This document shows positions 1 through 64,000 of a DNA stretch of 64,000 bases, one piece after another. Under the pieces are notes generated by a model. The model did not search any database, was not told the origin of the DNA, and saw only the letters and a list, made by a program, of their open reading frames with translations. Position numbers and translations under genes: made by a program. The stretch is taken from NCBI GenBank assembly GCA_965178125.1, contig OZ237746.1, positions 62,001-126,000 of the forward strand. Direction: 5' to 3'. Source of the stretch: Bilabrum cf. latius. Lineage: Eukaryota. Position 1 is the first letter of the stretch; the number at the start of each line of letters is the position of its first letter.

Positions 1-1510
1 CTTCCTCCTCCCCTGGCAGCCCCGTCCCCGCTAGCACTGCAGGCGCGAACTTGTCCCAGCCCCATGCGTGATACTTTGCCAGGTGTCGGATAGACCCGTC
101 CGTGCTGCAGGGGGCGTCCACCAGCACGCGGTCGTACTTCCCTTGGTGACACGACGAGGTGCATGCTGGCTCTACCGATGGGTGAGCCTGGGGGTGGGAG
201 GGCACCATGGCAGGGGCAGGGGCAGGGACAGGGACAGGGACAGGGGCAGGGGCAGGGGCAGGGGCAGATGATGAAATACTACGCCCCTGAGGCGCCGTGG
301 CGATCCCGAATGGCTCAGGTTGGCCGGCAGATGGCTTGCTAGACGAGTGCGGGTGCTCCGTGGCTGTCGATCCTCCCCCGGCATGGTTGCGTGCCAGCCC
401 CAGCCCCGCCTCCATGGCCCACGCGGGCTCCTGCAGCCAGGCCACAGGCACTCTGCCGCCCTTCTCCAGCGCACCCGGCCGCCGCCGGATCGCGGCCAGT
501 CGACTGCTGTCCATCGCGACTCTCGTGTGACGAGTGCCATCCACCGGAGGGGGTCTCTACTTGCCCTTTTCCTTCTTCTGTTTCTTTGACTCGCCAGCAT
601 GCTGCGCACCCCTGCCCCCAGCGCCCTACCCGGTTCCTCCGGATCCAACTCCGGCTCTGCTGCCGCGCGATGCTCCAGCCTCAATTCTGGCCGCAGCCCT
701 GGATCTCTTACCCCCAAGACGAGAATCTCTCCCCGATTCAGCCTTCATGCCTTCGTGCCCCTCCTCGTGCCCCTCCTCCTTCTCCTTCTCCTCGCGCCCG
801 TCTGGCCCCGCCCAGCGCGGATCCTCGTCAAAGAACCGCCCGTCTGCTTCCACTAGGCGCACTCTCCAGTGGCCTCGCGCAATTCCAGGCCCCGCGAGCC
901 CCGCTCGCCGAGCCAGCCCAGCCGCAATCTGCAGCCGATGCGCGCGGACGTCCACGCCAGTGAGCGAGCCGTGCCGACACATCAGGTCGCCAAGCAGAGC
1001 AAGTTTGCTGCCAGGGGCGCAGCAAAGGTCCAGCACGGAAGGGCCTCGTTCCATGTCCAGAGCTGCATCCGGCTCCCCCACTCCCAGCGCCAGGGCTGCT
1101 AAAATTGAGGATGCGTCGATGCCGTGAAGAGCGCCTGCAGCATACAAAGGAGACCGCTGCAGAGCAACGTCTCCAGGCAGTTGAAACACCCAATTTGCCC
1201 ATGCAACACTACTGGCTAACTGTGCTCCTGCAGTTTCCGGGCCATTCGAGCCCTCCGATGATGTGGACGGCAGCGAAGCACCAATAGAAGCAGGTGGTAG
1301 GGGGCCAATATCACCTGGCGCAGCTGAGTTGGGATGGAACGGACTCAGGCGAGAGTACCGAGCCAGCTCATTCGGTGGGATTTCGTAAATTTTTGTATTC
1401 ACGCCTTCCCGTCTTGCCCAGCTCAGGAACTCCGCCGGTAGGTGGTCACGCACTGCACCTCCACCACTGGTGTGCAGCTTTGATATACCGAATTTAAACG
1501 AATCAGACAT
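1..1510 (-). CDS. NOL1/NOP2/Sun (NSUN/RsmB-like) RNA m5C methyltransferase, 3' end runs out of the window
   Basis: SAM-binding motif VLDLCCAPGSKL. The same frame, read through TAG at 626-628 and 557-559, reaches KYDRVLVDAPCSTDGSIRHLAKY (motif IV) near 140-70. ATG at 1510. Confidence 0.85.
209..267. repeat. (GGGGCA/GGGACA)n hexamer microsatellite inside the methyltransferase CDS
   Basis: About 10 tandem hexamers are directly visible. They encode an Ala/Val-Pro run on the minus strand. Confidence 0.9.
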
Positions 1511-1680
1511 CAAACATCAATGGTTGAACTTCTTCATATCGGCACAGGTCGGCGCTGTGCTAAATCCGATGCCAGTAGGAAAGCCGGAAGCACCCTCATC
1601 ATCATGATCGTCGCTGGCGGTGCCAGAGTGCGCGAGGCAAAATGTAATTATAGGCATGAGCATGATACATGGCAGTAGTT

Positions 1681-4600
1681 TCAACTCTACTCAGCCACCC
1701 CCCTCCTGGACGCATTCGGTGACTTCTTTCTGCCGCTTGGCCTGGCCACCCCACTGGCAGTCCTGTCTCCTCGGGACCCACTGGCAGTACCTCTAGCAGA
1801 TGAGTGCGAGCTGCTCCGTTCCCTTCCAGCCACGCCGCCCTTCCGCTCCTTCTCTTCCAGCTGCATGGCCTCATTCCGCAGCCGCTGCACCCTTACCGCC
1901 ATGCCCTCCTCCCTGGATCCAGCAGGCCGCATCCTCCTCGCCCTCGCCGCCCGGCCGGCCCGACCGGAGGGGGGCCTTACCTGGCTCTTCGAGTCTGCGC
2001 CTCTCCGCAGGTCTTGCGCTGCGCCCGGCTTCAGCACGCCACCAAGCTCGCCTCCTTGCTCATTCTGCGCCGCTCGCAGCCATGGATTGCTGGACACTGT
2101 CCCCAGGGATGAGTCATCGCGCCCGGGGGTCACCATGCTGAGCCAGGAGCGGTCGGACCCGGTCGAGTAGTACTACTGGGCGGCTGTAGCTCCGGCGCTC
2201 GTCGCAGAACCGCCACTCCCAACCGCAGTAGCACCTCGCAACCCCGCGCTCGACGTTTGACCCCAGCTACTACCACTCCCGTCCCGTCCCCGTCTCCTGC
2301 CATGTTCCCTGCTGCCACCTCGCGAATTTCGGCCCGTCCTGCCGCTGCCGGTCTCAGCCCTCCGGTACAGAACGAACGTAGAGAACACAACCACGGCCAC
2401 TGCCCCAGCCGCCATGAGAACAACGGCAACTGTAGACATGCCCGATCTTTCGTTTCCACCGCCATTGCCCCCAACCCCCGGTGGCGCCAGACCGACCAGG
2501 GAGCGGTCGGCATTCAGAGCTGTTGCATCCGCGGACCATGCCCCCTCCTCCACGGTAGGGCCCAGCAAGTCATGGCCCGAGGCTGCGTCGCTCATGGTCC
2601 CCGATGCGAGAAGCTCCAGCACAGCCAAGTACATCTCTACACCATCGATGGATCGATTCACGGCCACCATCAGGTCGATACCAACCCTCGCTCCTTGCGG
2701 GGGCTCCATCTCTGCCACCACGGTCAAGTACACGGCCCTGCTCGCGTTCACGCCCATGAGCTCCATGGCCAGGTCAGCCAGCGCCACCGCCTCCGTGCAC
2801 CCGAACCTGGTCGTGTTAACCGATGCCAGGTCCAGCCGGAGGTTGACGGCTAGCGGTGGATCTTGTCCAGATGTATCCAAGTCACGGTGGCGATCGCACA
2901 GACGCGCTCTGTCCCGGTCGAGGGGGTTCGGGAGCAGCTGGTTGGGCTGGAGCACGATGGGAGATGCTGGGGGCTGCGAGGGTGAGGACAGGAAAGAGAG
3001 ATGGAGGCATAGACGAGTGCATGCAGACCAATCGCCGCTAGCAAATTGCGAATCGGAGAGGCGAGAAGCGCGAAAACCACGCTCCAGACAGCGCCAGGGT
3101 GCTACATCCAAGATCCGGATTGAACTGTCTCACCGTGGTTGGCATAGGACTTGGAGGCGCCATCGGTGACCGACTCGGCGACGGGATGGTAATGCTGGAA
3201 ACAGTCGCACTGGACATGGCTGTCGCACTGTAAGCCGGAGTTGACGAAGGCGTAGGGGTGGATGACACTGGTCCTCTGCCGTAGCCCACAATGCCAGATG
3301 CATTCAGTCGTAGGATCCACACGGCCCCCCGACTCAGCTCACCATCGTTGTCATGTGGGGCACCGACAGCCAACTCCAGCAAGCCGTCTCCGTCCAGATC
3401 GCCGATTGCAGCCATGGATCCCCCGAACCCCCCTTCTCCAATTGGTAACCCCCCTGGAAAACTGTTCTCGCCCGATACGGTGGAGTAAGACTACACGGAC
3501 CCATCAGGGGAAAGGAACAGGAGCCACACTGTGGAGACCTGCACGCTGCTGGGTACACGCTCCTACAATTGGTAAGAAGATACGGCGATATCCACCGCAG
3601 AGTCTCCATTGAGGTCGCCCAGAGATGCAATCCCCTATCCAAAGAGTTGATGACTGGTCATGTCTCCAGCAAAACCGTTTAGCCCCGTCCGTATCGAGGC
3701 ATTCCGAAGCAGGGTCCCATTCGTTGACAGGAAAGCCAAGAACACACACCCAGCGCTTCCAGTACTCTCGCGTCGAGTCGCTTCTCCGACTGCAACGTCC
3801 ATCACCCCGTTGCCATCCAAATCACCGATTGCAGCCAGCTAGGCCCAGAATCCACCGCCACGCCAAAGAACCGACCTGCCCTCGCTCTGCAGCGCGGTGA
3901 TTGTACTTGCAGACCCATCGCGCCGAAGTCTCATGAGCCACACAGGGCCACCTTCTCCAAAGCCCACAGCGAGGTCCGGCAGCGCATCTCCATCAATGTC
4001 GCCCATGTTGGCGAGTGCGCTGCCCAGATGATTGTGATTCTACACTATGATCTACGGGCTGAACGTGCTGTTCGTGATCTGCGTGTGCGCCTTGACTGTG
4101 CCATTGCGACGCAAAAACAGAATCCACACAGAGCCCTGCTGCGGGTTGCCACCGTTGTACAGGTCTCCGGGCGCCCCCACGGCCAGGTCGGGCACACCAT
4201 CGTCGTCCAGGTCGCCAAGCGCAGCCATCGAGCTCCCTAAGAAACCGTTGTTCTATAGTTCACCCGTAAGGTCACCGTAAAGGCTGGATATCTCTTGATA
4301 CTATCTGACCGTGCCATTGGCGTGGAGGAACAAGATCCACACTGCCCCTTTGTGCCATCCACCCACGTCTCGATCGCTGGGCGCGCCCACTGCCAGGTCC
4401 TGCACTCCATCATCGTCCACATCACCGGGGCAAACCACTGCGGTTCCAAAGTTCTCTTGTCGCTTGACGTCACCTGTGAATTCACCGTACACGCCGGATA
4501 TCTTCTAGTAGCCAAGCGTGTGTAGGAACCCTCTCAGGGGGCGGGTGGAAGGAGTGATGCTCGGCGTTGGAGTCGGAGTCACCGGTGAGGGCGTGGCTGT

Positions 4601-7564
4601 CAGAGTCGGGGCTGCGGTCGGAGACACCGACAGGAGGGCTGTCGCATTGATCTTGAGGATCCACACCGCTCCCTGACTCAAGTCCCTGTCATCATTCCCG
4701 GGCGATCCGACAGCTAGCTCAGGCAATCCGTCACGGTCCAGGTCGTGCAGCAAAGTTAAAGCCGCTCCGAATGAGTCAAATGGCTCAAGCACACCGGAGA
4801 AGCCGCCCTCAGTGGCGGATATTTTCCTGTGATCCTTCACCTTGCCATCCGTGCGCATGAACAGGATCCACACCGCGCCTCGAGAGAACTGGCCCCCGTC
4901 TCGGTCCCTCATAGCTCCCACAGCAATGTCATGCGCACTATCATCGTCGATGTCGCCTAGTGGTGCCACTGAGGACCCGAAGTAGTCAGGATAAATCAAA
5001 GACCCCTTGAACTCTCCCTCATACCTGGATATCTTCTGCCGGCGCAGCAGAGTCCCATTGGCAGCCAAGAAGTGGATCCACACCGCTCCAAAGTTGAGGC
5101 CGCCGTCGCGATCCGTAGGGTCACCCAACGCTAAGTCGCCCATACCATCCTGGTTCAGATCTCCAATGGATGCCATGGACCTCCCGAATGCGTCAGACAG
5201 GGCCGTCACTCCCTTGATCGACCCGTCAGGACGCAGCCGCATGATCCACACTGCTCCCTCCGAGTCCAGCGACTTGTAGTCGTTCAACCCCACGGCCAGC
5301 TCAGGAAGCTCGTCACCATCGATATCATCTACCACCGCAAGGGACGCACCCAAGTGAAGGGATTCCTTCCAGGCGTCTATCATCCCGATGGTGTGATTCG
5401 TGTGCCGCACGTGCTCGCGGACTGTCCCATCATCGTTGAGAAAGAGGATCCAAATAGAACCAAGCCGCTATCCATTTGAACTTGATCTCGTGTCCCCTAC
5501 GGACCCGACCGCCAAGTCAGGCGTGCCATCTCCATCCAAGTCCCCGAGACCAGCAAGTCCGACGCCGAACAGCTCAAAGGTTAGAAGCTCGCCGGTGAAT
5601 CCACCCTCCGTGCCGGAGATCTTCTGGTGCGACTTGACCGTTCCATTCGTGTAGAGAAACAAAATCCACACGGATCCAGCGGTGCTGTAAGGCCCGTTAC
5701 GGTCCCCTGGCGCAGCAACGGCCAGGTCACTTACGCCATCCCCGTCCACATCACCCACGTTCGCGACCTGTCCCCCGAAATCCACCTGCCTTGCCAAGAC
5801 TCCGGTGAAGCCACCAGATACCTCCGAAATCTTCGTCCAGGGGCTGCGCGGGACAAACGTGGGAGTGACGCTCGGTGTGGGGCTGGGCGAGGCCGAGGGC
5901 GTGCTGGATGGAAGCGGCGTGGTTGCCACACCGCCTCTATCGATTCGCAAGATCCACACCGCCCCCTCGTCCTAGGACTCGTCCCCGTCGCGACGCTTCG
6001 CACCGATCGCTATTTCCGGTGCACCGTCTCGATCTAAATCCCCAAGAGAAGACAAGGAACAGCCGAACAGGTCACCGTCTGATATCCCGCCGGTGAAGCC
6101 ACCCTCTGTGCCGGAGATCTTCTGGTGCGAGTTGACCGTTCCATTCGTGTAGAGAAACAAAATCCACACCGCCCCTCGACCCGAACCCCCCTATCCATCT
6201 GCAGGGGCCCCCACCGCCACATCCACTGTGCCGTCCCCATCCAAGTCACCGATCCCAGCCACCGCAGCCCCAAATCGATCCCCGTCCTGCAGCGCGCCAC
6301 CGAAGCTGCCGCCCGCGCTCGAAATCCCCTGCCGGCGCGCCGCCACTCCGTTGGCCCCAAGGAAGTACACCCACACAGCTCCCCTGTCAGTGCCGCCCAC
6401 ATCACTCCCTGGATCCCCTGCCGCCACCTCGAGAGGCCCTGTCCCGTCCAGCTGCCCCACCACCGCCAGCGAGTCCCCAAGTCCGTCTATGCTCTCGGAC
6501 ACGCCCTTGACCGTGCCGTTCGAGCGGAGAAAGATCGCCCACACGGCTCCGGTAGGGCTCGAGCCCGGCAGGCCCACGAGCAGGTCGGTCGCCCCGTCTC
6601 CGTCCAGGTCGCCTGGGGCAGTCAGGGATGCACCCATTCGATTCAAGTCACTCAGCACAGCCAGCCCGCCGAGGGTGGACCGGGACAGCTTTGAGTGAGA
6701 CTTGACCGTGCCGTTCGCTTGCAGGAACAGCACCCACACCGCCCCTTCTTCTGTACCTTCCTGCCTGTCCGCGTTGCCTGGCGCTCCCACGGCCAGGTCT
6801 GGCACACCATCTTCGTCCAGGTCCCCCAGCGCGGCAAGGGAGCTGCCGAACTGGTCCTGCGGGCTCAGGTCGCCAGCGAAGCCCCCGGCCGTGGCTGAGA
6901 TCTTCTGATGCATCCGTACTGTGCCATTCCCGTGCAAGAAGAGCACCCACACGGATCCCTACGAATTACCTCCGGCATCATCAAATGGTGCGCCGACCGC
7001 AATATCTCCTACCCCGTCTGAATCAATGTCTCCCACCGATACGATCGCGCTTCCGAACTCGTCAAATGCGTCTACGGACCCTGAAAACCCACCCTGTGAT
7101 CTGGACACTCTCTAATGCCCAAACGTGCGAAGGGGGGCAAGCCTGCGTGCTGCATGCCACCACATCCCGGAGTTACCGCTGTCAGCAGCCATGGCGATGT
7201 CTGCATGCTACCCGGGGGGACCAGGGGTGTGGATGTTTGTATGAACTGCAAAGGGCAGTTTCCAGCCGTCGCTTAATCGAGGAGAAGCTTGCGCTGCTTG
7301 TCGGAAAGTTGAGTGTGCTAGTGCAGGCGGAAGCATCACAGCAAGAAGCCACACACTGCGAGTGGGCAAGAAAAAACAGACTGAGAGGAACTAATTTAGA
7401 GTCTCTGACGTTGCATTTCGAATGAAAATTGCCACAAACATGATATCATTCAATGGAGAGCTGTTGCGGAATCTCGCGGGTTGAAGCCATTCCGGCCAGA
7501 CCAGCATTACTTGGCCTAAAAAACACCGCACCACAATCCATTTAAATAAGGTGAGATGATACAT
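1681..7564 (-). CDS. Large type I membrane protein (~1900 aa) with 18 FG-GAP/integrin-alpha-like repeats
   Basis: 18 GDxDxDG...LAVGAP...GAVWIL repeats in three blocks of six, separated by Ser/Thr/Pro-rich linkers. TM segment (TVAVVLMAAGAVAVVVFSTFVLY) near 2430-2365. One frame once TAG=Gln, with a phase-0 GT-AG intron at 3133-2974 and TGA stop at 1681-1683. The start is uncertain; a signal-like VWLLAVMLPPALAHS lies near 7350. Confidence 0.85.
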
Positions 7565-8067
7565 ACGCGGTGATGAATTCACGGGGCCTGACCATATCGG
7601 CGTAGTGCTAGCGCGTGCGTCAGACCTTTGGAACGTGAGCAAGCTGGCCCGGCTCGATCTCACCAAGCTTTCAAAGACAGGTGGTATATCCGAAGATTCA
7701 TGCCAATAATTGAGCTAGCCTGTGACAATTGCGAGTGAAGGTCTACCCCGACTAGTGCTGTCGGCGCCAGCCAGACCTGTCACCTATGCGTGGCACCGGC
7801 GCAGTGTGACGAAGTGATGCAACGCATTTTGACGCAGGTGCAACGCACGCGCGTTGTCAGTGTAAGCCTACTTGTGCATACGTGTCGAAGCACTGCATGG
7901 TGTGATTTGCTACGTAGACGTGCAGCCTTAGTAGTATAGATCTACAGCTGCCGCGAGACTTTTTCGTCTCTCAACAGTCGCAACGTGTGGTCGCAACGTT
8001 AATTTACTGAGAACAAAGTAGTTGATGTTTTCTCGTCAGCTCAAATCGTATTCACCAATGAAGTGTC

Positions 8068-9828
8068 TCACATCACGCCGCCAGCGCCCCCTCCCGAGAT
8101 GCCCATCCCCATGCCACCGCCCATGCCCATGGCGCCAGGCCCAGTGCGGGCCATCACAACCACCATGCCATCGGGCATGCGAGCACCGGGCAGCTGCGCA
8201 ATCAGCTGCCCAGCCACATGAGGGGGCGCGAGCATGGCCTGCTGCTCCTGCGCCTGTGTCATGGGCATGAGCACCGGCACCAGCGCACTCACGGCCTCCA
8301 TGGGCACAGGGCGCCCGCCCCGCCCTCTCCTGCCTCCCTTCTTCCCTCGGCCCTTGCCCTTTCCCTTGCCCTTGCCCTTCCCATTCGCCTGCACCGCCAC
8401 ATCATCCACGGTCTTGCTGTCCCAGGCGTGCAGCGCCCTCCTCCACGCCCTCAGTCGCCCGTCCCAGCGCCGCTTGCTCACCAGAGCACCCCGCTCGGGG
8501 GTCACGGGGTGGTCCACCCGCCGGCGGTTGCGCGCCTCCAGGGGCACCGCCCCCCGGTAGTTCCGGTATTCCTGCGTCTTCTTGCCCTTCTCGATCTGGT
8601 AGTCCCTCGAGGCCAGTGCCTGGGCGGAGAGCTCCGAGCACAGCGGGGTCAGCGGGGAGCCCAACGGACTCAGGGGCTCCTCGGAGCTCTGGGACCCGGC
8701 GCACTCGTCATCCGCGTCGGGGGCCACCACCCTCATGGCCATGGTGGAGCCTGCCAGGGGGGCGGTCGCGCTCGCATGGCCCGCCCCCTGCTCCTCCTGT
8801 TCCTCAGAGGCAGCCTGGGAAAAGGCGTGCAGCAGCGACCGGCGGGGCGTGGGTGTGGTGCACCTGGAGGCGCCCTCCACCTCCACCACCTCCTCGGTGT
8901 CTCCCGCGACATCCCCCGCGCGCACAGTCTCCGTCACCAGGTCGTGGCTGGCGGGCGTCAGCACCCTCCGCTTGGTAGCCCAGGCAGGGGTGCGCGGCCC
9001 CTCTGCGGTCGCGGAACCGGACTGCACCTACCTGTCTGCGCGGCGCCGGAACACCCGCTTGGTCGGTTTGCCGCTACCGCTGCTTCCAGTGGCAGGGGCA
9101 GAGAGGCCGGCTGCAGCCTACTCCTTGGGCTCCTCCTTGGGCTGCTCCTTGGGCTGCTCGACGCCCGCAAGGTCCACAGCAGCAGCGTCACTCGTCACAC
9201 ACCCCCGGTGCCTCCTGGCGGCCTCGGCAAAAGACCTGGCGGGGGCTACGTCCCGCTTGGGGGCCATGGCCTCGATCCCTCTCTTGCTCCTGCTCTCGCC
9301 CGCTCTCTTGCTCTTGCCCGCTAGTGCCGGCTGGGCCTCGGGGCGGCTGGCCTTGGCCCTGGATTTGGCCTTGGATTTGGCCTTGGACTGCTTGCCCTTG
9401 TCGCCCACCGATAGGGTCCGTGTCAGAGCGCCCTCGGCCTTGGTGGATGCATGCGGCGGCGTGCTCGTCACAGTACCAGCCGGAGATGCAGCCGGGGCGG
9501 CGCTGCTCCCCGTCGACGGGCTTGCGTGGCGGATGCACGCGGCACGGAATCCGCCCCATGCAGGCTTGGCCGCTGTCACTTGCGCCGAACTACTTTTAGA
9601 TTTAGATACTGAGGTCTTGTTGCTTGCAGGAACTCCCTTCTTGGCAGGTTTCTGATCGGACTGCGAAGCGGTTTGCAAGTCAGTTGTGTATCGGACAAGT
9701 GGTGGCAAAGCTTTGGTATCCATCGTTTTCATTGCCGCAGGGTGATTATGATAACACATAGAAACGGCAGCGGGCACGACTACCATAGCAGCTGCCAGCT
9801 GGGGAGCAATCCATAGCATCAAGATCAT
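8068..9828 (-). CDS. SLBP: Histone mRNA stem-loop binding protein (SLBP) domain protein with long low-complexity flanks
   Basis: QIEKGKKTQEYRNY...HPVTP...SKRRWDGRLRAWRRALHAWD resembles the SLBP RNA-binding domain. ORFs 9118-9828 and 8068-9027 join through two in-frame TAGs and stop at TGA. Start codon uncertain. Confidence 0.75.
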
Positions 9829-10271
9829 GATCGTCGGCGTTCAAAAAAATCCAAGGCAATGGCGGTGCATTTACAGTCACGGATCGGCCCATTGACGCGC
9901 CATGAAGCATTATTACTGTCTTACATATCCATCGATTCCCTCGGCCCCCAATCCAACATCTGCGTCGTTGCTCCAGTCGTACTCTTCCATGTGCAACCAA
10001 ATTTCAAACGATCAATTAAGAATCGAGGCACTCTTGTACCGATGTGTGAGTCCTAAGGCTAAGTCTCCGATACTTTATCAGATTAATGATACACACAGGC
10101 TGCTCTATATTAATTGAGACCCTCGAACGCGAACGGCTTGGATGGATTGCGGACAGGCCAAAAACGGCGTCGAATATCTACACGCAACTGATACACTCGT
10201 CACGCCGAGCAAGAAAAAATATACCAGATCCAGTGCCAGAACTTGTACATTGCATTCATCGTCAAGCCAAA

Positions 10272-11779
10272 ATGCACCGCTCTCTGCGTTATGGCGTTGC
10301 GCGTAGCCTTACACGATAGGTTTCTCGAGCGGTGAGATTGGATATTCATTGTCGTGCGCCTATGGGCGGCGGCAAAGACAACTCATCGGGTTGCCACGTC
10401 TTTCGTCTGCTGAGAATGATCGCCTATTATCACTAGCTTGTTGCTAAACCGCAGTTTTCCTCGGGAGCTTTGCAACCCAACGTAAGATTTCGCACAGCTC
10501 GGCATCGCATGCGGTTTTTTATCCTGCTGCGTAACATAGCTTGGCATCGCATCAACTGCAACTCATTCCGCTCATGTCGCAGGATGCCGTGATTGTGTCT
10601 GGAGCTCGCACTCCAATCGCTAGCATTTAGGGAGCACTGGCTGGGGTCAAGGCACCAAAGCTTGGTTCCACTGCGATCGAGGGTGCACTGAAGCGCGCCG
10701 CTGGCGGAGACGCCGACAAGCAGGCTGCCCTGGCGCAGGCCGTGGACGAGGTATTCATGGGCAACGTGATCTCCGCGGGGCTGGGGCAGGCACCTGCCAA
10801 GCAGGCAGCCCTGGGTGCCGGCCTGGGGACGAACGTTCCTTGCACGACCGTGAACAAGGTGTGCGCCAGCGGGCTGAAGGCCGCCATGTTCGCCGCTCAG
10901 CAGGCGGCCCTTGGCCACGGGGAGGTCTTCGTGGCGGGGGGCATGGAGTCCATGACCAACGCGCCGTACCTGCTGCCTGGCGCGCGGGCCGGCATGCGGT
11001 TCGGTCACGGCGTGGTGGAAGACGGGCTGCAGAAGGACGGGCTGTGGTGCGTGTACAACGACAAGGCCATGGGCTCCTTCGGCGACAAGTGCGCCACTGA
11101 GCACGGCTTCAGCAGGGAGGACCAGGATGCGTTCGCTCTGCGGTCGTACAACCTCTCCCAGGCTTCGGTGGAGGAGGGAAGGTTCGCCGACGAGATCGAG
11201 CCCGTGATGGTGCCCCAGCGGCGGGGTGACCCCCAGGCGGTGGACAGGGACGAGGAGATGTTCAGGGTGAAGAAAGACAAGATCCCCGCCCTGAGACCGG
11301 CCTTCGAGAAGAACGGGACGGTCACCGCCGCAAACGCCTCCACGCTCAACGACGGAGCCGCTGCACTGATCATCACGTCAGCGGCCAAGGCCGAGGCACT
11401 CGGGCTCACCCCACTGGCCCGCATCAGGGGATACGCCGATGCTGCCCAGGCCCCCGCCGACTTCACCACGGCCCCCGCGCTGGCGGTGCCCATCGCCCTG
11501 CGGCGGGCCGGCTTGGAGGTGAGCGACGTGGACTACCACGAGATCAACGAGGCCTTCGCGGTTGTCCCCCTTGCCAACGCCAAGATCCTGGGGCTGGACC
11601 AGGACAGGATCAACGTGAACGGCGGGGCGGTGAGCATGGGGCACCCCATCGGCGCCTCGGGGGCCCGCATCCTGGTGACTCTCCTCTCCGTGCTGCAGCA
11701 GAGGGACGCGTCCATCGGGTGCGCTTCCATCTGCAACGGGGGCGGGGGCGCGGGTGCCATGGTCATCGAGCGGCTGTGA
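10272..11779 (+). CDS. ACAT1: Mitochondrial acetyl-CoA acetyltransferase (thiolase)
   Basis: Exons 10272-10331, 10455-10481 and 10583-11779. Arg/Ser-rich transit-like N-terminus. Motifs VCASGLKA, NEAF, GHPIGASG and CNGGGG. TAG at 10317 and 10628 (RTPIASI*GAL vs usual RTPIGSFQG). TGA stop. Confidence 0.95.
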
Positions 11780-12050
11780 GCGGCCGTTCGACGGTAGATC
11801 TACTGCACAGGATCTGAGATCGGATCGGATCAGACTGGAAAGGATTTCAATTGACTTGGGTGGACGCGAGCAGTGCATTGCAATGCACCGCATCGCGTGC
11901 GCTACCGAAAAAAAGGCACTACATGGATTCGCAAGCTCCGATGCATAGCACGGAAACAGGTACGGAATCCGGAATCGTGACACTTTAAATCTGTTCTGAA
12001 CACGCCAATCTCACAAAAAGTCCATCTGCATTGGCTTTCTCCCTCTACGC

Positions 12051-13071
12051 TCAGTCCGCCTCAGCGATGGCAGTCAGATGCCCCTCGATGGTCGCCTCGC
12101 TCAGCACCTCGGCCACCGCAGCGTGCAGAGTCGTGCCCCCGCTCGCACTGGCTGCACCGCCTGCCGCCGCGCCGCCCGCCCCGACCGCCGCGGAGCTGTC
12201 GCGCACGACCACTGCTTCCACCTCCGTGGGCTTGAAATCGGCGCCCAGGACCGTCTGCAGCGTGTCCAGCGCCAGCCTCACGGTGGCTTCCTCCGTGGTC
12301 GGGGGGGCGTCCCTCACCGCCTTCTCCAGGCGGTTCGTCGCTTCCTGCTCCTTGGGGCCGCTGGCGCACGCCTTGTATCCTAGGAAATATCCAGCGGGGT
12401 CGATCCGGAATAGCATGGGCCCCTTCTCGTCATCCACGCCCACGAGCGTCATGACGGTCGCCCGGATGCGGCGGCCGGCGTGCTGCGTGTACACCTAGGC
12501 CTTGTCCGCGATCTTCTTTGCCAAATAGTCCACTGGGATTTCGTACCCATTTTCATGCTTGAAATCTGCCGCAATCTTTCGAGCGTCCTACACCACCGCT
12601 CGGCTGTCCGCTTGGATCCCAGTCATAACAGCGTGAGTGCTCTTCGTGATTGCATACACATTGGTGACCGATGTGGGATCAATGAGCTTGTCCAATACTT
12701 TCTTCTGGGTAATGGCTACCACGCATCCGGCTTCCTTTGACTTCACAGCCACTGTTGTCAACGTGCTGGTCTTGTATCGCTTGAACGCGTACTCTGCGGT
12801 GCCCAGTTTCGTCGAGACAGGCACATATGACGGTGACATGGGGGCCAACACATATATGCACTCGCAGTTGAACGATTACGGTATCAGCAATATCAATGGC
12901 GCACGGAAGAAGGCTGGCGACAGGATTCCCAAGAATAGCGATACGGACGTGCACGAACTGGATTGGGCAAATCAGGCTGCACGCCGACTTGGTCGACTCA
13001 CCAAGCTGATAGAGCTTCCCTTCAGGCGAGAAAACACTCAAATAACGGTCATATCCGCTCTCCCTTGCCAT
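12051..13071 (-). CDS. PSMA6: 20S proteasome subunit alpha type-6 (alpha1)
   Basis: [28 protein letters not shown] with an intron at 13001-12794. Motifs GYEIPVDYLAKKIAD and DPAGYFLGYKA. Two TAGs (12588-12590, 12495-12497) fall at conserved Gln positions (V*DAR, A*VYTQ). TGA stop. Confidence 0.95.
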
Positions 13072-13708
13072 CGTTGACTTATTTTGATTAGTTTTGCTCA
13101 GCTTGGAACTCGGATTTTCTGGATATAACTACACGGTATAAATGCAATTTAGTGGCAAATTTTGGAGCAGGTGTACAGCTGTCATCAAGACTCAAAGACG
13201 ATTTGTGTTCAATAAGCCGGATACTTATAGACTTGTATGTACAAGGGCACACTCGATTATGCTGTGGATCAAGAGTTTAGCTCATGAATCGACGTTTTAC
13301 TTTCAACTGCAACTTCGCCTCAGAGGGCCCCGGATGCTTCAAACCACAGCGCGACTCAGGTCACCTCACTCCAGAAATTGGTAGAATTTACTCCCTCCAC
13401 GTCCCCGCTTGATGGAACGAGGGGCGTCATACGCACAGGCTACATGGTTGCGAGAAGAGGTAGCTTGGCGATGCACCCAGGGAGGGCAGTCCTTCACCGA
13501 GGCGATGTCAGCTGCCTCTGCAGAACTCAGCAAATGCATAGACCGGGGCGACGGATTGCCTCCTGCGAATAGCGACCGCTCAATCGCCACGCCCGCTTCA
13601 GTGTCATCAGAGTCGCGGTCCTGACCTGTGACGTGGCTGCCACCAGAGGGACCGAGATACTGCCCGTGCCCCTCCTGCCCTTCCTGCCCCTTCTGCCCCT
13701 GGCTGCCT

Positions 13709-14938
13709 TCAGGACTCTGGCACATGAAGGAAAAGAGGCCGCACGTCCTGTGCCTACATGGCTGTGCCAGTCACGGGACACGCGCCGTGTTTCTCGGCGT
13801 GCAGCTGCAGGCATTCTAGACACCCGGTCACGCCCGCTGGAGTGGCCCCCCCCGGCACCTTGGCCCGAGCCCATCCCCGCCCACACAGGGGACACGACCC
13901 CATAGAACCCCGGGGACCGGAGTCACGCAGCGCACCCCCTGCAGCGGACTGCACGCCCTGCATATGCACCGCCGGGGCTGGGCCCGGGAGCGGAGGCAGG
14001 GCTGGGGGGCCGGCTGCTGCTCCGTGCGCAGGGGCAGGAGGCAGGGCGGCTGAGCCGGGCACTCGGTGTGACGAGGGCCGCGCCACCCACCAGGCCCCCA
14101 CCCGGCGCACCGCTGACACGCATAGCACAAGCATCGCCACGGCCCACGGGCCAGCGGTCGCAAGCCGGAACAAGGCCGGGGAGGACCTCGCCGCTCTGGC
14201 ACCGGCACTCTGGGCAGCCACGCCCTCAGCTCGCTGGAGCCCGTGCCCAGTAAGAAGCAGACCCAGCAGTGGCCGTGGGGCAGTAGTTGCTGCGCCTGTG
14301 CGAGCTCGGCCCAGGCGCATGGAGCACAGCAACAGCGCCAAGGCCCGCGCGAGGCCGCGGCAGTGCAGTAGGAGCATGCACAGGTGCCCTGGGGAGGCTG
14401 CGATGCCAAGTCGCCGCAGTAGCGCAATGGCCTTTGCTACCAGTGTGCCACCGGAGAAACGCGCACTATTTTGGTCAGAACCGTCATGTTGTGCCCCCTG
14501 GGCTGCTTGCTATTGCTGTGTCTTGCCGCGCTATGCGAACCGAGCAGCCTTCCAACCAGCATAGGCCGCCAAAACCTCGATCGTTACCCAAAGAGGATAC
14601 AGCTGCGTGCTAGGAGCCGCAACTGCCTAACTTCCGCCGTTTGCTACGCGCTCCAGACCTAGAAACGCTTCTGGAACAGCAGCATTGAATAGAGCAGCCG
14701 ATCGGGCTTGGACCAAGAAGAATCCGGCAGCCGCGATTTCGTCCGAGTACTGCCTTAGCCAAGATGCGTCTGGAAATAGCAACTGCAGCACCTTCTCTGC
14801 CTAGTCTGGTAGCGAATCCACGAAGCGGTCTAAGGACGACAGGACCAAGACGTCTGTTAAGGACACCCCCGACGAGGGCCGCGTGCCTACTGCGCTGACC
14901 GACGTCGAGGCCGCTTGCTCCAGGGCTGCAAAACTCAT
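13709..14938 (-). CDS. PEX12: Peroxin PEX12-like protein (Pex2/Pex12 N-terminal region plus degenerate C-terminal RING)
   Basis: N-terminal LRQYSDEI...EAFLGLER and C-terminal CPLC...GVTGCLECLQLHAEKHGACPVTG...VRPLF. One frame from ATG 14938 to TGA 13709 with five TAG read-throughs. Confidence 0.6.
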
Positions 14939-15090
14939 GATTTATGTCATCATCGACACGATTGGTGGATCATGGGCGCTGATATTGGCCACACTGTGAG
15001 CAAAAGAGAATCGTGTTCGTCACTTTGTCGCTTGTGTGACGGACGCTAGCGCTAGAAGCTAGGGAGAGCGGTGGAAAATCAAACGCCACC

Positions 15091-18000
15091 TCACGAATCA
15101 TCGTCCCCTCCATCTGCGAGCAGCCTGCTCAGCAGGTCTGCCCCACCCCCCGCCATGCTCCCTCCGTCCCCCCCTCCGTCCTCCCTGTCCGCCGCCTCCA
15201 GCGCCGCCTCGCACGCCGTCAGAGCCTGCCCCACGTCCGCATCGCGCGCCCCCAAAGTGCCCTCCCTCACTGCGGCAATGCCCTCCCTTGCCCCCGCCGC
15301 CACGGCCGCCTTGGCCCTCGAGTGCCGCGCGCCCCCCGAGTGCGAGGACAGCAGGGACAGCAGCGCGACGCAGGCTGGCTGCACCACGCTCGGGTGTGAC
15401 GAGTGCTCGCGCAGAGCCGAGCTCACCAGCCCCAGCGCGCTCCACACCACCACCCCACCGGCACTCAATGGGCCCCCCCGCCCCGGCAAGCTCCCCTCAC
15501 CCGCGGCACTCAGACCCCCCCTGGGTTCCTCCCGCCAGGCCAGCAGCGTCCTCCGACGCGCCTCTGCCTCTGCCTCGGCGCTGCCCACGGGGGGGGGCTT
15601 CCCCCCGCGGGGGTCCCAACCTGCCCCACTCTTGGCAGCCCCCGCACTCGTCACACCGATGCCATCCCCCAGCCTGCCCCCCGGCACAGCCAGGGCCAGG
15701 AACCGCGCCGCGTGCTGCTGCACCCTCGCGTCTCTCGGAAACCTGCCCATGGCCCGGAGAACAAGCTCCCCCGCCCCCGCTTTGTCCACCCCCCGGGCCC
15801 TCTCTCTCGCCTCGACGGTCCCCGCCACCTCCCGCGCGCTCAGCAGTCGAGCCAGCGCGAACACGCAGTAGGACTGCGTGGCCGCCTCTCTCGGGTGCCT
15901 CTTGAGCCCCTCGCACAGCAGCAGGGCAGCACCTCCACGCTGCGCCACCGCGTCCCTCCTCTTGTCCTCCAGCCGAGCCACCTCCAGGGCCCGCGCCGCC
16001 CCAAGTGCAGCGGCCCCCCTGGCAGAATCACCCCCGAAGGTCAGGTTGCCCAGAGCCCGCGCGCAGTGCTCCGCGACAGTGGGAGACCCGATGTGCTGCT
16101 GCATGGCCGCCACCACCGCCCGCACCGCCCCCGCCTGGCACACCTGCCCCACCCTCCCCGCCAGGTCCCTGCCCCGAGTGCCCGAGCACAGGTTCGCAAG
16201 GGCCCCCGCGGCGGTCTCGCACACGCCTGCATCGGCCCTGTGCGAGTGCAGCGCCTGCACCAAGTGGGCCGGGATCCCCGCGGCGACCAGGGCCTGTCTC
16301 TGCGGCCCGCTGCGGGGAGAAGCCACGGAGCCGCCCGCCAGCCTGCCCACGCACTGGCAGCACCTCTGCTGGATCAACCCGATGGAAGCGTGCTTGGCCA
16401 TCAGGGCAGCCAGCCTGAAGGCCGCACCCGCCGCCAGCACAGCGTCGATCCGCTCCTCCGAGTCCAGAGCCACCCTGCTCAGCAGCAGCACCGCCCTCTC
16501 CGCCAGCCTCGGCTCCTCCATGGCCGGTCCTTTGGCCACTGCCGCGGCCAGGCCCACGCCACCAGCGGCAAACACCATCCTCCTGCGTTGTTCCCCGGCT
16601 GACAGCGTCACCCCAAAGCACACGAAGGCCATCACCCCGAGTGCGTTAGACACCACCTGCGGACTCCCCCGAAACCTCCACGCCGCGGCAGAGGCAGCTC
16701 GCAGCAGGGCGCAGTCCTTGGCCTCGCCCTTCCCCGCGTCCTGCCCAAGCCCCCCGGGCCCTGTTCCCCTCGGCCCCCGGGCAGCTCGCGCCATCAGCTG
16801 GGCCACGTCCATCCCCAGCAGACCCTAGCCCTTGCCCTTGCCACCGCCCTCCCCCGCAGAGGCCCCGCTGGCCTTGAGGGCGGCAGCCGCGCTGTCCGCC
16901 GCCTCGCTAGACACCTTGTCCGCCTCCTCCCTCGCCTCCACACTCGTCACATCCCTCCACCGCACCTTGAGCACCGCGTCGATCCGCCTGTCCAGCGAGC
17001 CCCCGCCCCCGCTCAGCACAGACATGAGCACCAGCAGGCCACGCTGCTGCACCGACTGGTCCTGCTGGTGCGCCGCCATGCACTGCAACACGGGGACGAT
17101 CGCACCCACCTCGCCCACGAACGCATCCCGTCGCATCTCCCCCGCCACCATGGCCTCTTTGGACACCCCAGAGTCGTAGCACAGCCCCTGAAGGGCCATC
17201 AAAGCCGCTTCCACCAGCCGGGGACGTGCGGGCCCCGCCCCTTGCGCACCGCCGATGCCCGTGTCGCGCAGGATGCTGACGCACATGCGGGCCGCCCCCG
17301 TGCCTGTGACGAGTGCGTCACACCGCGCGTCCCTCCCCGCGTCCCTCTTCCCCCTCGCCAAGTTCCCGATCGACACGCACCCCGCCAGCAGCACACCCAG
17401 GGAGCCGCTGAACCGCTGCATGGCACCCACGCAGCCCTGCACCGCCCCCTGGTCCACGATCATCACGCGGTGCCGGCTGGCCTCTTCCCCGTCGTCCCCT
17501 CCCGCCAGCCTTGCCAGGCAGTAGAGCGCCGCGTGCATGACCCCCTCGTGTGACGAGTGCTCCCCCATGGCCCCCGCCAGCACGTTGAAGCCCCCCTCCT
17601 TGAACACCTTGGCCCGCCTGCCTTCCTCCTGGGAGGGCCCCGCGGGCCCGAAGCACAGCGAGGACAGCAAGGCAAGCCCGTGCCGCTGCACGTGCGCGGC
17701 GCCCCGCATGTTCCGCATGGCCGTCACAGCCGCCGCGTGGGCCTCGCTCCTGAAGGCCCGCCCCACCATCGAGTCGGCCGCACCCCACGGGGCCCCCCTC
17801 ACGCCGGCAGTGGTCCCTGCCAGGGCGGCCACTGCGCCCTCCGCCACGGCCCTGTCTCTCGCATGCGCCCGCAGCCCCGCCACACACGCCTCCAGCGCCC
17901 CGCCCCATGCAGCCCGCTCCCTGCATGCGCGCAGCAGTGCCCTGAGAGCAACGGGCCCAGTGCTCGACCCTGCTGCGGTTCCAGCCTTCGACTCGGCACT

Positions 18001-21000
18001 GGGCGCTGCCCCGTCTCTCCCCTTCCCTCTCCCTCTGCCAGCTGCCTTGCCGCTGCCTCCCCCCTTGGCCCCTGCCCTCACCCCTCCCACCCCCACTGCC
18101 CTTACCCCTTCCACCCCCACTGCCCACTCCTCCGCCGCCCCCCGGGGCAGCAGTGTCCCAAGCAGCCCGCACCCCACGCTCACCACCCCCTGCTCCCGCT
18201 GGTGCCGAGCCACCAGCGCCGACACCCCCGACAGCAGCCTCCCCCCCCCGTACAAGAGGGCCTCCAGCCTCCACTACGCAGCGCCCAGCGACCGCTTGGC
18301 CCCCTGCAGGACCCCCGGTTCCAGCTCCTGACCCTTGCCCCCCTGTTCCTCCAGGACCGCCGCGGCCCTCGCGGGCGGCGGCCTGGCCAGCTGGAAGAGG
18401 CACTGCAGGGCCAGTCGGACGGCCCCGTGGATCTGCGACAGGAAAGCCGAGGGGTCCACCGCGCCCTCCGTGCCCCTGGGCCAGGCAGCGGATCCAGAGG
18501 AGGAGGAAGAAAGACCCGGAGCCGATAACCAGGGAACAGAGGGAGGGGTGCCCCCGGCTGCCTGCACGGCCGCCGCCACGATTGGATGGGCAAGGTCGTC
18601 CACCATGCCCTGCGGCACTTTGCCCAGGTCGTCTTTGCCCACTTCCTGGATCTTTGCGCATGCCCCGGCCCACACACCCCTCAGCTTGCTCAGCGCCAGG
18701 CTCCCCTCCCTGTTCCCTGCCCCGGGCCCCAGCGCGATGGACGCAGCCAGACAGGCTCGCAGCAGCCAGGCAGGCGCCCCTGCCTCCCTGCTGCATGCCT
18801 CCAGCGAGGCACCCGCCAGCCTCCGATCCGCAGCACTCGGGGCCCCATGACTCCCTCCTCCTCCCCCTTTGCCCACCCCCAGGTCGTGTTTCTCCACCTC
18901 CTGCTCGGCGTGTGTTGAGGCAGCCAGGCGCTGTGCCACAGCCAGCAGGACCGTCCTCAGCCTGGGGAACACGTCCCGTAGCCCTGGACCCGTGGGATAC
19001 GGCAGCTGCTTCTTCTCACTTCCTCCTGCTGCTGCTGCTGCTGCTGCTGGCTTCCCGCTTCCTTTGGCCCCAGCCCCGGACCCGGCCAGCACGGCCGCAT
19101 GGCTGGCAGTCCCGCTGGCCTGCTCATCCTGCGGATGCACCGGGACACCCAGGGCAGCCTCCAGGGCCAGCACGGCAGGGGCCAGGTGGTCCAGCACCAG
19201 GGCGCGAGTGCCCAGCGCACTCAGGTCCAGTGCACCACCATGCGATGCACTGGCCTCCTCCAGCCTGCTCTTGTGTTCCTCCGTCTCCTTCTGTGCTTGT
19301 TCCCTGGCCGCCCGCACGCGCGCAGCAGAGGCCTGCTCCTCCCTCTCCCTCACCGCCTCGAGCTCCCTCTCCCTCTCCGCGGCACTCTGGGCCTTCTCCT
19401 CGTCCTCCAGGATACCCTTGGTGCCCTCCCAGGCCAGCCCAGCCATCCGGTCCAGCGACTCGGCCGCCTCCTCGAGGCCCGTCCGCTGCTCGGGGTCGCA
19501 CCGCAGCAGCCCGTGCATCAGTCGCCACACTCCCGCCGGCACATGGGCCACCTGGGCCCCCACGCCCTCGCCCTGCCCCGCAGCCCCTGTCGCTCCCCCC
19601 GCATCGGCCCCCTTGAAGAAACACCCCCTCGCCGGGCTGGGCGCCCTGATCTTGGAGTCATCGTAGGCGTAGATGCACTCGGGCAGCAGCCCACTCCTGG
19701 ACACGCCCCTCGCTGCCCGCCTGCAGGACTGGGGATACCCGGGCAAAAAGGCCCGCCCGCACGCCAGCGTGTACATGAACTGGCCGAGCTCAAAGGCGCC
19801 CTGCTTCCTGTAGGGAACAAGCAGCCGGATCCCCGTGCGGGAAGCATCCCTCCGCCCCGCCATGGCAGTCAGCACCTCGGGGGCGAGCAACTCGGGGGGA
19901 GGTGCCCCGATGTACTGCCCCGCGGGGCCGTTGTTCACCACCCCAATGGCTGTGTCCCTGCCGGCCTCCGCGCTTCCCTTGCCCCCCCGACGCTTGGACC
20001 CCGAGGTGGGGTCCGACACCTGAGAGCCCCCACCGGCCACCCCCGCCCCCGACTGCACCTCTGGCTCTCTGGAAGGGTCCAGCGCCAGCGCCCACTGCCA
20101 GCCCCCCTCCGCCTGCCCCTCCTCCATAGCACCACCACCCCCTGCACCCGCCCCCCCCGAGCTCGTGGACCGGCCACTGCTCGGTCGGGGACTGGGGCTC
20201 AAAGAGGGCAACCCGGTCGTACCCATCGATGAAGTGCCTCTTGCATTCCCTCTGCTGCCCGGTTTCGGTTTACTCGCCCGCATGCCGGCCCCCACAGCCG
20301 TCTTGATACGCCTCAGCTTCCTCGACGATCCACCGGCGCTGCTGCCTTTGCCCTTGCTCTTGCCCTGGCCATTGCCAGCTTTTGATCTTCCTTTGGCCGC
20401 TCCTTTGCGTCTTGGCCCCGCGCTTCCCACTCCCATGCCCCCAGGCCCTTGCCCCTGACCTGGCACCGCTGTCTTGCTCCTCCTCAGCTGCCCTGTCCCG
20501 GCCACTCCAGCTGACATGCCAATGCCCACACGCGCAGATCCAGGACCAGCACTTGCACTACTGGCTGCCCCCGCCCTTGATCGGTCCAGCTCACCTTCAT
20601 CCCCACTATCGTCACCGTCTTGCTCATCCTCCCCGTCACCGTCTCCGACGGCTCTACCCACCCGCCTCGCAAACGCCAGGTCTGTCACAAAGGCCCGTGG
20701 CAGCCCAGCGGCCTCCACCAGCTGAGCAGGAGAGGAAGAGGCGCTTTCCCCCGAGCCTGATGATTGGCCTGCACCACCATGCAATGCAGCACCAGGGGTC
20801 CACAGCCGCATCAACAGATCCGATTCGCTGCCCTGTGCACCGCCATGCAATGCACCGCCATGCCCTCTGTACACAGCGCAAGACCCAGCCCCTGTGCCAG
20901 CCCCAGCCCCAGACCCAGGTGCAAGCAGCACCGCCGCCTGCGACAGGCACCGGTGCACCCACCCATGCGCCCGCAGATCCGCAAGCCCCCGCGCCACGTC

Positions 21001-21801
21001 AGCGCAGATCCGCAGATAGGCCGCCTCCCTCAGAGCCACCGTGCGGCGGGGCCCCAGCGGCCACCGACCACTGGCAGCAGCGGACCCGCCGCCCTCCCCC
21101 ATGGAGCTCCTCTCCGCCTACATGGCGAACGTGGCGGCGCTGTGCACAGAGGACGGCAGCAGCAGGCAGCGGGCCGTGGCGGACGGGTCTCCAGGCGCGC
21201 TGATGCCCCTGGCCCGCCTGAGGACGGATCGCAGGGGCTCTCGGCGCACGGACACTGGCACTGGCCTGGGCAGCCGGGGCAATCCACCGGTGGATCCCCC
21301 GGCCGGTGCGGCCCATGCCAGCGCCTGGGCCGCCAGTCCGGACCACTGTGCGGCCCCAGCCACGTGGGGAGAGCGCGGCGCCCGCATGTGGTTCCGCAGC
21401 CCTGCCACGCCGCAGTCCGCCTCGGCCATGGCGGGTGGCAGGGTCCGGGGCCCGACTGCCTTGGGGTCGAGCGCCACGACAAGGATAGCTCTTGTGTGAA
21501 AGGTGCCCTGTGGATTCGACTGTCCGCCGGCAGCTGCTGTGGATCCCTTGCGTTGTTGCGTGGATAGCGACGTCGCAACCGCGGCGGCTGCAGGTGCTGG
21601 AGCGGCTGCCGGCAACTTGGGCAACGACCCTGCTGCCTTGTCAGAGTGGCTAATGTCTGCAAGCTTTGGATCTGTAGAGGACCCATCGGTACCACGAACC
21701 GAGATCGTGACGTCCGCCGCCAGTCCAGCCTTGCCAATCCACCGGACCCCAGAGCCCTGCCCAAGCGGTACCAGCTTTGCTTCAGAAATTGAACTTTCCA
21801 T
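15091..21801 (-). CDS. ~2236-aa protein: kinase-like (probable pseudokinase) domain, coiled coil and C-terminal armadillo-type repeats
   Basis: Four ORF-track ORFs fuse in one frame through TAGs at 21118, 18274 and 16825, ending at TGA 15091. Kinase subdomains: VARGLADLRAHGWVHRC, FVTDLAFA, LLAPEVL, LLRCDPEQR. Many ARM-like units, e.g. AVVAAMQQHIGSPTVAEHCARALGNL. Confidence 0.75.
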
Positions 21802-24077
21802 ACGTGCGTAACTTCTTCCTGTATAACACCTAGTATTCCTTTAAGCCGCTGCCTGTAGCTGATAGTAGCTGACACCAACGGCTCGAAGGCTGCCGGACTT
21901 ATATAGAACGGCTGCAAGTGACAGCGGAGCGGCTGCGCTTAAGTTGCAAGGGTCAGTTGCATCCACCAGCTCTCAACGACAGCTACAGTTTTGGACGACG
22001 TTGCTGTTGTAAATCTACGCAGAACCGGCCGTCGTCATCATACCGACTGCGGCCACCAGCCGGTGGATCGCAGTTCATTACCAGCACTAAAGCTAGCGGG
22101 TGCTGTTCACGGCGTGTGTTGGCCAGATGCGTGGTTAAAACGATCGATTTAGATGATATGTGTATTCTTTGGAGAGATCCAAAGCACTATTCAAGTTTGT
22201 GTTGCAGTTCACGCTTTAAGCCAATTCGCCCACAATCCGCGGGTCTCGCCTGTGTATATGCTTGACTAGTATAATATAATTATTTTTGGCTGATGTGCCA
22301 CGTTTGAGGCCGGGGGGGGGGGCGTGCTTTCGCACATACATTCAAATATCCTACTGGCACTTCCTAGTCAGCTTGCTCCACGCGATGATGTCCTAGATGG
22401 CAACAATACATTAGGGTATTTTTACTCGCGCAATTACTATGCTGGGTGTTTCTGGGCGATGCGGCACGCGATCATGGGCCTCGCATGTCCAGGGGCTGCG
22501 GGCTGTGGCCCGCCAGGGCCAAGGTTGGCTCAACTGGAAATTGCAGCTTAGTGAATGCCCCAATCATGTATCAGTGCATGTCGTACCGCCCGCAGGACCT
22601 GGTGACCTGGCCTGAAGCCAAGTTGTAGCGTGCACATCATGATTGCACCACAGCACCAGCCATATCGTTCCACAACAAGTTGGCCGCACACATCGAAGAG
22701 CTGCTAACCGTCGAGCACGCATCTTCACCAGCCATGCTCGCCCTGGTTACTACTGCTGTGTTAATTAGTATGGCTCTTGCAGCCCATGAAACCCCCTGTG
22801 AGAAGCCATGCTCGTTGAATCCGCCCCATGTACGTGCCCACTGGCACAGGAAGCGGTGAAAGGCGGTGACCCGGACTGCGAGGAACCCCCAAGGCCGCGA
22901 CCTAGACCTGCTGCATGCTCGCCGTGTGTCGAATCAAGCAGTCATAGGCAGCTACTATCTTTGATAGTGTGGCTGTCACTTCATTCGTGATGCAAGCTGC
23001 CAGTGCCAGGTCGCGTGTCGTGGTGCAGCGGGTGCGAACTGTCGATCGCGTGCTGCGTGCTGTAGGGCACTCCAAATCACCACTTTCCCACGCGCACGAT
23101 TGTCCTCGCTTTCAACGCTGCAGCAAAGATCCCCCGAGATTCTTTCATTGAACTGCCAGTGGCGGCTTCTGCCTTGCGCCGTCAGTCGCAAGGGTATGGC
23201 GAGATCAGGCTGGAGGAACTGAAATGGACAGCTGGCTCTGCAATCATCGGAGAGAATTACGAGGGGGCGTACATTTCGCATGCCTCTGCGAACAAAACCT
23301 AGTGCATCCTCTAGGATGGGACATTCCAGACGCACAGAGCTCGAGTCGCTGGCAAGGTCACGCTCCGGCCTGTCTCGAGCAGTCAGGCTTTGGCGAGCGG
23401 AGCCTACTCGAAAGTAATCATTTTTGTGTACCGAGATGATACTCACGTGTAGTTCCCGTACAGCCTGCGGATGTTGTCAACTTTTAGCGATTCGCAGGGC
23501 CGGGAGCAGGTGCTCTTGTCAGAGTCCAATTATTTGTACAGGACCGCAGACTAGGCCAGGTTCGAGTATCTAGACGCAGTCGATGCTTGGAGAAGGTACA
23601 CCACACATGATGCACTACTTATACGCAAGGTGGCCGAGACCTGCGATGAAGCCCCTGAAACGATCTCGAACGCGGGACTTGGCGAGCAGCCAGAGGAGCT
23701 ACCGGAACGTACAGCAGTCGCGTTGACCTCAGGTGTTTGCAGGGCTCAAAGTATACGTTACTATGCCGCCTTAGCCTTGGTTCCAGCGCTTTACGCTGTG
23801 CTCTTGTCTTGAGCCTGCCGGAATACGAGGAGGGCCATCCGGGCATTGATGTTGAGATCGCGGACAGGCTGCTCTACAAACGATCTAACTCTAGTGTGCA
23901 TGTAAAGAAAAATGCAGTGCTAGACAGATTTTATTGCTGTGTCAATAGGTGATCAGGATATTCAGATTGCGTGTGCAAAACGAAGCGCGTGCGCTGCACT
24001 GTGCGGGAAGCTGCTAGGCCTCGGGAAGTGCCGCAATCGTTTTTCACCACACCTGGACCGCAGACGCGGTGCTCCCA

Positions 24078-26768
24078 TCACAGGGGCACACCATCTGCCG
24101 CCCCACCCGAGGCAGCCTCCTTGCCCTCGCTGGGCATGCCCCCTCGAGAGCGCCTGCCCCTGCGCCCGCTGGACATGCCCGCGGCCTTGCACGCCTCCCG
24201 CAGGTCCTCCAGCGTGCGCGAGCGCATGCCGCGGAGCACCTCGGCGATCTCCTCGCTGCTACGCTTGTTCTTCAGCGCGAACCGCAGCACGCCCGTGATG
24301 GCGTCGAACTCCGCGGCTGTCCTGTACCCGCACCCCTTGATCACGTCCTCCTCCGTGTACTGCCCGCCCTCGATCTCGTCCCCGTAGAACTCGAGCTTGT
24401 CGTTGGCCAGCTGCCACCGCTTGTACACGTGCCGCAGGGTGCGCTCCTTGCGCACAGCGTCAGGGAACAGCTGCCCCGGCTGCCAGGCCCCCGCGTCGTC
24501 CTCAGAGTCCGAGTCTTCTGCCACGTCACGCCGCCGGCCCTTGGCGCCCTTGCGGCTACCTGAGGGGGTGCGCTTGGCGCTCCTCCCGCCGGCATCCGCG
24601 GAGACATCGTACTCCGGCGCGGTCGCTCCGCCCCTGACCTTGACCGCCACGTCATCGGCGGTGGCCAGGCTCTCCTCGTCCTCGTCGCTGTAGCCCCCTC
24701 CACGGCGGCCCTTGCCCCTGCCCTTACCCTTCCGGCGGGGGGAAGAAGCGGCAGCGGCGGCGCCGTCGTCTGAATCGTCCTCTGAGTCGTCGTCCTGGCG
24801 GCGGTGGCGCGTGTTCTTGCGGCGCCGGGCAGAGCCCCCGCCCCTACCCCTGCCACCATCCTCGTCATCCGAGTCGTCCTGGATGGCGAACCGAGCGGTC
24901 ATCTCCCGCTGCATCTTCTTGGAGCGGGAGTCCACTTCCTTCTGGATCTTCTTCTTGAGCATCTCCAGCTCTCGGATCTTCTCCGCCATTGGGTCCATGG
25001 ACAGGTCTGCGATGGGACAGAGGTGTGACCAGTGCGTGAGTGTGTGTGTGCAAGCGAAGTGACGAGCACATGGTGCAAGCGACATGGTACTTTGGCTCAC
25101 AGCTGGCCTCTCGTCGATAGAGCATGTGCTGCCTCCTGGCCCTGGACATGAGGACCGACCCGCCCGACACGGAGCCCTGGTCGTCGGGGATGCCCTGACC
25201 GAAGAACCCAGAGCTGGCCCTGTTGTAGTGCCTCAGCACCTCTCCCGCGTCCTTGTCGTTCTTGAGGGCCTGGGCGTCCTTGTCTCCCTCGAGCTTTGCT
25301 TGCTCTGCCTCGATCGCCTTGAAGTCCAGCTCCTCCAGCTCCAGCCTGAAGCCGAGCATGAAGAACCCGAAGACTGCCTTGCAGAGGATGTCCAGGATGG
25401 CGTGCAGGATGAAGTACCACTCCTCGTCGATCACCCCGGAGGTGTGGAAGGACAGCGTCCACAGCAGGGGGAAGAAGGGCCAGCCGGCGAAGAAGATGAG
25501 CCTGCCAGCGGACAGGTACCACCAGGCAGAGTCCGGGATCTTCTCCCTCTGCGCGTTGATCTCGTTCCAGAGAGCGTAACCCGCGCAGATGAACCCCGCA
25601 AGACCGATCCCGTACATGTAGTAGCGGTAGGGGGCATCCACGATGAAGGTCGCTACGGCGATGGCCAGCAGGCAGGCGATCGACGACGAGAACACGAGCT
25701 TGTAACGCAGGTTGACCGTGATGCAGAAGTCGAGGACCAGCAGCGGGCACGTAATCAGGTAGTCAGCGTACCAGACCTGGTTCAGGGAGAAGGCCGTGGA
25801 CTCGCCCGTGTCGTTGTACGATGCCCAGTCGACGGCCTTGAAGGCGTCTGCGAGAGAGAGGCAGGCTTTGCGAACTAATCAGAGATTCACCGCGGGCCTT
25901 TGCGCTTCAACTAATAGTCTACGAATTAGCACGCTAACTCTCAAACGACAGTTGACAACCCTAATTGTCTCACACATAACACCACAGAGGATTGAAATCC
26001 CAGGTGAAAGCCAGTTCTGCGATTAGCGACAGAGACAGCAATACATTGGCCCTTGAGTGTTCACATATGAGATAATCAGATGAAATGGATGCAGCAAGAT
26101 GGTTTGCGCTGAGCTAGTAGTCCGTATCCCGATGGAGCGCGTGCCAAAGCAATCAAGCGAGCGATCCGTTGCCGTTTCATAGGTGTGAAGACACAGCCCA
26201 AACAGTATCCCACTCACTTCTTCGGGTGGTCCCTCTGGTCCATGAGGTCTTGTGTTCCAGCCAAGACCGGCTGCGGTTTTCCATGCCATGTAGGCTGCGA
26301 TGCGTGGGTATGGTTCGGATCGAATGGTCACGGTGACAACGCCGAATTCAGGCATATTCTTTGAGCTATGCAGAGACATGGACGCCTCAAACACCAACAT
26401 AGACCCCCGTCTTATTGAAATTCATCATCAGGTAAAGGCTCAGCCCTACACGAAGAAAAAGCTCGCCTCTTGCATCAAACAGCAACATACTTCACTACGG
26501 AGGCATCTGATGCAATCAGGGCAGCTGAAGAGAGCCAACACGCAACATAGGCATACTCTCGGTCATTTTAATCACACGCTCTGCATGATTTCGGCCAAAA
26601 CTTGCCGCAAAAGTAGGAGGGAGCGGGTGTCGCGCTCGGGCTTTCCGGCGAAAAGCTCTCACCTCCAGCAGCCACCAAGATGATCGCTGTTATGGTATTG
26701 ACGGCAATGAGTGCACCGAATGTCCCCGGTTCTTTCTAGCAGACGCAGAGCTCGCAGCAATCAGACAT
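24078..26768 (-). CDS. Potassium-channelrhodopsin (KCR)-clade, bacteriorhodopsin-like channelrhodopsin, 633 aa with long cytoplasmic tail
   Basis: Five phase-consistent GT-AG exons: 26768-26663, 26294-26218, 26016-25974, 25847-25101, 25006-24078. TAG=Gln at codon 11. TM3 FSLNQVWYADYLITCPLLVLDF carries the D-T-D motif with Trp at the BR R82 position. TM7 ILHAILDILCKAVFG carries the retinal Lys and is followed by FRLELEE, as in HcKCR1. Confidence 0.93.
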
Positions 26769-27138
26769 GCTTAACCCGCCAGACAATATATCTGCTCGCG
26801 GTCGATCGCAGGGCGAGCACACACACGGTTGGTCGCAAGTCTGCGGTTGCAACCGGTATCGAATCGTGCCGATCGGCGATTGAAGCAAGTGCAACATTAC
26901 ATAGGCAAATCTGATCACAGGATAACCGAGGCCTAAACACCTGAGGCCATTGCATTCCACGCAAGCATCACACGCCGTGCCGTCCACGAAGTGGCAGCGC
27001 TTGGCTCTGACGCAAGAGATCTGACTATCAATGCACGGGCAGTGCGATGACTTCTCCCGGAAGTTCTCCGACGCCAGCTCGATTGTGCGGAGGACAGGAC
27101 AGGACGGCCAGGGTTAAAACCACGATGAGACCCAGCTG

Positions 27139-30100
27139 TCATGTCCCGTGCTCCACCCACAAAACAGCTGCGCCAAGCCCCCGAAGCGCCTCCAAGACTC
27201 GCCCTCGGCTGGCCCCATCAAGTGCACTCCACGCCTCGTCCGCCAGCAGCAGCCGGGGCGGGGGGCTCCTCAGCAGCAGCCTCGCCACCGCCACCCGCTG
27301 CAGCTCGCCCGCCGACAGCTGAGAGTGCCAGTCCCCACTGCGGCCCAGCTGACGAGCCAGCGATTCCAGCCCCACCGCCTCCAGCACGCGCTCCATCTCG
27401 GCGACATCCACGGGCTAGAGCGACGCACTCGTCACACCAATTGGAACACCAGGCCCCGCTCCCCCCTCCTCCACGCTAGATGTCCACTGCCAGCACGCCT
27501 CGCAGCACGACTCGCACTCGTCACACGAGCAACCCATGCACCCAGCCGCACCCTCCCCAGTTGCCTCATCAGGCTCCTCCCAACTGACAGCGCCACAACC
27601 AGCACCAGCACCAGCACCAGCACCAACCCCCGCTAGCAGACTCGAGGGTGCCCTCCTGCCGGTGCCCATGGCTAGCGCCAGAGCCAGCGGGACACCCTCG
27701 GGGATGTAGGGGAGGGGGCCCAGCCAGGCCACCGGGCCCGGGCTGCACTGCACTGCGGTGGAGAGCGCACCCTCGCGGGCTGGCACCCGGATGCTTCCAC
27801 TGGCAGCTCGCCGCAGCCCTGCAATGCAGTGCAACAGCGTGGTTTTCCCCGCCCCGTTCCTGCCGCTGACCCTCCACCATTCCCCTCGACAGGCCTGCAG
27901 GGACACGGGGCCCGGCGGCAGCGGTCGAGCAAGCCGCTGGTGGTTACGCTGCAGTCTTGCCACGCCTGGTATTGCTTGTACCGCAGGGACATTGCTCTGC
28001 ATGGCATGTCCTGCAACCACCGCCTGCATCTCGAGCTCGATGGGACCAGTTCCGGCGTCAATTGCGGCCTGCCCTCCGATTGCATCTCCACAGTGCACTG
28101 CATCTGGAGCTGCCAGAGACACCTGCACATCTGCCCCCAGCTGCTCATCCTATCCTCCCCCCTACCGCCGCCCCCCCTCCCCACCGCACTCGTCACACCC
28201 CTCGCACCGCCTCACCAGCTGCAGCACCCTCGCCCCCACCCCCATGAGCTCGGCGGCAGAGGCCAGGTAGTCCGGGAGGGCGCACATGTACAGGTTCAAA
28301 GAGATGAGCAAAGAGGACAGCGCGTACAGCGAGGCAAGCGACATCCTCCCCGTCCCCTCCTCGTCGCGCCCCTGTTCCCCTCCCGCCGCCCCCTGCGCCG
28401 CAGCAGCCGCAGCCACTGCCGTGAACGCATACGCGATCCCCGTGCCACCCCTCGCTGCCACCAGCGCCGCCAGCCTGGCGGGCGTCTCGAGCAGCACCAG
28501 GGAGTGCGCCGCCGCCAGCAACGAGGCCATCCTCGCGTCAGCGGTATCTCTCTCCCACTGTTCCCCGCCCAGACCAGCCACCGCGTCCGCCCTGTCCCTG
28601 GCCCTCGCGTGCCCCCGCCGCAGCACGCCCTCCCGCCTGCGCACCTCCCACACCGCCTGGGGAACAGGCTGCAAGAGGCACCGCGCCAGGGCCAGGGCGG
28701 CCAGCGCGAATAGCACACATAGCAGCACGGCCAGCCCACTGAGCCGACTGGCCGCCACCGCCGCGGACAGCAGCCCCGTGCACACCTGCACCAGCGACAC
28801 CCGCCCCCTGGCCCCCCACAGCGCCACCCCAAGGAGGTGCCCAGCCCTGTCCGTGTCCTGGGCCGCGCGCTGGTCCAGCCCGTCGCTCTCGCCCCCGGCA
28901 CCTGCCCCTGTGCCTGTACCTTCACTTGTTACACCTGAGTGCAGTGCACCCGGCGCCCTTGTTCCCTGGCCCTCCGCCCCCTCTGTCGCACCTGCGCCAC
29001 TTCCGTCCTGGCCCTGGGTGCCGCGCGCCAGGACTGGAAGCAAATGGGACCCAGGCGCCGCGATCGTGCGATGCACCCGGGCGGTCACCCTGCGGAACCA
29101 CCTCGCGCTCACCGCGGCTCCCAGCGATTGCGACCCGGCGTTCAGCGCCGCTGCCAGCGCATACGTCCCTGTCCCCACCCAGAAGGCCGCCCAGAAATCG
29201 TGGAACCTCAGCTCCACGATTGCCTGCAGCGCATCCCCCACCACGAAGGCCTTGGTCACGGACACGAGAGCGAGGAGAACCTCCAGCACGAAGGTGAGGG
29301 CCAGGAGGAGCCAGTCCAGGGACACCCGCCCGATGGGCAAGCCAAGTGTGATGAGTGCACCGCAGTCCCAGACGCCAGCCGCGGCTGCCTCGAAGCAGCC
29401 CCTGCACACACAGCCGCCTGCATGACCCGCCCGCTTGCTCCCATCGTGTGACGATTGCCCGGATGCGGGCCTGCGCTGAGTCTCGCCAGACGACCCCAGC
29501 AGGGGCAAACGGTCCGAGACTGGGGGTGCCACGTGTGCATTGGGAGCAGCGCTAGCGGCTGCCAGCCCCCCAGTGCCAGCGGATAGAGAAGGGACCCTCG
29601 CTGGCGAGCACGTCTCGATGGCTGGTGCACACTAGCCCAAGCCCTTCCTCGTAGCCCCATCCTAGTGCTCTCCATGGCTAGACGCGCTGCCAGTGCTACT
29701 CGCAGCAGTTGCATCAGTCCCCATCGCGCCCAGCTGCAACGCCTTCACCTGCCCCTGCTCCCATCCGGCCTCGACCAGCGCCTGCCTCGTCCTATCTTCC
29801 TGATGGGTCACCAGCACCACGGTACAGCCCACCTCTCTCAAAGCACGCGCACATGCCCTCAGCCCCTCGTCGTCCTGTGCCCCCAGCGCCTCGTCCGCCA
29901 GCAGCAGCCGGGGCGGGGGCCTCCTCAGCAGCAGCCTCGCCACCGCCACCCGCTGCAGCTCGCCCGCCGACAGCTGAGAGTGCCAGTCCACTGGAGCTCG
30001 TCTGTAGTCCTTGTTCCCCAGCAGCCTCTCTTGGATGCTTAGTGATAGATCCAGGGCTTGCAATGCCCGGGTCACCGCATCACGTTGTGCACCCGCATAT

Positions 30101-32533
30101 CCAGCCGTGTCTGGTCCATTGAGCTGACCCGATCTACCACCACCATAGCTTGCAGGCAGCCTATCAGCCGAGGCCCCAGCAGTCACGCCAACCCCTGTCC
30201 CTTGGGTATCGCCGCACCTGTCTCCATCTCCCTCCTCCGGTGCAATCACCATCGCACGGGCCATGGAGAGATAGTTCCCTGCGATCCCATCCCCTCTCAG
30301 CGACCTGCACGCAGACCAGCAGCACCCCGCTAGCCCGCCCCCAGAGGAGCCCCCACCTCCTCTCTCACCTCCTCTGCGCTCTTCGTGTACCAAGGGGTCA
30401 CGCAGGCGTCCACCCCCCTGCCCTTCGGCAGGCCCTGTGCCCCCACACCCCTACCCAGGGGCACACGGCATGGGCATCCTGCAGCAGCAGCACGGATACG
30501 GCTCCACCGCGGGGAGGAGAGCCTCGGCCGTGGCTGCAGCGGTCGATGGGAGGCCGGGCAAGGAGCCGGCCATTGCTTGCCACTGCCCCTGCGGCTCTGC
30601 CCTCGCACGGACGATTGCCGGGTCCACGGGTGCAGGGTACTGCAACGCCTGCTCTCCCGTGGAGGGGGGCACGTAGGGAGTCCCCTGCAGCAGCAACACG
30701 CTCCTGCCGAGCGATCTTCGCCTGGCGTCCTCACTCGTCACACCTGATACTCCCCGAGATCTCCCCTCGAAGACGGTACCCCCGATGGTACCCTCACAAG
30801 CCCCGGCCTTGTTCCCCGCGATTGCTCGCAGCAGGCTGGTCTTGCCACACCCCGAGGGACCAGTCACCAGCAACACCTCACCCTACCCCAGCTCAACGGA
30901 CACATTCTGACACAGAAGCTTCCCGCCTGCCTTGACGCTGACACCGGTCATACTCAGGGCAGCGGCAGCCTTCCTGCCTCCCAGCGGGCCCCCCGCCCCC
31001 AATTGATCCCCTGCATCCTCGGCCCCCCTCTCCTCCCCCAGGAGCCCCGCACGCTCACCTTCACCTTGACCTTCACCGACACCTGAGTCCAACCCCCCCC
31101 CTAGATCACTCCCATGGCCCGCACTCGTCACATCCAACACGGCCCTCACCCTCACGGCCGCGCCCAGCGTCGGACCCAGCCCCAGCAAGAGCCCAGGCAG
31201 GGCGCACAGTGCCCCGATCAGGTAGGCGGCGCCGGCGGCGGCAGAGGCCACGTCAGCGGCACTGGCTGTACACGGAGCATCGTCTGCACCGCCATGCAGT
31301 GCCTGTGACCGCACCAGTCCCCTCAAGGCTCCGGCACAAGCAAGCCCCCCCTACTCGCCCCCCATCGACCCCACCCCCATCCCCCCGCTCCCCTCCCCCG
31401 AGCATGAGACGAACATGCCCCCGTGCTGCACCCCCAGCGCGATGCACGCATAGCACAGCACCCACGGATAGGACGCCTGCAACCCGCTCCACGTGCCGCT
31501 CGCCACCATCCAAGAGGCCAGCTCCATGCGGCGGGCAGCCACCCGGCCCGCGAGCCCCTCGAGCCGTGAGCCCAGGGAGGGCCCCAGCCCAGCCAGCACC
31601 ACCTCCTCCGCCTGACGAGTGGCCCTGTCCCACGCAAACCGGAACTGTCCCATGGCCCGGTCGGCGGCCGCGGAGAGGGAGGCCACGGGGGAGAGCAGCA
31701 GCCAGGCCACCGAGGCGCTGGCCGTTGCGAATGCAAGGGCGATGCCCACCGTGCGCGCCCCACCCACCCCTTGTGCCACGTACTGCAGGCTTATCCCCGC
31801 TGAGACGAGCGTGGACACGATCCCACCCTGGGACGTGTTGGAGGAAAAGAGGCGCTGGGCGAGCAACCGGCAGAAATCGTCCAGGTCCGATGTGGCGCGC
31901 TGGTCGAAGTCAGGGGCTGTTGCGGGTACTTTAGAGTCCATGCTATCGATCGTCGTTTTTGATTGTGCTCTGGCAAAGCCTGCCTGGTCATATATGCCGC
32001 GGTGGAGCTTTATCGCCAATGCACCCCGCATGCGCCAGCGAAGGCGCTCCCCCTGCAGTTGGCAAAGAGATGATTGGCTTACAACAAACTAACTAAAACG
32101 AAACAAGCGAGTAGATTGAGCGCTGTGTATGCATATTAGTGTCCATTGTCCTCACTGTCGTCGCCGCACCTTGCAGCAACACTGCAACGCAGCAATACAG
32201 CAACAGAGCGGCAATCACGTCGCCCCTGGCCCCTTCCCAGTCCTCATCATACAGTTTTCCGACAATGGCCGCCGATACAATGGTCGTGTGGAAAGATGCT
32301 AACGATCTGCAATGTAAGGGTACGGCACAACATGTCTTGGAGTGCCTCAAGGCCACATGCCAACAGAGAAGCTGTCCTCGCGGGACTCACGATAAGACCT
32401 AGCTGGCCAAGTTCACAAAAAGGTCGACATAAGATGCTCCTGGTTCGAGACAAAACGACGCAACCAGCAAATTCCAAGCCGCTGGCAGTGCGAAGCGTGG
32501 AGAAACGGTAGCTGTCCTCTTCTCATACTCCAT
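27139..32533 (-). CDS. Full-size (TMD-NBD-TMD-NBD) ABCD-type peroxisomal-like transporter, divergent
   Basis: Two NBDs with Walker A GPSGCGKTS and GRNGAGKTT, signature LSAGELQR, Walker B LLLADEA and H-loops. DQRATSD/DQRAAQD motifs in the TMDs. Two 5' introns; the remainder is one frame via TAG read-through, ending at TGA 27139. Confidence 0.8.
27232..29989. repeat. Pair of 103-bp near-identical direct repeats (27232-27334 and 29887-29989) in the two NBDs
   Basis: Direct comparison shows one mismatch. The repeat encodes DWHSQLSAGELQRVAVARLLLRxPPPRLLLADEA. Confidence 0.9.
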
Positions 32534-32857
32534 GTCGGCCAGCCCAACTTCCTGTTTTTTAACCTTAAGAGTCTATGCGACAAAATGCTGCAGTACTATT
32601 TATCTTGCACCTGTACAGTCCATATGTAGGTCCTCTGCACTATTACAGTGCAATGCATCCAAGTGGTTCCGCTCGGCATGATGCGCGGTGCCAGTCAGGC
32701 TTCTACTGCAGTTCGGCAACATCAGACCCTTCCACGCTACCTTGCGAGCACCGCCCGCTGGCTCAAAACGAACAGCGGAACGTGATAGCAACGAATATCG
32801 GAGTATATTGTCCAGCTCCTGCGTTTTGTTGGTTGCTGAAGCCGGGTTGATTGTGCA

Positions 32858-35800
32858 ATGCACGCCGGCTTGCGTCATGACCTCGACAGCCTGGTTCGAA
32901 AGGCGACAGTGGGGTACGGGGCCTGGTTGCTTGCGATAGCAACAGCAATAACCGCAATATACACATTTGCTATTGACCTCAGCGCATAGTCTGTCGGGTC
33001 TGAGGCTGCTTGGCGATCTGACAGAGCACACCAGCTCGATTTCAAGGTACCATCGTCAGCTCTTTCTGAAAGTGGACGGGAGCCGACTGGAAGCACCAAT
33101 GCGGCCAATGAGGCAATCAGTACTGCCTAGGTAGGCCTAGGAACTCTAGCAAGCTTCGTCTTTGCGATGAGTGTGCTTGGATTTGCTGCTGTGAGTTGTA
33201 TGCTAGGTCTCGAGTGGAGCAGGCACAGTTCTTTCTATGATTGCAGCTCACAGGCAAGGTGGGGCAGGCATTCGCTGATGACACTGCTATTATGGCTTGT
33301 TATGGTTGCTATCACAAGCGAAACGTATTTCTTTTACGTGCCGCTGCACCCTGGAGGCGGCATCTTCGGCAAAGGCCCTATAATGTTAGCCATGGGCGGA
33401 ATGCACAACTACCTTGGTATCGCCGGACGAATGATCAGGTCGCTACTGTTGGGAAACTAGTGGACGGTAAACGATATAACCGCATTTGAGCAGGCCCGCG
33501 TCGCGGCTCTGGGCCAGCCCTGGGCTAGCTCTGTGGTTGTGGTACTCACTGTCGTGGCCTCGATTATCATCGGGTCCACCACGGCGCCGCGCCCACAAGT
33601 GGAATTCAGGCTTAAGGCTGCTCGGGCAACTTGGATCGTGTCGGGGGCTCTCTGCGGCGGTCTCACGTTCACTCTTGCCGCGGGCTGCATGGGCCTGTCG
33701 CTGATCGGGGTCACGCAGAGCGTGCTCACACACGGGATGGAAGGGCTGCAGGACCTGGGGAACACGCTGGGGGTGGCAGGAGAGAACGCAAGCGTGTCTC
33801 AATTTGGTCCCGATGTGAATATCACCGGTCTGCTGCAGGCCAGCGTCGCTGGAGAGGACGGCGTGCCTTTGATCTTCCCTGCCCTGGTGCAGCTTGCGAC
33901 CAACGAGGGGCAAGCAGGTAAGCTGGAGGCCCTGGGCATGCGGGCAGGGCAAGAAGGGGTTCTGCGGGCTGCCCAGGCCTGGAGCCAGTTGGATGCAAGC
34001 GTGTCAGAGAGCGAGGCAATCGAGCTGCTGGCCCCGCAGGTGAACGACGTGACCACCTCCCAGCTGAACAGCGGGTGCCTCGTGTGGACGGCAAGGGCAG
34101 AAGCGCTCGCAGCTCACGCGGCTGTGTCTGCCCTGCGAAACCAAGCAGCAAGAGGGCCGCTACCGCTGCAGCTCTCCAACGGATTCTTCTCCATTGACCC
34201 CTCGAGAGACACAGCCAACGCCGCTGTCCCTATGCTGCCCGAGCAGCGAGCAGCGCCCGCCGCCTTTGTGCTGTTCCTGCTGATTTGCACCGTGACTACA
34301 ACCGTGTTTGCCATTTCGCTGGTTTTGACCCCCAGCAGGGGGCTGGACGAGGCCACCAGGGCAGCGGCGCAGGAGCTGAGGTCAATGGCAGGCAGGGATG
34401 GACAAGGGAATGAAGGTGGAGAGAATGATGGTGACGTGTGCTGTTCTTACCGGTGTATGCACGAGGCAACGATCGATGCTGAAGTAGCATGCGCGAGGTG
34501 GATTACCCCTGCTTGCGGGTGCTTTTAGCGCTTGTGCTGCTGGTGCGAGTGCTGCCGCTGCTGCTGCTCCATGGGTCTGCCTCGATGCTGCCACCCGGCA
34601 CTCAAGCCCGTCTTTGTGCCAGCTCGCCGCATCAAAAACAGGCGTAGAAACAAAGCCATCGCTAGCAGGGGCGATGAGTAGCATGCAGGCAGCAACCGTG
34701 ACAGGCAGGAGGAAACGGTCCGTGTGAACACCAGGCGGTGGGGCAGGGTAGGCACAACGGAGCTGAGGGTGGCGGCTTGCATGCACGAGACACTTGTCAC
34801 AGTCAGGCACTCCCTGGACCTGTGTGGGACAGACCAGGATGAAGGGCAGACGGTGGGCCACAGTGCAGCAGACAGGGCAGCTGCCGCTCGCCGCCCCTCG
34901 TCGCTCCTGGTCCGCAGCAGCCTGGCGAGGGCGCGCATGCTCGGGGCCTCTCTCAAGTTCATATCCGTGCTGCTGCTGATGGAGCTCTTTCTTGGACCAT
35001 TCACCCTAAGCCTGCTGCGGCATAGGTCCATGCGCATGTGCTAGTGTGCGACAGCGAGGGTGGAGGGGCTTGGGCCTAGCCTGGGACAGTGCGAAGACAG
35101 CGTGGCGGGTCGACCGTTGGCCGAACTTTTGGGGCCTGTCGCAATCGAGTACGTGTAGGACAGCACGGCTGTAAAGATTGTCATTCGGCTAATCCAGACA
35201 GTGCTGCGAGTGCTGCTGGTTGCTAGCATCTACGTGTATGCCAGATAGTCCAAGGAGATGGAGCAGGCCGTGGAGGTCTCGGAGAGGCAGAAAGCCGCGC
35301 TGCAGTCGAGGGTGCGGTTCCTGTCGCACGAGTGCAGGGTGCCTCTGAACTCGGTGGTGCTGGGTCTAGATTTCTGCCAGGAGGGAGCCAGCGCGACCAA
35401 GGGAGCGCTTGGGAGGCTGCACGTAGCAAGGGTGCAGTCGGACCGACTCCGACAAGCGCTTATTTAGGACTTGGATAGCGCAAGTGATGGCGTTCAGGTG
35501 AAACAGGGCTCCAGAGATCTCCGCAGGAGGCATTAGATTGCCGCCAAACAGCTGGCCTTGGACTTGGGAGAGACAACGGAGGCACTCGAGGAGGCTGTGG
35601 GTCTCTTCGATGACACGCTGCCCTCGCTCGAGGCAGCCACAGAGGCAATGCAGACCACCCTCAACGACGTGCTCGCCCTGCAGCACATCGAGTCTGGCCG
35701 CTTGCAGATCACCATGCGCCTGGCTCCCATCTTGCCTAGTATTCTAAATGAGACGAAGAAAACCTTCTTGGCCCAGGCAGAGGGAATGGGTGTCTCACTA

Positions 35801-38629
35801 GAAACGTGCAACAGGCACCCGGCCTCTGGCAAGAGCTTCGAATGCGACCCTCCGCGCATCCGAGGTGCCGTGTACAACTTCGTATCTAATGCGCTCAAGT
35901 GGTCCAGGCCTGACGAGGTGCTGGTCAAGCGGCTCCGGGATAGGGGATAGGACGTTGCTGAGGGTAGGGGCAGGGGAACACGAGACGACAGGCCCAGAGT
36001 AGTTGTGGGCTCAGCCGAGCGTCCTCCTCACCTATGGGGGGCAAGTCAGTGGCGGGAGGCCTGGTCCAAGATGGGGCCAGAGGCGTGCAGTCGGCTGCAC
36101 CGCATTGTGACGGGCCAGTATGGAGGGAAGAGAAGGAGGCCCCACCACGCCGACAGCAGGGCGAATATGGTCGAGGATATGGCGTCGAGAGACGCCTCTG
36201 GGTCAAGCCTGGCCGAGGATCGGGCGGCACCGCACACCCCAGGTCCCATCAGCGCTGGTCCCATCAGCGCTGGTGCCCTCAGCTTGTCCCAGCACGGGTC
36301 CCTACCGTCCATCGGCACAATGTTCCCCGAGAAGGGCGAGGGCGATGGAACTGCTGCATCCACGCCGGGCTGTAGTCCTCGGGTACGAAGCTCAAGGCGC
36401 AGTGTCAAGGGGCGAGGCAGCACTGGAGGCAGTGGCAGTGGCAGCGGCAGCGGAAACGAGAGCAGAAGCAGCAGCAACAGCCGCAGCAACAGCAGCGCAA
36501 TCGATGAGCACGAGTGGGCAAGCGGAAACACACCTGACTCGTAGAGCGGCACGGGTGACTCGTGGGCGGTCAGCGATGGGGAGGACCCAGACATGCTGGC
36601 AGCGGCAGAGGCAGCTGCTGCGGTGAGGAGGGGGGCGTGTGGGCCACTGTCCCAGATGCTGGAGGAAGAGGAGGACGAGGAATCGCTCGGGCGAAGACAG
36701 CCCACCGCCATCGGCATGTGGAGGCACAGCCGCGATGCAGCCAAAAGCACGCAGCGCGAAGAATGTGACCAGCTGCCCACCGAGGCCCAGATTGCCCCCG
36801 ATACTGTGGAGGTGTACGACGAGCTGCTGCGAGGAGTGGAAGAGGTATCAGCTGGAGATGATGCAGGAGTGCTTGTGCATGGGAAGGAGGGATCGGCGAC
36901 CAGCGGGATCGCGTGGGAGGAGAGCGCGTGGGCCGCCGGGGGAAATCGCGGTGGGGAAGGCGGGGTCGAGGGAAAGAGCGGTCTGTCCTCTGGCAGGTCT
37001 TCCAGCGGAGACAATGATGCTTCTAGCGCCACGAGTGTCAGAACCAGCTCTGATCAGGTCATGCCGGTGTGCATGTGGGTGTACGACGAGGGCCCTGGGA
37101 TCCAGAGGAGGGACTGGAGGCAGGTCTTCACCCCCTTCGAGACGCTGCACTCGGGCATCCTCACGGCGGAGGGGCAGGGGTCAGGACTGGGGCTGGCCAT
37201 CACCGCGACGGTGATGAAGATGCACGGGGGGTGTGTGGGCTTCAGCTCCATGCCTGGTGTGGGTAGTGTATTCTTCCTTTGGACCAAGATGCGCGTTGCA
37301 GGCGGCAGCACTGGCGTCAGCAGCCGCAGTCACAGTCAGAGCCACAGCCTGCCTGTGTCAGTCTGCGATGTCAACGACATCTTGGGGGGCACTGAAGCGG
37401 CCACCATCCAGCTGCCACCCCGGGCCATAGCCCCTGGACTGAGTCTCAGCCGACGGTCGAGCGGGAGCGACGCTGCGGGCGGCGGGCTTGGTCTGTGCCC
37501 GGGCCCAGTCAAGGAGGTTGAGGATGAAGACGAAGATGAAGATGAAGATGAGGAGGATGGAGATGGGGTAGCTGGTGTGGAGCAGGAGACGGTTCTGCCA
37601 TTCGAATCAGGCAGCGACAACCAAGAGGTCAGCACCAAAGCCGGCAGCAAAGTGCGAACGACCGGTCCGGTGCAGTCTGCAGGGTGGCGGCAGCAGGCAA
37701 ACACCGCCGGTACTCGGGGGGACAACAACTGGGCAAGGGCCGGTGTATCTACGGCCAGCGCGATGACACCTCTGCACCGTGGCAAGGGGAGTGGCAGCAG
37801 TGCGAATTGGGTGTCGGGAGGTGTCATTGCGCGGGAACAGGAAGAAGATGAGGAGGACCAAGGGGGTGCCGAGGTGGACACGAGCCAGCTGCAGGAGTCA
37901 CACCTTGCACAAGCAGACCCAAGGGCACCATCGTAGCGGTCGGAAGGCCAGCATAGTCTGGATGTCTCAAATTCAGGACCAGCACCGGCAGGGGAAGGGG
38001 CACCGGCACCGGCTGGGGCAGGGATGTTACCTGCAAGCGAGGGTGGTGGCAAGCGCAAGCAGCGCCGCGTAGTCAAGAAGAAGAGAACGAAGCGTAAAGA
38101 GGCAGAGAAGAAGCCTGAAGCAGCCGCCGGCAAGCCCTTGGGCTCAGGGTCGCAAGCAGCCGACCGCGCTAGGACAAGCGAGCCCGCTGACTCGCAGCCA
38201 CAGGGCAAGGTGGTGCTCGTGGTGGACGACAGCCGCACCAACAGGCTCTTCCTATCACGCATGGTGCGATCTGCGGATCGATCCGTTCAGGTGCTGCAGG
38301 CCAGTGATGGGCAGGAGGGGCTGGATGTGCTCAAGCAGAGAGCCCAGCAGATGGGAGATCAGGACCATGGGCTAGCCGCCGACCTGGTGCTGCTGGACTT
38401 CTCCATGCCTCGCATGTCCGGGCCCGAGATGGCGCGGGCCGTGCGCGAGGACAGCGACAGCCGTATCCGCGGGGTGCCGATCGTGGGTGTGACGGGCAAC
38501 GCGCTGCCCGAGGACCAGGCGTTGTTCCGGGAATGCGGGGCGCAGGACGTGCTGCTGAAACCGGTGCGGCGGGTGCAGGTTGGAAAGGCACTAGGCAGGA
38601 TGGATGAGTTGCGGGCCGCACTGGCCTGA
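32858..38629 (+). CDS. Multi-TM hybrid sensor histidine kinase (HisKA, HATPase, receiver), ~1920 aa
   Basis: H-box FLSHECRVPLNSV, N-box NFVSNALKW, G1 DEGPGI, F-box VFTPF, G2 GSGLGLAI. Receiver VLVVDD...LLDFSMPRMSG...VTGN...LLKP. Eight ORF-track pieces lie in one frame separated only by TAG, ending at TGA. Start at ATG 32858 is inferred. Confidence 0.88.
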
Positions 38630-38735
38630 ACAGAGGGAAGAGTGGTGGCCCTGTGGTGCGGTCGCAAAAGTGCACTGTACCGATGCTAACAAACCACACT
38701 GCAACTGCATTTCTTTTTTTTCAAACCTACACAAT

Positions 38736-41700
38736 ATGTCAAGTGCAAGCGGGGCAAGTTCCCCATCTTCTGATGTCCCTTGGGACGCTAGCATGGTGGC
38801 TTTGGTAAGCAACCGGTGCTGGCCCGACACTTTCGCCGTGCGACCTGTGCTGCCCATCCGTTTATCGCAATTTCCTCGGCGGACCCCTCCACTGCGCAGT
38901 GTGCCGCAATCGGGGTTAAACGATCCCATTTAGAACGCTAGCGAGAGCAAGTTCGATCCATTGCGTGCTTCCAGGTGCCCGCGCTCCGCTGCCATTCGGT
39001 CGACTACTTTCGCCAAGTTGAGGATGTGGAGTGCGTGCAGTGCAGGCACATGAGATCAATTCATCTTCCCTCGCTTGTCGTTCTGCGAATTTTAAATCTG
39101 AACGAATGCGGTCTCGAATCTATGGCCGGCGTAGCTGCCCTCCCTTCGCTGGAGCGGCTGTACCTGGACGGCAACAAGATTCGTCGGGTAGAGGGGCTGG
39201 CCAGGCTGCGCCGTCTGCGGACGCTCTGGCTGAACGACAACCGGATCGAGAGCTTGGCTGGAATCCATGGCACCGCCGCAAGCGAGAGCCTCGAGACGCT
39301 GTGGGTGGCCCGCAACCGCGTGCACTCGCTGGGTTGCTCGCTCGAGGGCTGCTCCCGTCTGCAGGAGCTAAACCTGGCCGACAACTCCATTGGGCACTTC
39401 GGAGAACTGGCTACCCTCGCCCGGCTGCCCTCTCTGAGGAGCCTTGCGCTGGAGGACCCCCACTTCGGGGGCAACCCCCTGTGCGCGCTCTGCAACTACA
39501 CCCCCCTTGCCCTCCACCAGCTGAGGGGGGTCCAGGCCCTTGATTCCATACGGCTCAGCGAGGAGCAGAAGGCGGGCGCAGAGGCGACTTTCTTGAAGAA
39601 GCGCATGTACTACAACATGAGGATCCGCACCATCCACAGGAACACTTCCAACGTTCTCAGGCGGGCGGCATCGGCTCTGGGGGCCCGCATCGGGGAGATT
39701 CGCACGGGGGCGAGGCAGCTGCTCATGGGATGGAGGGACCTGCTTGCGGGCATGTCGGCGGCGAGGGGCCTGCTGGAGGCAGGGGACGAGGGGCTGGCCA
39801 AAGAGGCAAAGAGGCAGGAACCCAGGCTGAGGAGCATGCTCCGATCGATCGAGGACTGCGTGAGGCATCGGCTCGCGGCGGAGGTCAGGCTCCGGTCCGG
39901 GCTGGATTCCCTGCGATCCACGCTGCGGAGCGTGTCTCAGCTGCATGTGAGGAGGTTGGTGCTGGAGCTGGAGACCGGAGGCAACATCCGACTGGAGGAC
40001 GGGAGGCGGGGGGAGCTGTGGCACGACTCTTGCGTTGACCTGGTGCGGTCGAGGTTCCACTCGAAGGACTTCCAGGCCGTCGGGATCAAGGGGGTGCGGG
40101 TCAGGAGGGTGACCCGCATCCACAACAGGTACCTGCGGGCCAGGTTCGAGAGGAGGAAGGCCGCCATCATCGGGGCCGATCCGGAGCTGGCGCAGGAACT
40201 GGGGGCTGCGGGGACACAGGGCGGGGCGGGGGCGTCTGCGGCAGGGACCAGGAAGGGTGGGGGAGTGGGAGGTAAGGAGGGGCAGGGCAGGGCCGCCGCG
40301 GATGCGGCGCGGCGCCGCGCGCTGGAGTACCTGTTCTACGTTCCGCAGTGGTCCAGGGAACAAGCGGACCGGGAGCCCTGGCGCGCCGTGGAGGAAATCC
40401 AGCGGATCGCCGAGCACGGGTTCAGCGTCCCACAGCACGCGCAGGCGGCAGCGCCAGTCCCGCCGCCCTACTCTGCCCCCGCCACGAGGCTCCCGCCGCC
40501 TACGTTCGCCCACCCCCGGAAGCGGTTCGGGAAGGCAGCTCAGCAGCCCACGCCCGCCCAGCGCCTTGCGGCCGAGACCACGGGTCCGTGGGAGTACCCG
40601 GCCGCGCCCGGCGTGCTGTTCTCCAACTCGCTGTCTGCCCTGGAGCTGCCTCGAGTGGCGGAGGCAACGGCCCGCACACTGGAGCAGCACCGGGGCCCAC
40701 TGCTGGAGGGGCTGGGCTCCGAGGTGAAGCAGTGGAGGAGACAGGGGGACAGGGGCAGAATCGGATCATCGTCGTCCCCATCATCACCACCACCGTCCTC
40801 TTCGTTCCAGGCGTCTTCCGGGCATGCGGCAGCTGCATTTGGCGTGCCTGCAAGCGTGGCTCAGGTGGCTGCGGCTGCCTTGCGAGACCTCCAGCAGCAG
40901 CAGCAGCAGCGGCATGGAAATGAACCGGGGGAAGATTCAAAGGAATCGGAGCTGAAACCCAGGCCTGCCGCGTCCGGTGCCGGCAGTCTCGACGGCAGCT
41001 CCTCTGCCCCTGCCCCTGCATTTCCCGATGCCAGCGATGCAGCCACCGGGCTAGACGGGCTTGCCGCCCTGCACGCCTCTGCCTCGGACAGAGTGGCCTC
41101 CTGCCTGGAAGGAGCCATTGCCACTGGGAGCGCCGGGAGGGAGCGAGCGGGCTGGAGCGCCACCGGCATGCTGCAGGCCACCGGCATCGAGAGCTCCGGG
41201 GGGCCCCTGTCCATGGGTGGCGCGGGGATGGCTTCGTTCACGAGGCTGGCTGTGAGAGAGAAAGTGGCGAATGAGACGGCCGCTGCCGCTGCGGCGAGTG
41301 GGCAGGGGAACGGGTCCAGGCACGGTGCCTCTGGGAGTATGTCTCTTGACTCGTCTGCCGGCGCTCTGCTGGGCGAGACGGGGCCTCGCCTCACGAGGGC
41401 GGGCTGCTCCGAGGGTGTGCTGCTGATCTCCAAGGTGTTTCTGGGGCATTGCATGGGGGCTGAGGAGGCCTGGGAGCTGCACCACGGGGACGAGGACGAG
41501 GGGGACGAGGACGATGATGCCGATCAGGAGGACTCGCAGTAGCAGCAGCAGGGGGCGTTTGGAGGCAGGAGTCCGGTCTCCTCCGGAGCAGCGAGCCCAT
41601 ATTACAGGAGCTCACCGGCTGCCTCCAGAGCAAGCACGCCCGCTGGCCCCAGCCCAAAGGAGAGAAAGAGGCAGCAGCGCAGGCGACCGGTGCACAGCGT

Positions 41701-44700
41701 GGTGTCGGCACGTGGAGACGATCCCAAGCAGCGGCAGTGGTGCGTGCTGGATCCCAACACGGTACTGCCAGAGTACATCGTTGAGTTCGAATACTTGTAC
41801 GAGCCGTCTGCCGAGGCTATTCGGGCGGGGATCGCCAGTGGGACAGCGATGGGCGCGGGTGCGTCGGTTGCCTCGCAGGGAGCTGGCAGGACCAGTCCCC
41901 ACGATGCGGGGGGGCTGTCAGTGGTGGGCCGCACCAGCGCCGCCTCCCAGGCATCTGCCAGCGCCAGGCACTCGCCCACGGGCAGTGCGGGGGGCAGTCT
42001 CGGGGGTAGGAGCAGCCGGACTGGAGGCGGCGCGGGAGAGGGGGAGGACGGAGACGGCCAATACATCGCTCCTGTGGGGAGCGGGGGCTCCAGCGTGGTG
42101 GCTGAGCTGGAGGCACTGGCCTAGATCGCGCTGGGTGGGATTGGAGGAGGTGGTGGAAGTGGGGGGGCTATAGGGGGGGGCGAGGAGGAGGGCGGGGATG
42201 GTCGAGGGGGGCCGCCCGCCGTGCACCTGGCACCCCAGGAGGAAGCGGATCTGCGGCCTCTGGCCCGTCCTCTGGCCCGTTTCGTGAGAGATTGCTTGGG
42301 ACTGGGGGCGTACTTCGCAGGGCCCGGGGAACAAGAGGCGTAGGACGCGGTGGCTAGAGTGGCGGACGATCTGCCCACCCGACCCACCCCGAGGGAGTGC
42401 CTGGCGCTGGCCGTGCAGGTGGCAGGCGACGGTGGTGGTGTGACGAGCGCGATTGGCGGCGGCGGTCCCGACGGGCTGCAGATGGTGTCGTCCCCCGCGG
42501 GTCCCGCCGCCAGCCTGCACTCGTCATCCCACGCAGCCCTGCTGTCCCTGCCGGAGCCCTCATCCGGCCCCCAGGCCAGCCGGGCCCTCCGTGGACTCGC
42601 CGCCCTGTCCCTGGCATTCTGTTCCCTGCAGTCGCTGGACACCATCGCGCCTCTGCTGTCGATGCTCGAGAGCATCCGGTTGCTTGACCTCACGGGCAAC
42701 GCGATCTGCGAGCTGACGAGTGGGGAGCATGAGCAGGAGGATAGCCAGGACGGCACTGGGGCAGGTGCGGCATCATCCTCCTCCTCCTCCTCTCCCGACA
42801 CCTGTCCCCTGGCCGCAGTGGGAGACACGCTGGAGGTGCTGCTGCTCACTGACAACCGCATCGCTGGGCTGGAGGACCTGCCTGCCTTGCACAGGGCAGT
42901 GCCTGGGCTCCGGTCGCTGTGCCTGCGGTACAACCCGGTGGCGCAGGCGCAGGTGACAGAGGAGACCGCGGCAGCGGGGTCAACAGAGCCCGACACTGCC
43001 GTTGGATTCGACACGGGCGGCGGTGGTGGTGCTTCCAGCAGTGGCAGCGGCCTGGATGCAAGCGAGATCGGCGAGCCGGGCATTCAGGCCGTGCTGTCGC
43101 TGATGCACGCAGGGAGGGCGGGGGCGGCGGTGCCCGACGAAATGCGGCTCCTCGCACCCAATCCCGCCGAGGGGCCCACAGGTGGGGGTCTCCCGCGAGG
43201 CAGTGCGGTGCACCTTGTGCCTGGCAGCGGCGCGGTGGGCGGCAGGTACCGCCGGGAGGTGCTCCGCGCTGTTCCCTCGCTGACCCACATCGACGGGGTG
43301 TTGTTGCTGCCCAGGGAGAGACAGGCGGCGGTGGGGGCGCCCACGAGCGTGTCCAGGGCACTGGCGGCCTCCAGGGCGGTCGATGCGGTGGGGAGGCCAG
43401 CCTACGAGACCAATGCGAGGGGAGGGGAGGGTGCGGTGGAAGATGGGGAGAGGGAGGGGGAGGTGACGGAGATGGGGGCCGTCACTGGCGCACCGTCCTA
43501 GGCCCGAGGTCCTTCTGGTTTAGCCACCATGGTGCAGGTGGGCAAACCCGACACCCTGGATCTCAGCCGGCTGGGCCTGCGCACGCTCCTCGGGGACGGC
43601 TTGCGATCCGTGGGCGGTCTCCGCGTGCTGGACGTGTCTTGGAACGAGCTGACCGGGCTGGAGGGTGTGGGTCACATGAGCCAGCTGGAGGAGCTGAGGG
43701 CCGAGGGGAACAGCCTGTCCAACGGGAGCCCAGAAGGGGCAGCTCCAGCGGGTGATGGGACCACGGGCGCCGCTTCTTCAAGCACCAGCACCAGCACCAG
43801 CCTGGTCTCCCTGCGTCCCCTGGCCCCTTCACTGCTCCGGCTAGACCTGGGCCGCAACCGACTCTCTTCTTTCGAGGGGCTGCAGGGACTAACCCGGCTG
43901 CAGCAGCTGAGTCTCGAGGACAACGGGATCACTCGGCTGGACGGGCTGAGCCGGCTGCAGCACCTCATGGAGTTGTACCTGGGGAACAACAAGGTGCGAC
44001 CGCTCAAGGAGGTGCTCCGTCTCAGGGAATTGCCGCGGGTCATCATCCTGGACCTCAGCGGCAACCCGCTGGCGCTGCAGGGCAAATACAGGCTGTTCAC
44101 GGTGTACCACATGAGGAGGCTCAAGGTGCTAGACGGGGCCTCCATCTCCAGCAGGGAACAGCAGGAGGCCAGGGAACAGTACAGTGGGAAGCTGACCCTC
44201 GATTTCCTGGAGGACAGGCTGCAGGGCCGCAGATTCGACTCCATCCGGGAGCTCGACCTGAGCGCGGGCCGGATCAAGGACATGGAGCTGCTGCCGGGGA
44301 ACAAGTTCTGCAACCTCGAGGTGGTGGACCTCAGGAACAACAGCCTCACGGGACACGGGGTCAAGGGCCTCCGGGCCCTCCCCAAGCTGAGGGTGCTGCG
44401 CCTGGGCTCCAACAAGGTGCACTCGGTGGTGGCCGCGGTGACGGCGCCGGCGCCGAGGAGTGATGCAGCGGCGGGAAATGGCGAGGGGGCTGGGGCTGGG
44501 GCAGCGACGGGGACTGGCAAGCCCTACTCGCCGTTTCCTTCCCTCAGGGAGCTGGATCTGTCCCAGAACGCGGTCGCGGACGTGGGTGCTGTGGGGCTGC
44601 AGCACCTGCCGGGTGTGACGAGCGTGGATCTCAGCGGCAACGACATCACCAAGCTGCAAGGGGGGCTCAGGGGCTGCGGGCACCTGCGGTCTCTGTCGCT

Positions 44701-45595
44701 GAGCAAGAACAGGATCCGGGTCGTCGAGCTGTCCGACATGCAGGCGCTGACGGGGCTGACGTCGCTGCGGCTGGCGGAGAACGGGATCAAGCAGCTCGGC
44801 GGGCTGACCTGCCTGCAGCCGCTGCAGCTGCTGGACCTCTCGGGCAACCGGGTGCACGACATGTTCGAGATAGAGAAGCTGGCCGCACTGCCCTTCCTCG
44901 CCGATCTGAGGATGCAGGGCAACCCGGTGTGCAGGCGGCAGCTGTACAGGCTGGGCGTGCTCCGTCACCTAGACCTCCTCGCCAGGCTGGACGGGCAGCC
45001 TGCCACTGACGAGGAGAAGCAGAGGGCCGCCGCCATGTTCGACGGGGGCGGGGGCGGGGGCGGGGGCGTTGTCGAGGACGGGGGGGGCAGGAGGACCCCA
45101 GGAGGGGGAGTGACGTACTACGGTGGACCAGGGGGTGGTGCTGTGACGAGTGCGAGGTCTGGTTCCCCCGGGATGGGGGTGCTGGGGGTGGCGGGGTCCT
45201 CGGCCGGGGGGGGCCCGGGTTCCAGGGGTCGTGTGACGGCCGTGACCCTGGGCGCGCTGTCGGTGATGGGGTCGGGGCGTGGGGGGCGGGGGATGGTGGG
45301 GAGGGGGGGAACAGGTCTGGTCGCGGGTCTGGTGCCCAGTCGGGGCGGTGGATCAGGTGTGCTGGGCGGGGGGTTCGGAGTGGGGGGGGGTGAGGCGGGG
45401 GTGCTGGCCGCGAGGGGCTCCCGCAGGCGCGGGGGCGCTGGGAGCGGTGCCTCCGGGCGGTCCGTGAGCGGAGGACTGGTGGGAGGGGCTGCCCCGGGGA
45501 CCAGGGGGTCTGCAAGTGGAGCACACGGCCACGGGTCACGGAGGTCTCCGCGGGCAGTACGCTACGGCAGCTCGTCAGCTTCGTTCCGCGGCTGA
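38736..45595 (+). CDS. LRRC9: Leucine-rich repeat protein, LRRC9-like (cilia-associated)
   Basis: Several SDS22-like LRR blocks with LRRcap motifs (GNPLC, GNPVCRRQLYR...LDG). LRRC9-type segments KKRMYYNMRI, ELETGGNIRLEDG and WHDSCVDLVRSRF. Intron 38805-38899, TAG read-throughs, TGA stop. Confidence 0.8.
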
Positions 45596-45943
45596 CGGAT
45601 CCAAAATTTGGATTCCAAATTCCACAATTTCAAATCCTTGCAAGCACTTTATTGACCGAACGAACAGGACTATGAGAAATCATGTCTAGAAAACTACACA
45701 GCAACGATCGGAGAGAAGGAGGGAATGTCACGTTGCCCATGGACGGAATGAGAGCGCCCGAGGGAGGGAGCGCCCCAGCCCACAGAAGGGGAGATAGTGG
45801 GGAGCACGAGGCCACCCCAGGATAAGGTAAAAGCCCGCGGCCAGACGAGTCATCCCTGCCGCACGAGCCGCCAGACAGGCGGCAACATCCTGATCCGGAT
45901 TGGCCAGCACGGCCATGCTCAGCCCTAAGTGGAGTCATCCTTC

Positions 45944-48900
45944 TCACATCGGCAGGTCGCGCCGGCGGGAACCGCTGCGCCCGCTCCTCCGGCTCCTACG
46001 GCCGGAGCTGGAGTACCCGCCCGCCTCACTGTCCTCGTCATCCTTGCCCCCGAAGGCAGCCCCCATCCCGCCCACGCTGGAGCCCCGCCCCATCCCGTCC
46101 CCTCGGCGGCTCTTGCTCCTCCGGCTCCTGCGGCCGCTCCTGCCGCCCCCTTCTCCTCCCCCGGTCATCCCCAGCTGCGAGCCTTCCCTCCTCACCCCAC
46201 CCCCTCCCCCTCCCTCCAGGTCGATGTCACGCGGATCCACTGCCCCCCTGCCAGGGGGCACGACACCCGGGGAGCTCCCCCCCAGTGCCCCCACGAGCCC
46301 CTGTGCGCTGCTCCTGCGGCCCCTGCCACCACCACCCATGGAGCCCCTACGGCCCCGGGACCGAGGCCTGCCCTAGGCCACGGCACCGGCCGCCTCCTCC
46401 TCCTCCTCCTCGTCATCGCCCATGCCCTGATCATAGAACAGCGCGTTGCTCAGGTTGATCAGCCCGCTGTCCTCCCGCCGCACCCGCGCCTCCCCGTACC
46501 CCACGTCCAGCACGCTCGCCACGTCGTCGTCACGGTGGTCTCCCCGGTGGCCCCGGCCGCCCCTCAGCTGCGAGGCGGCGTGGGCCTCGAGGGCGGCCCG
46601 GCGAGAGAGCAGCGCAGCCGCGCGCTGCTTGGCCGTGGCCTGCGCGGCGGTCGCAACCACCCGGCAGGCGTTCTTCTTGGACTGCTCCGCCTCCCTGCGG
46701 GTGCCCTTCGCGTCTGCCAGGCGGTCCACCAGCGCCCCCAGGTACTCCGGGTTCGCGGGGTGCCTGAGGAACACGCGGCAGCCCAGCTCGGCCATCTCAC
46801 GACGGCTCATGTGCGCGGAGGTCTTGGGGCCCGCGGAGCCGTCGGCGGGTGCCGCACCAGCCGCAGAGGCGGTCCGCCCGCGCAGCTCCCTGGGCAGCTT
46901 GAGGCGGTACCCGACCACGTACAGGGGCCCGAACAGCCGGCGAGTGCGCATGGCCGGGCTGTCCACGGCACCGTCGTCGCTCTCCTCCCCCTCCTCCTCG
47001 TCACTGGAGGGCTCCTCCGAGTCCTCATCGCTGGCATCGGCTCCGGATCCGTCCAGGGACACGGACTCGGCCCTCCCCGATGGCTTCCACCCGGCGGGCT
47101 TGGCCTTGCCCTTGGCTCCCTCCTGCCCGTCAAAGCCCCTCTGCGCCTGCGCGGCGCTGTAGACGAGCAGCCCCGCGGCCTTCGCGTCCCCTTTGGCCAT
47201 CGAGGTGACCCTCCGCACCTCCTCGCCGTTCACCATCACGGCCGCGTACTGCTTGGTCCTGCCCTTGGCCGCCACGAACCTGAAGTCCTTTGCCCGGAAC
47301 AGGAAGTCCGCCTGCACCTCCACGCCATTGCCCTCCGCGTTCACCCTCTCGAGAGCGTCCTCCATCATGCGCTGCCTCACCGGATCCGGCTCCACGATGA
47401 GCACCCTGACCCTGAGCCTCCGGGCGTCCCTCTGCAGGTGCTCCATGGCACGCTGCACCACGCCCAGCAAGGCGCTCTCGTCCATGGCCACGTCCGCCTG
47501 GCTGGTGGCGCCCAGGGCAGCGGCCAGGGCGGGATCCGCGGGTCCGTCGGTGAGGGCGAGGGGGTCGGCGACGGCTCCTCCACCCCCGATGCGGGGGGCA
47601 GAGGCGCCGTGGTTCCGCCCGGAGGCTGACGCGGCGGAGGAGGGGACGGGCTGCGCGTTGCCTGCCTCGTCCGCCTGCCGCTTGATGTCCGAATCGTCCA
47701 GTGCCTCCTCGGCTGCCTCCGCTGCAGCCTTGGCCTTGGCGGCTGCGCGGGCGGCCTTCTTTGAGCTCTTGTTGCCCTCGGCGGTGATGTCCAGGGACGC
47801 GATGCCGTGCTTGCGCTGGGGAACCAGGCGCCAGCGGACCCACCACGCCACGAAGGACTGCACGTTCTTGGAGACCTGCGTGTGCGGCGGGGTGGTGCAG
47901 GCGCAGGTGCAGGGGCAGGTGCAGGTATGATACGGGACTCGTGAATTTGCTTGCTACCGTGCTAAAACTTTGGACTTGTCGATATGTGTCGCCGTATTGG
48001 ATTACCAGTCGGCAGTAGGCGATGCGGCAATGCCGGCCTGCCGCAACAAGTATCTCCGACGGCCCAAATCGCAGCGACCGTGCCCGTTGGCTGCCAGTGC
48101 AGCAGACTCCCGCGGCAGTCGCATCGCGCGAAGTATTTGTAATACGCCATCAAAGAAGCACGAGTACTCACGATGTCCAAGATAGCGTGCAGGATGATGG
48201 ACGAGGATATGTCGATGACGCCGAAACCTTCGGGGCCGAGCAGCCACACCACTGCGACGACGATGCGGACGAAAGGGCGTGTAAACGGGATGCAGCAATG
48301 CTTACGGGCGAATCCAACGCTAGTGCACGGTCCATTTAGTTTGTATTTCTACGATCTCGCCGTGCTCGGCGCCACTCACGAGGAAACATGGTCCAAGACG
48401 TGAAGAAAAGACCGAACAGCGTGTTGACTCCCTTGTGCGCAGCCTCGGGATATGACTGGATGCAGCGCCCCCACACATCGTACATGATGTAGAAAATACC
48501 AGCCCCAGCCATGAGCCCGAGCAGGAACAGTACGACCTTGGCGGGTCCCTGCGGGATAGAGGATCCGGTCTTTAACGAGCCAGCAATGCTTCGGAGATGC
48601 GAGCCACGATTCAGGCACCAATCTGAGACTCACGCCGTAAATGATAGCTCCAACACCAAACACAATCATGAGCTGGTCAAGGATCAGCAGAGTCAGCGTG
48701 TCGGTTGGCTTCTTGAGCTTGCGGCTCAGCGGCATGTTGGAGAGCAGGATCAGGAGCACTGGGCACGTGGCTAGCCAGCCGCCGTACCTCATGTAGTTGA
48801 ATGGCGTGCCATCGAGGTCAATCAGCGCGTTGCCTCCGAACACCAGCCCAATCAGGTACGTTGACGGCTCTGCGAAGGCGAGCGAGGACAAGCCGTGAGA

Positions 48901-49498
48901 AGCAGGACACGATGAGATAAATGATGGAGGGCCTTTGGTAGCCACCGCTTCGGACAGAAAACATCCTAGTTGAAAATACACTTGATGCAGCAGAGATCTC
49001 TGCCGCACGATCAGGTTTTCCGGAGCATGCCGCCTGTGAAGCAGCCATGATCGGCTGCGTTGTCACCGTGACACAAGGAAGTATTGCGGCGCCTCCGCGC
49101 GCACCAACAAGAAGAAATCACTCACCAACTGCCGCGACATATAGAACCTGCAAAGACGAGGGCGTGGCTCGCCATGCAGGCCGGTAGGGGTGCTTTTGGT
49201 GGGCAAGTGAAGCGAAACAGGCGTCGAGGTCCGTTGCAGCCCAGCGACTGAGCAGCTGGTGCCTCCGATCTGACTTCTTACCTCCCATCCGCATCGTTTC
49301 TGGGTTCTTTGGTAGTAGTAAAAGGCACACTGGCACAAACTGACGATAATGACGGTCGTGGCTGCGTGCATGGTGAGCCGAATTGTTGCAACAGACATCA
49401 ATGCTCGGACAGTCCAATCGGGCTATAGCAGAAGCAATGTATTGGTTCTCACACGCCCATGTCGAAAGCCCAAGCTCTACGTTAATAGTACTAGCCAT
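45944..49498 (-). CDS. Anion-channelrhodopsin (ACR)-type rhodopsin, 854 aa, with C-terminal degenerate receiver-like domain
   Basis: Seven phase-consistent GT-AG exons: 49498-49453, 49361-49282, 49147-49126, 48869-48634, 48548-48380, 48251-48172, 47875-45944. Motifs CGWEVLYVAAVE, RYGGWLATCPVLL, LDQLMIVFG, WTMFP, LGPEGFG and ILDIVSKN (retinal Lys). TAG=Gln at 46373-46375, TGA stop. Confidence 0.9.
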
Positions 49499-49660
49499 GT
49501 TCCTACCAAGCTGATTACTTTGAAGGTAATAAGGATGCCCTCGGTCGCAGCCTGCTCGTGGTCGCATGATTTGGCGCCGCGAGCAGTGGTTCCGTGCGGG
49601 AAAAGGAACGTTCCATGCTCCAATCAAGATTCGAAATGAAGTTTTGACAAATCGCGATCA

Positions 49661-52042
49661 ATGAGGTTTGCTCGGGTCCTGTAGGCAGTCAGAGTATTGC
49701 CAGCGCTTAGTGCGGCAGTCTTAGCTGGGAAAATGCAGTCCAGTGCTGTTGAAATGGCTACAGATTCGGAGAATTGTCCGGCCCTTGAATCGTATAGCGT
49801 TTCAGTCTCTAGACCGTACCGGCCCGTCAAACCACTGAATGCCTAGAACAAACTATCACTACGGCGATCGGTGGTGGTGTTCCGCCACGGCGACAGGTCT
49901 CCCATTTCGAACTAGGTGAACAATCATGTTGTGGTGGACCGCGAAGCCGAGCAAGAATGGGATGGCAAGCTGCCCAAATAGCGCGATATCCGAAAGCTGG
50001 CAGCCGCTTCGCCTGGTATGTATCCAAACGACGAAGCAAGCGACCGAACAGGTCGGGTGAGTCGGAAGAGCTGCTTGCTGTGTGCCAGCATTGGAGCGCT
50101 GACGTGCAATGTCCGATATCGAGGCTGCGCGTGTGTATATTGCCTGTGATCATGTTCTTCGAGCCGAAGAACCGTTGTTTTCTGTACAGAATCTGTTATT
50201 TCGCAGGAATGGCCGCGGGGCTAGCTGACCGCCCGCGGAGTGTCCCAGCTGAGGGAGCTCGGCACCGAGCTCAGGAGGTGGTACGTGGGCGGTGACTGCG
50301 CCTCGGCGTTCCGTGACCAGCCCGAAGCAGCAACTGCCGCTGCTGCTGCTCGTGGGTCGGGTGGCCTGCTTCCACGCACCCTCCCGTGCCAGGGAACAAC
50401 CCTCCGCACGGCGGCCCAGCCCCTGCCCCAGTCAGCGCCTTCCGTAGGCAGCGGCTCCAGCGAAGCGCCTGCACGCCCGTCACAGTCCGCAGCATCCGCC
50501 GATCCCCCCCCTGGCGGGCTGCTGCACCTCCGCTCCACTAACATAACGCGCACTGTGCAGTCCCTCCAGGCACTCCTGCAGGGATTGTACCCAGAGGGGG
50601 CCAGGGAGCAGCGATGCACGACGGGTGCACAAGAGGATGGCAGTGGGGGTGGAAGCACTGGCAGTAGCGCGATGGCCCAGACCCCGATCGAGGTGGCTCC
50701 CTTTGAGCAGGAGAGCGCTTTCAGGGCGGGAGGCAAGAAGTGCCCCGCACTGGCTGACCACCATGAGGCGCACATGGGCAGGGTGGTGCGGCACAGGCAC
50801 AGGCAGCGGGCCAGGGCCAGAGCCAGTGGCAGTGGCAAGCAGGGAACAGAGGCGCCCTCTTCCTCCTCTCGAAAGGAAGCGCGCAAGCACCCGCTGGCAT
50901 GGGAGGGGCCAGAGGGCAGGATCAGGAGGCAATTCGGGATACCAGAGGATACGCCCCTCCACTGGCTCCAGCTGCAAGAGCTGCTTACATGCTCGGCAGC
51001 ACATGGCATCCCGCTGAGGATGCCCGATTCAGGAAACAAACGGGGTGAGAGAGTCACGGAGCACGTGCCCTTGCAGCTGGTGCGGGATGTCCGAGCCAGG
51101 GTGGTGGCCGAGACGAGTCTCGAGATGCACGCCCCTGGCATCCTGAGGCTGGTGGTGGGGCCTCTGCTGGGCGAGCTGCTCGCGTGGGCCGGGGCCCGGC
51201 CCGCACCCGATGTGCCACCGGGGGTGCAGACCCCCGGCGGGCTGCTGGGGGCTCCCCACGGCCCCTCCCCTCTGACTGCCGACCTCTCCACTGGCCCGAG
51301 GCTGGTCCTGTACTCTGGGCACGACACCACCGTGCTGCCACTGGCGGCAGCTCTGGGGGCCAAGCTGGACGACTGGCCCGCGTATGCATCTTCCGTGGTG
51401 ATCGAGGTATACGAGCAGGAGCAGGAGCGGGAGCAGGAGGGAAGGGAAGCCCCGCGGGGGATGAGGTACGTTAGGGCGATGCTCAACGGACATGTGCTGC
51501 CGCTGCGGGACTGCTTGCTGGGCGAGTCGGAGCACAAGCGGAGGGTGCGTGCGGCAGTGCGGCAGGCGGTAGGGAGGCGAGGGAATGAGACTGCTGCTGG
51601 TGCTGGAGGAGTCGTAGGAGGAGGAGGAGGTGGTGGTGGTGGTGGTGGTGGTGGTGGTGGTGGTGGTGGGCCGTCCCGACTCGCTGGGACCGGTGGGCTG
51701 CTGGACCCTTGGCTCAGCGATCCGACCCTGGTGACTGTGGAGGAGCTTGGGCAGGCCTGGGAGGCACTGGTGCCCGGCGACTTGGGGCGGGAGTGCTGGA
51801 GCGGGGAGGCGGCCCAGTGGCTGCTGGCTAGCGGGGCGGGGGGGAGGGTGGCTCGTCGACTGGAGTCGGAAGCCAGGAGACTTGAGACTGAGATGCAGGG
51901 GGTTAGAGGAGAGAAACGGGTAGGAGACGAGAGCCTGGGCGAGAAGCTGGACATTGCAGGCTCCGAAGGCAAAAGGACGGTGGACGTGGCCGGGGGCAGC
52001 AGAGCGGCTGGAGACAAGGGTGTGGACGGATCCACTTTCTGA
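49661..52042 (+). CDS. Histidine acid phosphatase (ACP6/lysosomal acid phosphatase-like)
   Basis: RHGDRSP, G*LTARGVSQ (TAG at the conserved GQLT Gln, 50222-50224), RSTNITRT and YSGHDTT. Intron 50057-50206, TGA stop. Confidence 0.88.
51617..51670 (+). repeat. (GGA)n(GGT)n trinucleotide repeat encoding poly-Gly
   Basis: Directly visible within the phosphatase CDS. Confidence 0.9.
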
Positions 52043-52476
52043 TCAGCTGGCTTCCTCGCAAGCGAATTGGCATGATGATTGGGGAATAGGTCGTGGAGAA
52101 CTCTGGGTAGATTATTGAAGCCTGGCCGACCCTTGCGACCAGAGCCGTGTCAATGATCGAGGTCGCACGTGTCAGCGACAGTACAGACTAGACTGCTGCG
52201 GTGGATGGCGCCACGGGCAAGTCTGTATGGGTGGTGAGTCGGTTGGTATGATGAGACCTACCCATGTGGAAGTCGTGGTTCTTACATGTGGATCCGGATG
52301 GTCGCGGACGAGACGTGGTTATGCTGTCTCGAGCAGCTTTAATTGATCCATGGATAGGTCATGCTTGACCCTCAATCAGATTTCAGATCCTCTCCTCTCC
52401 TCCCAAACCCCTTCCCGCGAACAACGCCATGGCGTACATCCGTGGATGCCCCGGTCTGCAAGGCGGCCGGCGGCGC

Positions 52477-55400
52477 TCACTCGGCCTCCACAATCTCTTT
52501 CGCCTTACCGTAAACCGACCGGATGCCGTCACCCACAATATCCACCACCTATCCTGACAGCAACCAAGCCGTAGCTCCCGCCGCAACCCCCGCTATGATA
52601 GCTCCGACGGCGGCACCAGGCGCAGCCCCGACTCCTCCAAACCATGCCCCAATTGCAGCTCCTGCATTTGCACCTGCTGCCGCTCCTGCCGTGGCAGACT
52701 CGATAACAGCAAACCTCACTGCTCCTGCAGCTGCCACTTCAACTCCTAGCATGCCACCTTGTGCAGCGAGCTCCTAAACAGGATCATCAGCTGTGGCTAC
52801 TGAATAGACGATCACTCCCGCCTTGAGTGCTTGTCCCCCAATCTTGGCAAATCTGGAGTCCAAGACCCTATGCATCTTGTCGACTCCCTGCTGCAACCCC
52901 TTTATAATGGGTTGCTCTTTGATGAGGGATAAGCGGATCTTGGATGCATCCACCTTTTGCATGACAACTACTGGCCCTCCCGTCTGCCCATGCGCCCCGT
53001 TGAGCCTAGCTTTGACCAGGGCTCGCACCTCGCGTGTTACATCGCTGGCAAATTGCTCTAGCTTTTGAGGGCGAGGTATTCGAAGCTTAACACCGCTATT
53101 ACTTGCTTGTTCGAAGGCCTTCTCTAATACTTTGGGGTCCGCACGCCCTCTTTCATCGACAGGGAGGACGAATCGAGTGCAAGCCATGGATGATCCAGGC
53201 TTCTTCGCACGACGGACCTGCTTTTTGGCGACCGGCAAATCTAGGGGCTTACTCCTCGCCGGGATTAAGCTCCTTGCAGCGTCCATGATGTTCTTGTGCG
53301 GTAGCCCTGAGCGCGCGATAGATGAAATTGGGGACAGCGAAGGGTGCAGCTTTGCCTGATGCACAGAGGCACCTGCGATTTCTCCCGTATTTAGCAAAAA
53401 GCCTGCGATATCTGCAGCGGTTGCATGCCACCCCTCCTCACTTCGAAGCACTTCTCCATTGATTTGCGTATCAAAGGTCCTTCCATTAGCCTGCATGGAG
53501 GACTACCCTAACCTATATTCCAGCGTCACGTCTTCGGTAGTAACCAAGCCTGGGCCTCTTAGACCATCTACCTTCGAGAACTCCATAAGAGATGCCCTTC
53601 CGCTGGGCTCTACGACAACGAGACTCAAGTTTGCATCTGGGCCTTTTTCCCGAGCCAAAAGCATCCGAGTTCCACTTGGAGTGGGCACAACGACTGTCTT
53701 GGACGCCTTGTTCCGGAAGTAATACCCGCCGCTGCCGGTGTCCATTGACCTGCTCCGGCCCCCTTCTGCAGTGCAGAAAGTGGCCGCAAAGTCGTGAAAT
53801 TGACCTGGGGTCAGGTTTCCGCGCTATTCATCTCCTACACCACACGTTCTGCACGCGGCAGCGATCCCAGCAGCTGTCGCTGGCGTTGGGTAGACCAGGC
53901 CGGGAACGCTCTTGGGGAACGCTTGCAATGCACCACTATTCCTTCCACTGCAAGGATAGCCAGGGACATCACCACCCTCACTACTACCACGGGCACTGAG
54001 CATCGTAGTATCTTGTACCAGCTGCCTACGGCTAGGGTCAAACAAGGAGACTTGGGGCATGCCTGCAGCAACCGCGAAGTCTAGTCGGCTTGGCGGCTCC
54101 ACCGCCTTTGTCCGCTTCATGGTTGGAGCTAGCTTCACCCCACCGTATGTGGAGGCCCAGGTCGACGACGGCCCACATTTGCTTGATCCGCTCACTGCAT
54201 CAGGGTCGATGATGGTGCCGATTTTCAGGGGCCTCGCAATCCACTCCAGTTTGTCTCCGTCAGTATCTCCTCTTTCGCGAGTCAATCCAACCCGGCCGGC
54301 CTCCACCCGGCGAATGACGAAGCTCTCGAGCGTTGTCCCAGCGCCCTAAAACAGAACTTTAGTTCCTTGTTCCGGAACCTCAACCTTGGCATGACGTCCT
54401 TTGACAGACCGAAACCCTCGCGGCGTGAACGTGTGTAGCGGTCGCACCCTTGGAGACGGCAGTCGGATCTACTCGGTCCAAAGACTGCTCCAGCCGTCGT
54501 AACGAATAGTGATGGCCACTTTACGACCTTTCTCACCAGCAGCCGCACCGCCATCGGCAGGACCTGTGTCCTCCTCGAAGGCGCTCACGGAGACAATGCT
54601 GGCTGTGTACCACCCGAAGCCCTCATCTCGGACGTCCAATGATTGCCCTACCTGCAGCCCTGCTCCATTTGGTCTGCCATGAGCGTCCAAGGGGGCGGCT
54701 AGCAGCGTGTCAAAGGGGAGCTTCCGCAGGCGCAGCAAGTTCAGCGCCAAGGGTTGACCAGGGCTGCCCTCGGGTGCGCCAAGGTCACGTACCCATACCC
54801 TGGCCTGGTCACCCTTGCCCTCCTATCTGATCACAGTGCACTTCACAAGGCCTTCCTCAAACCCCGGAGCAGGCAGTCCGGCGTTGGTCCTTCGTAACAC
54901 CTCCGAACCGTCTGCAGGAGCCACGGTGTAGCCCACCCTCTCTGGACGCCACTCTGTAAACTCCCCGATCTGAGCCACGTGGTCAGTATCGCAAGGAATC
55001 CACAGGTCCCAGTCCTTCGGGTAACCATGGAAATGCACACACACCCTGTTGAGCTCCGCATTTACGTCCATGATAACAGCCTTGTGCCACGTGAAGAACT
55101 CGTCATTGGCATCAATATTCTGCCCAGGGTGTACACCTCCTCCTGCGACGCCGGCGGCCACACCATCTAGGGTCGGGGTGTACGCCGGGAGCTGGAGCCG
55201 GAAGCGCGCGATGGGAATATCCAGGCGCTGGCCATCGGTACAAATGGGTGCTGCCAGCCACGGAACCCGCAGATCCTTGCACAGTCTGACCTTAACCTTG
55301 GCAGCATCGCCATGTCCCTCGCAGCTCATGACTGTTGCCTCAACACACAATGGAGCTCCAGAGAAGCTGCCGACAATCACCTCACCTTTTGACCCCGCAG

Positions 55401-57255
55401 TCGGAAGGACAATTGTGCCGGCTCCACGGCCAGAGCTGCGCATTCCGACGTGAGTGTGGGTATGCAGAGGTGCGATCCGCTCTAGCGGGATCCACTCATC
55501 CATTTCGGCTCCCCACCCGTCGAAGTGGACCAGAACGACGCACTATGACCCTGCAGCGCTGATATTTACCACCTCAGCTGTGTAGTACGTGAAGTAGCGG
55601 TCGCATGCGTCCACCACAGAGCCGACTGGAGGCACCCACCCATCCTCCCCGGCGTCAGCGACCTGCTTTGCTATCTCTTCCTGTTTGCCTGTGAGCACGA
55701 AGCTGGATGGAATCACCGAGGATGCGAGCAGAACAGGTGCCCACGTCGCCGTCCTGGCAGCTGCTGCTTCTGATGCAGGCATGACCGTCAGCGCCCCGTC
55801 TGCTGGGTTGAATGCGCACGGCGAGCCAGATGCCACATTTGCGATATTGCGGATAGCCTCGGGATGCGTGTGTGCCTCAACAAGTTTCACGGCCTCTGAC
55901 TACGCCAAGCAGAAGGCACCAATCAGGCGATAGAACTCCCTAAGACGGGCGAACTACGGCAGCACCTCTGCGGTAACGTCAAGGTGCTCGTTGAGATCGT
56001 CTACGAACCTAGAAAAGGAGGACTAGCGCATGTTGTCCCACTTGACTAGACCACACCTTTCGATGAAATCGCCGCCCGGGGCGTGTGGATCCGCGCCGCC
56101 GGCCCCTGACACTGGGGCAGCCGACCTGCCGACGACCGCATCGGGCGTACCTTCGCCATCTGCAGCCCGACTAGCTCGGCTGCCATCACTATCGGCACGT
56201 TCGGGCTCCCCAAAGGCCTCAAAGCAAACCTTTACATTTGCCTCTTCGATGTCGAAGGTGGTACCATTGCCGTCGGTTGTGGCAGAGGCGGAATATCCTA
56301 CATCCTCCACGCAGTCGAACCACATGCGGCATGCTACTGGCTCCGTTGGGATATCGATTCCTACCAATGTGGCGTCCTCCCGCGCCTCCTGCTTCCGCTG
56401 AGGGACAGACCGCAGGTGATGCGCGGTGGCATCCGAAAGGCCACGCGCCGTAAGCCCGATCATCATGGGCCTGACAACGAACGGCGGCTTGGTGGACACC
56501 TCCGTCCCCTGCGACATCCACTTTAGGTACATATCTGCATGCAGCATCGTGACTCCGATGCTCGAACCAGCGAGACACGGCGGCTGGATTGTGATCTGCT
56601 GCAGTGGCTCTGGTCCCAACTTGCGTGAGAGCGGATCGAGGGAGATGCTGGCCTTTGTGATGAAATGCCTTGCCACTAGCACCACGTCCTCTGCCGACAA
56701 CAGGGCCTCGGCCGGGTCCTCAGCTGGCACCATCAGTAGCTGTATCTTGTCTCCCGCTGCATCAATTTTGACACCCTTGACCCCGAGATAGAGCTGGTTG
56801 CCATCTCGGTTGAAGTTGAGACCACGGAGCTCTCTGGGCAGGAAGCCGTTGACATCACGAGGCGTGATTGGGTCGCTCATGTTGGCTTCTAGCTTGTCCT
56901 TTAGGGTGCCAAGTGGCAAGCACCTGTATAGGGCGTCGGCCCGACTTTTAACGAAGAGATGATAGTCCCCGTCCGCGCGGTATTCTTTGGTTGCTCTCTG
57001 ATACGTGGTGGTTGCTGACCTATAGGTTTGTTCATCATCTGGCGACTGCGTGAGAGTTAGTAGGCAGGAAGACTTATTTGCAATGAACTATGACGGCTGC
57101 AGCAAGCACTTTGTCCATATTCAATTAATTAATGGAGGCCACAGGCAGACTGGGCCCTTTAGTGCGTGCCCAATCCGATGGACAGGTGTGAAAACGGCAA
57201 TGGATATATTTAGGAGAATTAAGCTCACCATAGCCGAAGGTACCATTGCGGCCAT
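52477..57255 (-). CDS. ~1530-aa hypothetical protein: unknown N-terminal domain, three Tudor/MBT-like repeats and C-terminal glycine zipper
   Basis: Single frame 57045-52477 once TAG=Gln, ending at TGA, plus a short inferred first exon 57255-57229 (CTAAC branch point before the acceptor). Three G.x.xD..D....W/Y..A.I/V...VHF/Y.GW/Y...D/E.WI units. C-terminal GAAAGANAGAAIGAWFGGVGAAPGAAVGAIIAG. Confidence 0.75.
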
Positions 57256-57717
57256 TATGAAGAAGGCGTTCTGGCTCCGCCTGCGACGCTGGACAAAACT
57301 GAGACTGGCAAAACAGTGAAGCGGGTAGAGTGAGAGCGATCCGAATAGACATGATATAGATCAAGCACCAAACTAAGCATTTATCATATGTCTTTACAGA
57401 ATGGGCCAATTAATACGAGCTGCGAGTATCCGAAGGACCGCTGGTCGGGTTTCCCGCCCCCACACTCGACCACACGCGACCGGGACCACTGATATATCGG
57501 ATAGTTTGCACGAACGACAAATACAACAAACTTTCTGTATCACACTCTATCATACTCACGAATATAGTATGGATACCACTGCGGACAAAAGGTGTGTCAG
57601 ATGAAGCTGGGCAAAAATCGGTATCTGGAGAATGCCGTCAATTGTAACGGAACTTTAAAAATAAAATGTGGTTTCTTGCGGATTCCGGAATCCGGAATCC
57701 GGATCATTGATGGCCCC

Positions 57718-58097
57718 TGATGGTTGGTAATGTGGATCTGTCGATCAACCGCTCAATGCTTCGCTCCCCCAGCACTCTCCCTCTCCCGCCACGCGCCACT
57801 CGTGCGCCGCTACCCACCGTCGCCCACTCGTCTGTCGCTAGCACGGCCGTCTCCGTGCCGCCTAGGCCCGGCTGGCCGCTTTGTCCTGCCCTCAGCTTCC
57901 ACTCTCGTACCTAGTACCTGCTCCTCGTAATCTCCTCCTTCCGTGGCGCTTTGGTTTTGGCTGGTGCTTCCCCGGGCACTGGGCAGGCGGCACGGACCTT
58001 TCAAGCCGCTATGGGGACTACCTGCCACTGGCCACGGGATCTACACTGGGCCCCCCTTTTGGCTGTTCGCCCATCGAACGCCGCAAGGAACACCCAC
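57718..58097. repeat. Direct repeat copy (putative B2)
   Basis: Identical by eye to 59536-59915. Confidence 0.92.
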
Positions 58098-59535
58098 GCC
58101 GCCCCGACCTAGGGGACGCCACCACGCAAAAAGAAGAAAAAATCTTGAACTCGATCGAGTTAGGGCATCACCGCTCGCACATCCCGCCCAGCCCACCACG
58201 CTCGACACGGTCCTGTATGCTCACCGCAGCCCCAGCACAGTCGTCACCCGGTCCGCTCCTATTCAGGCTCCCATTGCCTTACCCTCTGTGAGGATACGGG
58301 GTCCGGCTGCTGTCCGCACGTTGCCGTGCCTCTTGCAGCACCACAGTGGTCCTCCACTGCAGCGTACGCTGTGCAGGATCTCGCCTCGCTCTCTCGGTGG
58401 GTGTCGCCGGTGCGACTGTCCCAGGGTCGATCCGAGATTCAGGCTCTCCTCTCGGCTGTGCAGGTCACTCTGTCCCCCTTCGGCCACGGAGCCATCCAAA
58501 GGACAGAAGTTTCCTGGGCCCGCAACGCGGTTCTTTGTGCTTCCAGAAAAACAGAGGTGCTCCAAATGGGGGATTTTACGGCACGGACCACACCTCTGCT
58601 CCCAGTCTCATGACCACCTCACGCGTGGCCACCTCACACCCGTCCCCACTGTTGCAACCGGGAGGGTGGGTTGCTTCCGACCTATAGCCGGATTTACAGC
58701 GATCAACATGAGGCACGGACCTCATACTGACCGCACCCACCCCTACTCCCACGCCTACTTGACTCAGCCAAGTCCCTGGCCCCCCAAGCCACCCACCAAC
58801 GGTCCTGCTAACAGTGGCCATCGGCACCAGATGCGACCACGGAGCCTCATCTGGTTGGTGAAATGGGATGGTGGCAAAGGCCACCACCAGTTCGTCCACG
58901 TGTTCTAGATGGCTAGACGCACGCAGCTTCCCTGGCCCCGTTCCGTTGCCCTCCGCAACGCTTAAATGTTGGTAGCTAGGTATGAGTGTTGGTACCCTCC
59001 GAATCTGCGCCGCCATCCTGCGTGGGTGCCACGTGGTCCCCCCGTTGTCAGGGGGTCCACATGAACAGAAAAGAGGGCTGGTTCATGCTGGTACTGAGTG
59101 CGGAGGGAGGAGGAGCGGTCTGCCTCCGCCCCCCTCCCAAGAGAATATTACACACACTACCGGGCAGCAGTGACACACACACACTTACCCGCCCCTAAGA
59201 CGCCCTGTCTCGCTGAGTAAACCTTATCCGCCTGGCACCCCTCCCTTCAGCTGTAGGCCCCTCTGTTGTCCGCCAACTACTGGTCCCCCCTCACCTCCCG
59301 GCCTCCGCCGCGATGCCGCCCCATCCATATCCGAAGGAAATGGGGCCAACAAGACAAGAAACAATTCTATAAAAGTAAAAATTATTTCCTTTATCTTCTT
59401 CTGAATTCCCCTAAGTGAGAGCGCTGGTCTCGCTCAGCTCGTACTCGGAATTGATCCGATCAGTATACCACTATCGGCCCAAACATCACTGTACATGGAT
59501 GCTCTGTATTCGTCAGTAGGGGTGCCATTGAATCA

Positions 59536-59915
59536 TGATGGTTGGTAATGTGGATCTGTCGATCAACCGCTCAATGCTTCGCTCCCCCAGCACTCTCCCT
59601 CTCCCGCCACGCGCCACTCGTGCGCCGCTACCCACCGTCGCCCACTCGTCTGTCGCTAGCACGGCCGTCTCCGTGCCGCCTAGGCCCGGCTGGCCGCTTT
59701 GTCCTGCCCTCAGCTTCCACTCTCGTACCTAGTACCTGCTCCTCGTAATCTCCTCCTTCCGTGGCGCTTTGGTTTTGGCTGGTGCTTCCCCGGGCACTGG
59801 GCAGGCGGCACGGACCTTTCAAGCCGCTATGGGGACTACCTGCCACTGGCCACGGGATCTACACTGGGCCCCCCTTTTGGCTGTTCGCCCATCGAACGCC
59901 GCAAGGAACACCCAC
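59536..59915. repeat. Direct repeat copy (putative B1)
   Basis: Identical by eye to 57718-58097. On the minus strand it begins 8 bp downstream of the YR stop. Confidence 0.92.
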
Positions 59916-59923
59916 TGGCCCAG

Positions 59924-61267
59924 TTAGAGCCCTGAATCCCGTTCACCCCCACCACTGCTCACTGGGCTCCGGTGAAGCTCCCTGCGTTGGGATTCCCAAG
60001 TCTTCAGAAGTTCTGGGATGGAGCCAGCTCCCACCATAGCCCGAAGAATCCCACTCCTCGTAACCCTTGCCGCTTCCATCAATGAGTAACGATCATACAC
60101 CGCTGGCATGTTGGGCAGAGACCACCCAGCCTGGCCGTGCACGTACTTCTCGTCCTTGGTTGGGTCCGTCTGGCGCAATGCTGACACTCCCGCACTCTTG
60201 AAGGCGTACACACCCTCCCCCTTGCGGTGCACAGGAATCCCTTGCGCTGTTATCCACTGCAGCGTGGCACTGTGCGCAGCCCGTGTTCGAGAGGCGAATA
60301 CTTCCCCGCGCTGCCCTTGTGTTGGCTACCGAACTGATACCCACCACTTCAGCCACCGATACGGGCACAACTCCTCGAATCCATCCGGCAAGCATGGAAT
60401 GACCGCTGGCGGGCGCTGCTCGGGGTTGCCGCCGAGCACCCGCGACTTGTACCGCTGCCACCCAATCAGTGCCACGGGAACAACCTCGTTGTCATCAGAC
60501 GCTGCAGTCCACTCTATCTCCCCTATTGCCAGATGCACCAGATCTGGCCACCGGGCCAAGCCACAGAATGTCCCCACATAGCAGCACATAAATGTATCGA
60601 GAACCGCTGGTGTTGAGTTGTAGTCCGCACGGGCCAGCGCAGCTGGGCCTTGCCACATCGAATCCCACTCTGCCTGCAGCTACCAGGCCATCATCACTAG
60701 TGCTCGCAACGTTACAGGGTTGTCCACCAGGACACGTAGGGCACGTACCGCGTCCGGATCCGTCGCCCCGGCACATCTACGCTTGTAGCCGAGCAGGGCC
60801 AGTTTGACCTGCCTGTACTCCACGTCTGCGAGTGGGGTACGCGGGAACTCCGCTGACCTGAACCACGCCGTTTGCGCTTGGAACAATCGCAACACTGTGG
60901 CATACTTCAACCCGGCGGCGCACTACTCCGTCAGCAAAGCCCACATGGCCTCCACCGGATCCCCGACCTCAAGTTCCGCCTGCATGGTCAGATTCCGCCT
61001 GCGCGCGTCCAGAGCTCCCTTGCCGAGCTGCTGACTCTCCTACAGCATCAGGGTCCTAGTCGCCGCCACCGCTGCTCGCCGTTGTGCCGCAGCACTTGAG
61101 CCTGCTCGTCCAGTCACTGGGATCAGCTCCCCAAATGGTCCTGCGAAGATGAAATGGTGCATGAAAAGTTGAGTCAGATGTCGCCCTTGCCGCCGAGACA
61201 AACCCCGTTTTGCCCACGCGCTGCCCCGCCGTCTACACCAGTTGACCAGCACCGTCCTCCACCCTGC
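59924..61267 (-). CDS. Tyrosine recombinase (ORF3 of the retrotransposon)
   Basis: One frame via TAG read-through. Motifs TFCGLARWPDL (box I Arg), GVYAFKSAGVS (divergent box II) and GQAGWS...MPAVYDR (catalytic Tyr). Ends in TAA and overlaps the RT-RH 3' end in another frame. Start unknown. Confidence 0.7.
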
Positions 61268-63572
61268 TCAATCTATCGCATGCCACCATGATCGGTGTAC
61301 TTCGCCTCTACCACACGGGGAAGATCACGTATCCCAAGTTCTCAGCCAGCCTTCCAATCTCTCGCAGCTCATCTCGCTACCCAGCCTTCATCGAGCCGCC
61401 CTTCCGCAGCAAATTTGGCAGGGCTTGATTGTCTGACAGCACGAAGAGCGCCTCTGGGCAAGTCTGGCTCCTCGCCAACTAGCCTGGTCCTGACAAAAAA
61501 GCTCGTAGTGATGCTAGTTCGCGTGCCGTACTGGATAGTAACTGCATGTCCTCGTGGAAACCCATTTGCATCAAGCCAGAATCACCATTGCCTCGGCGCC
61601 ACATTGCACCCAGTCCATGGGCTGACGCGTCAGCACAAAACACGGATGCTCTCCCCTCCGGCAACGGGTATATCGGTGCAGCTGCTGCCGCTGTCAAGAT
61701 ACCGCGGTCCCTACATGTCAGCCACCACTCAAATTCCTCGTTGAACTCTGCCGTCCAGATGTGCCTACCACCTTTGCGAGCCTTTGCAGCCGCCTAGTAT
61801 ATCGCAAACACGTGCTGCGAAGCGTGGGGGATTACTGCCGCAGCCGCGCCCAACTGTCCTGCCAGTTTCTCCACAGCCTTGACCGCCAGCGCACTCGTTG
61901 CTAGCATGTTGAAAGCTCGCATTCGCTCAACGGTCCTCAGCACTGCGTGGATCCGTGGCCATCGATCCGAGCGCAGTGTCACCTTCAAGTGGGCTCCCAG
62001 GGTAATCTTTAGCCCAAGGAACTCAATCACCTATGTTGGAAAGGTAAGTTTGCTAGGCTATATCCTCATGCCAATCCCCCGCGCTACAAGCACGGCACAC
62101 CACAACAACTACATAGTGCGGGCCTCCGTACGTGCTGACAGAAAGCCATCATCAATGTACCCAAAAGCCCAATGTGCGGTGCGCAGTCGCACCCCCGCTA
62201 AACACTCTGCCAACACTACTGATGCGACAAAACAGCCCATTCTGCAACCAAACGACAAGACCACAAACTAAAACATGCTGCCACCCACTCCGCGAACTGC
62301 CATCCATCGCTGCAGCCCCGGTGCCAGCGCTATACTATGATATGCCGCCTTGAAATCGAAGGCTGCCCCCCATTCGTGCCTGTCACGTCCCACGCGCTCT
62401 GCTAAATGCCGAGCAAAATCACCATACCGGAAACGCAAGTCAAGAAATGCCTCGTTCGCGCCCGAGCGCTTCATATCCGTGACTAGGCGCTGCTTGCCAG
62501 TCGTGTCCTCCCGCTGCACCAAGCGTGGTGTCTGACCCTCCCGCTGCTGTACCTCGATTGCGGTCCTCTTGGCAACGAACATAGGCGTCACCTAGACCGC
62601 GGCGCCCTCCACCGGTCGAATCTTGCCTGCACTCGCTGCTGCTTCCACGAACGGGACTACATCCTCCTCGTCCGCCGGCAAGTCCTTCGGGTCAGCCCGT
62701 ACCGGCTGCGCCCCCAACACCTTCAAGACTGCCTCCGCCCGAAGCCCATGTCGTGCCAGTCCAACAAACCCCCGGCCCGCTACACAATCGGGCTCCACTG
62801 CGCCCCGCGCCCCGCAGCGTCGACAACGAGCCAAATGTGCCTGCCATGCTCCACGAGGTGACAGCGTACACGGCTAGCGTGCTGCCCATCGCTCCCCCTG
62901 CTGCAGTTCGCCCCTACGCTCCCAGTGTGACAACGTTCCATACCAGACGTCCAAAGCAGATGATGGTGCCTAGCCCGGTGGGAATGACCGCAAGTCAATC
63001 TTGTCCCGCTTTGCCAGGCATCGTGCCCAAGCCTACCACATCCCGTCCGCACCCAATGCTGACGGCGCATCCCCAGTCATCCCCGCTCCCGCATCACCGT
63101 CATTGTCCACAGAATAGCCGGCTGCTTCCATCTGCACCTCGTGCCATCGTCTCGAGGGGCCTGCAGATGCAACCTAGTCCAACAATTCGTCCGCGTGTTC
63201 CATGATGTCCGTCACAATGCACCGCCCATCCAGTGTCCGCAGGCTCGGCTCACCACGCTGTAGGGTCGGAGTCTTCTGCTGAGCCAGGATTTTTTGCGCT
63301 GCTTCCGAAGATAGTGCACATGCCTACACTACTGCAGCCCTTCCCCTGGCTCGGGCCGCGTCACCCATTCCCCGCTAGTCGGCCACTTCGTCTTGGGGAG
63401 GTACGGGGCTCCGCCTACGTTTTGGGCCCCGATGTCGTCCCTTTTTGGCGCTCTGACTCCTGCTGCGACTCTTGTCCACCCGCACTCGCGCTACTGCTGC
63501 TGCTGCTGCTGCTGCTGGCCTTCGCTGACTACCGTTTTGCCGCTGCCCCCGCTCCTCCAGCTGCGGCCCCAT
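60969..63572 (-). CDS. Reverse transcriptase-RNase H (ORF2 of the retrotransposon)
   Basis: RT motifs TPMFVAKR, GKQRLVTD, FDFKAAYHSI, F*FVVLSFG, YIDD and IEFLGL. RNase H motifs ADASAHGLG, SSTAREL, SDNQ and ACDRLSR. Many in-frame TAGs, TGA stop at 60969. Confidence 0.88.
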
Positions 63573-64000
63573 GCTCCTTTGCCACCCGCTTCGCTCGCTC
63601 CAATGCTGACTTGTCTATCGCGGCTGTCACATCCTCCCACGCCATAGCGCTATGGTTGCCTGCCGGATTCAGTCCCAGTAATTCCCACGTGGGCCCCACC
63701 TGAGTCTGCGTCATCCGCAGCGGGGTCTCGTTCTCGCTCCGCAACTACCACAGTCGAAGCACCGCAGGAGTATCCATTCTCCCCACTGGTGCCACCCTAT
63801 GTATCAAAATCATGCGCAGAGCAGTTGCTAACACGAAATGCTGACCCGTATTGGCTGTGTCCCCGTTGCCTCCACCTGCCGTGCGGACTGCTGCCGCATG
63901 AAGGACCATCCCTAAGCCCAAGAACATTCTTCGCACTGCAATCTCCAACGCCTCGTGAAGCTTGCTCATTACTGCCCTGGCTTCCGCATGCTTATCCTGG
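63361..64000 (-). CDS. ORF1 (putative Gag-like) of the retrotransposon, partial
   Basis: Open frame via TAG read-through from the window edge to TGA at 63361, overlapping the start of ORF2. Identity rests on position only. Confidence 0.55.

What the first reader, a model, noticed from the sequence alone, without database searches (positions are those of the whole stretch)
1..64000. Non-standard nuclear code: UAG = Gln, apparently uncoupled from UAA
Seen: dozens of in-frame TAGs join ORF fragments into complete genes. They fall at Gln positions: thiolase SI*GAL (10628), PSMA6 V*DAR and A*VYTQ (12588, 12495), phosphatase G*LT (50222) and RT F*FVVL (62268). FG-GAP repeats read H*RVS and Y*KIS where sister repeats read HQKIS. 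All 13 host genes with a visible 3' end stop at TGA, no in-frame TAA was needed, and the YR ORF ends in TAA. Known: UAA and UAG usually change meaning together in eukaryotes, and UAG-only reassignment is rare. Inference: UAG=Gln, with UAA and UGA as stops.
Basis: partly seen in the sequence, partly recalled or inferred. Interest (0 to 1): 0.85.

Follow-up and report, generated by a model that had tools for sequence, protein, structure and literature searches.

The report
UAG read as glutamine, UAA not
This GC-rich protist genome, probably from a bicosoecid flagellate close to Bilabrum, reads the stop codon UAG as glutamine but does not read UAA as an amino acid, a rare split of two codons that normally change meaning together.

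Summary
Thirteen long ORFs (14,999 codons) carry 97 in-frame TAG, 0 TAA and 0 TGA. In-frame TAG is as common as off-frame TAG, while TAA and TGA are excluded. TAG means Gln: both PSMA6 TAGs sit in columns with Q in 119/119 and 92/119 homologues. Summed over 11 TAG columns, Q scores +8.66 and the next residue -6.69. A syntenic relative (metagenome contig L001) swaps TAG with CAG/CAA at 5 of 6 sites in PSMA6 and thiolase. Contigs joined across GT..AG introns keep 13 TAGs unchanged, so the TAGs are neither edited nor spliced out. UAA is not Gln: about 23 TAA would be expected from CAA/CAG usage and none is seen (P about 1e-9). That UAA terminates is shown only indirectly. The relative's PSMA6 ends in TAA at the conserved C-terminus, and one transposon ORF in the window ends in TAA. 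A channelrhodopsin gene about 96% identical to B1ChR2 of Bilabrum sp. points to a bicosoecid stramenopile. The code type is already known (Iotanema, Protocruzia, some phyllopharyngean ciliates). I found no paper reporting it for this lineage. tRNA-Gln(CUA) and eRF1 could not be examined.

The parts
1681..7927 (-). FG-GAP repeat protein gene with 21 in-frame TAG in ORF 2882-7927. Intron 2974-3133 joins it to the last ORF, which ends in TGA at 1681.
   Evidence: Pfam FG-GAP E 1.7e-98. Repeat alignment. Spliced joint seen in X5, X7 and X8, and 10 TAGs (3493-5470) lie in a contig piece with 0 other letters. Splice frame checked.
8068..9840 (-). SLBP-like gene with 2 in-frame TAG, ending in TGA.
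   Evidence: Pfam SLBP_RNA_bind E 2e-21. Ortholog on L001.
10331..11779 (+). Acetyl-CoA acetyltransferase (thiolase) gene: introns 10331-10453 and 10482-10582, TAG at 10628, TGA at 11777-11779.
   Evidence: Pfam. PDB alignment runs to the last residue. Joints and contigs covering 10583-11927 with 0 other letters. L001 has CAG at the TAG site.
12051..12793 (-). Proteasome alpha-6 (PSMA6) last exon: TAG at 12590 and 12497, TGA at 12053-12051. Intron 12794-13001 lies upstream.
   Evidence: (Q in 92/119 and 119/119 homologues).
13709..14941 (-). ORF of unknown family with 5 in-frame TAG, ending in TGA.
   Evidence: An X5 contig covers 13250-14988.
15091..21840 (-). Armadillo-repeat protein ORF with 3 in-frame TAG, ending in TGA.
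24078..25878 (-). Channelrhodopsin gene, ortholog of B1ChR2. No TAG in the two ORFs read here. Ends in TGA at 24078.
   Evidence: Pfam Bac_rhodopsin E 8e-21. PDB 8jxo_A E 8.5e-168 and 5.4e-30.
27139..32151 (-). Double ABC transporter ORF with 9 in-frame TAG, ending in TGA.
32840..38629 (+). Hybrid histidine kinase / response regulator ORF with 13 in-frame TAG, ending in TGA.
38774..45595 (+). Leucine-rich-repeat protein ORF with 6 in-frame TAG, ending in TGA.
50150..52042 (+). Histidine acid phosphatase ORF with TAG at 50222, ending in TGA.
   Evidence: Pfam. A weak PDB domain alignment puts the TAG on the Q of GQLT.
52477..57120 (-). Tudor-knot protein ORF with 12 in-frame TAG, ending in TGA.
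60969..63626 (-). Retroelement RT/RNase H ORF with 18 in-frame TAG, ending in TGA.
   Evidence: Pfam RVT_1. 373 homologues found. Column tallies.
59924..61267 (-). It is the only long ORF ending in TAA (59926-59924).
   Evidence: No Pfam family at E<=1.

Best explanation
The nuclear translation system of this organism reads UAG as glutamine. The organism is a GC-rich eukaryote, most likely a bicosoecid stramenopile close to Bilabrum sp. UGA is the usual terminator. UAA is not a sense codon and most likely still terminates.

Shown here:
- TAG is a sense codon, its meaning is Gln, and it is kept in spliced transcripts.
- TAA is excluded from reading frames.
- TGA terminates at conserved C-termini.
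- A related organism shares TAG as a sense codon and ends a conserved gene in TAA.

Inferred, not shown:
- A tRNA-Gln with anticodon CUA, one mutation away from tRNA-Gln(CUG), decodes UAG. Because C34 pairs only with G, it leaves UAA unread.
- eRF1 has lost affinity for UAG while still binding UAA and UGA, as proposed for Iotanema spirale (PMC5304391, passages read).
For: 1. Frame statistics. Thirteen ORFs hold 97 in-frame TAG, 0 TAA and 0 TGA in 14,999 codons. Off frame there are 176 TAG, 73 TAA and 505 TGA.

2. Homologue columns.
- PSMA6: Q in 119/119 and 92/119 homologues. Both TAGs align to Q in plant and mouse proteasome structures.
- RT: column 531 has Q in 84/125, column 452 in 39/131.
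- Close retroelement relatives at 15 TAG sites show Q 8, R 4, C 2, K 1. This tally leaves out P0005, P0006, P0009 and P0011.
- Histidine phosphatase: the TAG aligns to the Q of GQLT (weak).
- FG-GAP: H*RVS and Y*KIS match the HQKIS of sister repeats.

3. Summed log-odds over 11 TAG columns with at least 20 homologues: Q +8.66, next H -6.69. Control samples of 11 columns recover the true residue in at least 98% of 1000 draws for the 19 residues testable. Mean Q log-odds are TAG 0.79, CAG 1.27 and CAA 0.64.

4. Syntenic relative L001. PSMA6 is 84% identical and thiolase 85%. TAG pairs with CAG/CAA at 5 of 6 sites and the sixth is AAG.

5. Transcripts. Contigs of X5, X7 and X8 join across four GT..AG introns. 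Pieces with 0 other letters cover 13 TAGs.

6. UAA. P(0 TAA among 97 TAR) is 1.3e-9 at the 19% CAA share. L001's PSMA6 ends ...AIAEAD TAA where the window has TGA and where the PDB chains end.

7. UGA. Thiolase and PSMA6 align to the last residues of solved chains and are followed by TGA.
Against: - The only distant homologue of the Tudor protein (32% identity) has E, E, G, S, R at five TAG columns and no Q.
- The thiolase TAG column has Q in 1 of 116 homologues.
- RT columns 749 and 772 are mostly I/L/V in distant homologues. The 78%-identical copy P0010 has Q at both.
- In the poorly conserved SLBP (47% identity), TAG pairs with CAG at only 1 of 9 sites.
- No host gene in the window ends in TAA, so a terminating role for UAA in this organism rests on one transposon ORF and on a relative.
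- The run labels 'RNA?' are guesses, and one of them is marked 'probably DNA'.
- No tRNA gene was found and no eRF1 sequence was available.
Confidence: 0.85

Rival explanations
1. UAG is Gln and UGA is the only terminator. UAA is unassigned or barely decoded and is therefore avoided both as a sense codon and as a stop in this organism.
For: None of 13 host ORF ends is TAA and no TAA lies in frame. The single TAA-ended ORF belongs to a retroelement with no family match.
Against: 13 of 13 TGA ends is not significant (P 0.14 at a 14% TAA share and 0.055 at 20%). The relative L001 ends PSMA6 in TAA exactly at the conserved C-terminus.
Confidence: 0.1
2. This is the ordinary UAR = Gln code (NCBI table 6 type), with TAA merely rare because the genome is GC-rich.
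For: Genome GC is 58-72%, and TAA is the rarest stop triplet overall (179 on the + strand against 402 TAG).
Against: A-ending partners keep a share of about 20% (CAA 102/537, GAA 155/769, AAA 82/383), yet TAA is 0 of 97 (P 1.3e-9). Off-frame TAA is present 73 times in the same ORFs. TAA follows the conserved PSMA6 end in L001.
Confidence: 0.02
3. The code is ambiguous: UAG is a sense codon inside genes but also terminates near the 3' ends, as in Condylostoma or Blastocrithidia.
For: It cannot be excluded for genes of unknown family. For example, the Tudor ORF has a TAG 24 codons before its TGA.
Against: The two genes with conserved C-termini run to TGA. All 13 host ORFs reach a TGA. No case here needs TAG as an end.
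Confidence: 0.03
4. The TAGs are not translated. They lie in introns, are edited in the mRNA, or mark pseudogenes or assembly errors.
For: One TAG (3040) does lie in an intron. Several TAGs lie in 5' parts of ORFs whose coding status is unproven.
Against: Thirteen TAGs lie in contig pieces that are spliced elsewhere and show 0 other letters. TAGs sit inside ungapped alignments to solved structures. Four runs hold the same letters. Ten long ORFs with Pfam domains and only TAG interruptions cannot all be pseudogenes.
Confidence: 0.01

Closest known systems
Iotanema spirale nuclear code (UAG = Gln; UAA and UGA stops), Panek et al. 2017, PMC5304391
   Same: The codon table is the same: UAG is read as Gln and UAA is kept out of the sense set. 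Both are non-ciliate protists.
   Different: Iotanema is an anaerobic fornicate in which UAA is the primary terminator (abstract read). Here UGA ends 13 of 13 host ORFs in a 58-72% GC genome, and the organism looks like an aerobic stramenopile. The eRF1 GTS change proposed for Iotanema could not be checked here.
UAG-only Gln reassignments in ciliates (Protocruzia tuzeti; two phyllopharyngean lineages), PMC11687900
   Same: UAG means Gln while UAA does not (discussion passages read).
   Different: These are ciliates with nuclear dualism. This window shows spliceosomal introns, a retroelement and a stramenopile-type channelrhodopsin.
UAR = Gln code (NCBI table 6: many ciliates, ulvophyte algae, hexamitin diplomonads, oxymonads, Amoeboaphelidium)
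   Same: UAG is read as Gln, and UGA is the terminator most used.
   Different: In table 6 UAA is Gln too. Here TAA is 0 of 97 TAR codons.
NCBI translation table 15 as used by some gut phages (PMC9523058, abstract seen in a search listing)
   Same: Formally the same table (TAG = Gln). That the table number is 15 comes partly from recall and partly from that abstract.
   Different: That is a phage switching code inside a standard-code bacterial host. This is a eukaryotic nuclear genome.
UAG reassigned to other residues with UAA kept as stop (rhizarian exLh: Leu; Scotinosphaera: Ser)
   Same: UAG and UAA are decoupled.
   Different: The residue differs. Here L and S score well below Q over 11 columns: S scores -10.56 and L falls below the eight best.

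Membership tests
UAG = Gln with UAA and UGA as stops (Iotanema type, table 15 type) | In-frame UAG inside conserved genes, at columns where homologues have Gln | tested here: met
   PSMA6 has Q in 119/119 and 92/119 homologues. RT column 531 has Q in 84/125. Summed log-odds are Q +8.66 against the next residue at -6.69. Not every column agrees: the thiolase column has Q in 1/116.
UAG = Gln with UAA and UGA as stops (Iotanema type, table 15 type) | UAG present in mature mRNA (not edited, not spliced out) | tested here: met
   Thirteen TAGs lie in contig pieces with 0 other letters from runs whose contigs join across four GT..AG introns. The run kinds are guesses, and these are contigs rather than raw reads.
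UAG = Gln with UAA and UGA as stops (Iotanema type, table 15 type) | UAA absent from coding frames | tested here: met
   There are 0 TAA in 14,999 in-frame codons against 73 off frame. The expected number is 22.7 if TAA tracked CAA. The three L001 genes also have 0.
UAG = Gln with UAA and UGA as stops (Iotanema type, table 15 type) | UAA used as a terminator | tested here: inconclusive
   In the window only one retroelement ORF ends in TAA. In the relative L001, PSMA6 ends in TAA at the conserved C-terminus.
UAG = Gln with UAA and UGA as stops (Iotanema type, table 15 type) | UGA used as a terminator | tested here: met
   Thiolase and PSMA6 align to the last residues of solved chains and are followed by TGA.
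UAG = Gln with UAA and UGA as stops (Iotanema type, table 15 type) | A tRNA-Gln with anticodon CUA | not testable with these tools
   No genome is held. There is no tRNA in the window or in L001-L003 and no Rfam match.
UAG = Gln with UAA and UGA as stops (Iotanema type, table 15 type) | eRF1 N-domain changes that weaken UAG recognition | not testable with these tools
   No eRF1 gene lies in the window and no genome is available to search.
UAR = Gln (table 6) | UAA in frame at Gln columns alongside UAG | tested here: not met
   TAA is 0 of 97 TAR codons.
Ambiguous stop/sense codes (Condylostoma, Blastocrithidia types) | The reassigned codon also ends genes | tested here: inconclusive
   No host ORF needs TAG as its end, and two conserved C-termini run to TGA. 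The ends of the other 11 proteins are not anchored by homology.
Bicosoecid stramenopile close to Bilabrum sp. (taxonomic placement) | Near-identity of a lineage-restricted gene to a named Bilabrum sequence | tested here: met
   I counted 9 mismatches in 251 aligned residues to PDB 8jxo_A, and residues 323-390 match in the next ORF. The 8JXO entry is B1ChR2 of Bilabrum sp.. This rests on one gene only. The PSMA6 tree leaves the lineage unplaced on a long branch.

The most novel reading that the evidence does not exclude
This is the first nuclear genetic-code change seen in stramenopiles. In a bicosoecid clade (the window's organism plus the L001 relative), UAG was captured by glutamine in a GC-rich genome while UAA stayed a terminator. 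It would be an independent origin of the decoupled UAG/UAA code in a free-living, culturable heterotrophic flagellate. It could serve as a tractable system for asking how eRF1 tells UAG from UAA.
Probability: 0.5. Interest if true: 0.75.

Novelty: new member of a known kind. Interest (0 to 1): 0.68.

Why it matters
UAG and UAA nearly always change meaning together. Each exception shows that eRF1 and the tRNA pool can tell the two apart, which bears on how codes evolve and on engineering amber suppression in eukaryotes.

A case in a GC-rich stramenopile would add an independent origin outside ciliates and metamonads. It would also argue against AT pressure as a requirement.

There is a practical side. 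Any annotation or transcriptome ORF call for this organism and its relatives made with the standard code is fragmented. The protein databases already hold its genes as pieces cut at TAG (for example P0004, P0273 and P0152).

Tried and rejected
- Whole genome: none is held, so there was no genome-wide codon inference and no tRNA or eRF1 search.
- tRNA scan of the window and L001-L003: 0 genes. Rfam on the window and L001: 0 matches.
- Metagenome scan with the RT protein: 67 pattern matches, none confirmed.
- Sequencing-run search: no RNA holder listed.
- Read laying was used on 2800-22799 only. Parts without cover are not interpreted.
- Tudor protein search: one homologue only, at 32% identity, and uninformative for residue identity.
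- FG-GAP repeat alignment: most TAGs fall in variable columns. Only the HQKIS comparison helps.
- Pfam for the 'YR' ORF and for ORFs 1684-2973 and 13709-14941: no family. ORF 63361-63999 gave only a chance-level hit (Peroxin-3, E 0.74).
- PSMA6 tree: the window plus L001 form a long branch (1.93) with weak placement, so it gives no taxonomic conclusion.
- Stop-codon tally of 13/13 TGA: rejected as evidence about UAA, since P is 0.14 under random ORF ends.
- Literature searches for a published code change in this lineage found none. Supplements were not opened, and subscription journals are not in the library.
Full report
**What the window is.** It is a 58-72% GC stretch of a eukaryotic nuclear genome. 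Under the standard code the longest ORF has 948 codons. With TAG read through, ORFs of 2274, 2250, 1930, 1682, 1671 and 1548 codons appear. These ORFs carry ordinary eukaryotic domains spread across the TAGs:
- FG-GAP repeats, thiolase, a proteasome alpha subunit, a double ABC transporter and a histidine phosphatase
- a hybrid histidine kinase, a Tudor-knot protein, SLBP and a reverse transcriptase
- armadillo and leucine-rich repeats
- a microbial rhodopsin

**Is TAG a sense codon?** I scanned with TGA as the only stop, so that nothing was assumed about TAA. The nine longest ORFs contain many TAGs but no internal TAA. TAA appears only at codon 35 or 43 of two 5' leaders. In 13 ORFs (14,999 codons) there are 97 in-frame TAG, 0 TAA and 0 TGA. 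Off frame in the same DNA there are 176 TAG, 73 TAA and 505 TGA. In-frame TAG is therefore as frequent as off-frame TAG (6.5 against 5.9 per 1000), while TAA and TGA are excluded. The 97 is an upper bound. The ORFs include leaders, and TAG 3040 lies in an intron.

**Are the TAGs in the mRNA?** Contigs of three runs (X5, X7, X8) join across four introns with GT..AG ends: 2974-3133 and 12794-13001 on the minus strand, and 10331-10453 and 10482-10582 on the plus strand. A fourth run (X6) has an unspliced contig covering 6140-10785. The tool's 'RNA?' labels for these runs are guesses. Pieces with 0 other letters cover ten FG-GAP TAGs (3493 to 5470), the thiolase TAG and both PSMA6 TAGs. At these 13 sites editing and splicing-out are excluded.

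**Which residue?**
- *PSMA6.* Both TAGs align to Q in plant and mouse 20S proteasome structures. Among 119 homologues the columns hold Q in 119/119 and 92/119.
- *RT.* Among 150 homologues, with 7 near-identical fragments dropped, column 531 has Q in 84/125 and column 452 in 39/131. Seven other columns are variable. Two of them (749, 772) are mostly I/L/V in distant homologues.
- *Closer retroelement copies.* They show Q at most TAG sites: P0010 Q, Q; P0002 C, Q, Q, Q; P0003 K, Q, R; P0012 Q; P0016 Q; P0015 R, R; P0013 R.
- *Histidine phosphatase.* The TAG falls on the Q of GQLT in weak domain alignments.
- *FG-GAP.* H*RVS and Y*KIS match the HQKIS of sister repeats.
- *Summed score.* Over the 11 TAG columns with at least 20 homologues, Q scores +8.66 and the next residue (H) -6.69. 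Random sets of 11 columns of a known residue return that residue in at least 98% of draws. TAG columns score for Q (0.79) between CAG columns (1.27) and CAA columns (0.64).

Results that do not fit Gln are as follows. The thiolase column has M 42, L 37, G 22, N 12, S 2 and Q 1 of 116. The single 32%-identical Tudor homologue has E, E, G, S, R at five TAG columns.

**A relative.** A PSMA6 search turned up a 79%-identical protein from a metagenome, and its 6461-base contig was fetched as L001. L001 has the same gene order as the window: PSMA6, thiolase on the other strand, then SLBP. Identities are 84%, 85% and 47%. It also has in-frame TAGs: 1 in PSMA6, 2 in thiolase and 8 in SLBP, with no in-frame TAA. 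In the two conserved genes TAG in one genome faces CAG or CAA in the other at 5 of 6 sites, and the sixth is AAG. In the fast-evolving SLBP this holds at only 1 of 9 sites. The reassignment is therefore shared by at least two related organisms, and TAG behaves as a synonym of CAR.

**UAA.** CAA is 19% of CAR, and GAA and AAA hold similar shares. About 23 TAA would then be expected beside 97 TAG, and none is seen (P 1.3e-9). The ordinary UAR = Gln code is rejected.

Whether UAA terminates is less certain. All 13 host ORFs end in TGA, but 14% of all ORFs of at least 100 codons end in TAA by chance, so 13 of 13 has P 0.14. Positive evidence comes from two places. One is the retroelement ORF ending in TAA at 59924. 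The stronger one is L001's PSMA6, which reads ...HLTAIAEAD TAA exactly where the window reads ...HLTAIAEAD TGA and where the solved proteasome chains end. I rate 'UAA is a stop' at about 85% and 'UAA is unassigned' at about 10%.

**UGA.** Thiolase and PSMA6 align to the final residues of solved chains and are followed by TGA.

**Who is it?**
- The rhodopsin ORF at 24868-25878 aligns to PDB 8jxo_A over 251 residues with 9 mismatches by my count. The next ORF continues the match to residue 390.
- 8JXO is B1ChR2, a potassium-selective channelrhodopsin of Bilabrum sp. (passages read).
- Bilabrum latius is listed among bicosoecids in a stramenopile review (passage read).
- The named eukaryotic thiolase hits are mostly oomycetes at about 60% identity.
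- The PSMA6 tree puts the window and L001 on a long, weakly placed branch.

I take the organism to be a bicosoecid close to Bilabrum, on the strength of one gene.

**Mechanism.** Nothing in the window bears on it directly. By analogy with Iotanema (PMC5304391, passages read) I infer two things: a tRNA-Gln(CUA), which cannot read UAA, and an eRF1 that no longer binds UAG. No tRNA or Rfam family was found in the window or in L001, and no genome is held.

**Novelty.** UAG = Gln with UAA kept as a stop is published for Iotanema spirale (PMC5304391). It is also published for Protocruzia tuzeti and two phyllopharyngean ciliate lineages (PMC11687900, discussion passages). Searches for Bilabrum, for bicosoecids, and for stramenopiles combined with genetic-code terms returned no report of a nuclear code change in this lineage. 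The library lacks most subscription journals, and supplements were not opened. I file it as a new member of a known kind.

Noticed in passing
window 24078-25878 (-): A channelrhodopsin gene about 96% identical to B1ChR2 of Bilabrum sp. (PDB 8jxo), a potassium-selective channelrhodopsin. The window copy encodes a long C-terminal extension beyond the 391-residue solved construct. An intron appears to lie near 25100-25230.
   Followed up: partly
window 59924-64000 (-): A retroelement with an RT/RNase H ORF overlapping a second ORF that has no Pfam match, plus a possible upstream ORF (63361-63999). It has the highest TAG density in the window (18 in 886 codons). Database fragments of near-identical copies are cut exactly at its TAGs (P0004, P0007, P0010, P0014, P0034).
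   Followed up: partly
L001 1-6461 versus window 1681-13100: A metagenome contig keeps the gene order PSMA6, thiolase, SLBP and the start of a further ORF. Protein identities are 84%, 85% and 47%, so SLBP evolves far faster than its neighbours.
   Followed up: partly
whole window: TAG's share of Gln codons falls as GC3 rises. It is 35-36% in the FG-GAP and RT ORFs (GC3 0.61-0.64) and 4-7% in the ARM, LRR and thiolase ORFs (GC3 0.78-0.85). Spearman rho is -0.71, P 0.007, over 13 ORFs.
   Followed up: partly
whole window: The sign of GC skew follows gene orientation in large blocks: negative over 1-32000 and 52000-64000, where most genes are on the minus strand, and positive over 32000-52000.
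   Followed up: no
window 10583-11779 (+): Apart from the organism's own fragment, the thiolase's best matches are at 60-67% identity. The named ones are mostly Bacteroidota, with several oomycetes. This could reflect ancestry or an old transfer.
   Followed up: no
window 12051-12793 (-): PSMA6 is only about 50% identical to any named eukaryotic ortholog and sits on a very long branch. It carries an Ala/Gly-rich insertion before the conserved C-terminal tail.
   Followed up: no
window 8330-8390: Many contigs of X5, X7 and X8 pile up, break or join to distant places here, with depth 500-680 against 3-30 nearby. This is probably a low-complexity Gly/Lys-rich coding repeat shared by many genes.
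   Followed up: no

What the first reader, a model, noticed from the sequence alone, without database searches (positions are those of the whole stretch)
525..45153. Frame- and strand-independent 11-mer CACTCGTCACA repeated at least 13 times inside genes
Seen: exact CACTCGTCACA or TGTGACGAGTG at 526, 9189, 15395, 15645, 16941, 17305, 17549, 27426, 27515, 28187, 30732, 31122 and 45142. It often extends to GCACTCGTCACAC, with near copies at 14066, 42438, 44613 and 9464. It lies in five unrelated genes and is translated five different ways (TRH, VTS, HSSH, LVT, CDEC), so protein selection cannot explain it. Naive expectation at uniform composition is about 0.03 copies. It occurs in very GC-rich gene bodies and I did not find it in the retrotransposon. 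Inference: a DNA-level signal such as a protein-binding, recombination, replication or chromatin-positioning site overprinted on coding sequence.
Basis: partly seen in the sequence, partly recalled or inferred. Interest (0 to 1): 0.72.

Follow-up and report, generated by a model that had tools for sequence, protein, structure and literature searches.

The report
DNA word overwriting protist genes
A single-celled eukaryote carries about three thousand exact copies of one 12-letter DNA word written into its protein-coding genes, densest on small chromosomes, and a distant relative shares the word, which points to a DNA-level signal strong enough to change protein sequences.

Summary
Confirmed and larger than reported. 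All 13 copies are present; the genome holds 3,180 (reversed control 8). The word is CACTCGTCACAC. The host is an unplaced protist that reads TAG as Gln. The word lies almost only in reading frames, in the five stop-free frames, about 57-fold above synonymous shuffles, and has raised the tripeptide VTS 2.7-fold. Density is about 12-fold higher on small than on large chromosomes, higher 50-300 kb from chromosome ends and low in the last 50 kb. A one-sided, one-strand C excess runs about 100 nt from its 3' end and flips with the word, not the gene. A relative with 28-31% identity in one ortholog has the same word, code and companion words. Best reading (0.42): a conserved DNA-binding factor makes word-bearing alleles win in recombination or repair, as bacterial uptake sequences do. 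Main rival (0.33): a selected gene-body chromatin signal. No binding factor or recombination map was obtained. Four literature searches showed no eukaryotic precedent. This scan earlier noted promoter-type words in exons of another eukaryote (unchecked).

The parts
526..536 (-). exact copy, in NSUN/RsmB-type methyltransferase gene, frame TRH
9189..9199 (+). exact copy, in SLBP gene, frame VTS
   Evidence: covered without difference by runs X5 and X6
15395..15405 (-). exact copy, ARM-repeat gene, frame HSSH; peptide kept in 93%-identical homolog P0122
15645..15655 (+). exact copy, ARM-repeat gene, frame VTS; peptide kept in P0122
16941..16951 (+). exact copy, ARM-repeat gene, frame VTS; 77%-identical homolog P0121 has VTG here with no gap
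17305..17315 (-). exact copy, ARM-repeat gene, frame LVT; peptide kept in P0121
17549..17559 (-). exact copy, ARM-repeat gene, frame HSSH; not covered by a homolog
27426..27436 (+). exact copy, ABC transporter gene, frame VTS
27515..27525 (+). exact copy, ABC transporter gene, frame CDE
28187..28197 (+). exact copy, ABC transporter gene, frame CDE
30732..30742 (+). exact copy, ABC transporter gene, frame VTS
31122..31132 (+). exact copy, ABC transporter gene, frame VTS
45142..45152 (-). exact copy, LRR gene, frame VTS
14067..14077 (-). one-mismatch copy
42439..42449 (-). one-mismatch copy in LRR gene
44614..44624 (-). one-mismatch copy in LRR gene
2..1516 (-). host gene: RsmB/NSUN-type methyltransferase (runs off the window), 1 copy
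8068..9828 (-). host gene: histone stem-loop binding protein (PF15247), 1 copy
15091..21801 (-). host gene: 2,236-aa ARM-repeat protein, 5 copies, all in its last 830 codons
27139..32031 (-). host gene: ABC transporter (PF00005, PF06472), 5 copies
39050..45595 (+). host gene: 2,181-aa leucine-rich-repeat protein, 1 exact and 2 near copies

Best explanation
CACTCGTCACAC is a polar recognition site of a conserved, sequence-specific DNA-binding factor of a TAG=Gln protist clade. Copies arise by point substitution where the protein tolerates them and are then over-transmitted or preferentially kept during recombination-associated heteroduplex formation or repair (molecular drive), so that they pile up where exchange is expected to be most frequent: on small chromosomes and some way in from chromosome ends. 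The repair or conversion tract leaves a one-sided base-composition gradient of about 100 nt. Shown: counts, frames, chromosomal pattern, polar flank, sharing with a relative, meiotic-type genes. Inferred: a binding protein, that the pattern is a recombination pattern, and that the word gains rather than loses in conversion.
For: Synonymous excess 50 vs 0.875 and VTS 65 vs 23.9 expected, 40 of 65 spelled by the word; the same doubling of encoded tripeptides is reported for bacterial uptake sequences (PMC2817400, abstract). Sharp consensus: 232 exact vs 119 single-mismatch 12-mers over 36 possible variants. One of 4 sites covered by a homolog differs by a substitution without a gap. Density vs chromosome length rho -0.63, p 8e-6, 187 sites, 42 contigs; 14.5/Mb on C2-6, 183/Mb on C30-42; 54 of 98 clusters at 50-300 kb from an end vs 41.5 expected (p 0.007); 7 vs 23 in the last 50 kb. 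Position-blind tiles: 0 in 94.5 kb of C1-6, 19 in 109.5 kb of C30-42. Yeast shows raised breaks about 100 kb from telomeres and on short chromosomes (PMC6393486, abstract and section 8). Synonymous G+C rises 5.4 points at 15-50 nt and 2.8 at 50-100 nt, in 81 of 110 genes; polar and smooth. Host genes share no function. 0 copies in 48.5 kb of AT-rich inserts; 1 of 55 in cross-chromosome repeats. An intact second Spo11-family gene and Mnd1 are present.
Against: Neutral drive should fill non-coding DNA too, yet in word-rich loci density is 554/Mb inside long frames and 95/Mb outside (262 vs 8, p 1e-10), and sites avoid the first 750 nt of ORFs (11% vs 27%). The flank gains C only on one strand (C +6.0, G +0.7), unlike strand-symmetric GC-biased conversion. 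Synonymous GC in position-blind genes does not track chromosome length (rho -0.09, p 0.37, n 106). The size effect (exponent -2.0 +/- 0.3) is steeper than one crossover per chromosome predicts. The densest chromosome, C14 (about 280/Mb), is mid-sized and repeat-rich. Break-promoting motifs are normally lost, not gained (bioRxiv 10.1101/2022.09.29.510084, listing only). The synonymous-GC halo was not significant in the relative's 8 ORFs (p 0.16-0.65). No sex, ploidy, recombination map or binding factor was observed.
Confidence: 0.42

Rival explanations
1. A selected gene-body chromatin signal: clusters of the word and its companion words recruit a factor that keeps weakly expressed genes active, or sets a chromosome-scale state, in repeat- and virus-rich or end-proximal chromatin.
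For: Near restriction to gene interiors; homotypic clusters of up to 13 copies in 3 kb; at least five companion words, correlated per gene and shared with the relative; small chromosomes and C14 have about twice the AT-rich tiles (13-14% vs 6-8%); five full-length C5-methyltransferase domains and a large tandem zinc-finger family show silencing-type machinery; a dispersed repeat family carries the word.
Against: No functional class among 31 word-rich ORFs; sites turn over; neighbouring long genes in the same window have none (FG-GAP, histidine kinase, Tudor); the polar flank is stronger outside CpG (+7.6 vs +4.1), so it is not a methylation-protection footprint; a twofold repeat difference is small beside a twelvefold density difference.
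Confidence: 0.33
2. A replication-origin or fork-barrier element, like the yeast ARS consensus with its one-sided flank (recalled).
For: 11-12 nt, polar, with a one-strand flank of about 100 nt; mean spacing about 15 kb.
Against: Gaps of 200-300 kb on C1 and C2 and 35 copies in 2.85 Mb on C1 against 13 in 3 kb elsewhere; coding rather than intergenic; the flank is C-rich, not A/T-rich.
Confidence: 0.1
3. Relics of a mobile element or inserted 12-nt cassette, amplified by local slippage, with no reader.
For: 12 nt keeps the frame; tandem copies 15-27 nt apart are common (22 of 189 neighbour distances under 30 nt); a 450-700 nt repeat family holds the word (20 of 30 loci).
Against: Flanks of other sites are unrelated; homologous proteins align without gaps at 4 of 4 covered sites; decayed copies are rarer than exact ones; the same word persists in a relative at 28-31% protein identity.
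Confidence: 0.04
4. An mRNA-level element.
For: Restricted to transcribed frames; 208 of 299 coding sites have GTGTGACGAGTG as sense.
Against: 91 of 299 are in the other sense, both senses occur within single genes, and the flank follows the word's strand in both gene orientations (+6.4 and +5.3).
Confidence: 0.03

Closest known systems
Bacterial DNA uptake sequences (Neisseria DUS, Pasteurellaceae USS)
   Same: Thousands of exact short copies, both strands, in coding DNA, raised tripeptide frequencies, poorly conserved stretches, absent from recently acquired DNA (PMC2817400, abstract; here).
   Different: Eukaryote; about twelvefold chromosome-size gradient; enriched in coding over neighbouring non-coding DNA; several words; no uptake machinery known or tested.
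PRDM9 hotspot motifs
   Same: 12-nt non-palindromic word, local G+C rise, a host with minisatellite-like zinc-finger arrays varying at contact positions.
   Different: PRDM9 motifs erode and turn over fast (listing; otherwise recalled); this word is abundant, sharp and shared with a distant relative. The three arrays read have no SET or KRAB domain in their ORFs. The flank is strand-specific.
Chi sites (RecBCD/AddAB) (recalled)
   Same: Polar, over-represented, sits in genes.
   Different: No strand bias along contigs (1,586 vs 1,594); eukaryote; far sharper excess.
REF6-bound CTCTGYTY in Arabidopsis
   Same: Zinc-finger-read word acting on chromatin at genes (PMC6497721, passages).
   Different: Only about 15% of those sites are bound; the passages read do not report proteome distortion or a chromosome-size gradient. 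No reader is known here.
C. elegans MEX and pairing-centre motifs; PATCs (recalled)
   Same: 12-nt clustered motifs with chromosome-biased density; PATCs mark host genes in silent domains.
   Different: Here on nearly all chromosomes as a gradient, at both ends, and inside codons.
Yeast end-adjacent regions of persistent meiotic breaks
   Same: Raised signal near, not at, chromosome ends, on short chromosomes and beside rDNA (PMC6393486, abstract and section 8).
   Different: A chromatin domain, not a sequence word; no break map exists for this organism.

Membership tests
DNA uptake sequences (DUS/USS) | Hundreds to thousands of exact short copies, both strands | tested here: met
   3,180 copies, control 8
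DNA uptake sequences (DUS/USS) | Encoded tripeptides raised about twofold | tested here: met
   VTS 65 vs 23.9; the other four tripeptides 1.0-1.6-fold
DNA uptake sequences (DUS/USS) | Naturally competent bacterium with sequence-biased uptake | tested here: not met
   Host is a eukaryote: telomeric CCCTAA at contig starts, spliced introns, 18S rRNA
PRDM9 hotspot motif | PR/SET plus zinc-finger array reader | tested here: inconclusive
   3 of many arrays read, none with SET or KRAB in the ORF; the rest not fetched
PRDM9 hotspot motif | Rapid motif erosion and turnover between species | tested here: not met
   Same 12-mer in a relative at 28-31% identity; exact copies outnumber decayed ones
PRDM9 hotspot motif | Strand-symmetric GC-biased conversion around the motif | tested here: not met
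   C +6.0, G +0.7 on the 3' side; +0.9 on the 5' side
PRDM9 hotspot motif | Meiotic breaks map to the motif | not testable with these tools
   No break or linkage data
Chi | Polarity of effect | tested here: inconclusive
   A polar compositional footprint exists; activity not measured
Chi | RecBCD/AddAB reader and replichore-biased orientation | not tested
   Reader not searched; total strand counts equal
REF6-type gene-body site | Clusters within genes | tested here: met
   Up to 13 per 3 kb
REF6-type gene-body site | JmjC-zinc-finger reader and chromatin change at sites | not tested
   No JmjC search run; no chromatin data
MEX / dosage-compensation motif | Enrichment on one chromosome | tested here: inconclusive
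   C14 is densest for its size, but C32, C37 and other small chromosomes match it; copy number of C14 not measured
ARS consensus sequence | Roughly even spacing, intergenic, A/T-rich flank | tested here: not met
   Twelvefold uneven, coding, C-rich flank

The most novel reading that the evidence does not exclude
A eukaryotic counterpart of bacterial uptake sequences: a conserved factor gives word-bearing alleles a transmission advantage in meiotic recombination (the reverse of the hotspot paradox), so that a small vocabulary of words has overwritten the proteome of a whole TAG=Gln protist clade and records its recombination landscape.
Probability: 0.35. Interest if true: 0.93.

Novelty: categorically new. 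Interest (0 to 1): 0.8.

Why it matters
Short words strong enough to rewrite protein sequences are known from competent bacteria. Here a eukaryote shows the same footprint plus a chromosome-size gradient and a polar mutational or repair shadow. If it is drive, it is a motif that gains from recombination, which makes the hotspot paradox testable from the other side. If it is a selected chromatin code, it is an unusually explicit one written in codons.

Tried and rejected
Adaptor or assembly artefact: rejected. Tandem repeat: none of 24 TRF rows is built on the word. Tiny intron: ORFs run through the sites and none of the 15 joints shown (30 more not shown) lies at a site. The 77 sites were dropped from the position analysis because 20 of its 30 fetched loci are one repeat family; with them rho was -0.57. 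20 of 117 matches (C38 onward) were not used. A different word specific to large chromosomes: none stood out. Second motif or clear periodicity in the flank: none. CpG protection as cause of the flank: rejected. Candidate GCATCGCATGG companion: weak and partly a repeat; GCGGAACC not above its reversed control (37 vs 27). Sister lineage X9 (about 9% diverged) covers the region, but the letters at word sites were not among the rows shown. No run is on record as RNA; contig depths were not used to rank genes. Taxonomic placement by homologs failed: named hits reach only 59-63% (thiolase) and about 43-54% (proteasome subunit). The zinc-finger family was not compared with the protein atlas, so its wider distribution is open. 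Literature: the word appears only in unrelated papers among 20 listed of 123; searches listed no eukaryotic precedent; searches listed no TAG=Gln bicosoecid. Subscription papers and supplements were not seen.
Full report
Observation. The 11-mer is present at all 13 listed positions and nowhere else in the window; shuffles give 0.01. The window is G000:C12:62001-126000 of a 48.57-Mb, 111-contig genome with 3,180 exact copies (1,586 and 1,594 per strand) against 8 for the reversed word. The unit is CACTCGTCACAC: the twelfth base is C in 91-97% of coding sites. Contigs of runs X5 and X6, from studies other than the best holder, match site 9189 without a difference.

Host. A eukaryote with CCCTAA telomeres at 4 of 6 chromosome starts sampled by position 1 and 42 large contigs of 0.54-2.85 Mb. 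Long genes open only with TAG read as Gln; the two TAG sites of the proteasome subunit align to Gln in 92 and 119 of 120 homologs, the thiolase site to a variable column. No named close relative was found. The short 18S on C12 looks stramenopile, perhaps bicosoecid, to me; that is recalled, not tested.

It is a DNA word, not a peptide. In 115 predicted coding stretches (251 kb; window plus position-chosen tiles, one of which was picked near known sites) there are 50 copies; synonymous shuffles give 0.875, at most 4 in 200. 40 of 65 VTS tripeptides are spelled by the word (1.3 expected), and VTS is itself 2.7-fold in excess. Among 299 coding sites the frames are VTS 180, HSSH 47, TRH 32, CDE 28, LVT 12 (shares are biased by the flank patterns used to fetch loci); the sixth frame contains TGA and is empty. 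Exact 12-mers outnumber all single-mismatch variants 232 to 119. Homologs of the ARM gene keep the peptide at 3 of 4 covered sites and have VTG for VTS at 16941, with no gap. 31 word-rich ORFs share no function; 13 have Pfam hits as varied as kinesin, actin-like, DHHC, PIG-P and prenyltransferase, and the word sits mostly in low-complexity inserts.

Where it lies. Four flank-extended patterns gave a sample of sites; a fifth was dropped because a repeat family dominates it. For 187 sites on 42 contigs, density falls with chromosome length (rho -0.63, p 8e-6; -0.68 without C14), and so does the count per chromosome (rho -0.49): about 12/Mb on C1, 14.5 on C2-6, 40-56 on C7-29, 183 on C30-42 and 279 on C14. 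The complete lists for C1 (35) and C2 (37) agree, as do position-blind tiles (0 in 94.5 kb of C1-6; 19 in 109.5 kb of C30-42; 25 in 111 kb of C14). Clusters are enriched 50-300 kb from ends (54 of 98 vs 41.5, p 0.007) and depleted in the last 50 kb (7 vs 23). Locally the word keeps to long reading frames (262 vs 8 sites; 554 vs 95/Mb; 126 of 130 central sites) and avoids the first 750 nt (11% of 147 vs 27% of 482) and last 300 nt of ORFs. It is absent from 48.5 kb of AT-rich inserts.

A polar footprint. At fourfold-degenerate sites, with gene and amino-acid means removed, G+C is up 5.4 points at 15-50 nt and 2.8 at 50-100 nt, and back to baseline beyond (81 of 110 genes, p 1e-8). The rise is one base on one side: on the CACTCGTCACAC strand, C +6.0 (A -3.0, T -3.7, G +0.7) on the 3' side and +0.9 on the 5' side. 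It holds in both gene orientations (+6.4, +5.3), for 128 isolated sites (+6.3) and outside CpG (+7.6); 25 shuffled words give +0.9 +/- 0.9, maximum 3.1. It decays smoothly over about 100 nt with no second motif.

Shared by relatives. A tandem-word scan of JGI metagenomes returned eight contigs of Ga0136560 and one of Ga0307982 with no DNA match to my G000 sample. Six open only under TAG=Gln and carry further dispersed copies in the same frames. One SMC-like ortholog is 28-31% identical to ours. Raw C is higher 3' than 5' of the word there too (0.358 vs 0.316, n 28, p 0.003, sites not independent), though the synonymous test was not significant. Companion words CAGGGAACAA, CGGTTGCAACCG, GATCCGATCC, ATTCCGAGTC and GGCGCCGCGCA exceed synonymous shuffles, are scarce on C1-6, and all but ATTCCGAGTC exceed their reversed controls in the relative.

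Mechanism. A conserved, orientation-sensitive reader is the common core of the two leading readings (inferred, about 0.8). I favour recombination- or repair-coupled drive (0.42): the footprint on proteins matches bacterial uptake sequences (PMC2817400, abstract and outline seen), the chromosomal pattern matches where yeast makes extra breaks (PMC6393486, abstract and section 8 seen), a short decaying gradient is what a conversion or repair tract leaves (inference), and an intact second Spo11-family gene and Mnd1 exist. Against it: restriction to gene interiors, a strand-specific rather than symmetric flank, no genome-wide GC trend with chromosome size, the steep size effect, C14, and the usual loss of break-promoting motifs. 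A drive in favour needs the word-bearing chromatid to act as donor or be shielded from cutting; that step is conjecture. The rival (0.33) is a selected gene-body chromatin code, as with REF6 sites (PMC6497721, passages seen), in a genome with C5 methyltransferases, many tandem zinc-finger genes and more foreign DNA on word-rich chromosomes. Origin, mobile-element and RNA readings fit worse.

Novelty. The word fails a defining test for uptake sequences, PRDM9 motifs and ARS elements, and is untested or inconclusive for REF6 and MEX. Searches listed no eukaryotic precedent; the library lacks most subscription papers and I read no supplements. This scan has no note on this genome; one unchecked note on another eukaryote describes promoter-type words packed into exons of one gene. 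Limits: about 2% of the genome was read, gene models are ORF-based, and no binding, break or population data exist.

Noticed in passing
window, whole; G000: Nuclear code with TAG read as Gln in an unplaced, probably stramenopile protist; the 10 complete genes checked end in TGA. Shared by metagenome relatives. Three paper searches listed no such case for bicosoecids.
   Followed up: partly
L495, L496, L497; clusters on C3, C4, C5, C9, C13, C20: Large family of tandem C2H2 genes: 14-17 near-identical 29-residue fingers varying mainly at contact positions, with an N-terminal VIDL-plus-acidic stretch that resembles a SUMO-interaction motif (recalled); 1,067 finger candidates.
   Followed up: partly
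window 2303, 18530, 18711, 19298, 24461, 28960, 40354, 42620, 44152, 44170, 50390, 50840; 26845: Companion words CAGGGAACA (12 copies) and the palindrome GGTTGCAACC (1 copy), both enriched over synonymous shuffles genome-wide.
   Followed up: partly
L051, L056, L066, L076 and 16 more loci: Dispersed repeat family of about 450-700 nt, 75-99% alike, carrying one copy of the word; 11 of 20 copies seen are on C14.
   Followed up: partly
G000:C14: Outlier chromosome: low coding share, many repeats, genes with up to 13 copies of the word per 3 kb; its first 3 kb (L083) look bacterial.
   Followed up: partly
window 23915-26700 (-): Multi-exon microbial rhodopsin (PF01036) with a long C-terminal extension; spliced in runs X5 and X7.
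   Followed up: no
window 59927-63572 (-): Retroelement with a reverse transcriptase ORF followed by an ORF that looks like a tyrosine recombinase (DIRS/Ngaro-like, recalled); uses TAG as Gln.
   Followed up: no
L036, L086, L135, L152, L487, L493: AT-rich stretches (30-38% GC) in several chromosomes; L086 has an integrase-like ORF, suggesting endogenous virophage-like inserts (recalled); none holds the word.
   Followed up: no
L474; L317: Very divergent SMC-like protein conserved between this genome and the metagenome relative.
   Followed up: no
G000:C12:650000-820000 and 942000-1030000: An interior cluster of the word lies 120-290 kb before the rDNA array; no sampled site falls beyond the array.
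   Followed up: no
L081 (G000:C95): A second, different 18S gene (1,411 of 1,691 aligned bases identical to the C12 one), probably from a co-assembled organism.
   Followed up: no
run X9 over window 9001-29000: A sister lineage about 7-11% diverged in DNA covers the region, a ready comparison for site gain and loss.
   Followed up: partly

Follow-up and report, generated by a model that had tools for sequence, protein, structure and literature searches.

Gene structure and transcripts

The window, i.e., the whole 64-kb stretch of DNA that was analysed, carries a channelrhodopsin gene of five exons on its minus strand. It starts with an ATG at 26768-26766 and ends with a TGA at 24080-24078, and the spliced frame comprises 633 codons before this stop. 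Exon positions were derived from the sequence itself and from its frames between stops; all positions given below for the gene refer to the minus strand. Exon 1 (26663-26768) contains codons 1-35 plus one base and encodes the N-terminus and most of TM1. Intron 1 (26295-26662, 368 nt) separates it from exon 2 (26218-26294), which encodes the end of TM1 and the TM1-TM2 loop. Following intron 2 (26017-26217, 201 nt), exon 3 (25974-26016) encodes TM2 with L64, S65, and I68. Intron 3 (25848-25973, 126 nt) precedes exon 4 (25101-25847), which extends from the end of TM2 to TM7 and the proximal C-terminus and carries D82, W83, N98, W101, D104, T108, C109, D115, F209, Y220, F221, H224, D228, and K232. 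Beyond intron 4 (25007-25100, 94 nt), exon 5 (24078-25006) encodes a predicted coiled-coil, a charged low-complexity stretch, and a conserved helical end domain, and closes with the TGA. All four introns begin with GTGAG and end with CGCAG. Codon 11 (26736-26738) is an in-frame TAG. A tblastn search of the window with published B1ChR2 (P0001) gave no match below E 0.1 to a second rhodopsin gene.

Intron-less contigs were present in all three public runs examined (X5, X6, and X7, from two studies). In each run, they bridge the four predicted introns exactly, with joints at 26294/26663, 26016/26218, 25847/25974, and 25006/25101. The skipped segments end in CT..AC, which is GT..AG on the minus strand, and the contigs show no mismatch to the window over 23915-26780. 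The longest contig, from run X5, extends over 23915-26780; those of X6 and X7 extend over 23920-26771 and 23953-26775, respectively. No intron words occur in the three spliced-form runs, which fits RNA; their assignment as RNA is a guess, since none of the runs listed for this sequence is recorded as RNA, and one of the three is flagged “probably DNA.” Contig ends are a weak hint of true RNA ends, and the ends at 26771, 26775, and 26780 hint at a transcript start just upstream of the ATG. In run X1, the whole gene stretch is found unspliced in a 20-kb contig, and the window possibly derives from this run. The organism labels of runs X5, X6, and X7 differ from that of run X1. The locus is a real, expressed five-exon gene, and the extent of 24078-26768 with five exons and a TAG, as proposed in the preliminary description, is exact.

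We also asked whether the TAG could be removed by a first exon further upstream or by a short intron. Both are ruled out: the contigs are unbroken from 26663 to 26771 or 26780, and published B1ChR2 begins at the same Met.

Near-identity with B1ChR2

Exon 4 matches the Pfam family Bac_rhodopsin (PF01036) with E 5e-21, and all four peptide stretches on which a complete 7-TM rhodopsin had been proposed occur in the spliced translation. With this domain and with K232 aligned to the retinal lysine K233 of HcKCR1, the protein is a microbial (type 1) rhodopsin. Against the PDB, the best match of exon 4 was “BlCHR2” (8jxo, E 1.5e-167; structures 8jxo and 8jxp). It was followed by HcKCR2, HcKCR1, and HcCCR (E 2e-34 to 3e-29), then by GtCCR2, GtCCR4, and ChRmine (E 9e-17 to 2e-12), and finally by bacteriorhodopsins. 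The comparison with HcKCR1, HcKCR2, and B1ChR2, which the preliminary description had suggested, thus returned all three proteins. Single-exon matches to chain A of 8jxo place exon 1 on residues 1-35, exon 4 on 77-324, and exon 5 on 326-390; for exon 1, 34 of 35 residues are identical when the TAG is read as Gln. Word-based protein searches with exon 4, which are weak evidence, gave B1ChR2 as the only protein to pass E 1e-10 among 699 candidates of similar length, and none of 2042 longer candidates passed.

The spliced model aligns with the 391-residue UniRef entry “BlCHR2, Bilabrum” (P0001, UPI0024CC9479) and is unbroken at all four exon junctions. When Gln is assigned to the TAG, the two sequences share 380 of 391 residues (97%). 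The 11 substitutions, with the window residue given first, are D3E, V81I, A103S, A141S, D216N, D266E, A276T, G381A, T390A, H392R, and R393G, and the window protein has two extra residues at 376-377. The suggestion that the gene may be identical or close to B1ChR2 therefore holds for close but fails for identical. Five of the substitutions fall in the first 250 residues, the channel domain. V81 adjoins D82 and W83, A103 adjoins D104, and D216 is found shortly before TM7, with Y220 and F221 five residues further along. None of the five hits a signature or supporting position (see below), all of which equal those of B1ChR2. These comparisons support placing the gene among the channelrhodopsins of the stramenopile KCR group, as a near-copy of B1ChR2.

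Vierock et al. came across B1ChR2 among contaminating sequences of algal transcriptomes and attributed it to Bilabrum sp. (PMC9733931). Vierock et al. (2022) report high K+ selectivity for it, and a review counts it among six known K+-selective channelrhodopsins. Strong inward rectification, fast inactivation, and poor expression in mammalian cells are described as well (PMC9733931; review). Cryo-EM structures of the trimer at 2.7 Å are available, with mention of an “additional long C-terminal region” (10.1101/2023.07.22.550149). The channel is thus already known: the window protein is a close natural variant of one that has been patch-clamped and solved by cryo-EM, which removes most of its novelty as a channel.

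Selectivity and retinal positions

Residue positions were derived by aligning B1ChR2 and exon 4 to HcKCR1 (numbering of chain 8gi8) together with a codon map. In the following, the HcKCR1 residue is named first where pairs are given.

Signature quintet: In HcKCR1, the KCR signature consists of D87, N99, W102, D116, and Y222 (PMC9733931). The equivalent residues in the window protein are D82, N98, W101, D115, and F221; four of the five are identical. The fifth, F221 in place of Y222, is a conservative exchange which is also found in the K+-selective B1ChR2 and WiChR.

Supporting positions: S70, F88, D105, and W210 of HcKCR1 correspond to S65, W83, D104, and F209. S65 and D104 are identical, and the other two exchange one aromatic residue for another. 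F221 corresponds to Y220, and the aromatic residues predicted at positions 88 (W), 210 (F), 221 (Y), and 222 (F) are indeed present as W83, F209, Y220, and F221.

L64 and I68: These residues correspond to L69 and I73, which are selectivity determinants according to the review. Together with W101 and D115, they bear out the earlier proposal that L69, I73, W102, and D116 are kept.

Retinal and counterion positions: D105, T109, and C110 are found as D104, T108, and C109, D229 as D228, and K233 as K232, as had been claimed; H225 corresponds to H224. The DTD motif is present as D104, T108, and D115. The K232 codon lies at 25378-25380 and encodes, by alignment to HcKCR1, the retinal Schiff-base lysine; K232 is also the residue named as the retinal lysine of B1ChR2 (PMC9733931).

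Comparison with other channelrhodopsins

B1ChR2 from Bilabrum sp. has the same N-terminus as the window protein and the same residues at all signature, counterion, and retinal positions including K232. Apart from the 11 substitutions, it lacks the two residues at 376-377 and ends 242 residues earlier than the window frame. HcKCR1 and HcKCR2 of Hyphochytrium catenoides (8gi8, 8h86, 8h87) belong to the same family, and residues 22-249 of B1ChR2 align with them at E 6e-41 to 1e-45. The DTD motif, W102, N99, D87, D116, D229, and K233 of HcKCR1 all have equivalents in the window gene, whereas Y222, F221, W210, and F88 are replaced by F, Y, F, and W, respectively. Moreover, the TM2-TM3 loop is four residues longer in the window gene, whose long C-terminal tail has no counterpart in the HcKCR1 chain of 265 residues.

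WiChR (WlChR1) from Wobblia lunata, which we compared by its published description (PMC9733931; review), shares the Phe at the Y222 position. It is reported to be more K+-selective than HcKCR1 and, unlike B1ChR2, to give large non-inactivating currents (PMC9733931; review). HcCCR, which prefers Na+ (8ifu, 8gi9), has the same fold and belongs to the same family (E 3e-29). Judging from the mutant name HcCCR_F69L_S73I_T222Y in the review, HcCCR has F69, S73, and T222, in contrast to L64, I68, and F221 here. According to the same source, HcCCR gains K+ selectivity by F69L, S73I, and T222Y.

C-terminal tail

The published B1ChR2 sequence ends about 68 codons into exon 5. The genomic frame extends 242 residues beyond this point, from residue 391, where P0001 ends, to residue 633. 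The tail starts with a predicted coiled-coil, continues with a charged low-complexity stretch in the middle, and finishes with about 116 residues that form a conserved C-terminal domain belonging to no named family (24153-24500).

A single relative of this domain was found among 1.84 billion representative proteins. It is a protein of 279 residues from metagenome contigs (P0003), 72% identical at E 5.5e-53. At its locus (L002), P0003 corresponds to the final exon of a further rhodopsin gene, so that the tail is conserved between two channel genes. The second gene is about 84% identical to that of the window (85% and 83% in the two longest aligned exon pieces) and carries the same signature residues. 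Introns 3 and 4 are common to both genes, and the metagenomic one has two extra introns.

An AlphaFold2 model of the C-terminal domain is all-helical with a mean pLDDT of 63.5. A Foldseek search of the model against the PDB returned nothing at E 0.001 or better (best 0.66), and the best score against the ESM Atlas, 0.82, was within the range of shuffled proteins. No Pfam family matched exon 5.

TAG as a probable glutamine codon

B1ChR2 has Gln at position 11, where the window has the TAG codon, and the spliced contigs keep this TAG. No further in-frame Met occurs before M38, at the end of TM1, so a seven-helix protein requires that the TAG is read through. In the published B1ChR2 sequence, codon 11 is given as Q; its authors either had CAG there or knew the code.

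We next compared TAGs in other genes of the window with homologous proteins. The proteasome alpha-6 gene (12054-12875, minus strand) contains two TAGs (12590 and 12497); coded as X in the query, they align with Gln in all five printed homologues. Together with Q11 of B1ChR2, this agrees with the reading of TAG as Q in the preliminary description. The TAG of a thiolase gene (10628) lies in a conserved N-terminal motif, at which the three printed homologues have M, Q, and L, i.e., Q in one of three. For the membrane part of a histidine kinase, one of three window TAGs aligns with Q of a homologue (locus L001); this homologue itself contains two in-frame TAGs, at sites where the alignment is poor. 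Eight TAGs lie within 18 in-frame FG-GAP repeats, in variable columns. At most of the other sites examined (thiolase, FG-GAP, and kinase), the residue at the TAG is thus variable, which counts against the assignment. In one case, the TAG is embedded in a series of Gln codons, CAG TAG CAG CAG CAG, and the Pfam matches of RVT_1 and Tudor-knot span TAGs.

Frames bounded by TGA alone reach up to 2293 codons and contain in-frame TAGs. The domains found in them are thiolase, double ABC transporter, hybrid histidine kinase, LRR, Armadillo, FG-GAP, Tudor-knot, reverse transcriptase, proteasome, SLBP, and RsmB-like methyltransferase. Six long frames with 9,890 codons contain 290 CAG, 54 CAA, 47 TAG, no TAA, and no TGA, where the zero for TGA is given by construction and the ranges were chosen to start downstream of any TAAs. 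These codons are confined to the upstream portions of the long frames, which are probably untranslated. All 15 coding-like frames that pass the GC3 filter, some of which overlap each other, end with TGA and none with TAA. After a frame of at least 150 codons, the next in-frame stretch was again at least 150 codons long for 25% of 60 TAGs, 15% of 86 TGAs, and 0% of 11 TAAs. In this DNA of 63% G+C, frames also become longer when TGA is taken as sense, and such crude frame statistics alone are not decisive for the code. A tRNA scan of the window gave no genes, and Rfam gave no matches at the gathering threshold.

From the alignments and codon usage in the window, we regard it as very likely that UAG is a Gln codon in this host, and UGA is most likely a working stop. 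Nuclear codes with UAG as Gln are known from NCBI tables 15 and 6 and from Iotanema spirale (Panek et al. 2017, PMC5304391), and there, too, TAG is sense for Gln and TGA is a stop. In contrast to tables 15 and 6, the host here is a stramenopile. As neither an in-frame TAA nor a TAA terminator was seen, a change of TAG only (table 15) and a change of TAG plus TAA (table 6) both fit. In the literature searched, no altered nuclear code is described for Bilabrum, bicosoecids, Opalozoa, or stramenopiles, although the supplements of PMC9733931 may state one. Passages of PMC11412368 and PMC5304391 likewise mention no such change for bicosoecids or stramenopiles.

Discussion

Very probably, this nuclear gene of a Bilabrum-like bicosoecid flagellate encodes a light-gated K+-selective channelrhodopsin that represents B1ChR2 in another strain or species, and its UAG at codon 11 is read as Gln. 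The K+ channel assignment is supported because a near-identical B1ChR2 has been published and because the named positions were confirmed. The K+ selectivity and the B1ChR2-like behaviour of the window variant are inferred by analogy. The identity of 380 out of 391 residues with a published K+ channelrhodopsin favours the K+-selective channelrhodopsin that had been called beforehand.

By analogy with B1ChR2 and HcKCR1, K232 would bind the retinal, D104 and D228 would serve as counterions, and light would open a pore within each protomer of a trimer. An outer-side filter of N98, W101, F221, and D82, with the neighbouring aromatic residues W83, F209, and Y220, would pick K+ over Na+, and D115 would be located on the inner side. 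In the cell, the five exons would be joined to an mRNA, the UAG at codon 11 translated as glutamine, and translation ended at UGA. In its 633-residue natural form, the protein would carry a coiled-coil behind the channel, then a charged linker, and lastly the small helical domain that is conserved. The tail may anchor or regulate the channel.

Two other explanations were weighed. The gene could be a dead allele or pseudogene, i.e., a B1ChR2 copy in which codon 11 became a true nonsense codon (CAG to TAG) and from which no channel is made. Under the standard code, the frame would stop after 10 codons with the next in-frame ATG at M38, and the Q of the published protein is one transition away from TAG. 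However, the other 622 codons are open, the gene is represented by spliced contigs in three runs, and both proteasome alpha-6 TAGs align with Q. In addition, each of the long conserved frames in the window contains TAGs in frame, with TGA and TAA absent (TGA by construction, and in ranges that begin after upstream TAAs). We consider the chance of a dead allele to be very slim. Alternatively, the protein could be a channelrhodopsin that lacks K+ selectivity or channel function; it would then conduct cations in general, like HcCCR, or work chiefly as a pump. Selectivity can be altered by minor exchanges close to the filter: according to the review, HcKCR1 Y222F and WiChR F240Y each lower the preference for K+. 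A 2026 preprint describes that KCRs pump H+ in the absence of K+, and the window variant differs from B1ChR2 at five channel-domain positions. These five substitutions, however, spare all signature and supporting positions, and L64, I68, and F221 occupy the very sites at which HcCCR needs F69L, S73I, and T222Y to become K+-selective. A protein of this kind is therefore improbable, and we keep the reading as a K+-selective variant of B1ChR2.

A wider interpretation joins the code and the tail. We tentatively propose, with slightly less than even confidence, that a Bilabrum-like bicosoecid and its metagenome relative use nuclear UAG for Gln with UGA as a stop, that this is an unreported reassignment in stramenopiles, and that their channels share a conserved C-terminal domain which is absent from the published 391-residue constructs.

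As a K+ channelrhodopsin, the window protein adds little since B1ChR2 is already characterised and performs less well in optogenetics than WiChR or HcKCR1. It does offer a natural variant set of five channel-domain substitutions, three of them beside functional residues, and thus a cheap test of how rectification and selectivity are tuned. With regard to the host, gene callers that use the standard code would truncate or miss most of its genes, and in the ORF track the channelrhodopsin gene cannot be seen as a whole. If unreported, UAG as Gln in this host would be a further independent case of UAG reassignment. Finally, the full-length gene supplies the conserved tail that is missing from published constructs. 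Why B1ChR2 is poorly targeted in mammalian cells may be explained by this tail; alternatively, the tail may reveal how a light-gated K+ channel is placed within the cell of a heterotrophic flagellate.

Related channel gene and gene neighbourhood

A second gene of the B1ChR2 type is present on metagenome contigs, at L002:1-1791 and L001:1-1025. The contig covers its later exons, and the first exons fall outside. In its two longest exon alignments, this gene shares 85% and 83% identity with the channelrhodopsin gene of the window (24078-26768, minus strand). The signature residues and the C-terminal domain are common to both genes. The metagenome gene has two introns more.

Directly upstream of the channel gene, a double ABC transporter is encoded on the minus strand in one frame of 1670 codons (27142-32151), which comprises two ABC_membrane_2 and three ABC_tran stretches. 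Some 6 kb away from the window channel gene, the plus strand encodes a large membrane protein with HATPase and receiver domains at its end (32840-38626). On L001, the related channel gene is followed on its downstream side, after about 800 bp, by a homologue of the N-terminal membrane part of this protein (L001:1829-3442). The pairing of both genes in the window and in L001 could reflect a conserved neighbourhood or chance.

Introns and transcript ends

All four introns of the window channel gene (25007-26662) share the ends GTGAG...CGCAG. The intron-less channel contigs end at 26771-26780, and a contig of the adjoining stretch from X5, a public sequencing run tentatively taken to be RNA, starts at 26923. 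Only ~140 bp (26781-26922) may lie between both transcribed stretches, contig ends being weak evidence.

TAG as a sense codon

TAG occurs as an in-frame sense codon throughout the window in all long frames, including 12054-12875 (minus strand) and 10574-11779 (plus strand). The former is the proteasome alpha-6 gene, in which both TAGs stand opposite Gln in all five printed homologues. TGA is the terminator of the genes checked in the window; among these genes and the long frames checked, TAA was seen neither in-frame nor as terminator. The ABC transporter frame contains nine TAGs. The TGA-delimited frame of a giant FG-GAP repeat protein (2885-8035, minus strand; 18 repeats found, single frame) contains 21. 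A reverse-transcriptase frame of 885 codons (60972-63626, minus strand) carries 18 in-frame TAGs, no TGA and no TAA, and four of the TAGs are enclosed by its Pfam RVT_1 match. This retroelement seems to use the code of its host.

What the first reader, a model, noticed from the sequence alone, without database searches (positions are those of the whole stretch)
24078..49498. Candidate photosensory neighbourhood: KCR, hybrid histidine kinase, ciliary LRRC9 and ACR with pseudo-receiver in 25 kb
Seen: two channelrhodopsins from distant families (so not a tandem duplication) lie on the same strand. Between them are an ABCD transporter, a membrane hybrid histidine kinase and LRRC9, and the ACR itself carries a receiver-like domain. 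Inference: K+ and anion light-gated conductances in one flagellate may act together on flagellar behaviour, possibly linked to two-component signalling. Eukaryotic gene order is often uninformative, so the linkage may be chance.
Basis: inference. Interest (0 to 1): 0.72.

Follow-up and report, generated by a model that had tools for sequence, protein, structure and literature searches.

The report
Flagellate reads UAG stop as glutamine
Two light-gated ion channel genes do sit close together in this marine flagellate, but both are already catalogued and their closeness may be chance; the real surprise is that the organism reads the stop codon UAG as glutamine, a rare code change that explains alleles of one of these channels that were published as broken.

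Summary
All five genes are real. The KCR is 97% identical to B1ChR2 of Bilabrum sp. (tested K+ channel, PDB 8JXO). The ACR is nearly identical to the catalogued B1ChR3, is spliced in RNA contigs, and has a receiver-fold tail with Asn in place of the phospho-Asp, a known channelrhodopsin feature. A functional cluster is unproven. Chance is about 0.6% for KCR-ACR within 25 kb and about 2% for an HK, both post hoc. The HK is one of at least 40 HATPase-bearing loci. In the one relative found, LRRC9 is not beside the ACR; a hybrid HK is, but a different paralogue. Dynein columns give Q at 16 of 24 TAG (CAG: 153 of 230); 8 of 30 Ras-family loci have TAG at the DTAGQ glutamine; 0 of 20 prenylation-motif ends use TAG; a tRNA-CUA exists. 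All five genes contain in-frame TAG, the KCR at codon 11. Published 'premature stop' B1ChR2 alleles are CAG/TAG variants. My searches found no earlier report for a stramenopile.

The parts
24078..26768 (-). K+-selective channelrhodopsin, orthologue or allele of B1ChR2/BlChR2; exons 26768-26663, 26294-26218, 26016-25974, 25847-25101, 25006-24078; 633 aa; TAG at codon 11; ends TGA
   Evidence: 6 differences in 205 aligned residues to PDB 8JXO; model, GT..AG introns, filter residues; published transcript
27139..32151 (-). Full-size ABCD-type transporter (TMD-NBD-TMD-NBD), one frame with 9 TAG; start not fixed
   Evidence: (ABC_membrane_2 x2, ABC_tran)
32858..38629 (+). Membrane hybrid histidine kinase: 8 hydrophobic segments, unassigned sensor region, H-box His (35327-35329), split HATPase_c, canonical REC; 13 TAG; member of a multicopy family; start codon uncertain
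   Evidence: paralogues 83-93% nt in core domains on C12 and C17
38942..45595 (+). LRRC9/FAP234 orthologue, about 2200 aa, 4 TAG in this span; start not fixed
   Evidence: (123 hits at E<=1e-30, many named LRRC9, one FAP234)
45944..49498 (-). Anoecid anion channelrhodopsin, orthologue or allele of B1ChR3; 7 exons, 854 aa; TAG at codon 712 (46373-46375); ends TGA
   Evidence: (six CT..AC joints in X6, X7, X8); homologue P0002 continues through the TAG site
46700..47416 (-). Asp-less receiver domain in the ACR tail (about aa 365-603, two disordered inserts); Asn at the phospho-Asp position, Tyr for Thr/Ser, His for Lys (positions inferred from strand order and local alignment)
   Evidence: (pLDDT 63, 8 sequences)
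26736..26738 (-). In-frame TAG at KCR codon 11; the published B1ChR2 transcript has CAA (Gln) here

Best explanation
Five ordinary, intact genes packed 300-700 bp apart in a bicosoecid close to Bilabrum. The KCR gives a light-gated K+ conductance (shown for the 97% identical B1ChR2; inferred here). The ACR gives a light-gated anion conductance (shown for Cafeteria relatives; inferred here), and its tail is a non-phosphorylatable receiver that most likely serves as a docking or targeting module. Both probably feed light responses of the cell, but they need no linkage for that; the 19 kb spacing and the HK, ABCD and LRRC9 between them are most likely incidental. All five genes are readable only because the nuclear code is changed: UAG means Gln, while UAA and UGA stay stops. 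Shown by alignment: the meaning Gln, the absence of TAG at recognisable gene ends, a tRNA gene with anticodon CUA. Inferred: that this tRNA is charged with Gln and that eRF1 (TASNIKS changed to TAVNIKS) has lost UAG recognition.
For: Code: 17 of 18 dynein stretches are open over their whole 10 kb with TAG as sense; 244 TAG in 58,385 codons; at the 24 TAG in conserved columns Q is the majority residue in 16, against 153 of 230 for CAG and 18 of 25 for CAA (Fisher p=1.0). 8 of 30 Ras-family loci carry TAG at the DTAGQ glutamine; 20 of 30 end in a Cys prenylation motif, followed by TGA in 16 and TAA in 4, TAG in none; 10 histone ends and eRF1 use TGA or TAA. All stops inside HATPase (7 of 46 rows), REC (8 of 50) and dynein (12 of 23) matches are TAG. 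tRNA-CUA at G000:C23:907607-907679, 69.8 bits. B1ChR2 alleles published as 'premature stop' have TAG where this window has CAG, and this window has TAG where the transcript has CAA. A spliced ACR contig covers the TAG with no difference. Incidental linkage.
Against: Linkage: uniform-model chance for KCR-ACR is only about 0.6% and for an HK about 2%, and a hybrid HK abuts the ACR orthologue in the only relative seen, about a 1% event by gene counts (my estimate). Code: 8 of 24 conserved TAG columns are not Q (3 E; same miss rate as CAG); the tRNA-CUA is closest to tRNA-Tyr (score 50) rather than tRNA-Gln (43, 42) among tRNAs scored; no peptide evidence; only 63 of about 780 tRNA candidates were scored.
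Confidence: 0.7

Rival explanations
1. Selected photosensory neighbourhood: KCR, ACR and a hybrid HK are kept together for co-regulation, and the HK or its relay docks on the ACR pseudo-receiver to tune flagellar light responses (the code change holds as well).
For: Low chance values; a convergent hybrid HK about 230 bp after the stop of the ACR orthologue in L123; receiver fold of the tail; two other ACRs also lie head to head on C18.
Against: The relative's HK is a different paralogue; LRRC9 absent there; no phospho-Asp in the tail; 0 of 5 other rhodopsin loci have a scored HK hit within 50 kb; pseudo-receivers occur on channelrhodopsins of green algae, viruses and Labyrinthulea as a family trait (bioRxiv 2020.04.15.042127); Cafeteria's only CCR groups with B1ChR1, not B1ChR2.
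Confidence: 0.17
2. Relic linkage: KCR and ACR descend from an old channelrhodopsin cluster, with ABCD, HK and LRRC9 inserted later; no present function of the arrangement.
For: Same strand, low chance value; rhodopsin genes occur as pairs on C12, C13 and C18; the relative shows local gene turnover next to the ACR.
Against: The two families are deeply separated (PMC9733931 passages); the other pairs are within-family; no outgroup shows the linkage.
Confidence: 0.09
3. UAG is ambiguous (sense inside genes, stop at ends) or encodes another residue such as Tyr or Glu.
For: tRNA-CUA acceptor and anticodon stems resemble tRNA-Tyr; 3 of 24 conserved columns are Glu.
Against: Tyr is the majority at 0 of 24 columns and 21 of all residues aligned to TAG against 494 Gln; 0 of 20 prenylation ends and 0 of 10 histone ends use TAG.
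Confidence: 0.03
4. The TAGs are true stops (pseudogenes) or assembly errors.
For: A B1ChR2 allele was published as a pseudogene.
Against: Essential single-frame dyneins and Rabs are hit only by TAG; independent runs match the TAG sites without difference.
Confidence: 0.01

Closest known systems
B1ChR2/BlChR2, kalium channelrhodopsin of Bilabrum sp. (PMC9733931; PDB 8JXO, 8JXP)
   Same: 199 of 205 aligned residues; same filter residues; same intron-spliced N-terminus and tail
   Different: Six substitutions in the compared stretch; TAG at codon 11; genomic position now known
B1ChR3 and CarACR1-3, anoecid anion channelrhodopsins (PMC9733931 supplement; PMC8406140)
   Same: Nearly identical to B1ChR3 by eye; Gly at the Asp85 position, TM2 Glu, TCP motif, retinal Lys
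   Different: Full 854-aa model with 143 aa beyond a TAG; I saw no recording of B1ChR3 itself
Asp-less receiver domains of prasinophyte, viral and labyrinthulean channelrhodopsins (bioRxiv 2020.04.15.042127)
   Same: C-terminal to the 7TM domain; Asn for Asp57; Thr87 and Lys109 changed
   Different: Split by two long disordered inserts; anoecid ACRs are not named in the passages read
UAG-only to Gln nuclear codes of Iotanema spirale, Protocruzia tuzeti, Hartmannula sinica, Trochilia petrani (PMC5304391; PMC11687900)
   Same: UAG = Gln with UAA and UGA kept as stops
   Different: A stramenopile lineage; the tRNA-CUA gene is found (not detected in Hartmannula or Trochilia) and is more like tRNA-Tyr than tRNA-Gln, whereas origin from tRNA-Gln(CUG) was the published expectation; a relative may read UAG otherwise
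LRRC9/FAP234 (PMC3873882)
   Same: N-terminal LRRs, conserved middle region, C-terminal LRRs; relatives across ciliated eukaryotes
   Different: Lengthened to about 2200 aa by low-complexity inserts; no photosensory role known to me

Membership tests
Kalium channelrhodopsin (KCR) | DTD motif and retinal Lys (D105, T109, D116, K233, HcKCR1 numbering) | tested here: met
Kalium channelrhodopsin (KCR) | Aromatic filter W102 plus Y/F222, with L69, S70, I73, D87, N99 | tested here: met
   W102, F222, L69, S70, I73, D87, W88, N99, F210, as in B1ChR2
Kalium channelrhodopsin (KCR) | K+-selective photocurrent | not testable with these tools
   Shown for B1ChR2 (PMC9733931), not for this allele
Anion channelrhodopsin (anoecid ACR) | Non-carboxylate at Asp85 position, TM2 Glu, retinal Lys; best solved matches are ACRs | tested here: met
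Anion channelrhodopsin (anoecid ACR) | Anion photocurrent | not testable with these tools
   Shown for three Cafeteria homologues (PMC8406140)
Receiver (REC) domain | Five-strand alpha/beta receiver fold | tested here: met
   (Z 11.3, rmsd 2.4, 115 aligned) on a pLDDT 63 model; Foldseek weak; profile tests negative
Receiver (REC) domain | Phospho-acceptor Asp with Thr/Ser and Lys | tested here: not met
   Asn, Tyr, His at those places: a pseudo-receiver
Hybrid histidine kinase | H-box His, HATPase_c and own REC with D, D, T, K | tested here: met
   HisKA only 18.2 bits, under the cut-off of 26.9
Conserved functional gene cluster | Orthologous genes stay linked in relatives | tested here: inconclusive
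   One 4.3-kb relative locus: LRRC9 absent, non-orthologous HK adjacent, too short to reach a KCR
Conserved functional gene cluster | Co-expression and co-localisation | not testable with these tools
   Only contigs were available
UAG-only to Gln nuclear code | In-frame TAG at conserved Gln | tested here: met
UAG-only to Gln nuclear code | UAA and UGA remain stops; TAG not at gene ends | tested here: met
   0 of 20 Ras-family and 0 of 10 histone ends; a sample, not the whole genome
UAG-only to Gln nuclear code | tRNA with CUA anticodon | tested here: met
UAG-only to Gln nuclear code | That tRNA is charged with Gln | not testable with these tools
   Sequence is mixed Tyr-like and Gln-like

The most novel reading that the evidence does not exclude
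UAG has been captured twice, for different amino acids, within one small bicosoecid group: as Gln in this genome, through a tRNA-Tyr-derived amber tRNA whose discriminator changed from A to G, and as Ser in the relative behind L123, where one assembly has Ser at a conserved site at which L123 has TAG. That would be a stramenopile hotspot of code change with an unexpected tRNA route.
Probability: 0.2. Interest if true: 0.85.

Novelty: new member of a known kind. Interest (0 to 1): 0.62.

Why it matters
Codes that split UAG from UAA are rare and known from a few lineages (PMC5304391, PMC11687900, passages). A culturable stramenopile with a good assembly, an identified tRNA-CUA and an altered eRF1 motif makes the mechanism directly testable, and standard-code Cafeteria is a close control. 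In practice, annotation under the standard code truncates these genes: the KCR would stop after 10 codons, alleles of an optogenetic tool were discarded as pseudogenes, and further rhodopsins of this group may be hidden the same way. The neighbourhood itself would matter only if linkage proves conserved.

Tried and rejected
Single-sequence AlphaFold of the ACR tail failed (pLDDT 39.5); an 8-sequence alignment gave 63. Profile comparisons of the tail with 19 receiver domains of this genome were negative; ESM Atlas gave small bacterial proteins at 0.91-0.92, 5 of 30 hits in a set with 11% Response_reg, a lead only. My first idea that the C18 ACRs are identical inverted copies was wrong: they are two different ACRs. 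The first tRNA pattern had too long a gap and missed the known tRNA-CUA (no tRNA in 3 of its 6 loci tested); the second found only the C23 gene. Conserved synteny of the HK was rejected. Accession-based synteny in Cafeteria failed: no accession for the LRRC9 or ACR hits; published BVI numbers for CbuChR1, CarACR2 and CarACR3 are 370 or more apart, a weak proxy. No relatives in viral contigs. A search for fragments to read the relative's code found nothing (shorter proteins only). No RNA holder on record; RNA status of X6-X8 is a guess supported by spliced joints; depth cannot rank genes. The HK sensor region has no Pfam match and remains unassigned. eRF1 L69Q is not specific: it is also in PDB 8IP8. 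No complex prediction was sent. Earlier scan notes: none.

Full report
Setting. The window is G000:C12:62001-126000 of a 48.57 Mb, 111-contig eukaryotic assembly. Its channelrhodopsins place it next to Bilabrum sp., a bicosoecid stramenopile.

The genes. The large KCR exon matches BlChR2 (PDB 8JXO) at E 2e-136 with 6 differences in 205 residues. The five-exon model is 633 aa with GT..AG introns and carries W102, F222, D105, T109, D116, K233, L69, S70, I73, D87 and N99 in HcKCR1 numbering. B1ChR2 is K+-selective in cells (PMC9733931, main-text passages) and has cryo-EM structures (bioRxiv 2023.07.22.550149, passages; its supplements are closed). The ACR matches GtACR1 best among solved chains and is nearly identical by eye to B1ChR3 in the supplement of PMC9733931. 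All six introns appear as joints in runs X6, X7 and X8 (two studies, RNA status guessed) and give 854 aa. Three Cafeteria homologues conduct anions (PMC8406140, passages). That supplement states that Bilabrum and Cafeteria are the only stramenopiles then known with both families, so co-occurrence is published; linkage was not mentioned in what I read. Between them lie a full-size ABCD transporter, a hybrid HK and LRRC9/FAP234, 313-707 bp apart.

The pseudo-receiver. Pfam finds nothing in the tail and profile comparison with this genome's receivers is negative. A model from 8 sequences (pLDDT 63) aligns to receiver domains in all 50 listed rows, best Z 11.3, rmsd 2.4 A over 115 residues; Foldseek gives no E<=1e-3. 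Strand 3 ends in Asn, strand 4 in Tyr, and His precedes the Pro where Lys is usual (positions inferred). It cannot take a phosphoryl group in the usual way. The same degenerate domain, with Asn57, is described for prasinophyte, viral and labyrinthulean channelrhodopsins (bioRxiv 2020.04.15.042127, passages). The other ACRs on C18 have similar tails.

Is the proximity chance? The rhodopsin search gave 11 matches (14 of 14 candidates scored), which I read as 9 genes: two CCR/KCR-clade (C12, C8), four ACRs (C12, C18 twice, C1; the last three by motif likeness, no tree), two rhodopsin fusions with HK-like tails (C13) and one pump (C28). HATPase_c gave 40 places (40 of 69 candidates scored), REC 50 (50 of 64); 31 of the 40 have a REC hit within 4 kb. 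Under a uniform model, KCR-clade and ACR loci within 25 kb: 0.6%; any two of 7 rhodopsin loci: 2%; an HATPase or REC hit in a given 25 kb: 2.3%, a lower bound. So proximity is not expected from numbers alone, but the pattern was picked after the fact. The window's HK has paralogues at 83-93% nt in the core domains elsewhere on C12 and on C17, and none of the 5 other rhodopsin loci has a scored HK hit within 50 kb.

Synteny. One relative locus was found (1 of 57 pattern stretches, L123, 4294 bp). Its ACR orthologue (tail 61-69% identical) is followed tail to tail, after about 230 bp, by a hybrid HK and not by LRRC9. That HK matches loci on C37 and C40 (61-66%, E 3e-94) far better than the window's HK (40%, E 1e-18), and no channelrhodopsin remnant lies in the five stretches fetched there. 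One short contig cannot decide. I put a selected cluster at about 0.17.

The code. Reading TAG as sense joins Pfam-positive fragments into single frames of 1500-2300 codons ending in TGA. In 18 dynein stretches, 17 are open end to end; there are 244 TAG, 2161 CAG and 370 CAA in 58,385 codons. Of the 244 TAG, 24 fall in columns where at least 70% of six or more other rows agree: Q 16, E 3, and V, I, G, R, W once each; CAG gives 153 of 230 (Fisher p=1.0). Of 30 Ras-family loci fetched (65 matches), 8 have TAG at the G3 glutamine; in one of these a second TAG follows where Glu is usual. Twenty end in a Cys prenylation motif: 16 TGA, 4 TAA, no TAG. Ten histone ends (9 of 30 loci chosen as distinct types, plus H4) give 7 TGA and 3 TAA; eRF1 ends in TAA. 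A few TGA or TAA lie inside Ras matches (3 of 65 rows), probably at introns. [quoted passage not shown] Their pseudo allele has TAG at the L-N-Q-V-W glutamine, where this window has CAG; this window has TAG at codon 11, where their transcripts have CAA. A spliced ACR contig spans the TAG at 46373-46375 without difference, and homologue P0002 runs through it and matches the tail beyond.

Machinery. A tRNA with anticodon CUA scores 69.8 bits at C23:907607-907679 (63 of about 780 candidates scored; one copy by pattern). Among tRNAs recovered it is closest to tRNA-Tyr(GUA) (score 50; tRNA-Glu 44, tRNA-Gln 43 and 42). It shares 6 of 7 acceptor bases with tRNA-Tyr, but has G73 and the D-stem of tRNA-Gln(UUG). 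From memory, not from a call: an A73G change makes the E. coli tyrosine amber suppressor insert glutamine; a like route is possible here but unproven. The published expectation was origin from tRNA-Gln(CUG) (PMC5304391, passages). eRF1 keeps GTS and the YxCxxxF motif but has TAVNIKS for TASNIKS.

The relative. L123 has two in-frame TAG in its ACR tail, opposite Ser and Ala of this window. Another assembly of the same protein has Ser at the first site (P0133). So the relative also reads through, perhaps as Ser; two sites are too few, and the stop ending P0129 lies opposite Gln (codon and organism unknown).

Novelty. UAG-only Gln is listed for Iotanema, Protocruzia tuzeti, Hartmannula and Trochilia; the word stramenopile does not occur in that paper (PMC11687900, passages). 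Searches: UAG + reassignment + Bicosoecida, 0 papers; Bilabrum, 9 papers, 8 listed, none on the code by title or abstract start (PMC11412368 passages); four broader searches listed no stramenopile case (listings only). The library lacks most subscription papers, so an earlier report cannot be excluded. Other papers seen: PMC9765531 and PMC8818676 (passages), PMC3873882 and PMC4600240 (listing and abstract start).

Verdict. Observation confirmed; neighbourhood reading unproven and alone worth about 0.35; the recoded UAG is about 0.95 certain and carries the score: 0.62.

Noticed in passing
L002:1621-2169 (+); G000:C28:531007-531627: Rhodopsin with the NDQ motif; best solved matches are sodium-pumping rhodopsins (E about 1e-25). 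It lies on a host contig with in-frame TAG. A eukaryotic NDQ pump did not show in one listing search.
   Followed up: partly
L123:1192-3183 (+): The relative also reads through TAG; the two sites face Ser and Ala, and allele P0133 has Ser at one, so UAG may mean Ser there.
   Followed up: partly
L005 and L006; G000:C13:488192 and 497663: Two near-identical rhodopsins in inverted orientation, fused to long tails that look like degenerate histidine kinase domains (by eye).
   Followed up: no
L078:4036-6966 (-) and 8038-10120 (+); L081:3900-5200 (-): Three more ACR-like genes: a head-to-head pair on C18, both with receiver-like tails, and one on C1.
   Followed up: partly
G000 C42, C24, C17, C40, C37, C35, C6, C19, C29: Large hybrid HK family, often as clusters or inverted pairs.
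   Followed up: partly
window 60969-63626 (-): Reverse transcriptase frame with 18 in-frame TAG, so a retroelement that uses the host code; 155 bp at 59381-59535 recur identically in L122.
   Followed up: no
window 2882-7927 (-): FG-GAP repeat protein with 21 TAG and a paralogue in L122.
   Followed up: no
window 52477-57120 (-): 1547-codon protein with Tudor/chromo-like repeats; no hit among shorter proteins.
   Followed up: partly
window 15091-21840 (-), 8068-9840 (-), 50150-52042 (+): Kinase-like ARM-repeat protein, histone stem-loop binding protein and histidine phosphatase, all with in-frame TAG (kinase likeness by eye).
   Followed up: no
window 24100-24470 (-): The KCR tail ends in a non-repetitive stretch of about 110 aa without a Pfam family, kept in the published transcript.
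   Followed up: no
L012, L014, L015, L022 (G000:C111): AT-rich tRNA clusters including anticodon TCA: probably the mitochondrion with UGA = Trp.
   Followed up: no
L019 and L072: Two nuclear tRNA-Ile with anticodon GAT; eukaryotes usually use AAT (recalled).
   Followed up: no

What the first reader, a model, noticed from the sequence alone, without database searches (positions are those of the whole stretch)
45944..49498. Anion-channelrhodopsin-type protein fused to a pseudo-receiver domain
Seen: TM3 RYGGWLATCP has Gly at the BR D85 counter-ion position, TM2 keeps the Glu in VAAVE, and TM7 has DIVSK. Known: a non-carboxylate at that position is the ACR hallmark. The tail shows CheY-like elements in order: RVLIVEPDPVRQRMMEDAL, YAAVMVN (Asn where the phospho-Asp would be), LYVVGY and LGCRVFLRHPANPEYLGALV (HP for KP). 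Inference: a non-phosphorylatable receiver acting as an interaction or regulatory module. The gene has seven exons, one only 22 nt, so it is easily missed.
Basis: partly seen in the sequence, partly recalled or inferred. Interest (0 to 1): 0.75.

Follow-up and report, generated by a model that had tools for sequence, protein, structure and literature searches.

The report
Light-gated anion channel, recoded stop codon
This is an already catalogued light-gated anion channel of a small marine flagellate, but the gene shows that this organism reads the UAG stop codon as glutamine, a genetic-code change that we found no report of in this large branch of eukaryotes and that explains why some of its channel genes were earlier called broken.

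Summary
The seven-exon channelrhodopsin is real. All six introns, including those around the 22-nt exon, appear as spliced joints in two public runs. The protein is not new: it is B1ChR3 of the bicosoecid Bilabrum (229 of 232 residues identical, counted by eye). It belongs with the anoecid ACRs, whose Cafeteria members conduct anions. Asp-less receiver tails on channelrhodopsins are published. Here only the first half of that fold was weakly supported.

The nuclear genome reads UAG as Gln and stops at UAA/UGA. In 16 dynein paralogs, 31 scorable TAGs score Gln +60 bits against Glu -17, with 59 of 60 control codons called right. There is a tRNA with a CUA anticodon. Published Bilabrum alleles swap TAG and CAG at one Gln and were labelled pseudogenes. 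The protein is 854 aa, not 711. UAG=Gln is known from a fornicate and ciliates; seven paper searches found no stramenopile case.

The parts
49453..49498 (-). exon 1 (ATG at 49498)
   Evidence: joint 49361/49453 in X5 and X8; N-terminus matches published B1ChR3
49282..49361 (-). exon 2, TM1 to CGWE (Glu42 = CrChR2 Glu82)
49126..49147 (-). exon 3, 22 nt, start of TM2
   Evidence: both flanking introns seen, 20 letters on the short side
48634..48869 (-). exon 4: Glu50 (Glu90 site), TM3 with Gly80 at the BR Asp85 site and the TCP motif, TM4
48380..48548 (-). exon 5, TM5-TM6
48172..48251 (-). exon 6, TM6-TM7 with Asp210 (BR Asp212 site)
45944..47875 (-). exon 7: Schiff-base Lys214 (47869-47867), whole cytoplasmic tail, TGA stop at 45946-45944
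47150..47410 (-). first half of the receiver-like domain (beta1-alpha1-beta2-alpha2-beta3-alpha3); Asn427 at the phospho-Asp site
   Evidence: AlphaFold pLDDT about 60-80 in this part; receiver matches Z 5.0-5.6, tied with binding proteins at 5.9; atlas lead PF00072, 0.91
46700..46930 (-). second half of the receiver-like domain (beta4, low-complexity insert, alpha4-beta5-alpha5), separated from the first half by an acidic insert
   Evidence: motifs kept in relatives and paralogs; model pLDDT below 50, so inferred
46373..46375 (-). in-frame TAG, codon 712, read as Gln
45947..46372 (-). 142-aa Gly/Arg/Ser-rich basic C-terminal segment after the TAG
   Evidence: GC3 0.82; homologous and open in relative P0006; net charge +17

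Best explanation
The gene encodes an 854-aa light-gated anion channel of the anoecid (bicosoecid) ACR clade, the Bilabrum protein B1ChR3, in a heterotrophic stramenopile flagellate. Retinal bound at Lys214 isomerises in light and opens a passive chloride-type pore (inferred from the tested CarACRs, about 85%). The tail holds a receiver-like fold split by two low-complexity inserts. It lacks the phospho-Asp, Thr87 and Lys109 equivalents, so it most likely acts as a constitutive docking or trafficking module, not a phosphorelay (inferred, about 70%). The protein is made in full because the nuclear code reads UAG as Gln: one tRNA(CUA) decodes UAG, while UAA and UGA remain stops (computed, about 96%; not shown by proteomics). 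The eRF1 change TASNIKS to TAVNIKS is a candidate cause of lost UAG recognition (hypothesis).
For: Splicing. Identity with B1ChR3, labelled 'Bicosoecid ACRs': 229 of 232 by eye; grouped with CarACRs. CarACR1-3 are listed as tested with selectivity confirmed; about 47% identity to CarACR1 by hand count. Host: the second rhodopsin in the window is 164 of 167 identical to BlChR2, PDB 8JXO; no light-harvesting genes found; mitochondrial tRNA with TCA anticodon, as for UGA=Trp in Cafeteria. Code: 58 TAG, 0 TAA and 6 TGA sites have coding-like flanks on both sides in 564 kb. All 20 stops inside 28 dynein AAA_6 matches are TAG. Sixteen of 19 dynein loci passed the frame filter and hold 165 TAG; 31 scorable sites give Q +60 bits, E -17, R -21, K -29; 8 of 10 conserved columns are Q; 59 of 60 sense codons were called right. 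After a coding-like stretch a TAA/TGA follows within 60 codons for 18 of 162 TAG, 159 of 1630 CAG and 26 of 233 CAA, against 54 of 85 TGA and 10 of 18 TAA. tRNA(CUA) at G000:C23:907607-907679, 69.8 bits; no UUA-anticodon pattern. TAG aligns to Gln in CBP and PA2G4 structures. Relatives P0006 and P0129 are open across the TAG sites and share the C-termini. Published B1ChR2 alleles differ by TAG versus CAG at one Gln; this window has CAG there.
Against: No current has been recorded from this protein in anything I read. Its Glu pattern also occurs in cation-selective prasinophyte ChRs. The tail has no receiver hit in Pfam or in PDB sequences and no Foldseek match at E <= 0.001; the paralog model was uninformative. 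In one CBP test, 9 of 19 TAG sites gave Glu (-5.1) slightly above Gln (-6.6). The Pfam five-site test favoured Gln by only 2.1 bits over Ser. TAG aligns to Leu69 in human and yeast eRF1. The tRNA(CUA) is closest to tRNA-Tyr (0.68), not tRNA-Gln (0.61, 0.58), among the 18 other tRNAs compared.
Confidence: 0.85

Rival explanations
1. TAG is an ordinary or leaky stop: the protein ends at 711 aa and the rest is 3' UTR or occasional read-through.
For: Standard-code default; PMC9733931 treated Bilabrum TAG alleles as premature stops.
Against: 165 TAG inside dynein motor regions free of TAA/TGA; TAG behaves like CAG and CAA, not like TAA or TGA; the post-TAG segment is conserved in P0006; a cognate tRNA exists.
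Confidence: 0.02
2. UAG is sense but encodes Glu, Tyr or a Gln/Glu mixture.
For: CBP columns: 3 of 9 sites Glu-dominated, Glu scores -5.1 against Gln -6.6; some repeat positions pair TAG with Glu; the tRNA acceptor stem resembles tRNA-Tyr.
Against: The larger dynein test gives Gln +60, Glu -17, and Tyr is not among the top four; TAG/CAG allele swap; Tyr was second worst of 8 residues in the Pfam test.
Confidence: 0.04
3. The rhodopsin is a proton or cation channel, or a non-conducting sensor that signals through its tail.
For: Glu82 and Glu90 present with a neutral D85 site is also the pattern of the H+-selective CsCCR and MsCCR; not tested itself.
Against: It is placed with CarACRs, all three listed as anion selective; pore residues Glu42, Glu50, Gly80, Asp210 match CarACR1 by eye.
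Confidence: 0.12
4. The tail is not a receiver fold but another small alpha/beta unit or a decayed remnant with no role.
For: Top structural match is a periplasmic binding protein (Z 5.9); all Z below 8; no sequence-level receiver hit.
Against: Strand/helix order and motifs fit a receiver; over half of the 50 listed rows are receiver domains; atlas top set PF00072 (76% of members; 133 of 256 features shared, a lead only); motifs are kept at about 20% identity in paralogs; a Labyrinthulea ACR row shows a similar first strand and helix.
Confidence: 0.2

Closest known systems
B1ChR3 of Bilabrum sp. (anoecid / bicosoecid ACRs; PMC9733931, supplementary data)
   Same: 229 of 232 residues in the rhodopsin part by eye; the visible tail is near-identical.
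   Different: Three substitutions in the rhodopsin part. The published C-terminal 503 characters were cut in the stored file, so I could not see whether that allele reaches past codon 712. I saw no functional test and no mention of a receiver domain there.
CarACR1-3 of Cafeteria (PMC8406140)
   Same: Same clade; same Glu82/Glu90 pattern and Gly at the D85 site in CarACR1; about 47% identity by hand count.
   Different: Asp at the CrChR2 Asp156 site (Asn in CarACR1). Only the rhodopsin domains were listed. The Cafeteria genome paper mentions a variant code only for the mitochondrion in the passages seen.
Prasinophyte/viral ACRs, green algal CCRs and Labyrinthulea ChRs with RR-like tails (10.1101/2020.04.15.042127)
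   Same: Rhodopsin followed by an Asp-less receiver with Asn57 and changed Thr87 and Lys109.
   Different: Different clade and host; here the domain is split by two long low-complexity inserts and followed by about 250 further residues.
UAG=Gln, UAA/UGA=stop nuclear code (NCBI table 15 type): Iotanema spirale, Hartmannula sinica, Trochilia petrani, Protocruzia tuzeti (PMC11687900, PMC5304391)
   Same: UAG alone is reassigned to Gln.
   Different: Stramenopile host, GC-rich genome, low use (165 of 2435 Gln codons in the dynein set, 6.8%). The tRNA(CUA) is in hand, whereas none was found in the two phyllopharyngean ciliates. eRF1 keeps GTS, changed in Iotanema, but has Val for Ser in TASNIKS.

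Membership tests
Channelrhodopsins | 7-TM microbial rhodopsin with Schiff-base Lys in TM7 and TCP motif in TM3 | tested here: met
Anoecid (bicosoecid) ACRs | Phylogenetic placement with CarACRs | tested here: met
   Near-identity to B1ChR3, which PMC9733931 places there; identity counted by eye, no tree built here
Anoecid (bicosoecid) ACRs | Non-carboxylate at BR Asp85; Glu82 and Glu90 kept; Glu83, 97, 101 lost | tested here: met
   Gly80; Glu42, Glu50; Val43, Gly57, Gly61 (register from the CGWE and RY-x-x-W motifs; CrChR2 spacing recalled; pattern definition)
Anoecid (bicosoecid) ACRs | Light-gated passive anion conductance | not testable with these tools
   Shown only for CarACR1-3
Asp-less receiver (RR-like) domain of ChRs | (beta/alpha)5 CheY-like fold | tested here: inconclusive
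   First three strands and helices match receivers at Z 5.0-5.6, rmsd 2.4-4.2 over 61-79 residues, tied with other alpha/beta folds; second half below pLDDT 50
Asp-less receiver (RR-like) domain of ChRs | Asn for Asp57; Ser/Thr87 and Lys109 replaced | tested here: met
   Asn427, Gly at the end of beta4, His before the beta5 Pro; register is by motif and predicted strands, not by a significant alignment
Canonical phospho-accepting response regulators | Asp57, Thr87, Lys109 present | tested here: not met
   as above; no Pfam Response_reg hit
UAG=Gln nuclear code (table 15 type) | In-frame UAG at conserved Gln columns | tested here: met
   8 of 10 conserved columns, +60 bits, 59 of 60 controls right; weaker and mixed
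UAG=Gln nuclear code (table 15 type) | UAA and UGA remain stops; UAG not used as a stop | tested here: met
   No TAA/TGA inside dynein frames; TAG behaves like CAG/CAA; 12 of 12 frames read through TAG end at TGA (9) or TAA (3) (not independent). Rare UAG termination is not excluded.
UAG=Gln nuclear code (table 15 type) | Cognate tRNA(CUA) | tested here: met
   One gene on a 1-Mb nuclear contig whose neighbouring frame also carries TAGs
UAG=Gln nuclear code (table 15 type) | tRNA(CUA) charged with Gln; Gln seen in peptides | not testable with these tools
   tRNA body is closest to tRNA-Tyr; needs biochemistry or proteomics

The most novel reading that the evidence does not exclude
This Bilabrum-type flagellate is the first stramenopile with a variant nuclear genetic code (UAG=Gln, UAA and UGA stop), so far unrecognised in print. 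It arose through a single tRNA(CUA) whose body is nearest to tRNA-Tyr but which is charged with Gln, plus an eRF1 change in TASNIKS. eRF1 itself carries a UAG at codon 69, next to the NIKS motif, which could act as a feedback brake. Alleles of the optogenetic K+ channel B1ChR2 that were annotated as pseudogenes are intact, and the organism has at least four anoecid ACRs with receiver-like tails beside its K+ channel.
Probability: 0.6. Interest if true: 0.72.

Novelty: new member of a known kind. Interest (0 to 1): 0.58.

Why it matters
The channel and its receiver-like tail are known kinds, and the sequence is in a published supplement. The code matters more. Cases where UAG and UAA differ in meaning are few (PMC11687900), and none was found for stramenopiles in the searches made. 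A large contiguous assembly that holds the tRNA and eRF1 makes the mechanism testable. Low TAG use and TAG/CAG alleles suggest a young or weakly used reassignment (inference). In practice, standard-code annotation cuts this organism's genes into pieces and has already mislabelled a potassium-channelrhodopsin allele as a pseudogene. Three further untested anoecid ACR paralogs become available for optogenetic screening. A heterotroph with both anion- and potassium-selective light-gated channels is a model for photobehaviour without plastids.

Tried and rejected
Green algal (prasinophyte) origin: rejected; no LHC genes found, Bilabrum-level match. Exon 1 and 2 as one exon or a frameshift: rejected; a 91-nt intron is seen in RNA-like contigs. 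TAG as an assembly error or intron end: rejected. Neighbour-residue test for the TAG meaning ranked Gln first but its controls were weak; CAA itself ranked Gln third. BLAST among 145 random frames gave only 3 informative sites (Q, I, L). Flank matching was dominated by chance (TAG: A12, S10, E9, G8, Q7 of 78; the CAA control also failed), though 4 TPR-repeat sites paired with Gln and 3 with Glu. Two large Pfam scans returned no scan results. In one search, 3 of 19 dynein loci were dropped by the composition filter and 134 of 165 TAGs had too few aligned partners. In one search the five sites were hand-picked and 8 of 20 residues tried. Homolog searches found only unnamed metagenomic relatives (1 hit, 3, 1), so no tree was built. 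Paralog tail: model pLDDT 44.8, no receiver match, no atlas hit. A second CUA-loop pattern on C13 is not a tRNA. No listed run is on record as RNA; X5 and X8 are guesses, but their contigs are spliced. Earlier scan notes: nothing. Newick supplement search gave nothing; no Bilabrum row in PMC8406140 Data Set S1 or PMC11473104 supplements.

Full report
1. Observation. The gene lies on the minus strand with seven exons and six GT-AG introns of 85-296 nt. Laying four public runs on 45600-49700 showed all six introns as joints in contigs of X5 and X8, which carry different study codes, with no differing letters. The 22-nt exon is therefore real. It is present in X1, X5 and X6. The frame after it has GC3 0.82 and is homologous to the open C-terminus of a metagenomic relative, P0006 (55% identity over 374 columns).

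2. What the rhodopsin is. Exon 4 hits Pfam Bac_rhodopsin and, among solved structures, GtACR1 and CrChR chimeras first. Supplementary rows of PMC8406140 show the Cafeteria proteins CarACR1-3, listed as tested with selectivity confirmed; CarACR1 is about 47% identical by my hand count. A second rhodopsin 20 kb away in the window is 164 of 167 identical to BlChR2 (PDB 8JXO). The supplement of PMC9733931 holds B1ChR3 from Bilabrum sp., labelled 'Bicosoecid ACRs', 229 of 232 identical by eye in the rhodopsin part and grouped with CarACRs. The host is thus Bilabrum or a very close bicosoecid (lineage). This fits the lack of light-harvesting genes and the mitochondrial TCA tRNA. The genome holds three more channelrhodopsins of this type (C18 head-to-head pair, C1). 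Anion selectivity is inferred from clade. The D85 residue alone is not enough, and the same Glu pattern occurs in H+-selective prasinophyte channels.

3. The tail. Receiver-like tails with Asn57 and changed Thr87 and Lys109 are described for prasinophyte and viral ACRs, green algal CCRs and Labyrinthulea ChRs, with trafficking proposed as the role (10.1101/2020.04.15.042127). Here the tail gave no receiver hit in Pfam or in PDB sequences and only three relatives among 1.84 billion representatives. AlphaFold on a 7-sequence alignment gave mean pLDDT 46.7, with about 60-80 for beta1 to alpha3. That part matched receiver domains at Z 5.0-5.6, level with periplasmic binding proteins (best 5.9). 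Foldseek found nothing at E <= 0.001. The atlas top set was PF00072 at 0.91 with 133 of 256 shared features, a lead only. Paralogs keep the beta4 and alpha4-beta5 motifs at about 20% identity, but the paralog model was uninformative. I rate a split pseudo-receiver at about 75-80%. A search for channelrhodopsin, Cafeteria and receiver domain together found no paper, so its presence in anoecid ACRs may be a small unreported extension.

4. The genetic code. Long coding-like frames in the window join across TAG. In 564 kb, 58 TAG, 0 TAA and 6 TGA have coding-like flanks on both sides. All 20 stops inside 28 dynein AAA_6 matches are TAG. For the residue, small tests were mixed: Gln opposite TAG in CBP and PA2G4, Leu in eRF1, Gln ahead by 2.1 bits in a five-site Pfam test, and Glu narrowly ahead of Gln over 9 of 19 CBP sites. 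The larger test used 19 dynein heavy-chain loci, of which 16 passed the frame filter (52,837 codons, 165 TAG). The 31 TAGs with enough aligned paralogs scored Gln +60 bits, Glu -17, Arg -21, Lys -29. Eight of 10 conserved columns were Gln, and 59 of 60 sense codons were called correctly. TAG does not behave as a terminator: a TAA or TGA follows within 60 codons for 11% of TAG (18 of 162), 10% of CAG and 11% of CAA, against 64% for TGA and 56% for TAA. One tRNA with a CUA anticodon lies on contig C23; no UUA pattern was found. Its body is nearest to tRNA-Tyr (0.68), then Gln-CUG (0.61), so its origin and charging remain open. eRF1 keeps GTS, Glu55, NIKS, Ser70 and YxCxxxF, has Val for Ser in TASNIKS, and has TAG at codon 69. 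PMC5304391 links position 69 and GTS to UAG recognition.

5. Outside support. PMC9733931 reports 'premature stop codons' in B1ChR2 variants and marks one transcript /pseudo. Its two deposited alleles differ by TAG versus CAG in one codon that the stop-free allele reads as Gln; the window copy has CAG. 'Genetic code' and 'UAG' had no hit in the four supplements searched, nor 'genetic code' in the main text.

6. Mechanism. Shown by computation or reads: exon structure, motifs, TAG as a sense codon, Gln as the best residue, tRNA(CUA). Inferred: retinal binding, anion conductance, receiver fold, docking role of the tail, a role in photobehaviour together with the K+ channel, and the eRF1 cause.

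7. Novelty. The channel is already known; the architecture is a known kind. UAG=Gln with UAA as stop is known from Iotanema and three ciliates. Searches for a stramenopile or bicosoecid case and for Bilabrum (9 papers, 8 listed) showed none, judged from listings and abstracts. The library lacks most subscription papers and bioRxiv supplements, and database submitters may have noted the code, so I put 'unreported' at about 60%.

8. What I read. 10.1101/2020.04.15.042127: passages and parts 1-2 of 6. PMC8406140: passages, section 7, rows of Data Set S1. PMC9733931: passages, supplement passages, part 14 of 109 of one file; its preprint: passages. PMC11687900, PMC5304391, PMC8818676, PMC11412368, 10.1101/751586: passages. 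PMC11473104: passages and a supplement search. CheY and CrChR2 residue spacing is recalled.

9. Verdict. The reassigned stop codon is the noteworthy result. Interest 0.58.

Noticed in passing
window about 24079-26700, minus strand: Potassium-channelrhodopsin gene, 164 of 167 identical to BlChR2/B1ChR2 (PDB 8JXO) in the exon tested, with Ala where the published allele has Ser in the TM3 motif; about 20 kb from the ACR gene.
   Followed up: partly
L010:1501-1573 minus (G000:C23:907607-907679): Single tRNA with CUA anticodon; acceptor stem like tRNA-Tyr with G73, D-arm like the Gln(UUG)/Glu type.
   Followed up: partly
L039:1380-1800 plus (G000:C35, eRF1): eRF1 has TAVNIKS for TASNIKS and an in-frame TAG at codon 69; GTS and YxCxxxF are intact.
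   Followed up: partly
L005 (minus, about 7430-4036) and L006 (plus, about 900-3123), G000:C18; L007 (minus, about 6100-1), G000:C1: Three further anoecid-type ChRs. Two are head to head. The C1 copy has a tail of about 1700 aa with widely spaced receiver-like motifs and several TAGs.
   Followed up: partly
L076:4455-7433 plus and L077:2684-5932 minus (G000:C13): Two paralogous non-channel rhodopsins with long tails that look like degenerate histidine-kinase domains by eye. Further rhodopsins lie on C28 and C8.
   Followed up: no
window 32840-38629, plus strand: A frame of 1929 codons with 13 TAG: membrane-bound hybrid histidine kinase with a split HATPase domain (Pfam hit) and a canonical-looking C-terminal receiver by eye; about 7 kb from the ACR gene.
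   Followed up: no
window 38774-45595, plus strand: One LRR protein frame of 2273 codons joined across 6 TAG; it ends 350 nt from the ACR stop, tail to tail.
   Followed up: no
L121 (G000:C95:6099-7900) versus L122 (G000:C12 rDNA array): Two different 18S genes: a 1700-nt tandem copy on the window's contig and an 1802-nt copy on a small contig, probably a second eukaryote in the assembly.
   Followed up: no
G000:C111 (38.4 kb; L058-L061): Mitochondrial-like contig with a TCA-anticodon tRNA, consistent with UGA=Trp.
   Followed up: no
window 50225-52042 plus; 10535-11779 plus; 27142-32151 minus; 2885-7927 minus: Neighbours: histidine acid phosphatase, thiolase with a TAG near its N-terminus, ABC transporter, and a repeat protein that looks FG-GAP-like by eye with 19 TAG in its frame.
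   Followed up: no
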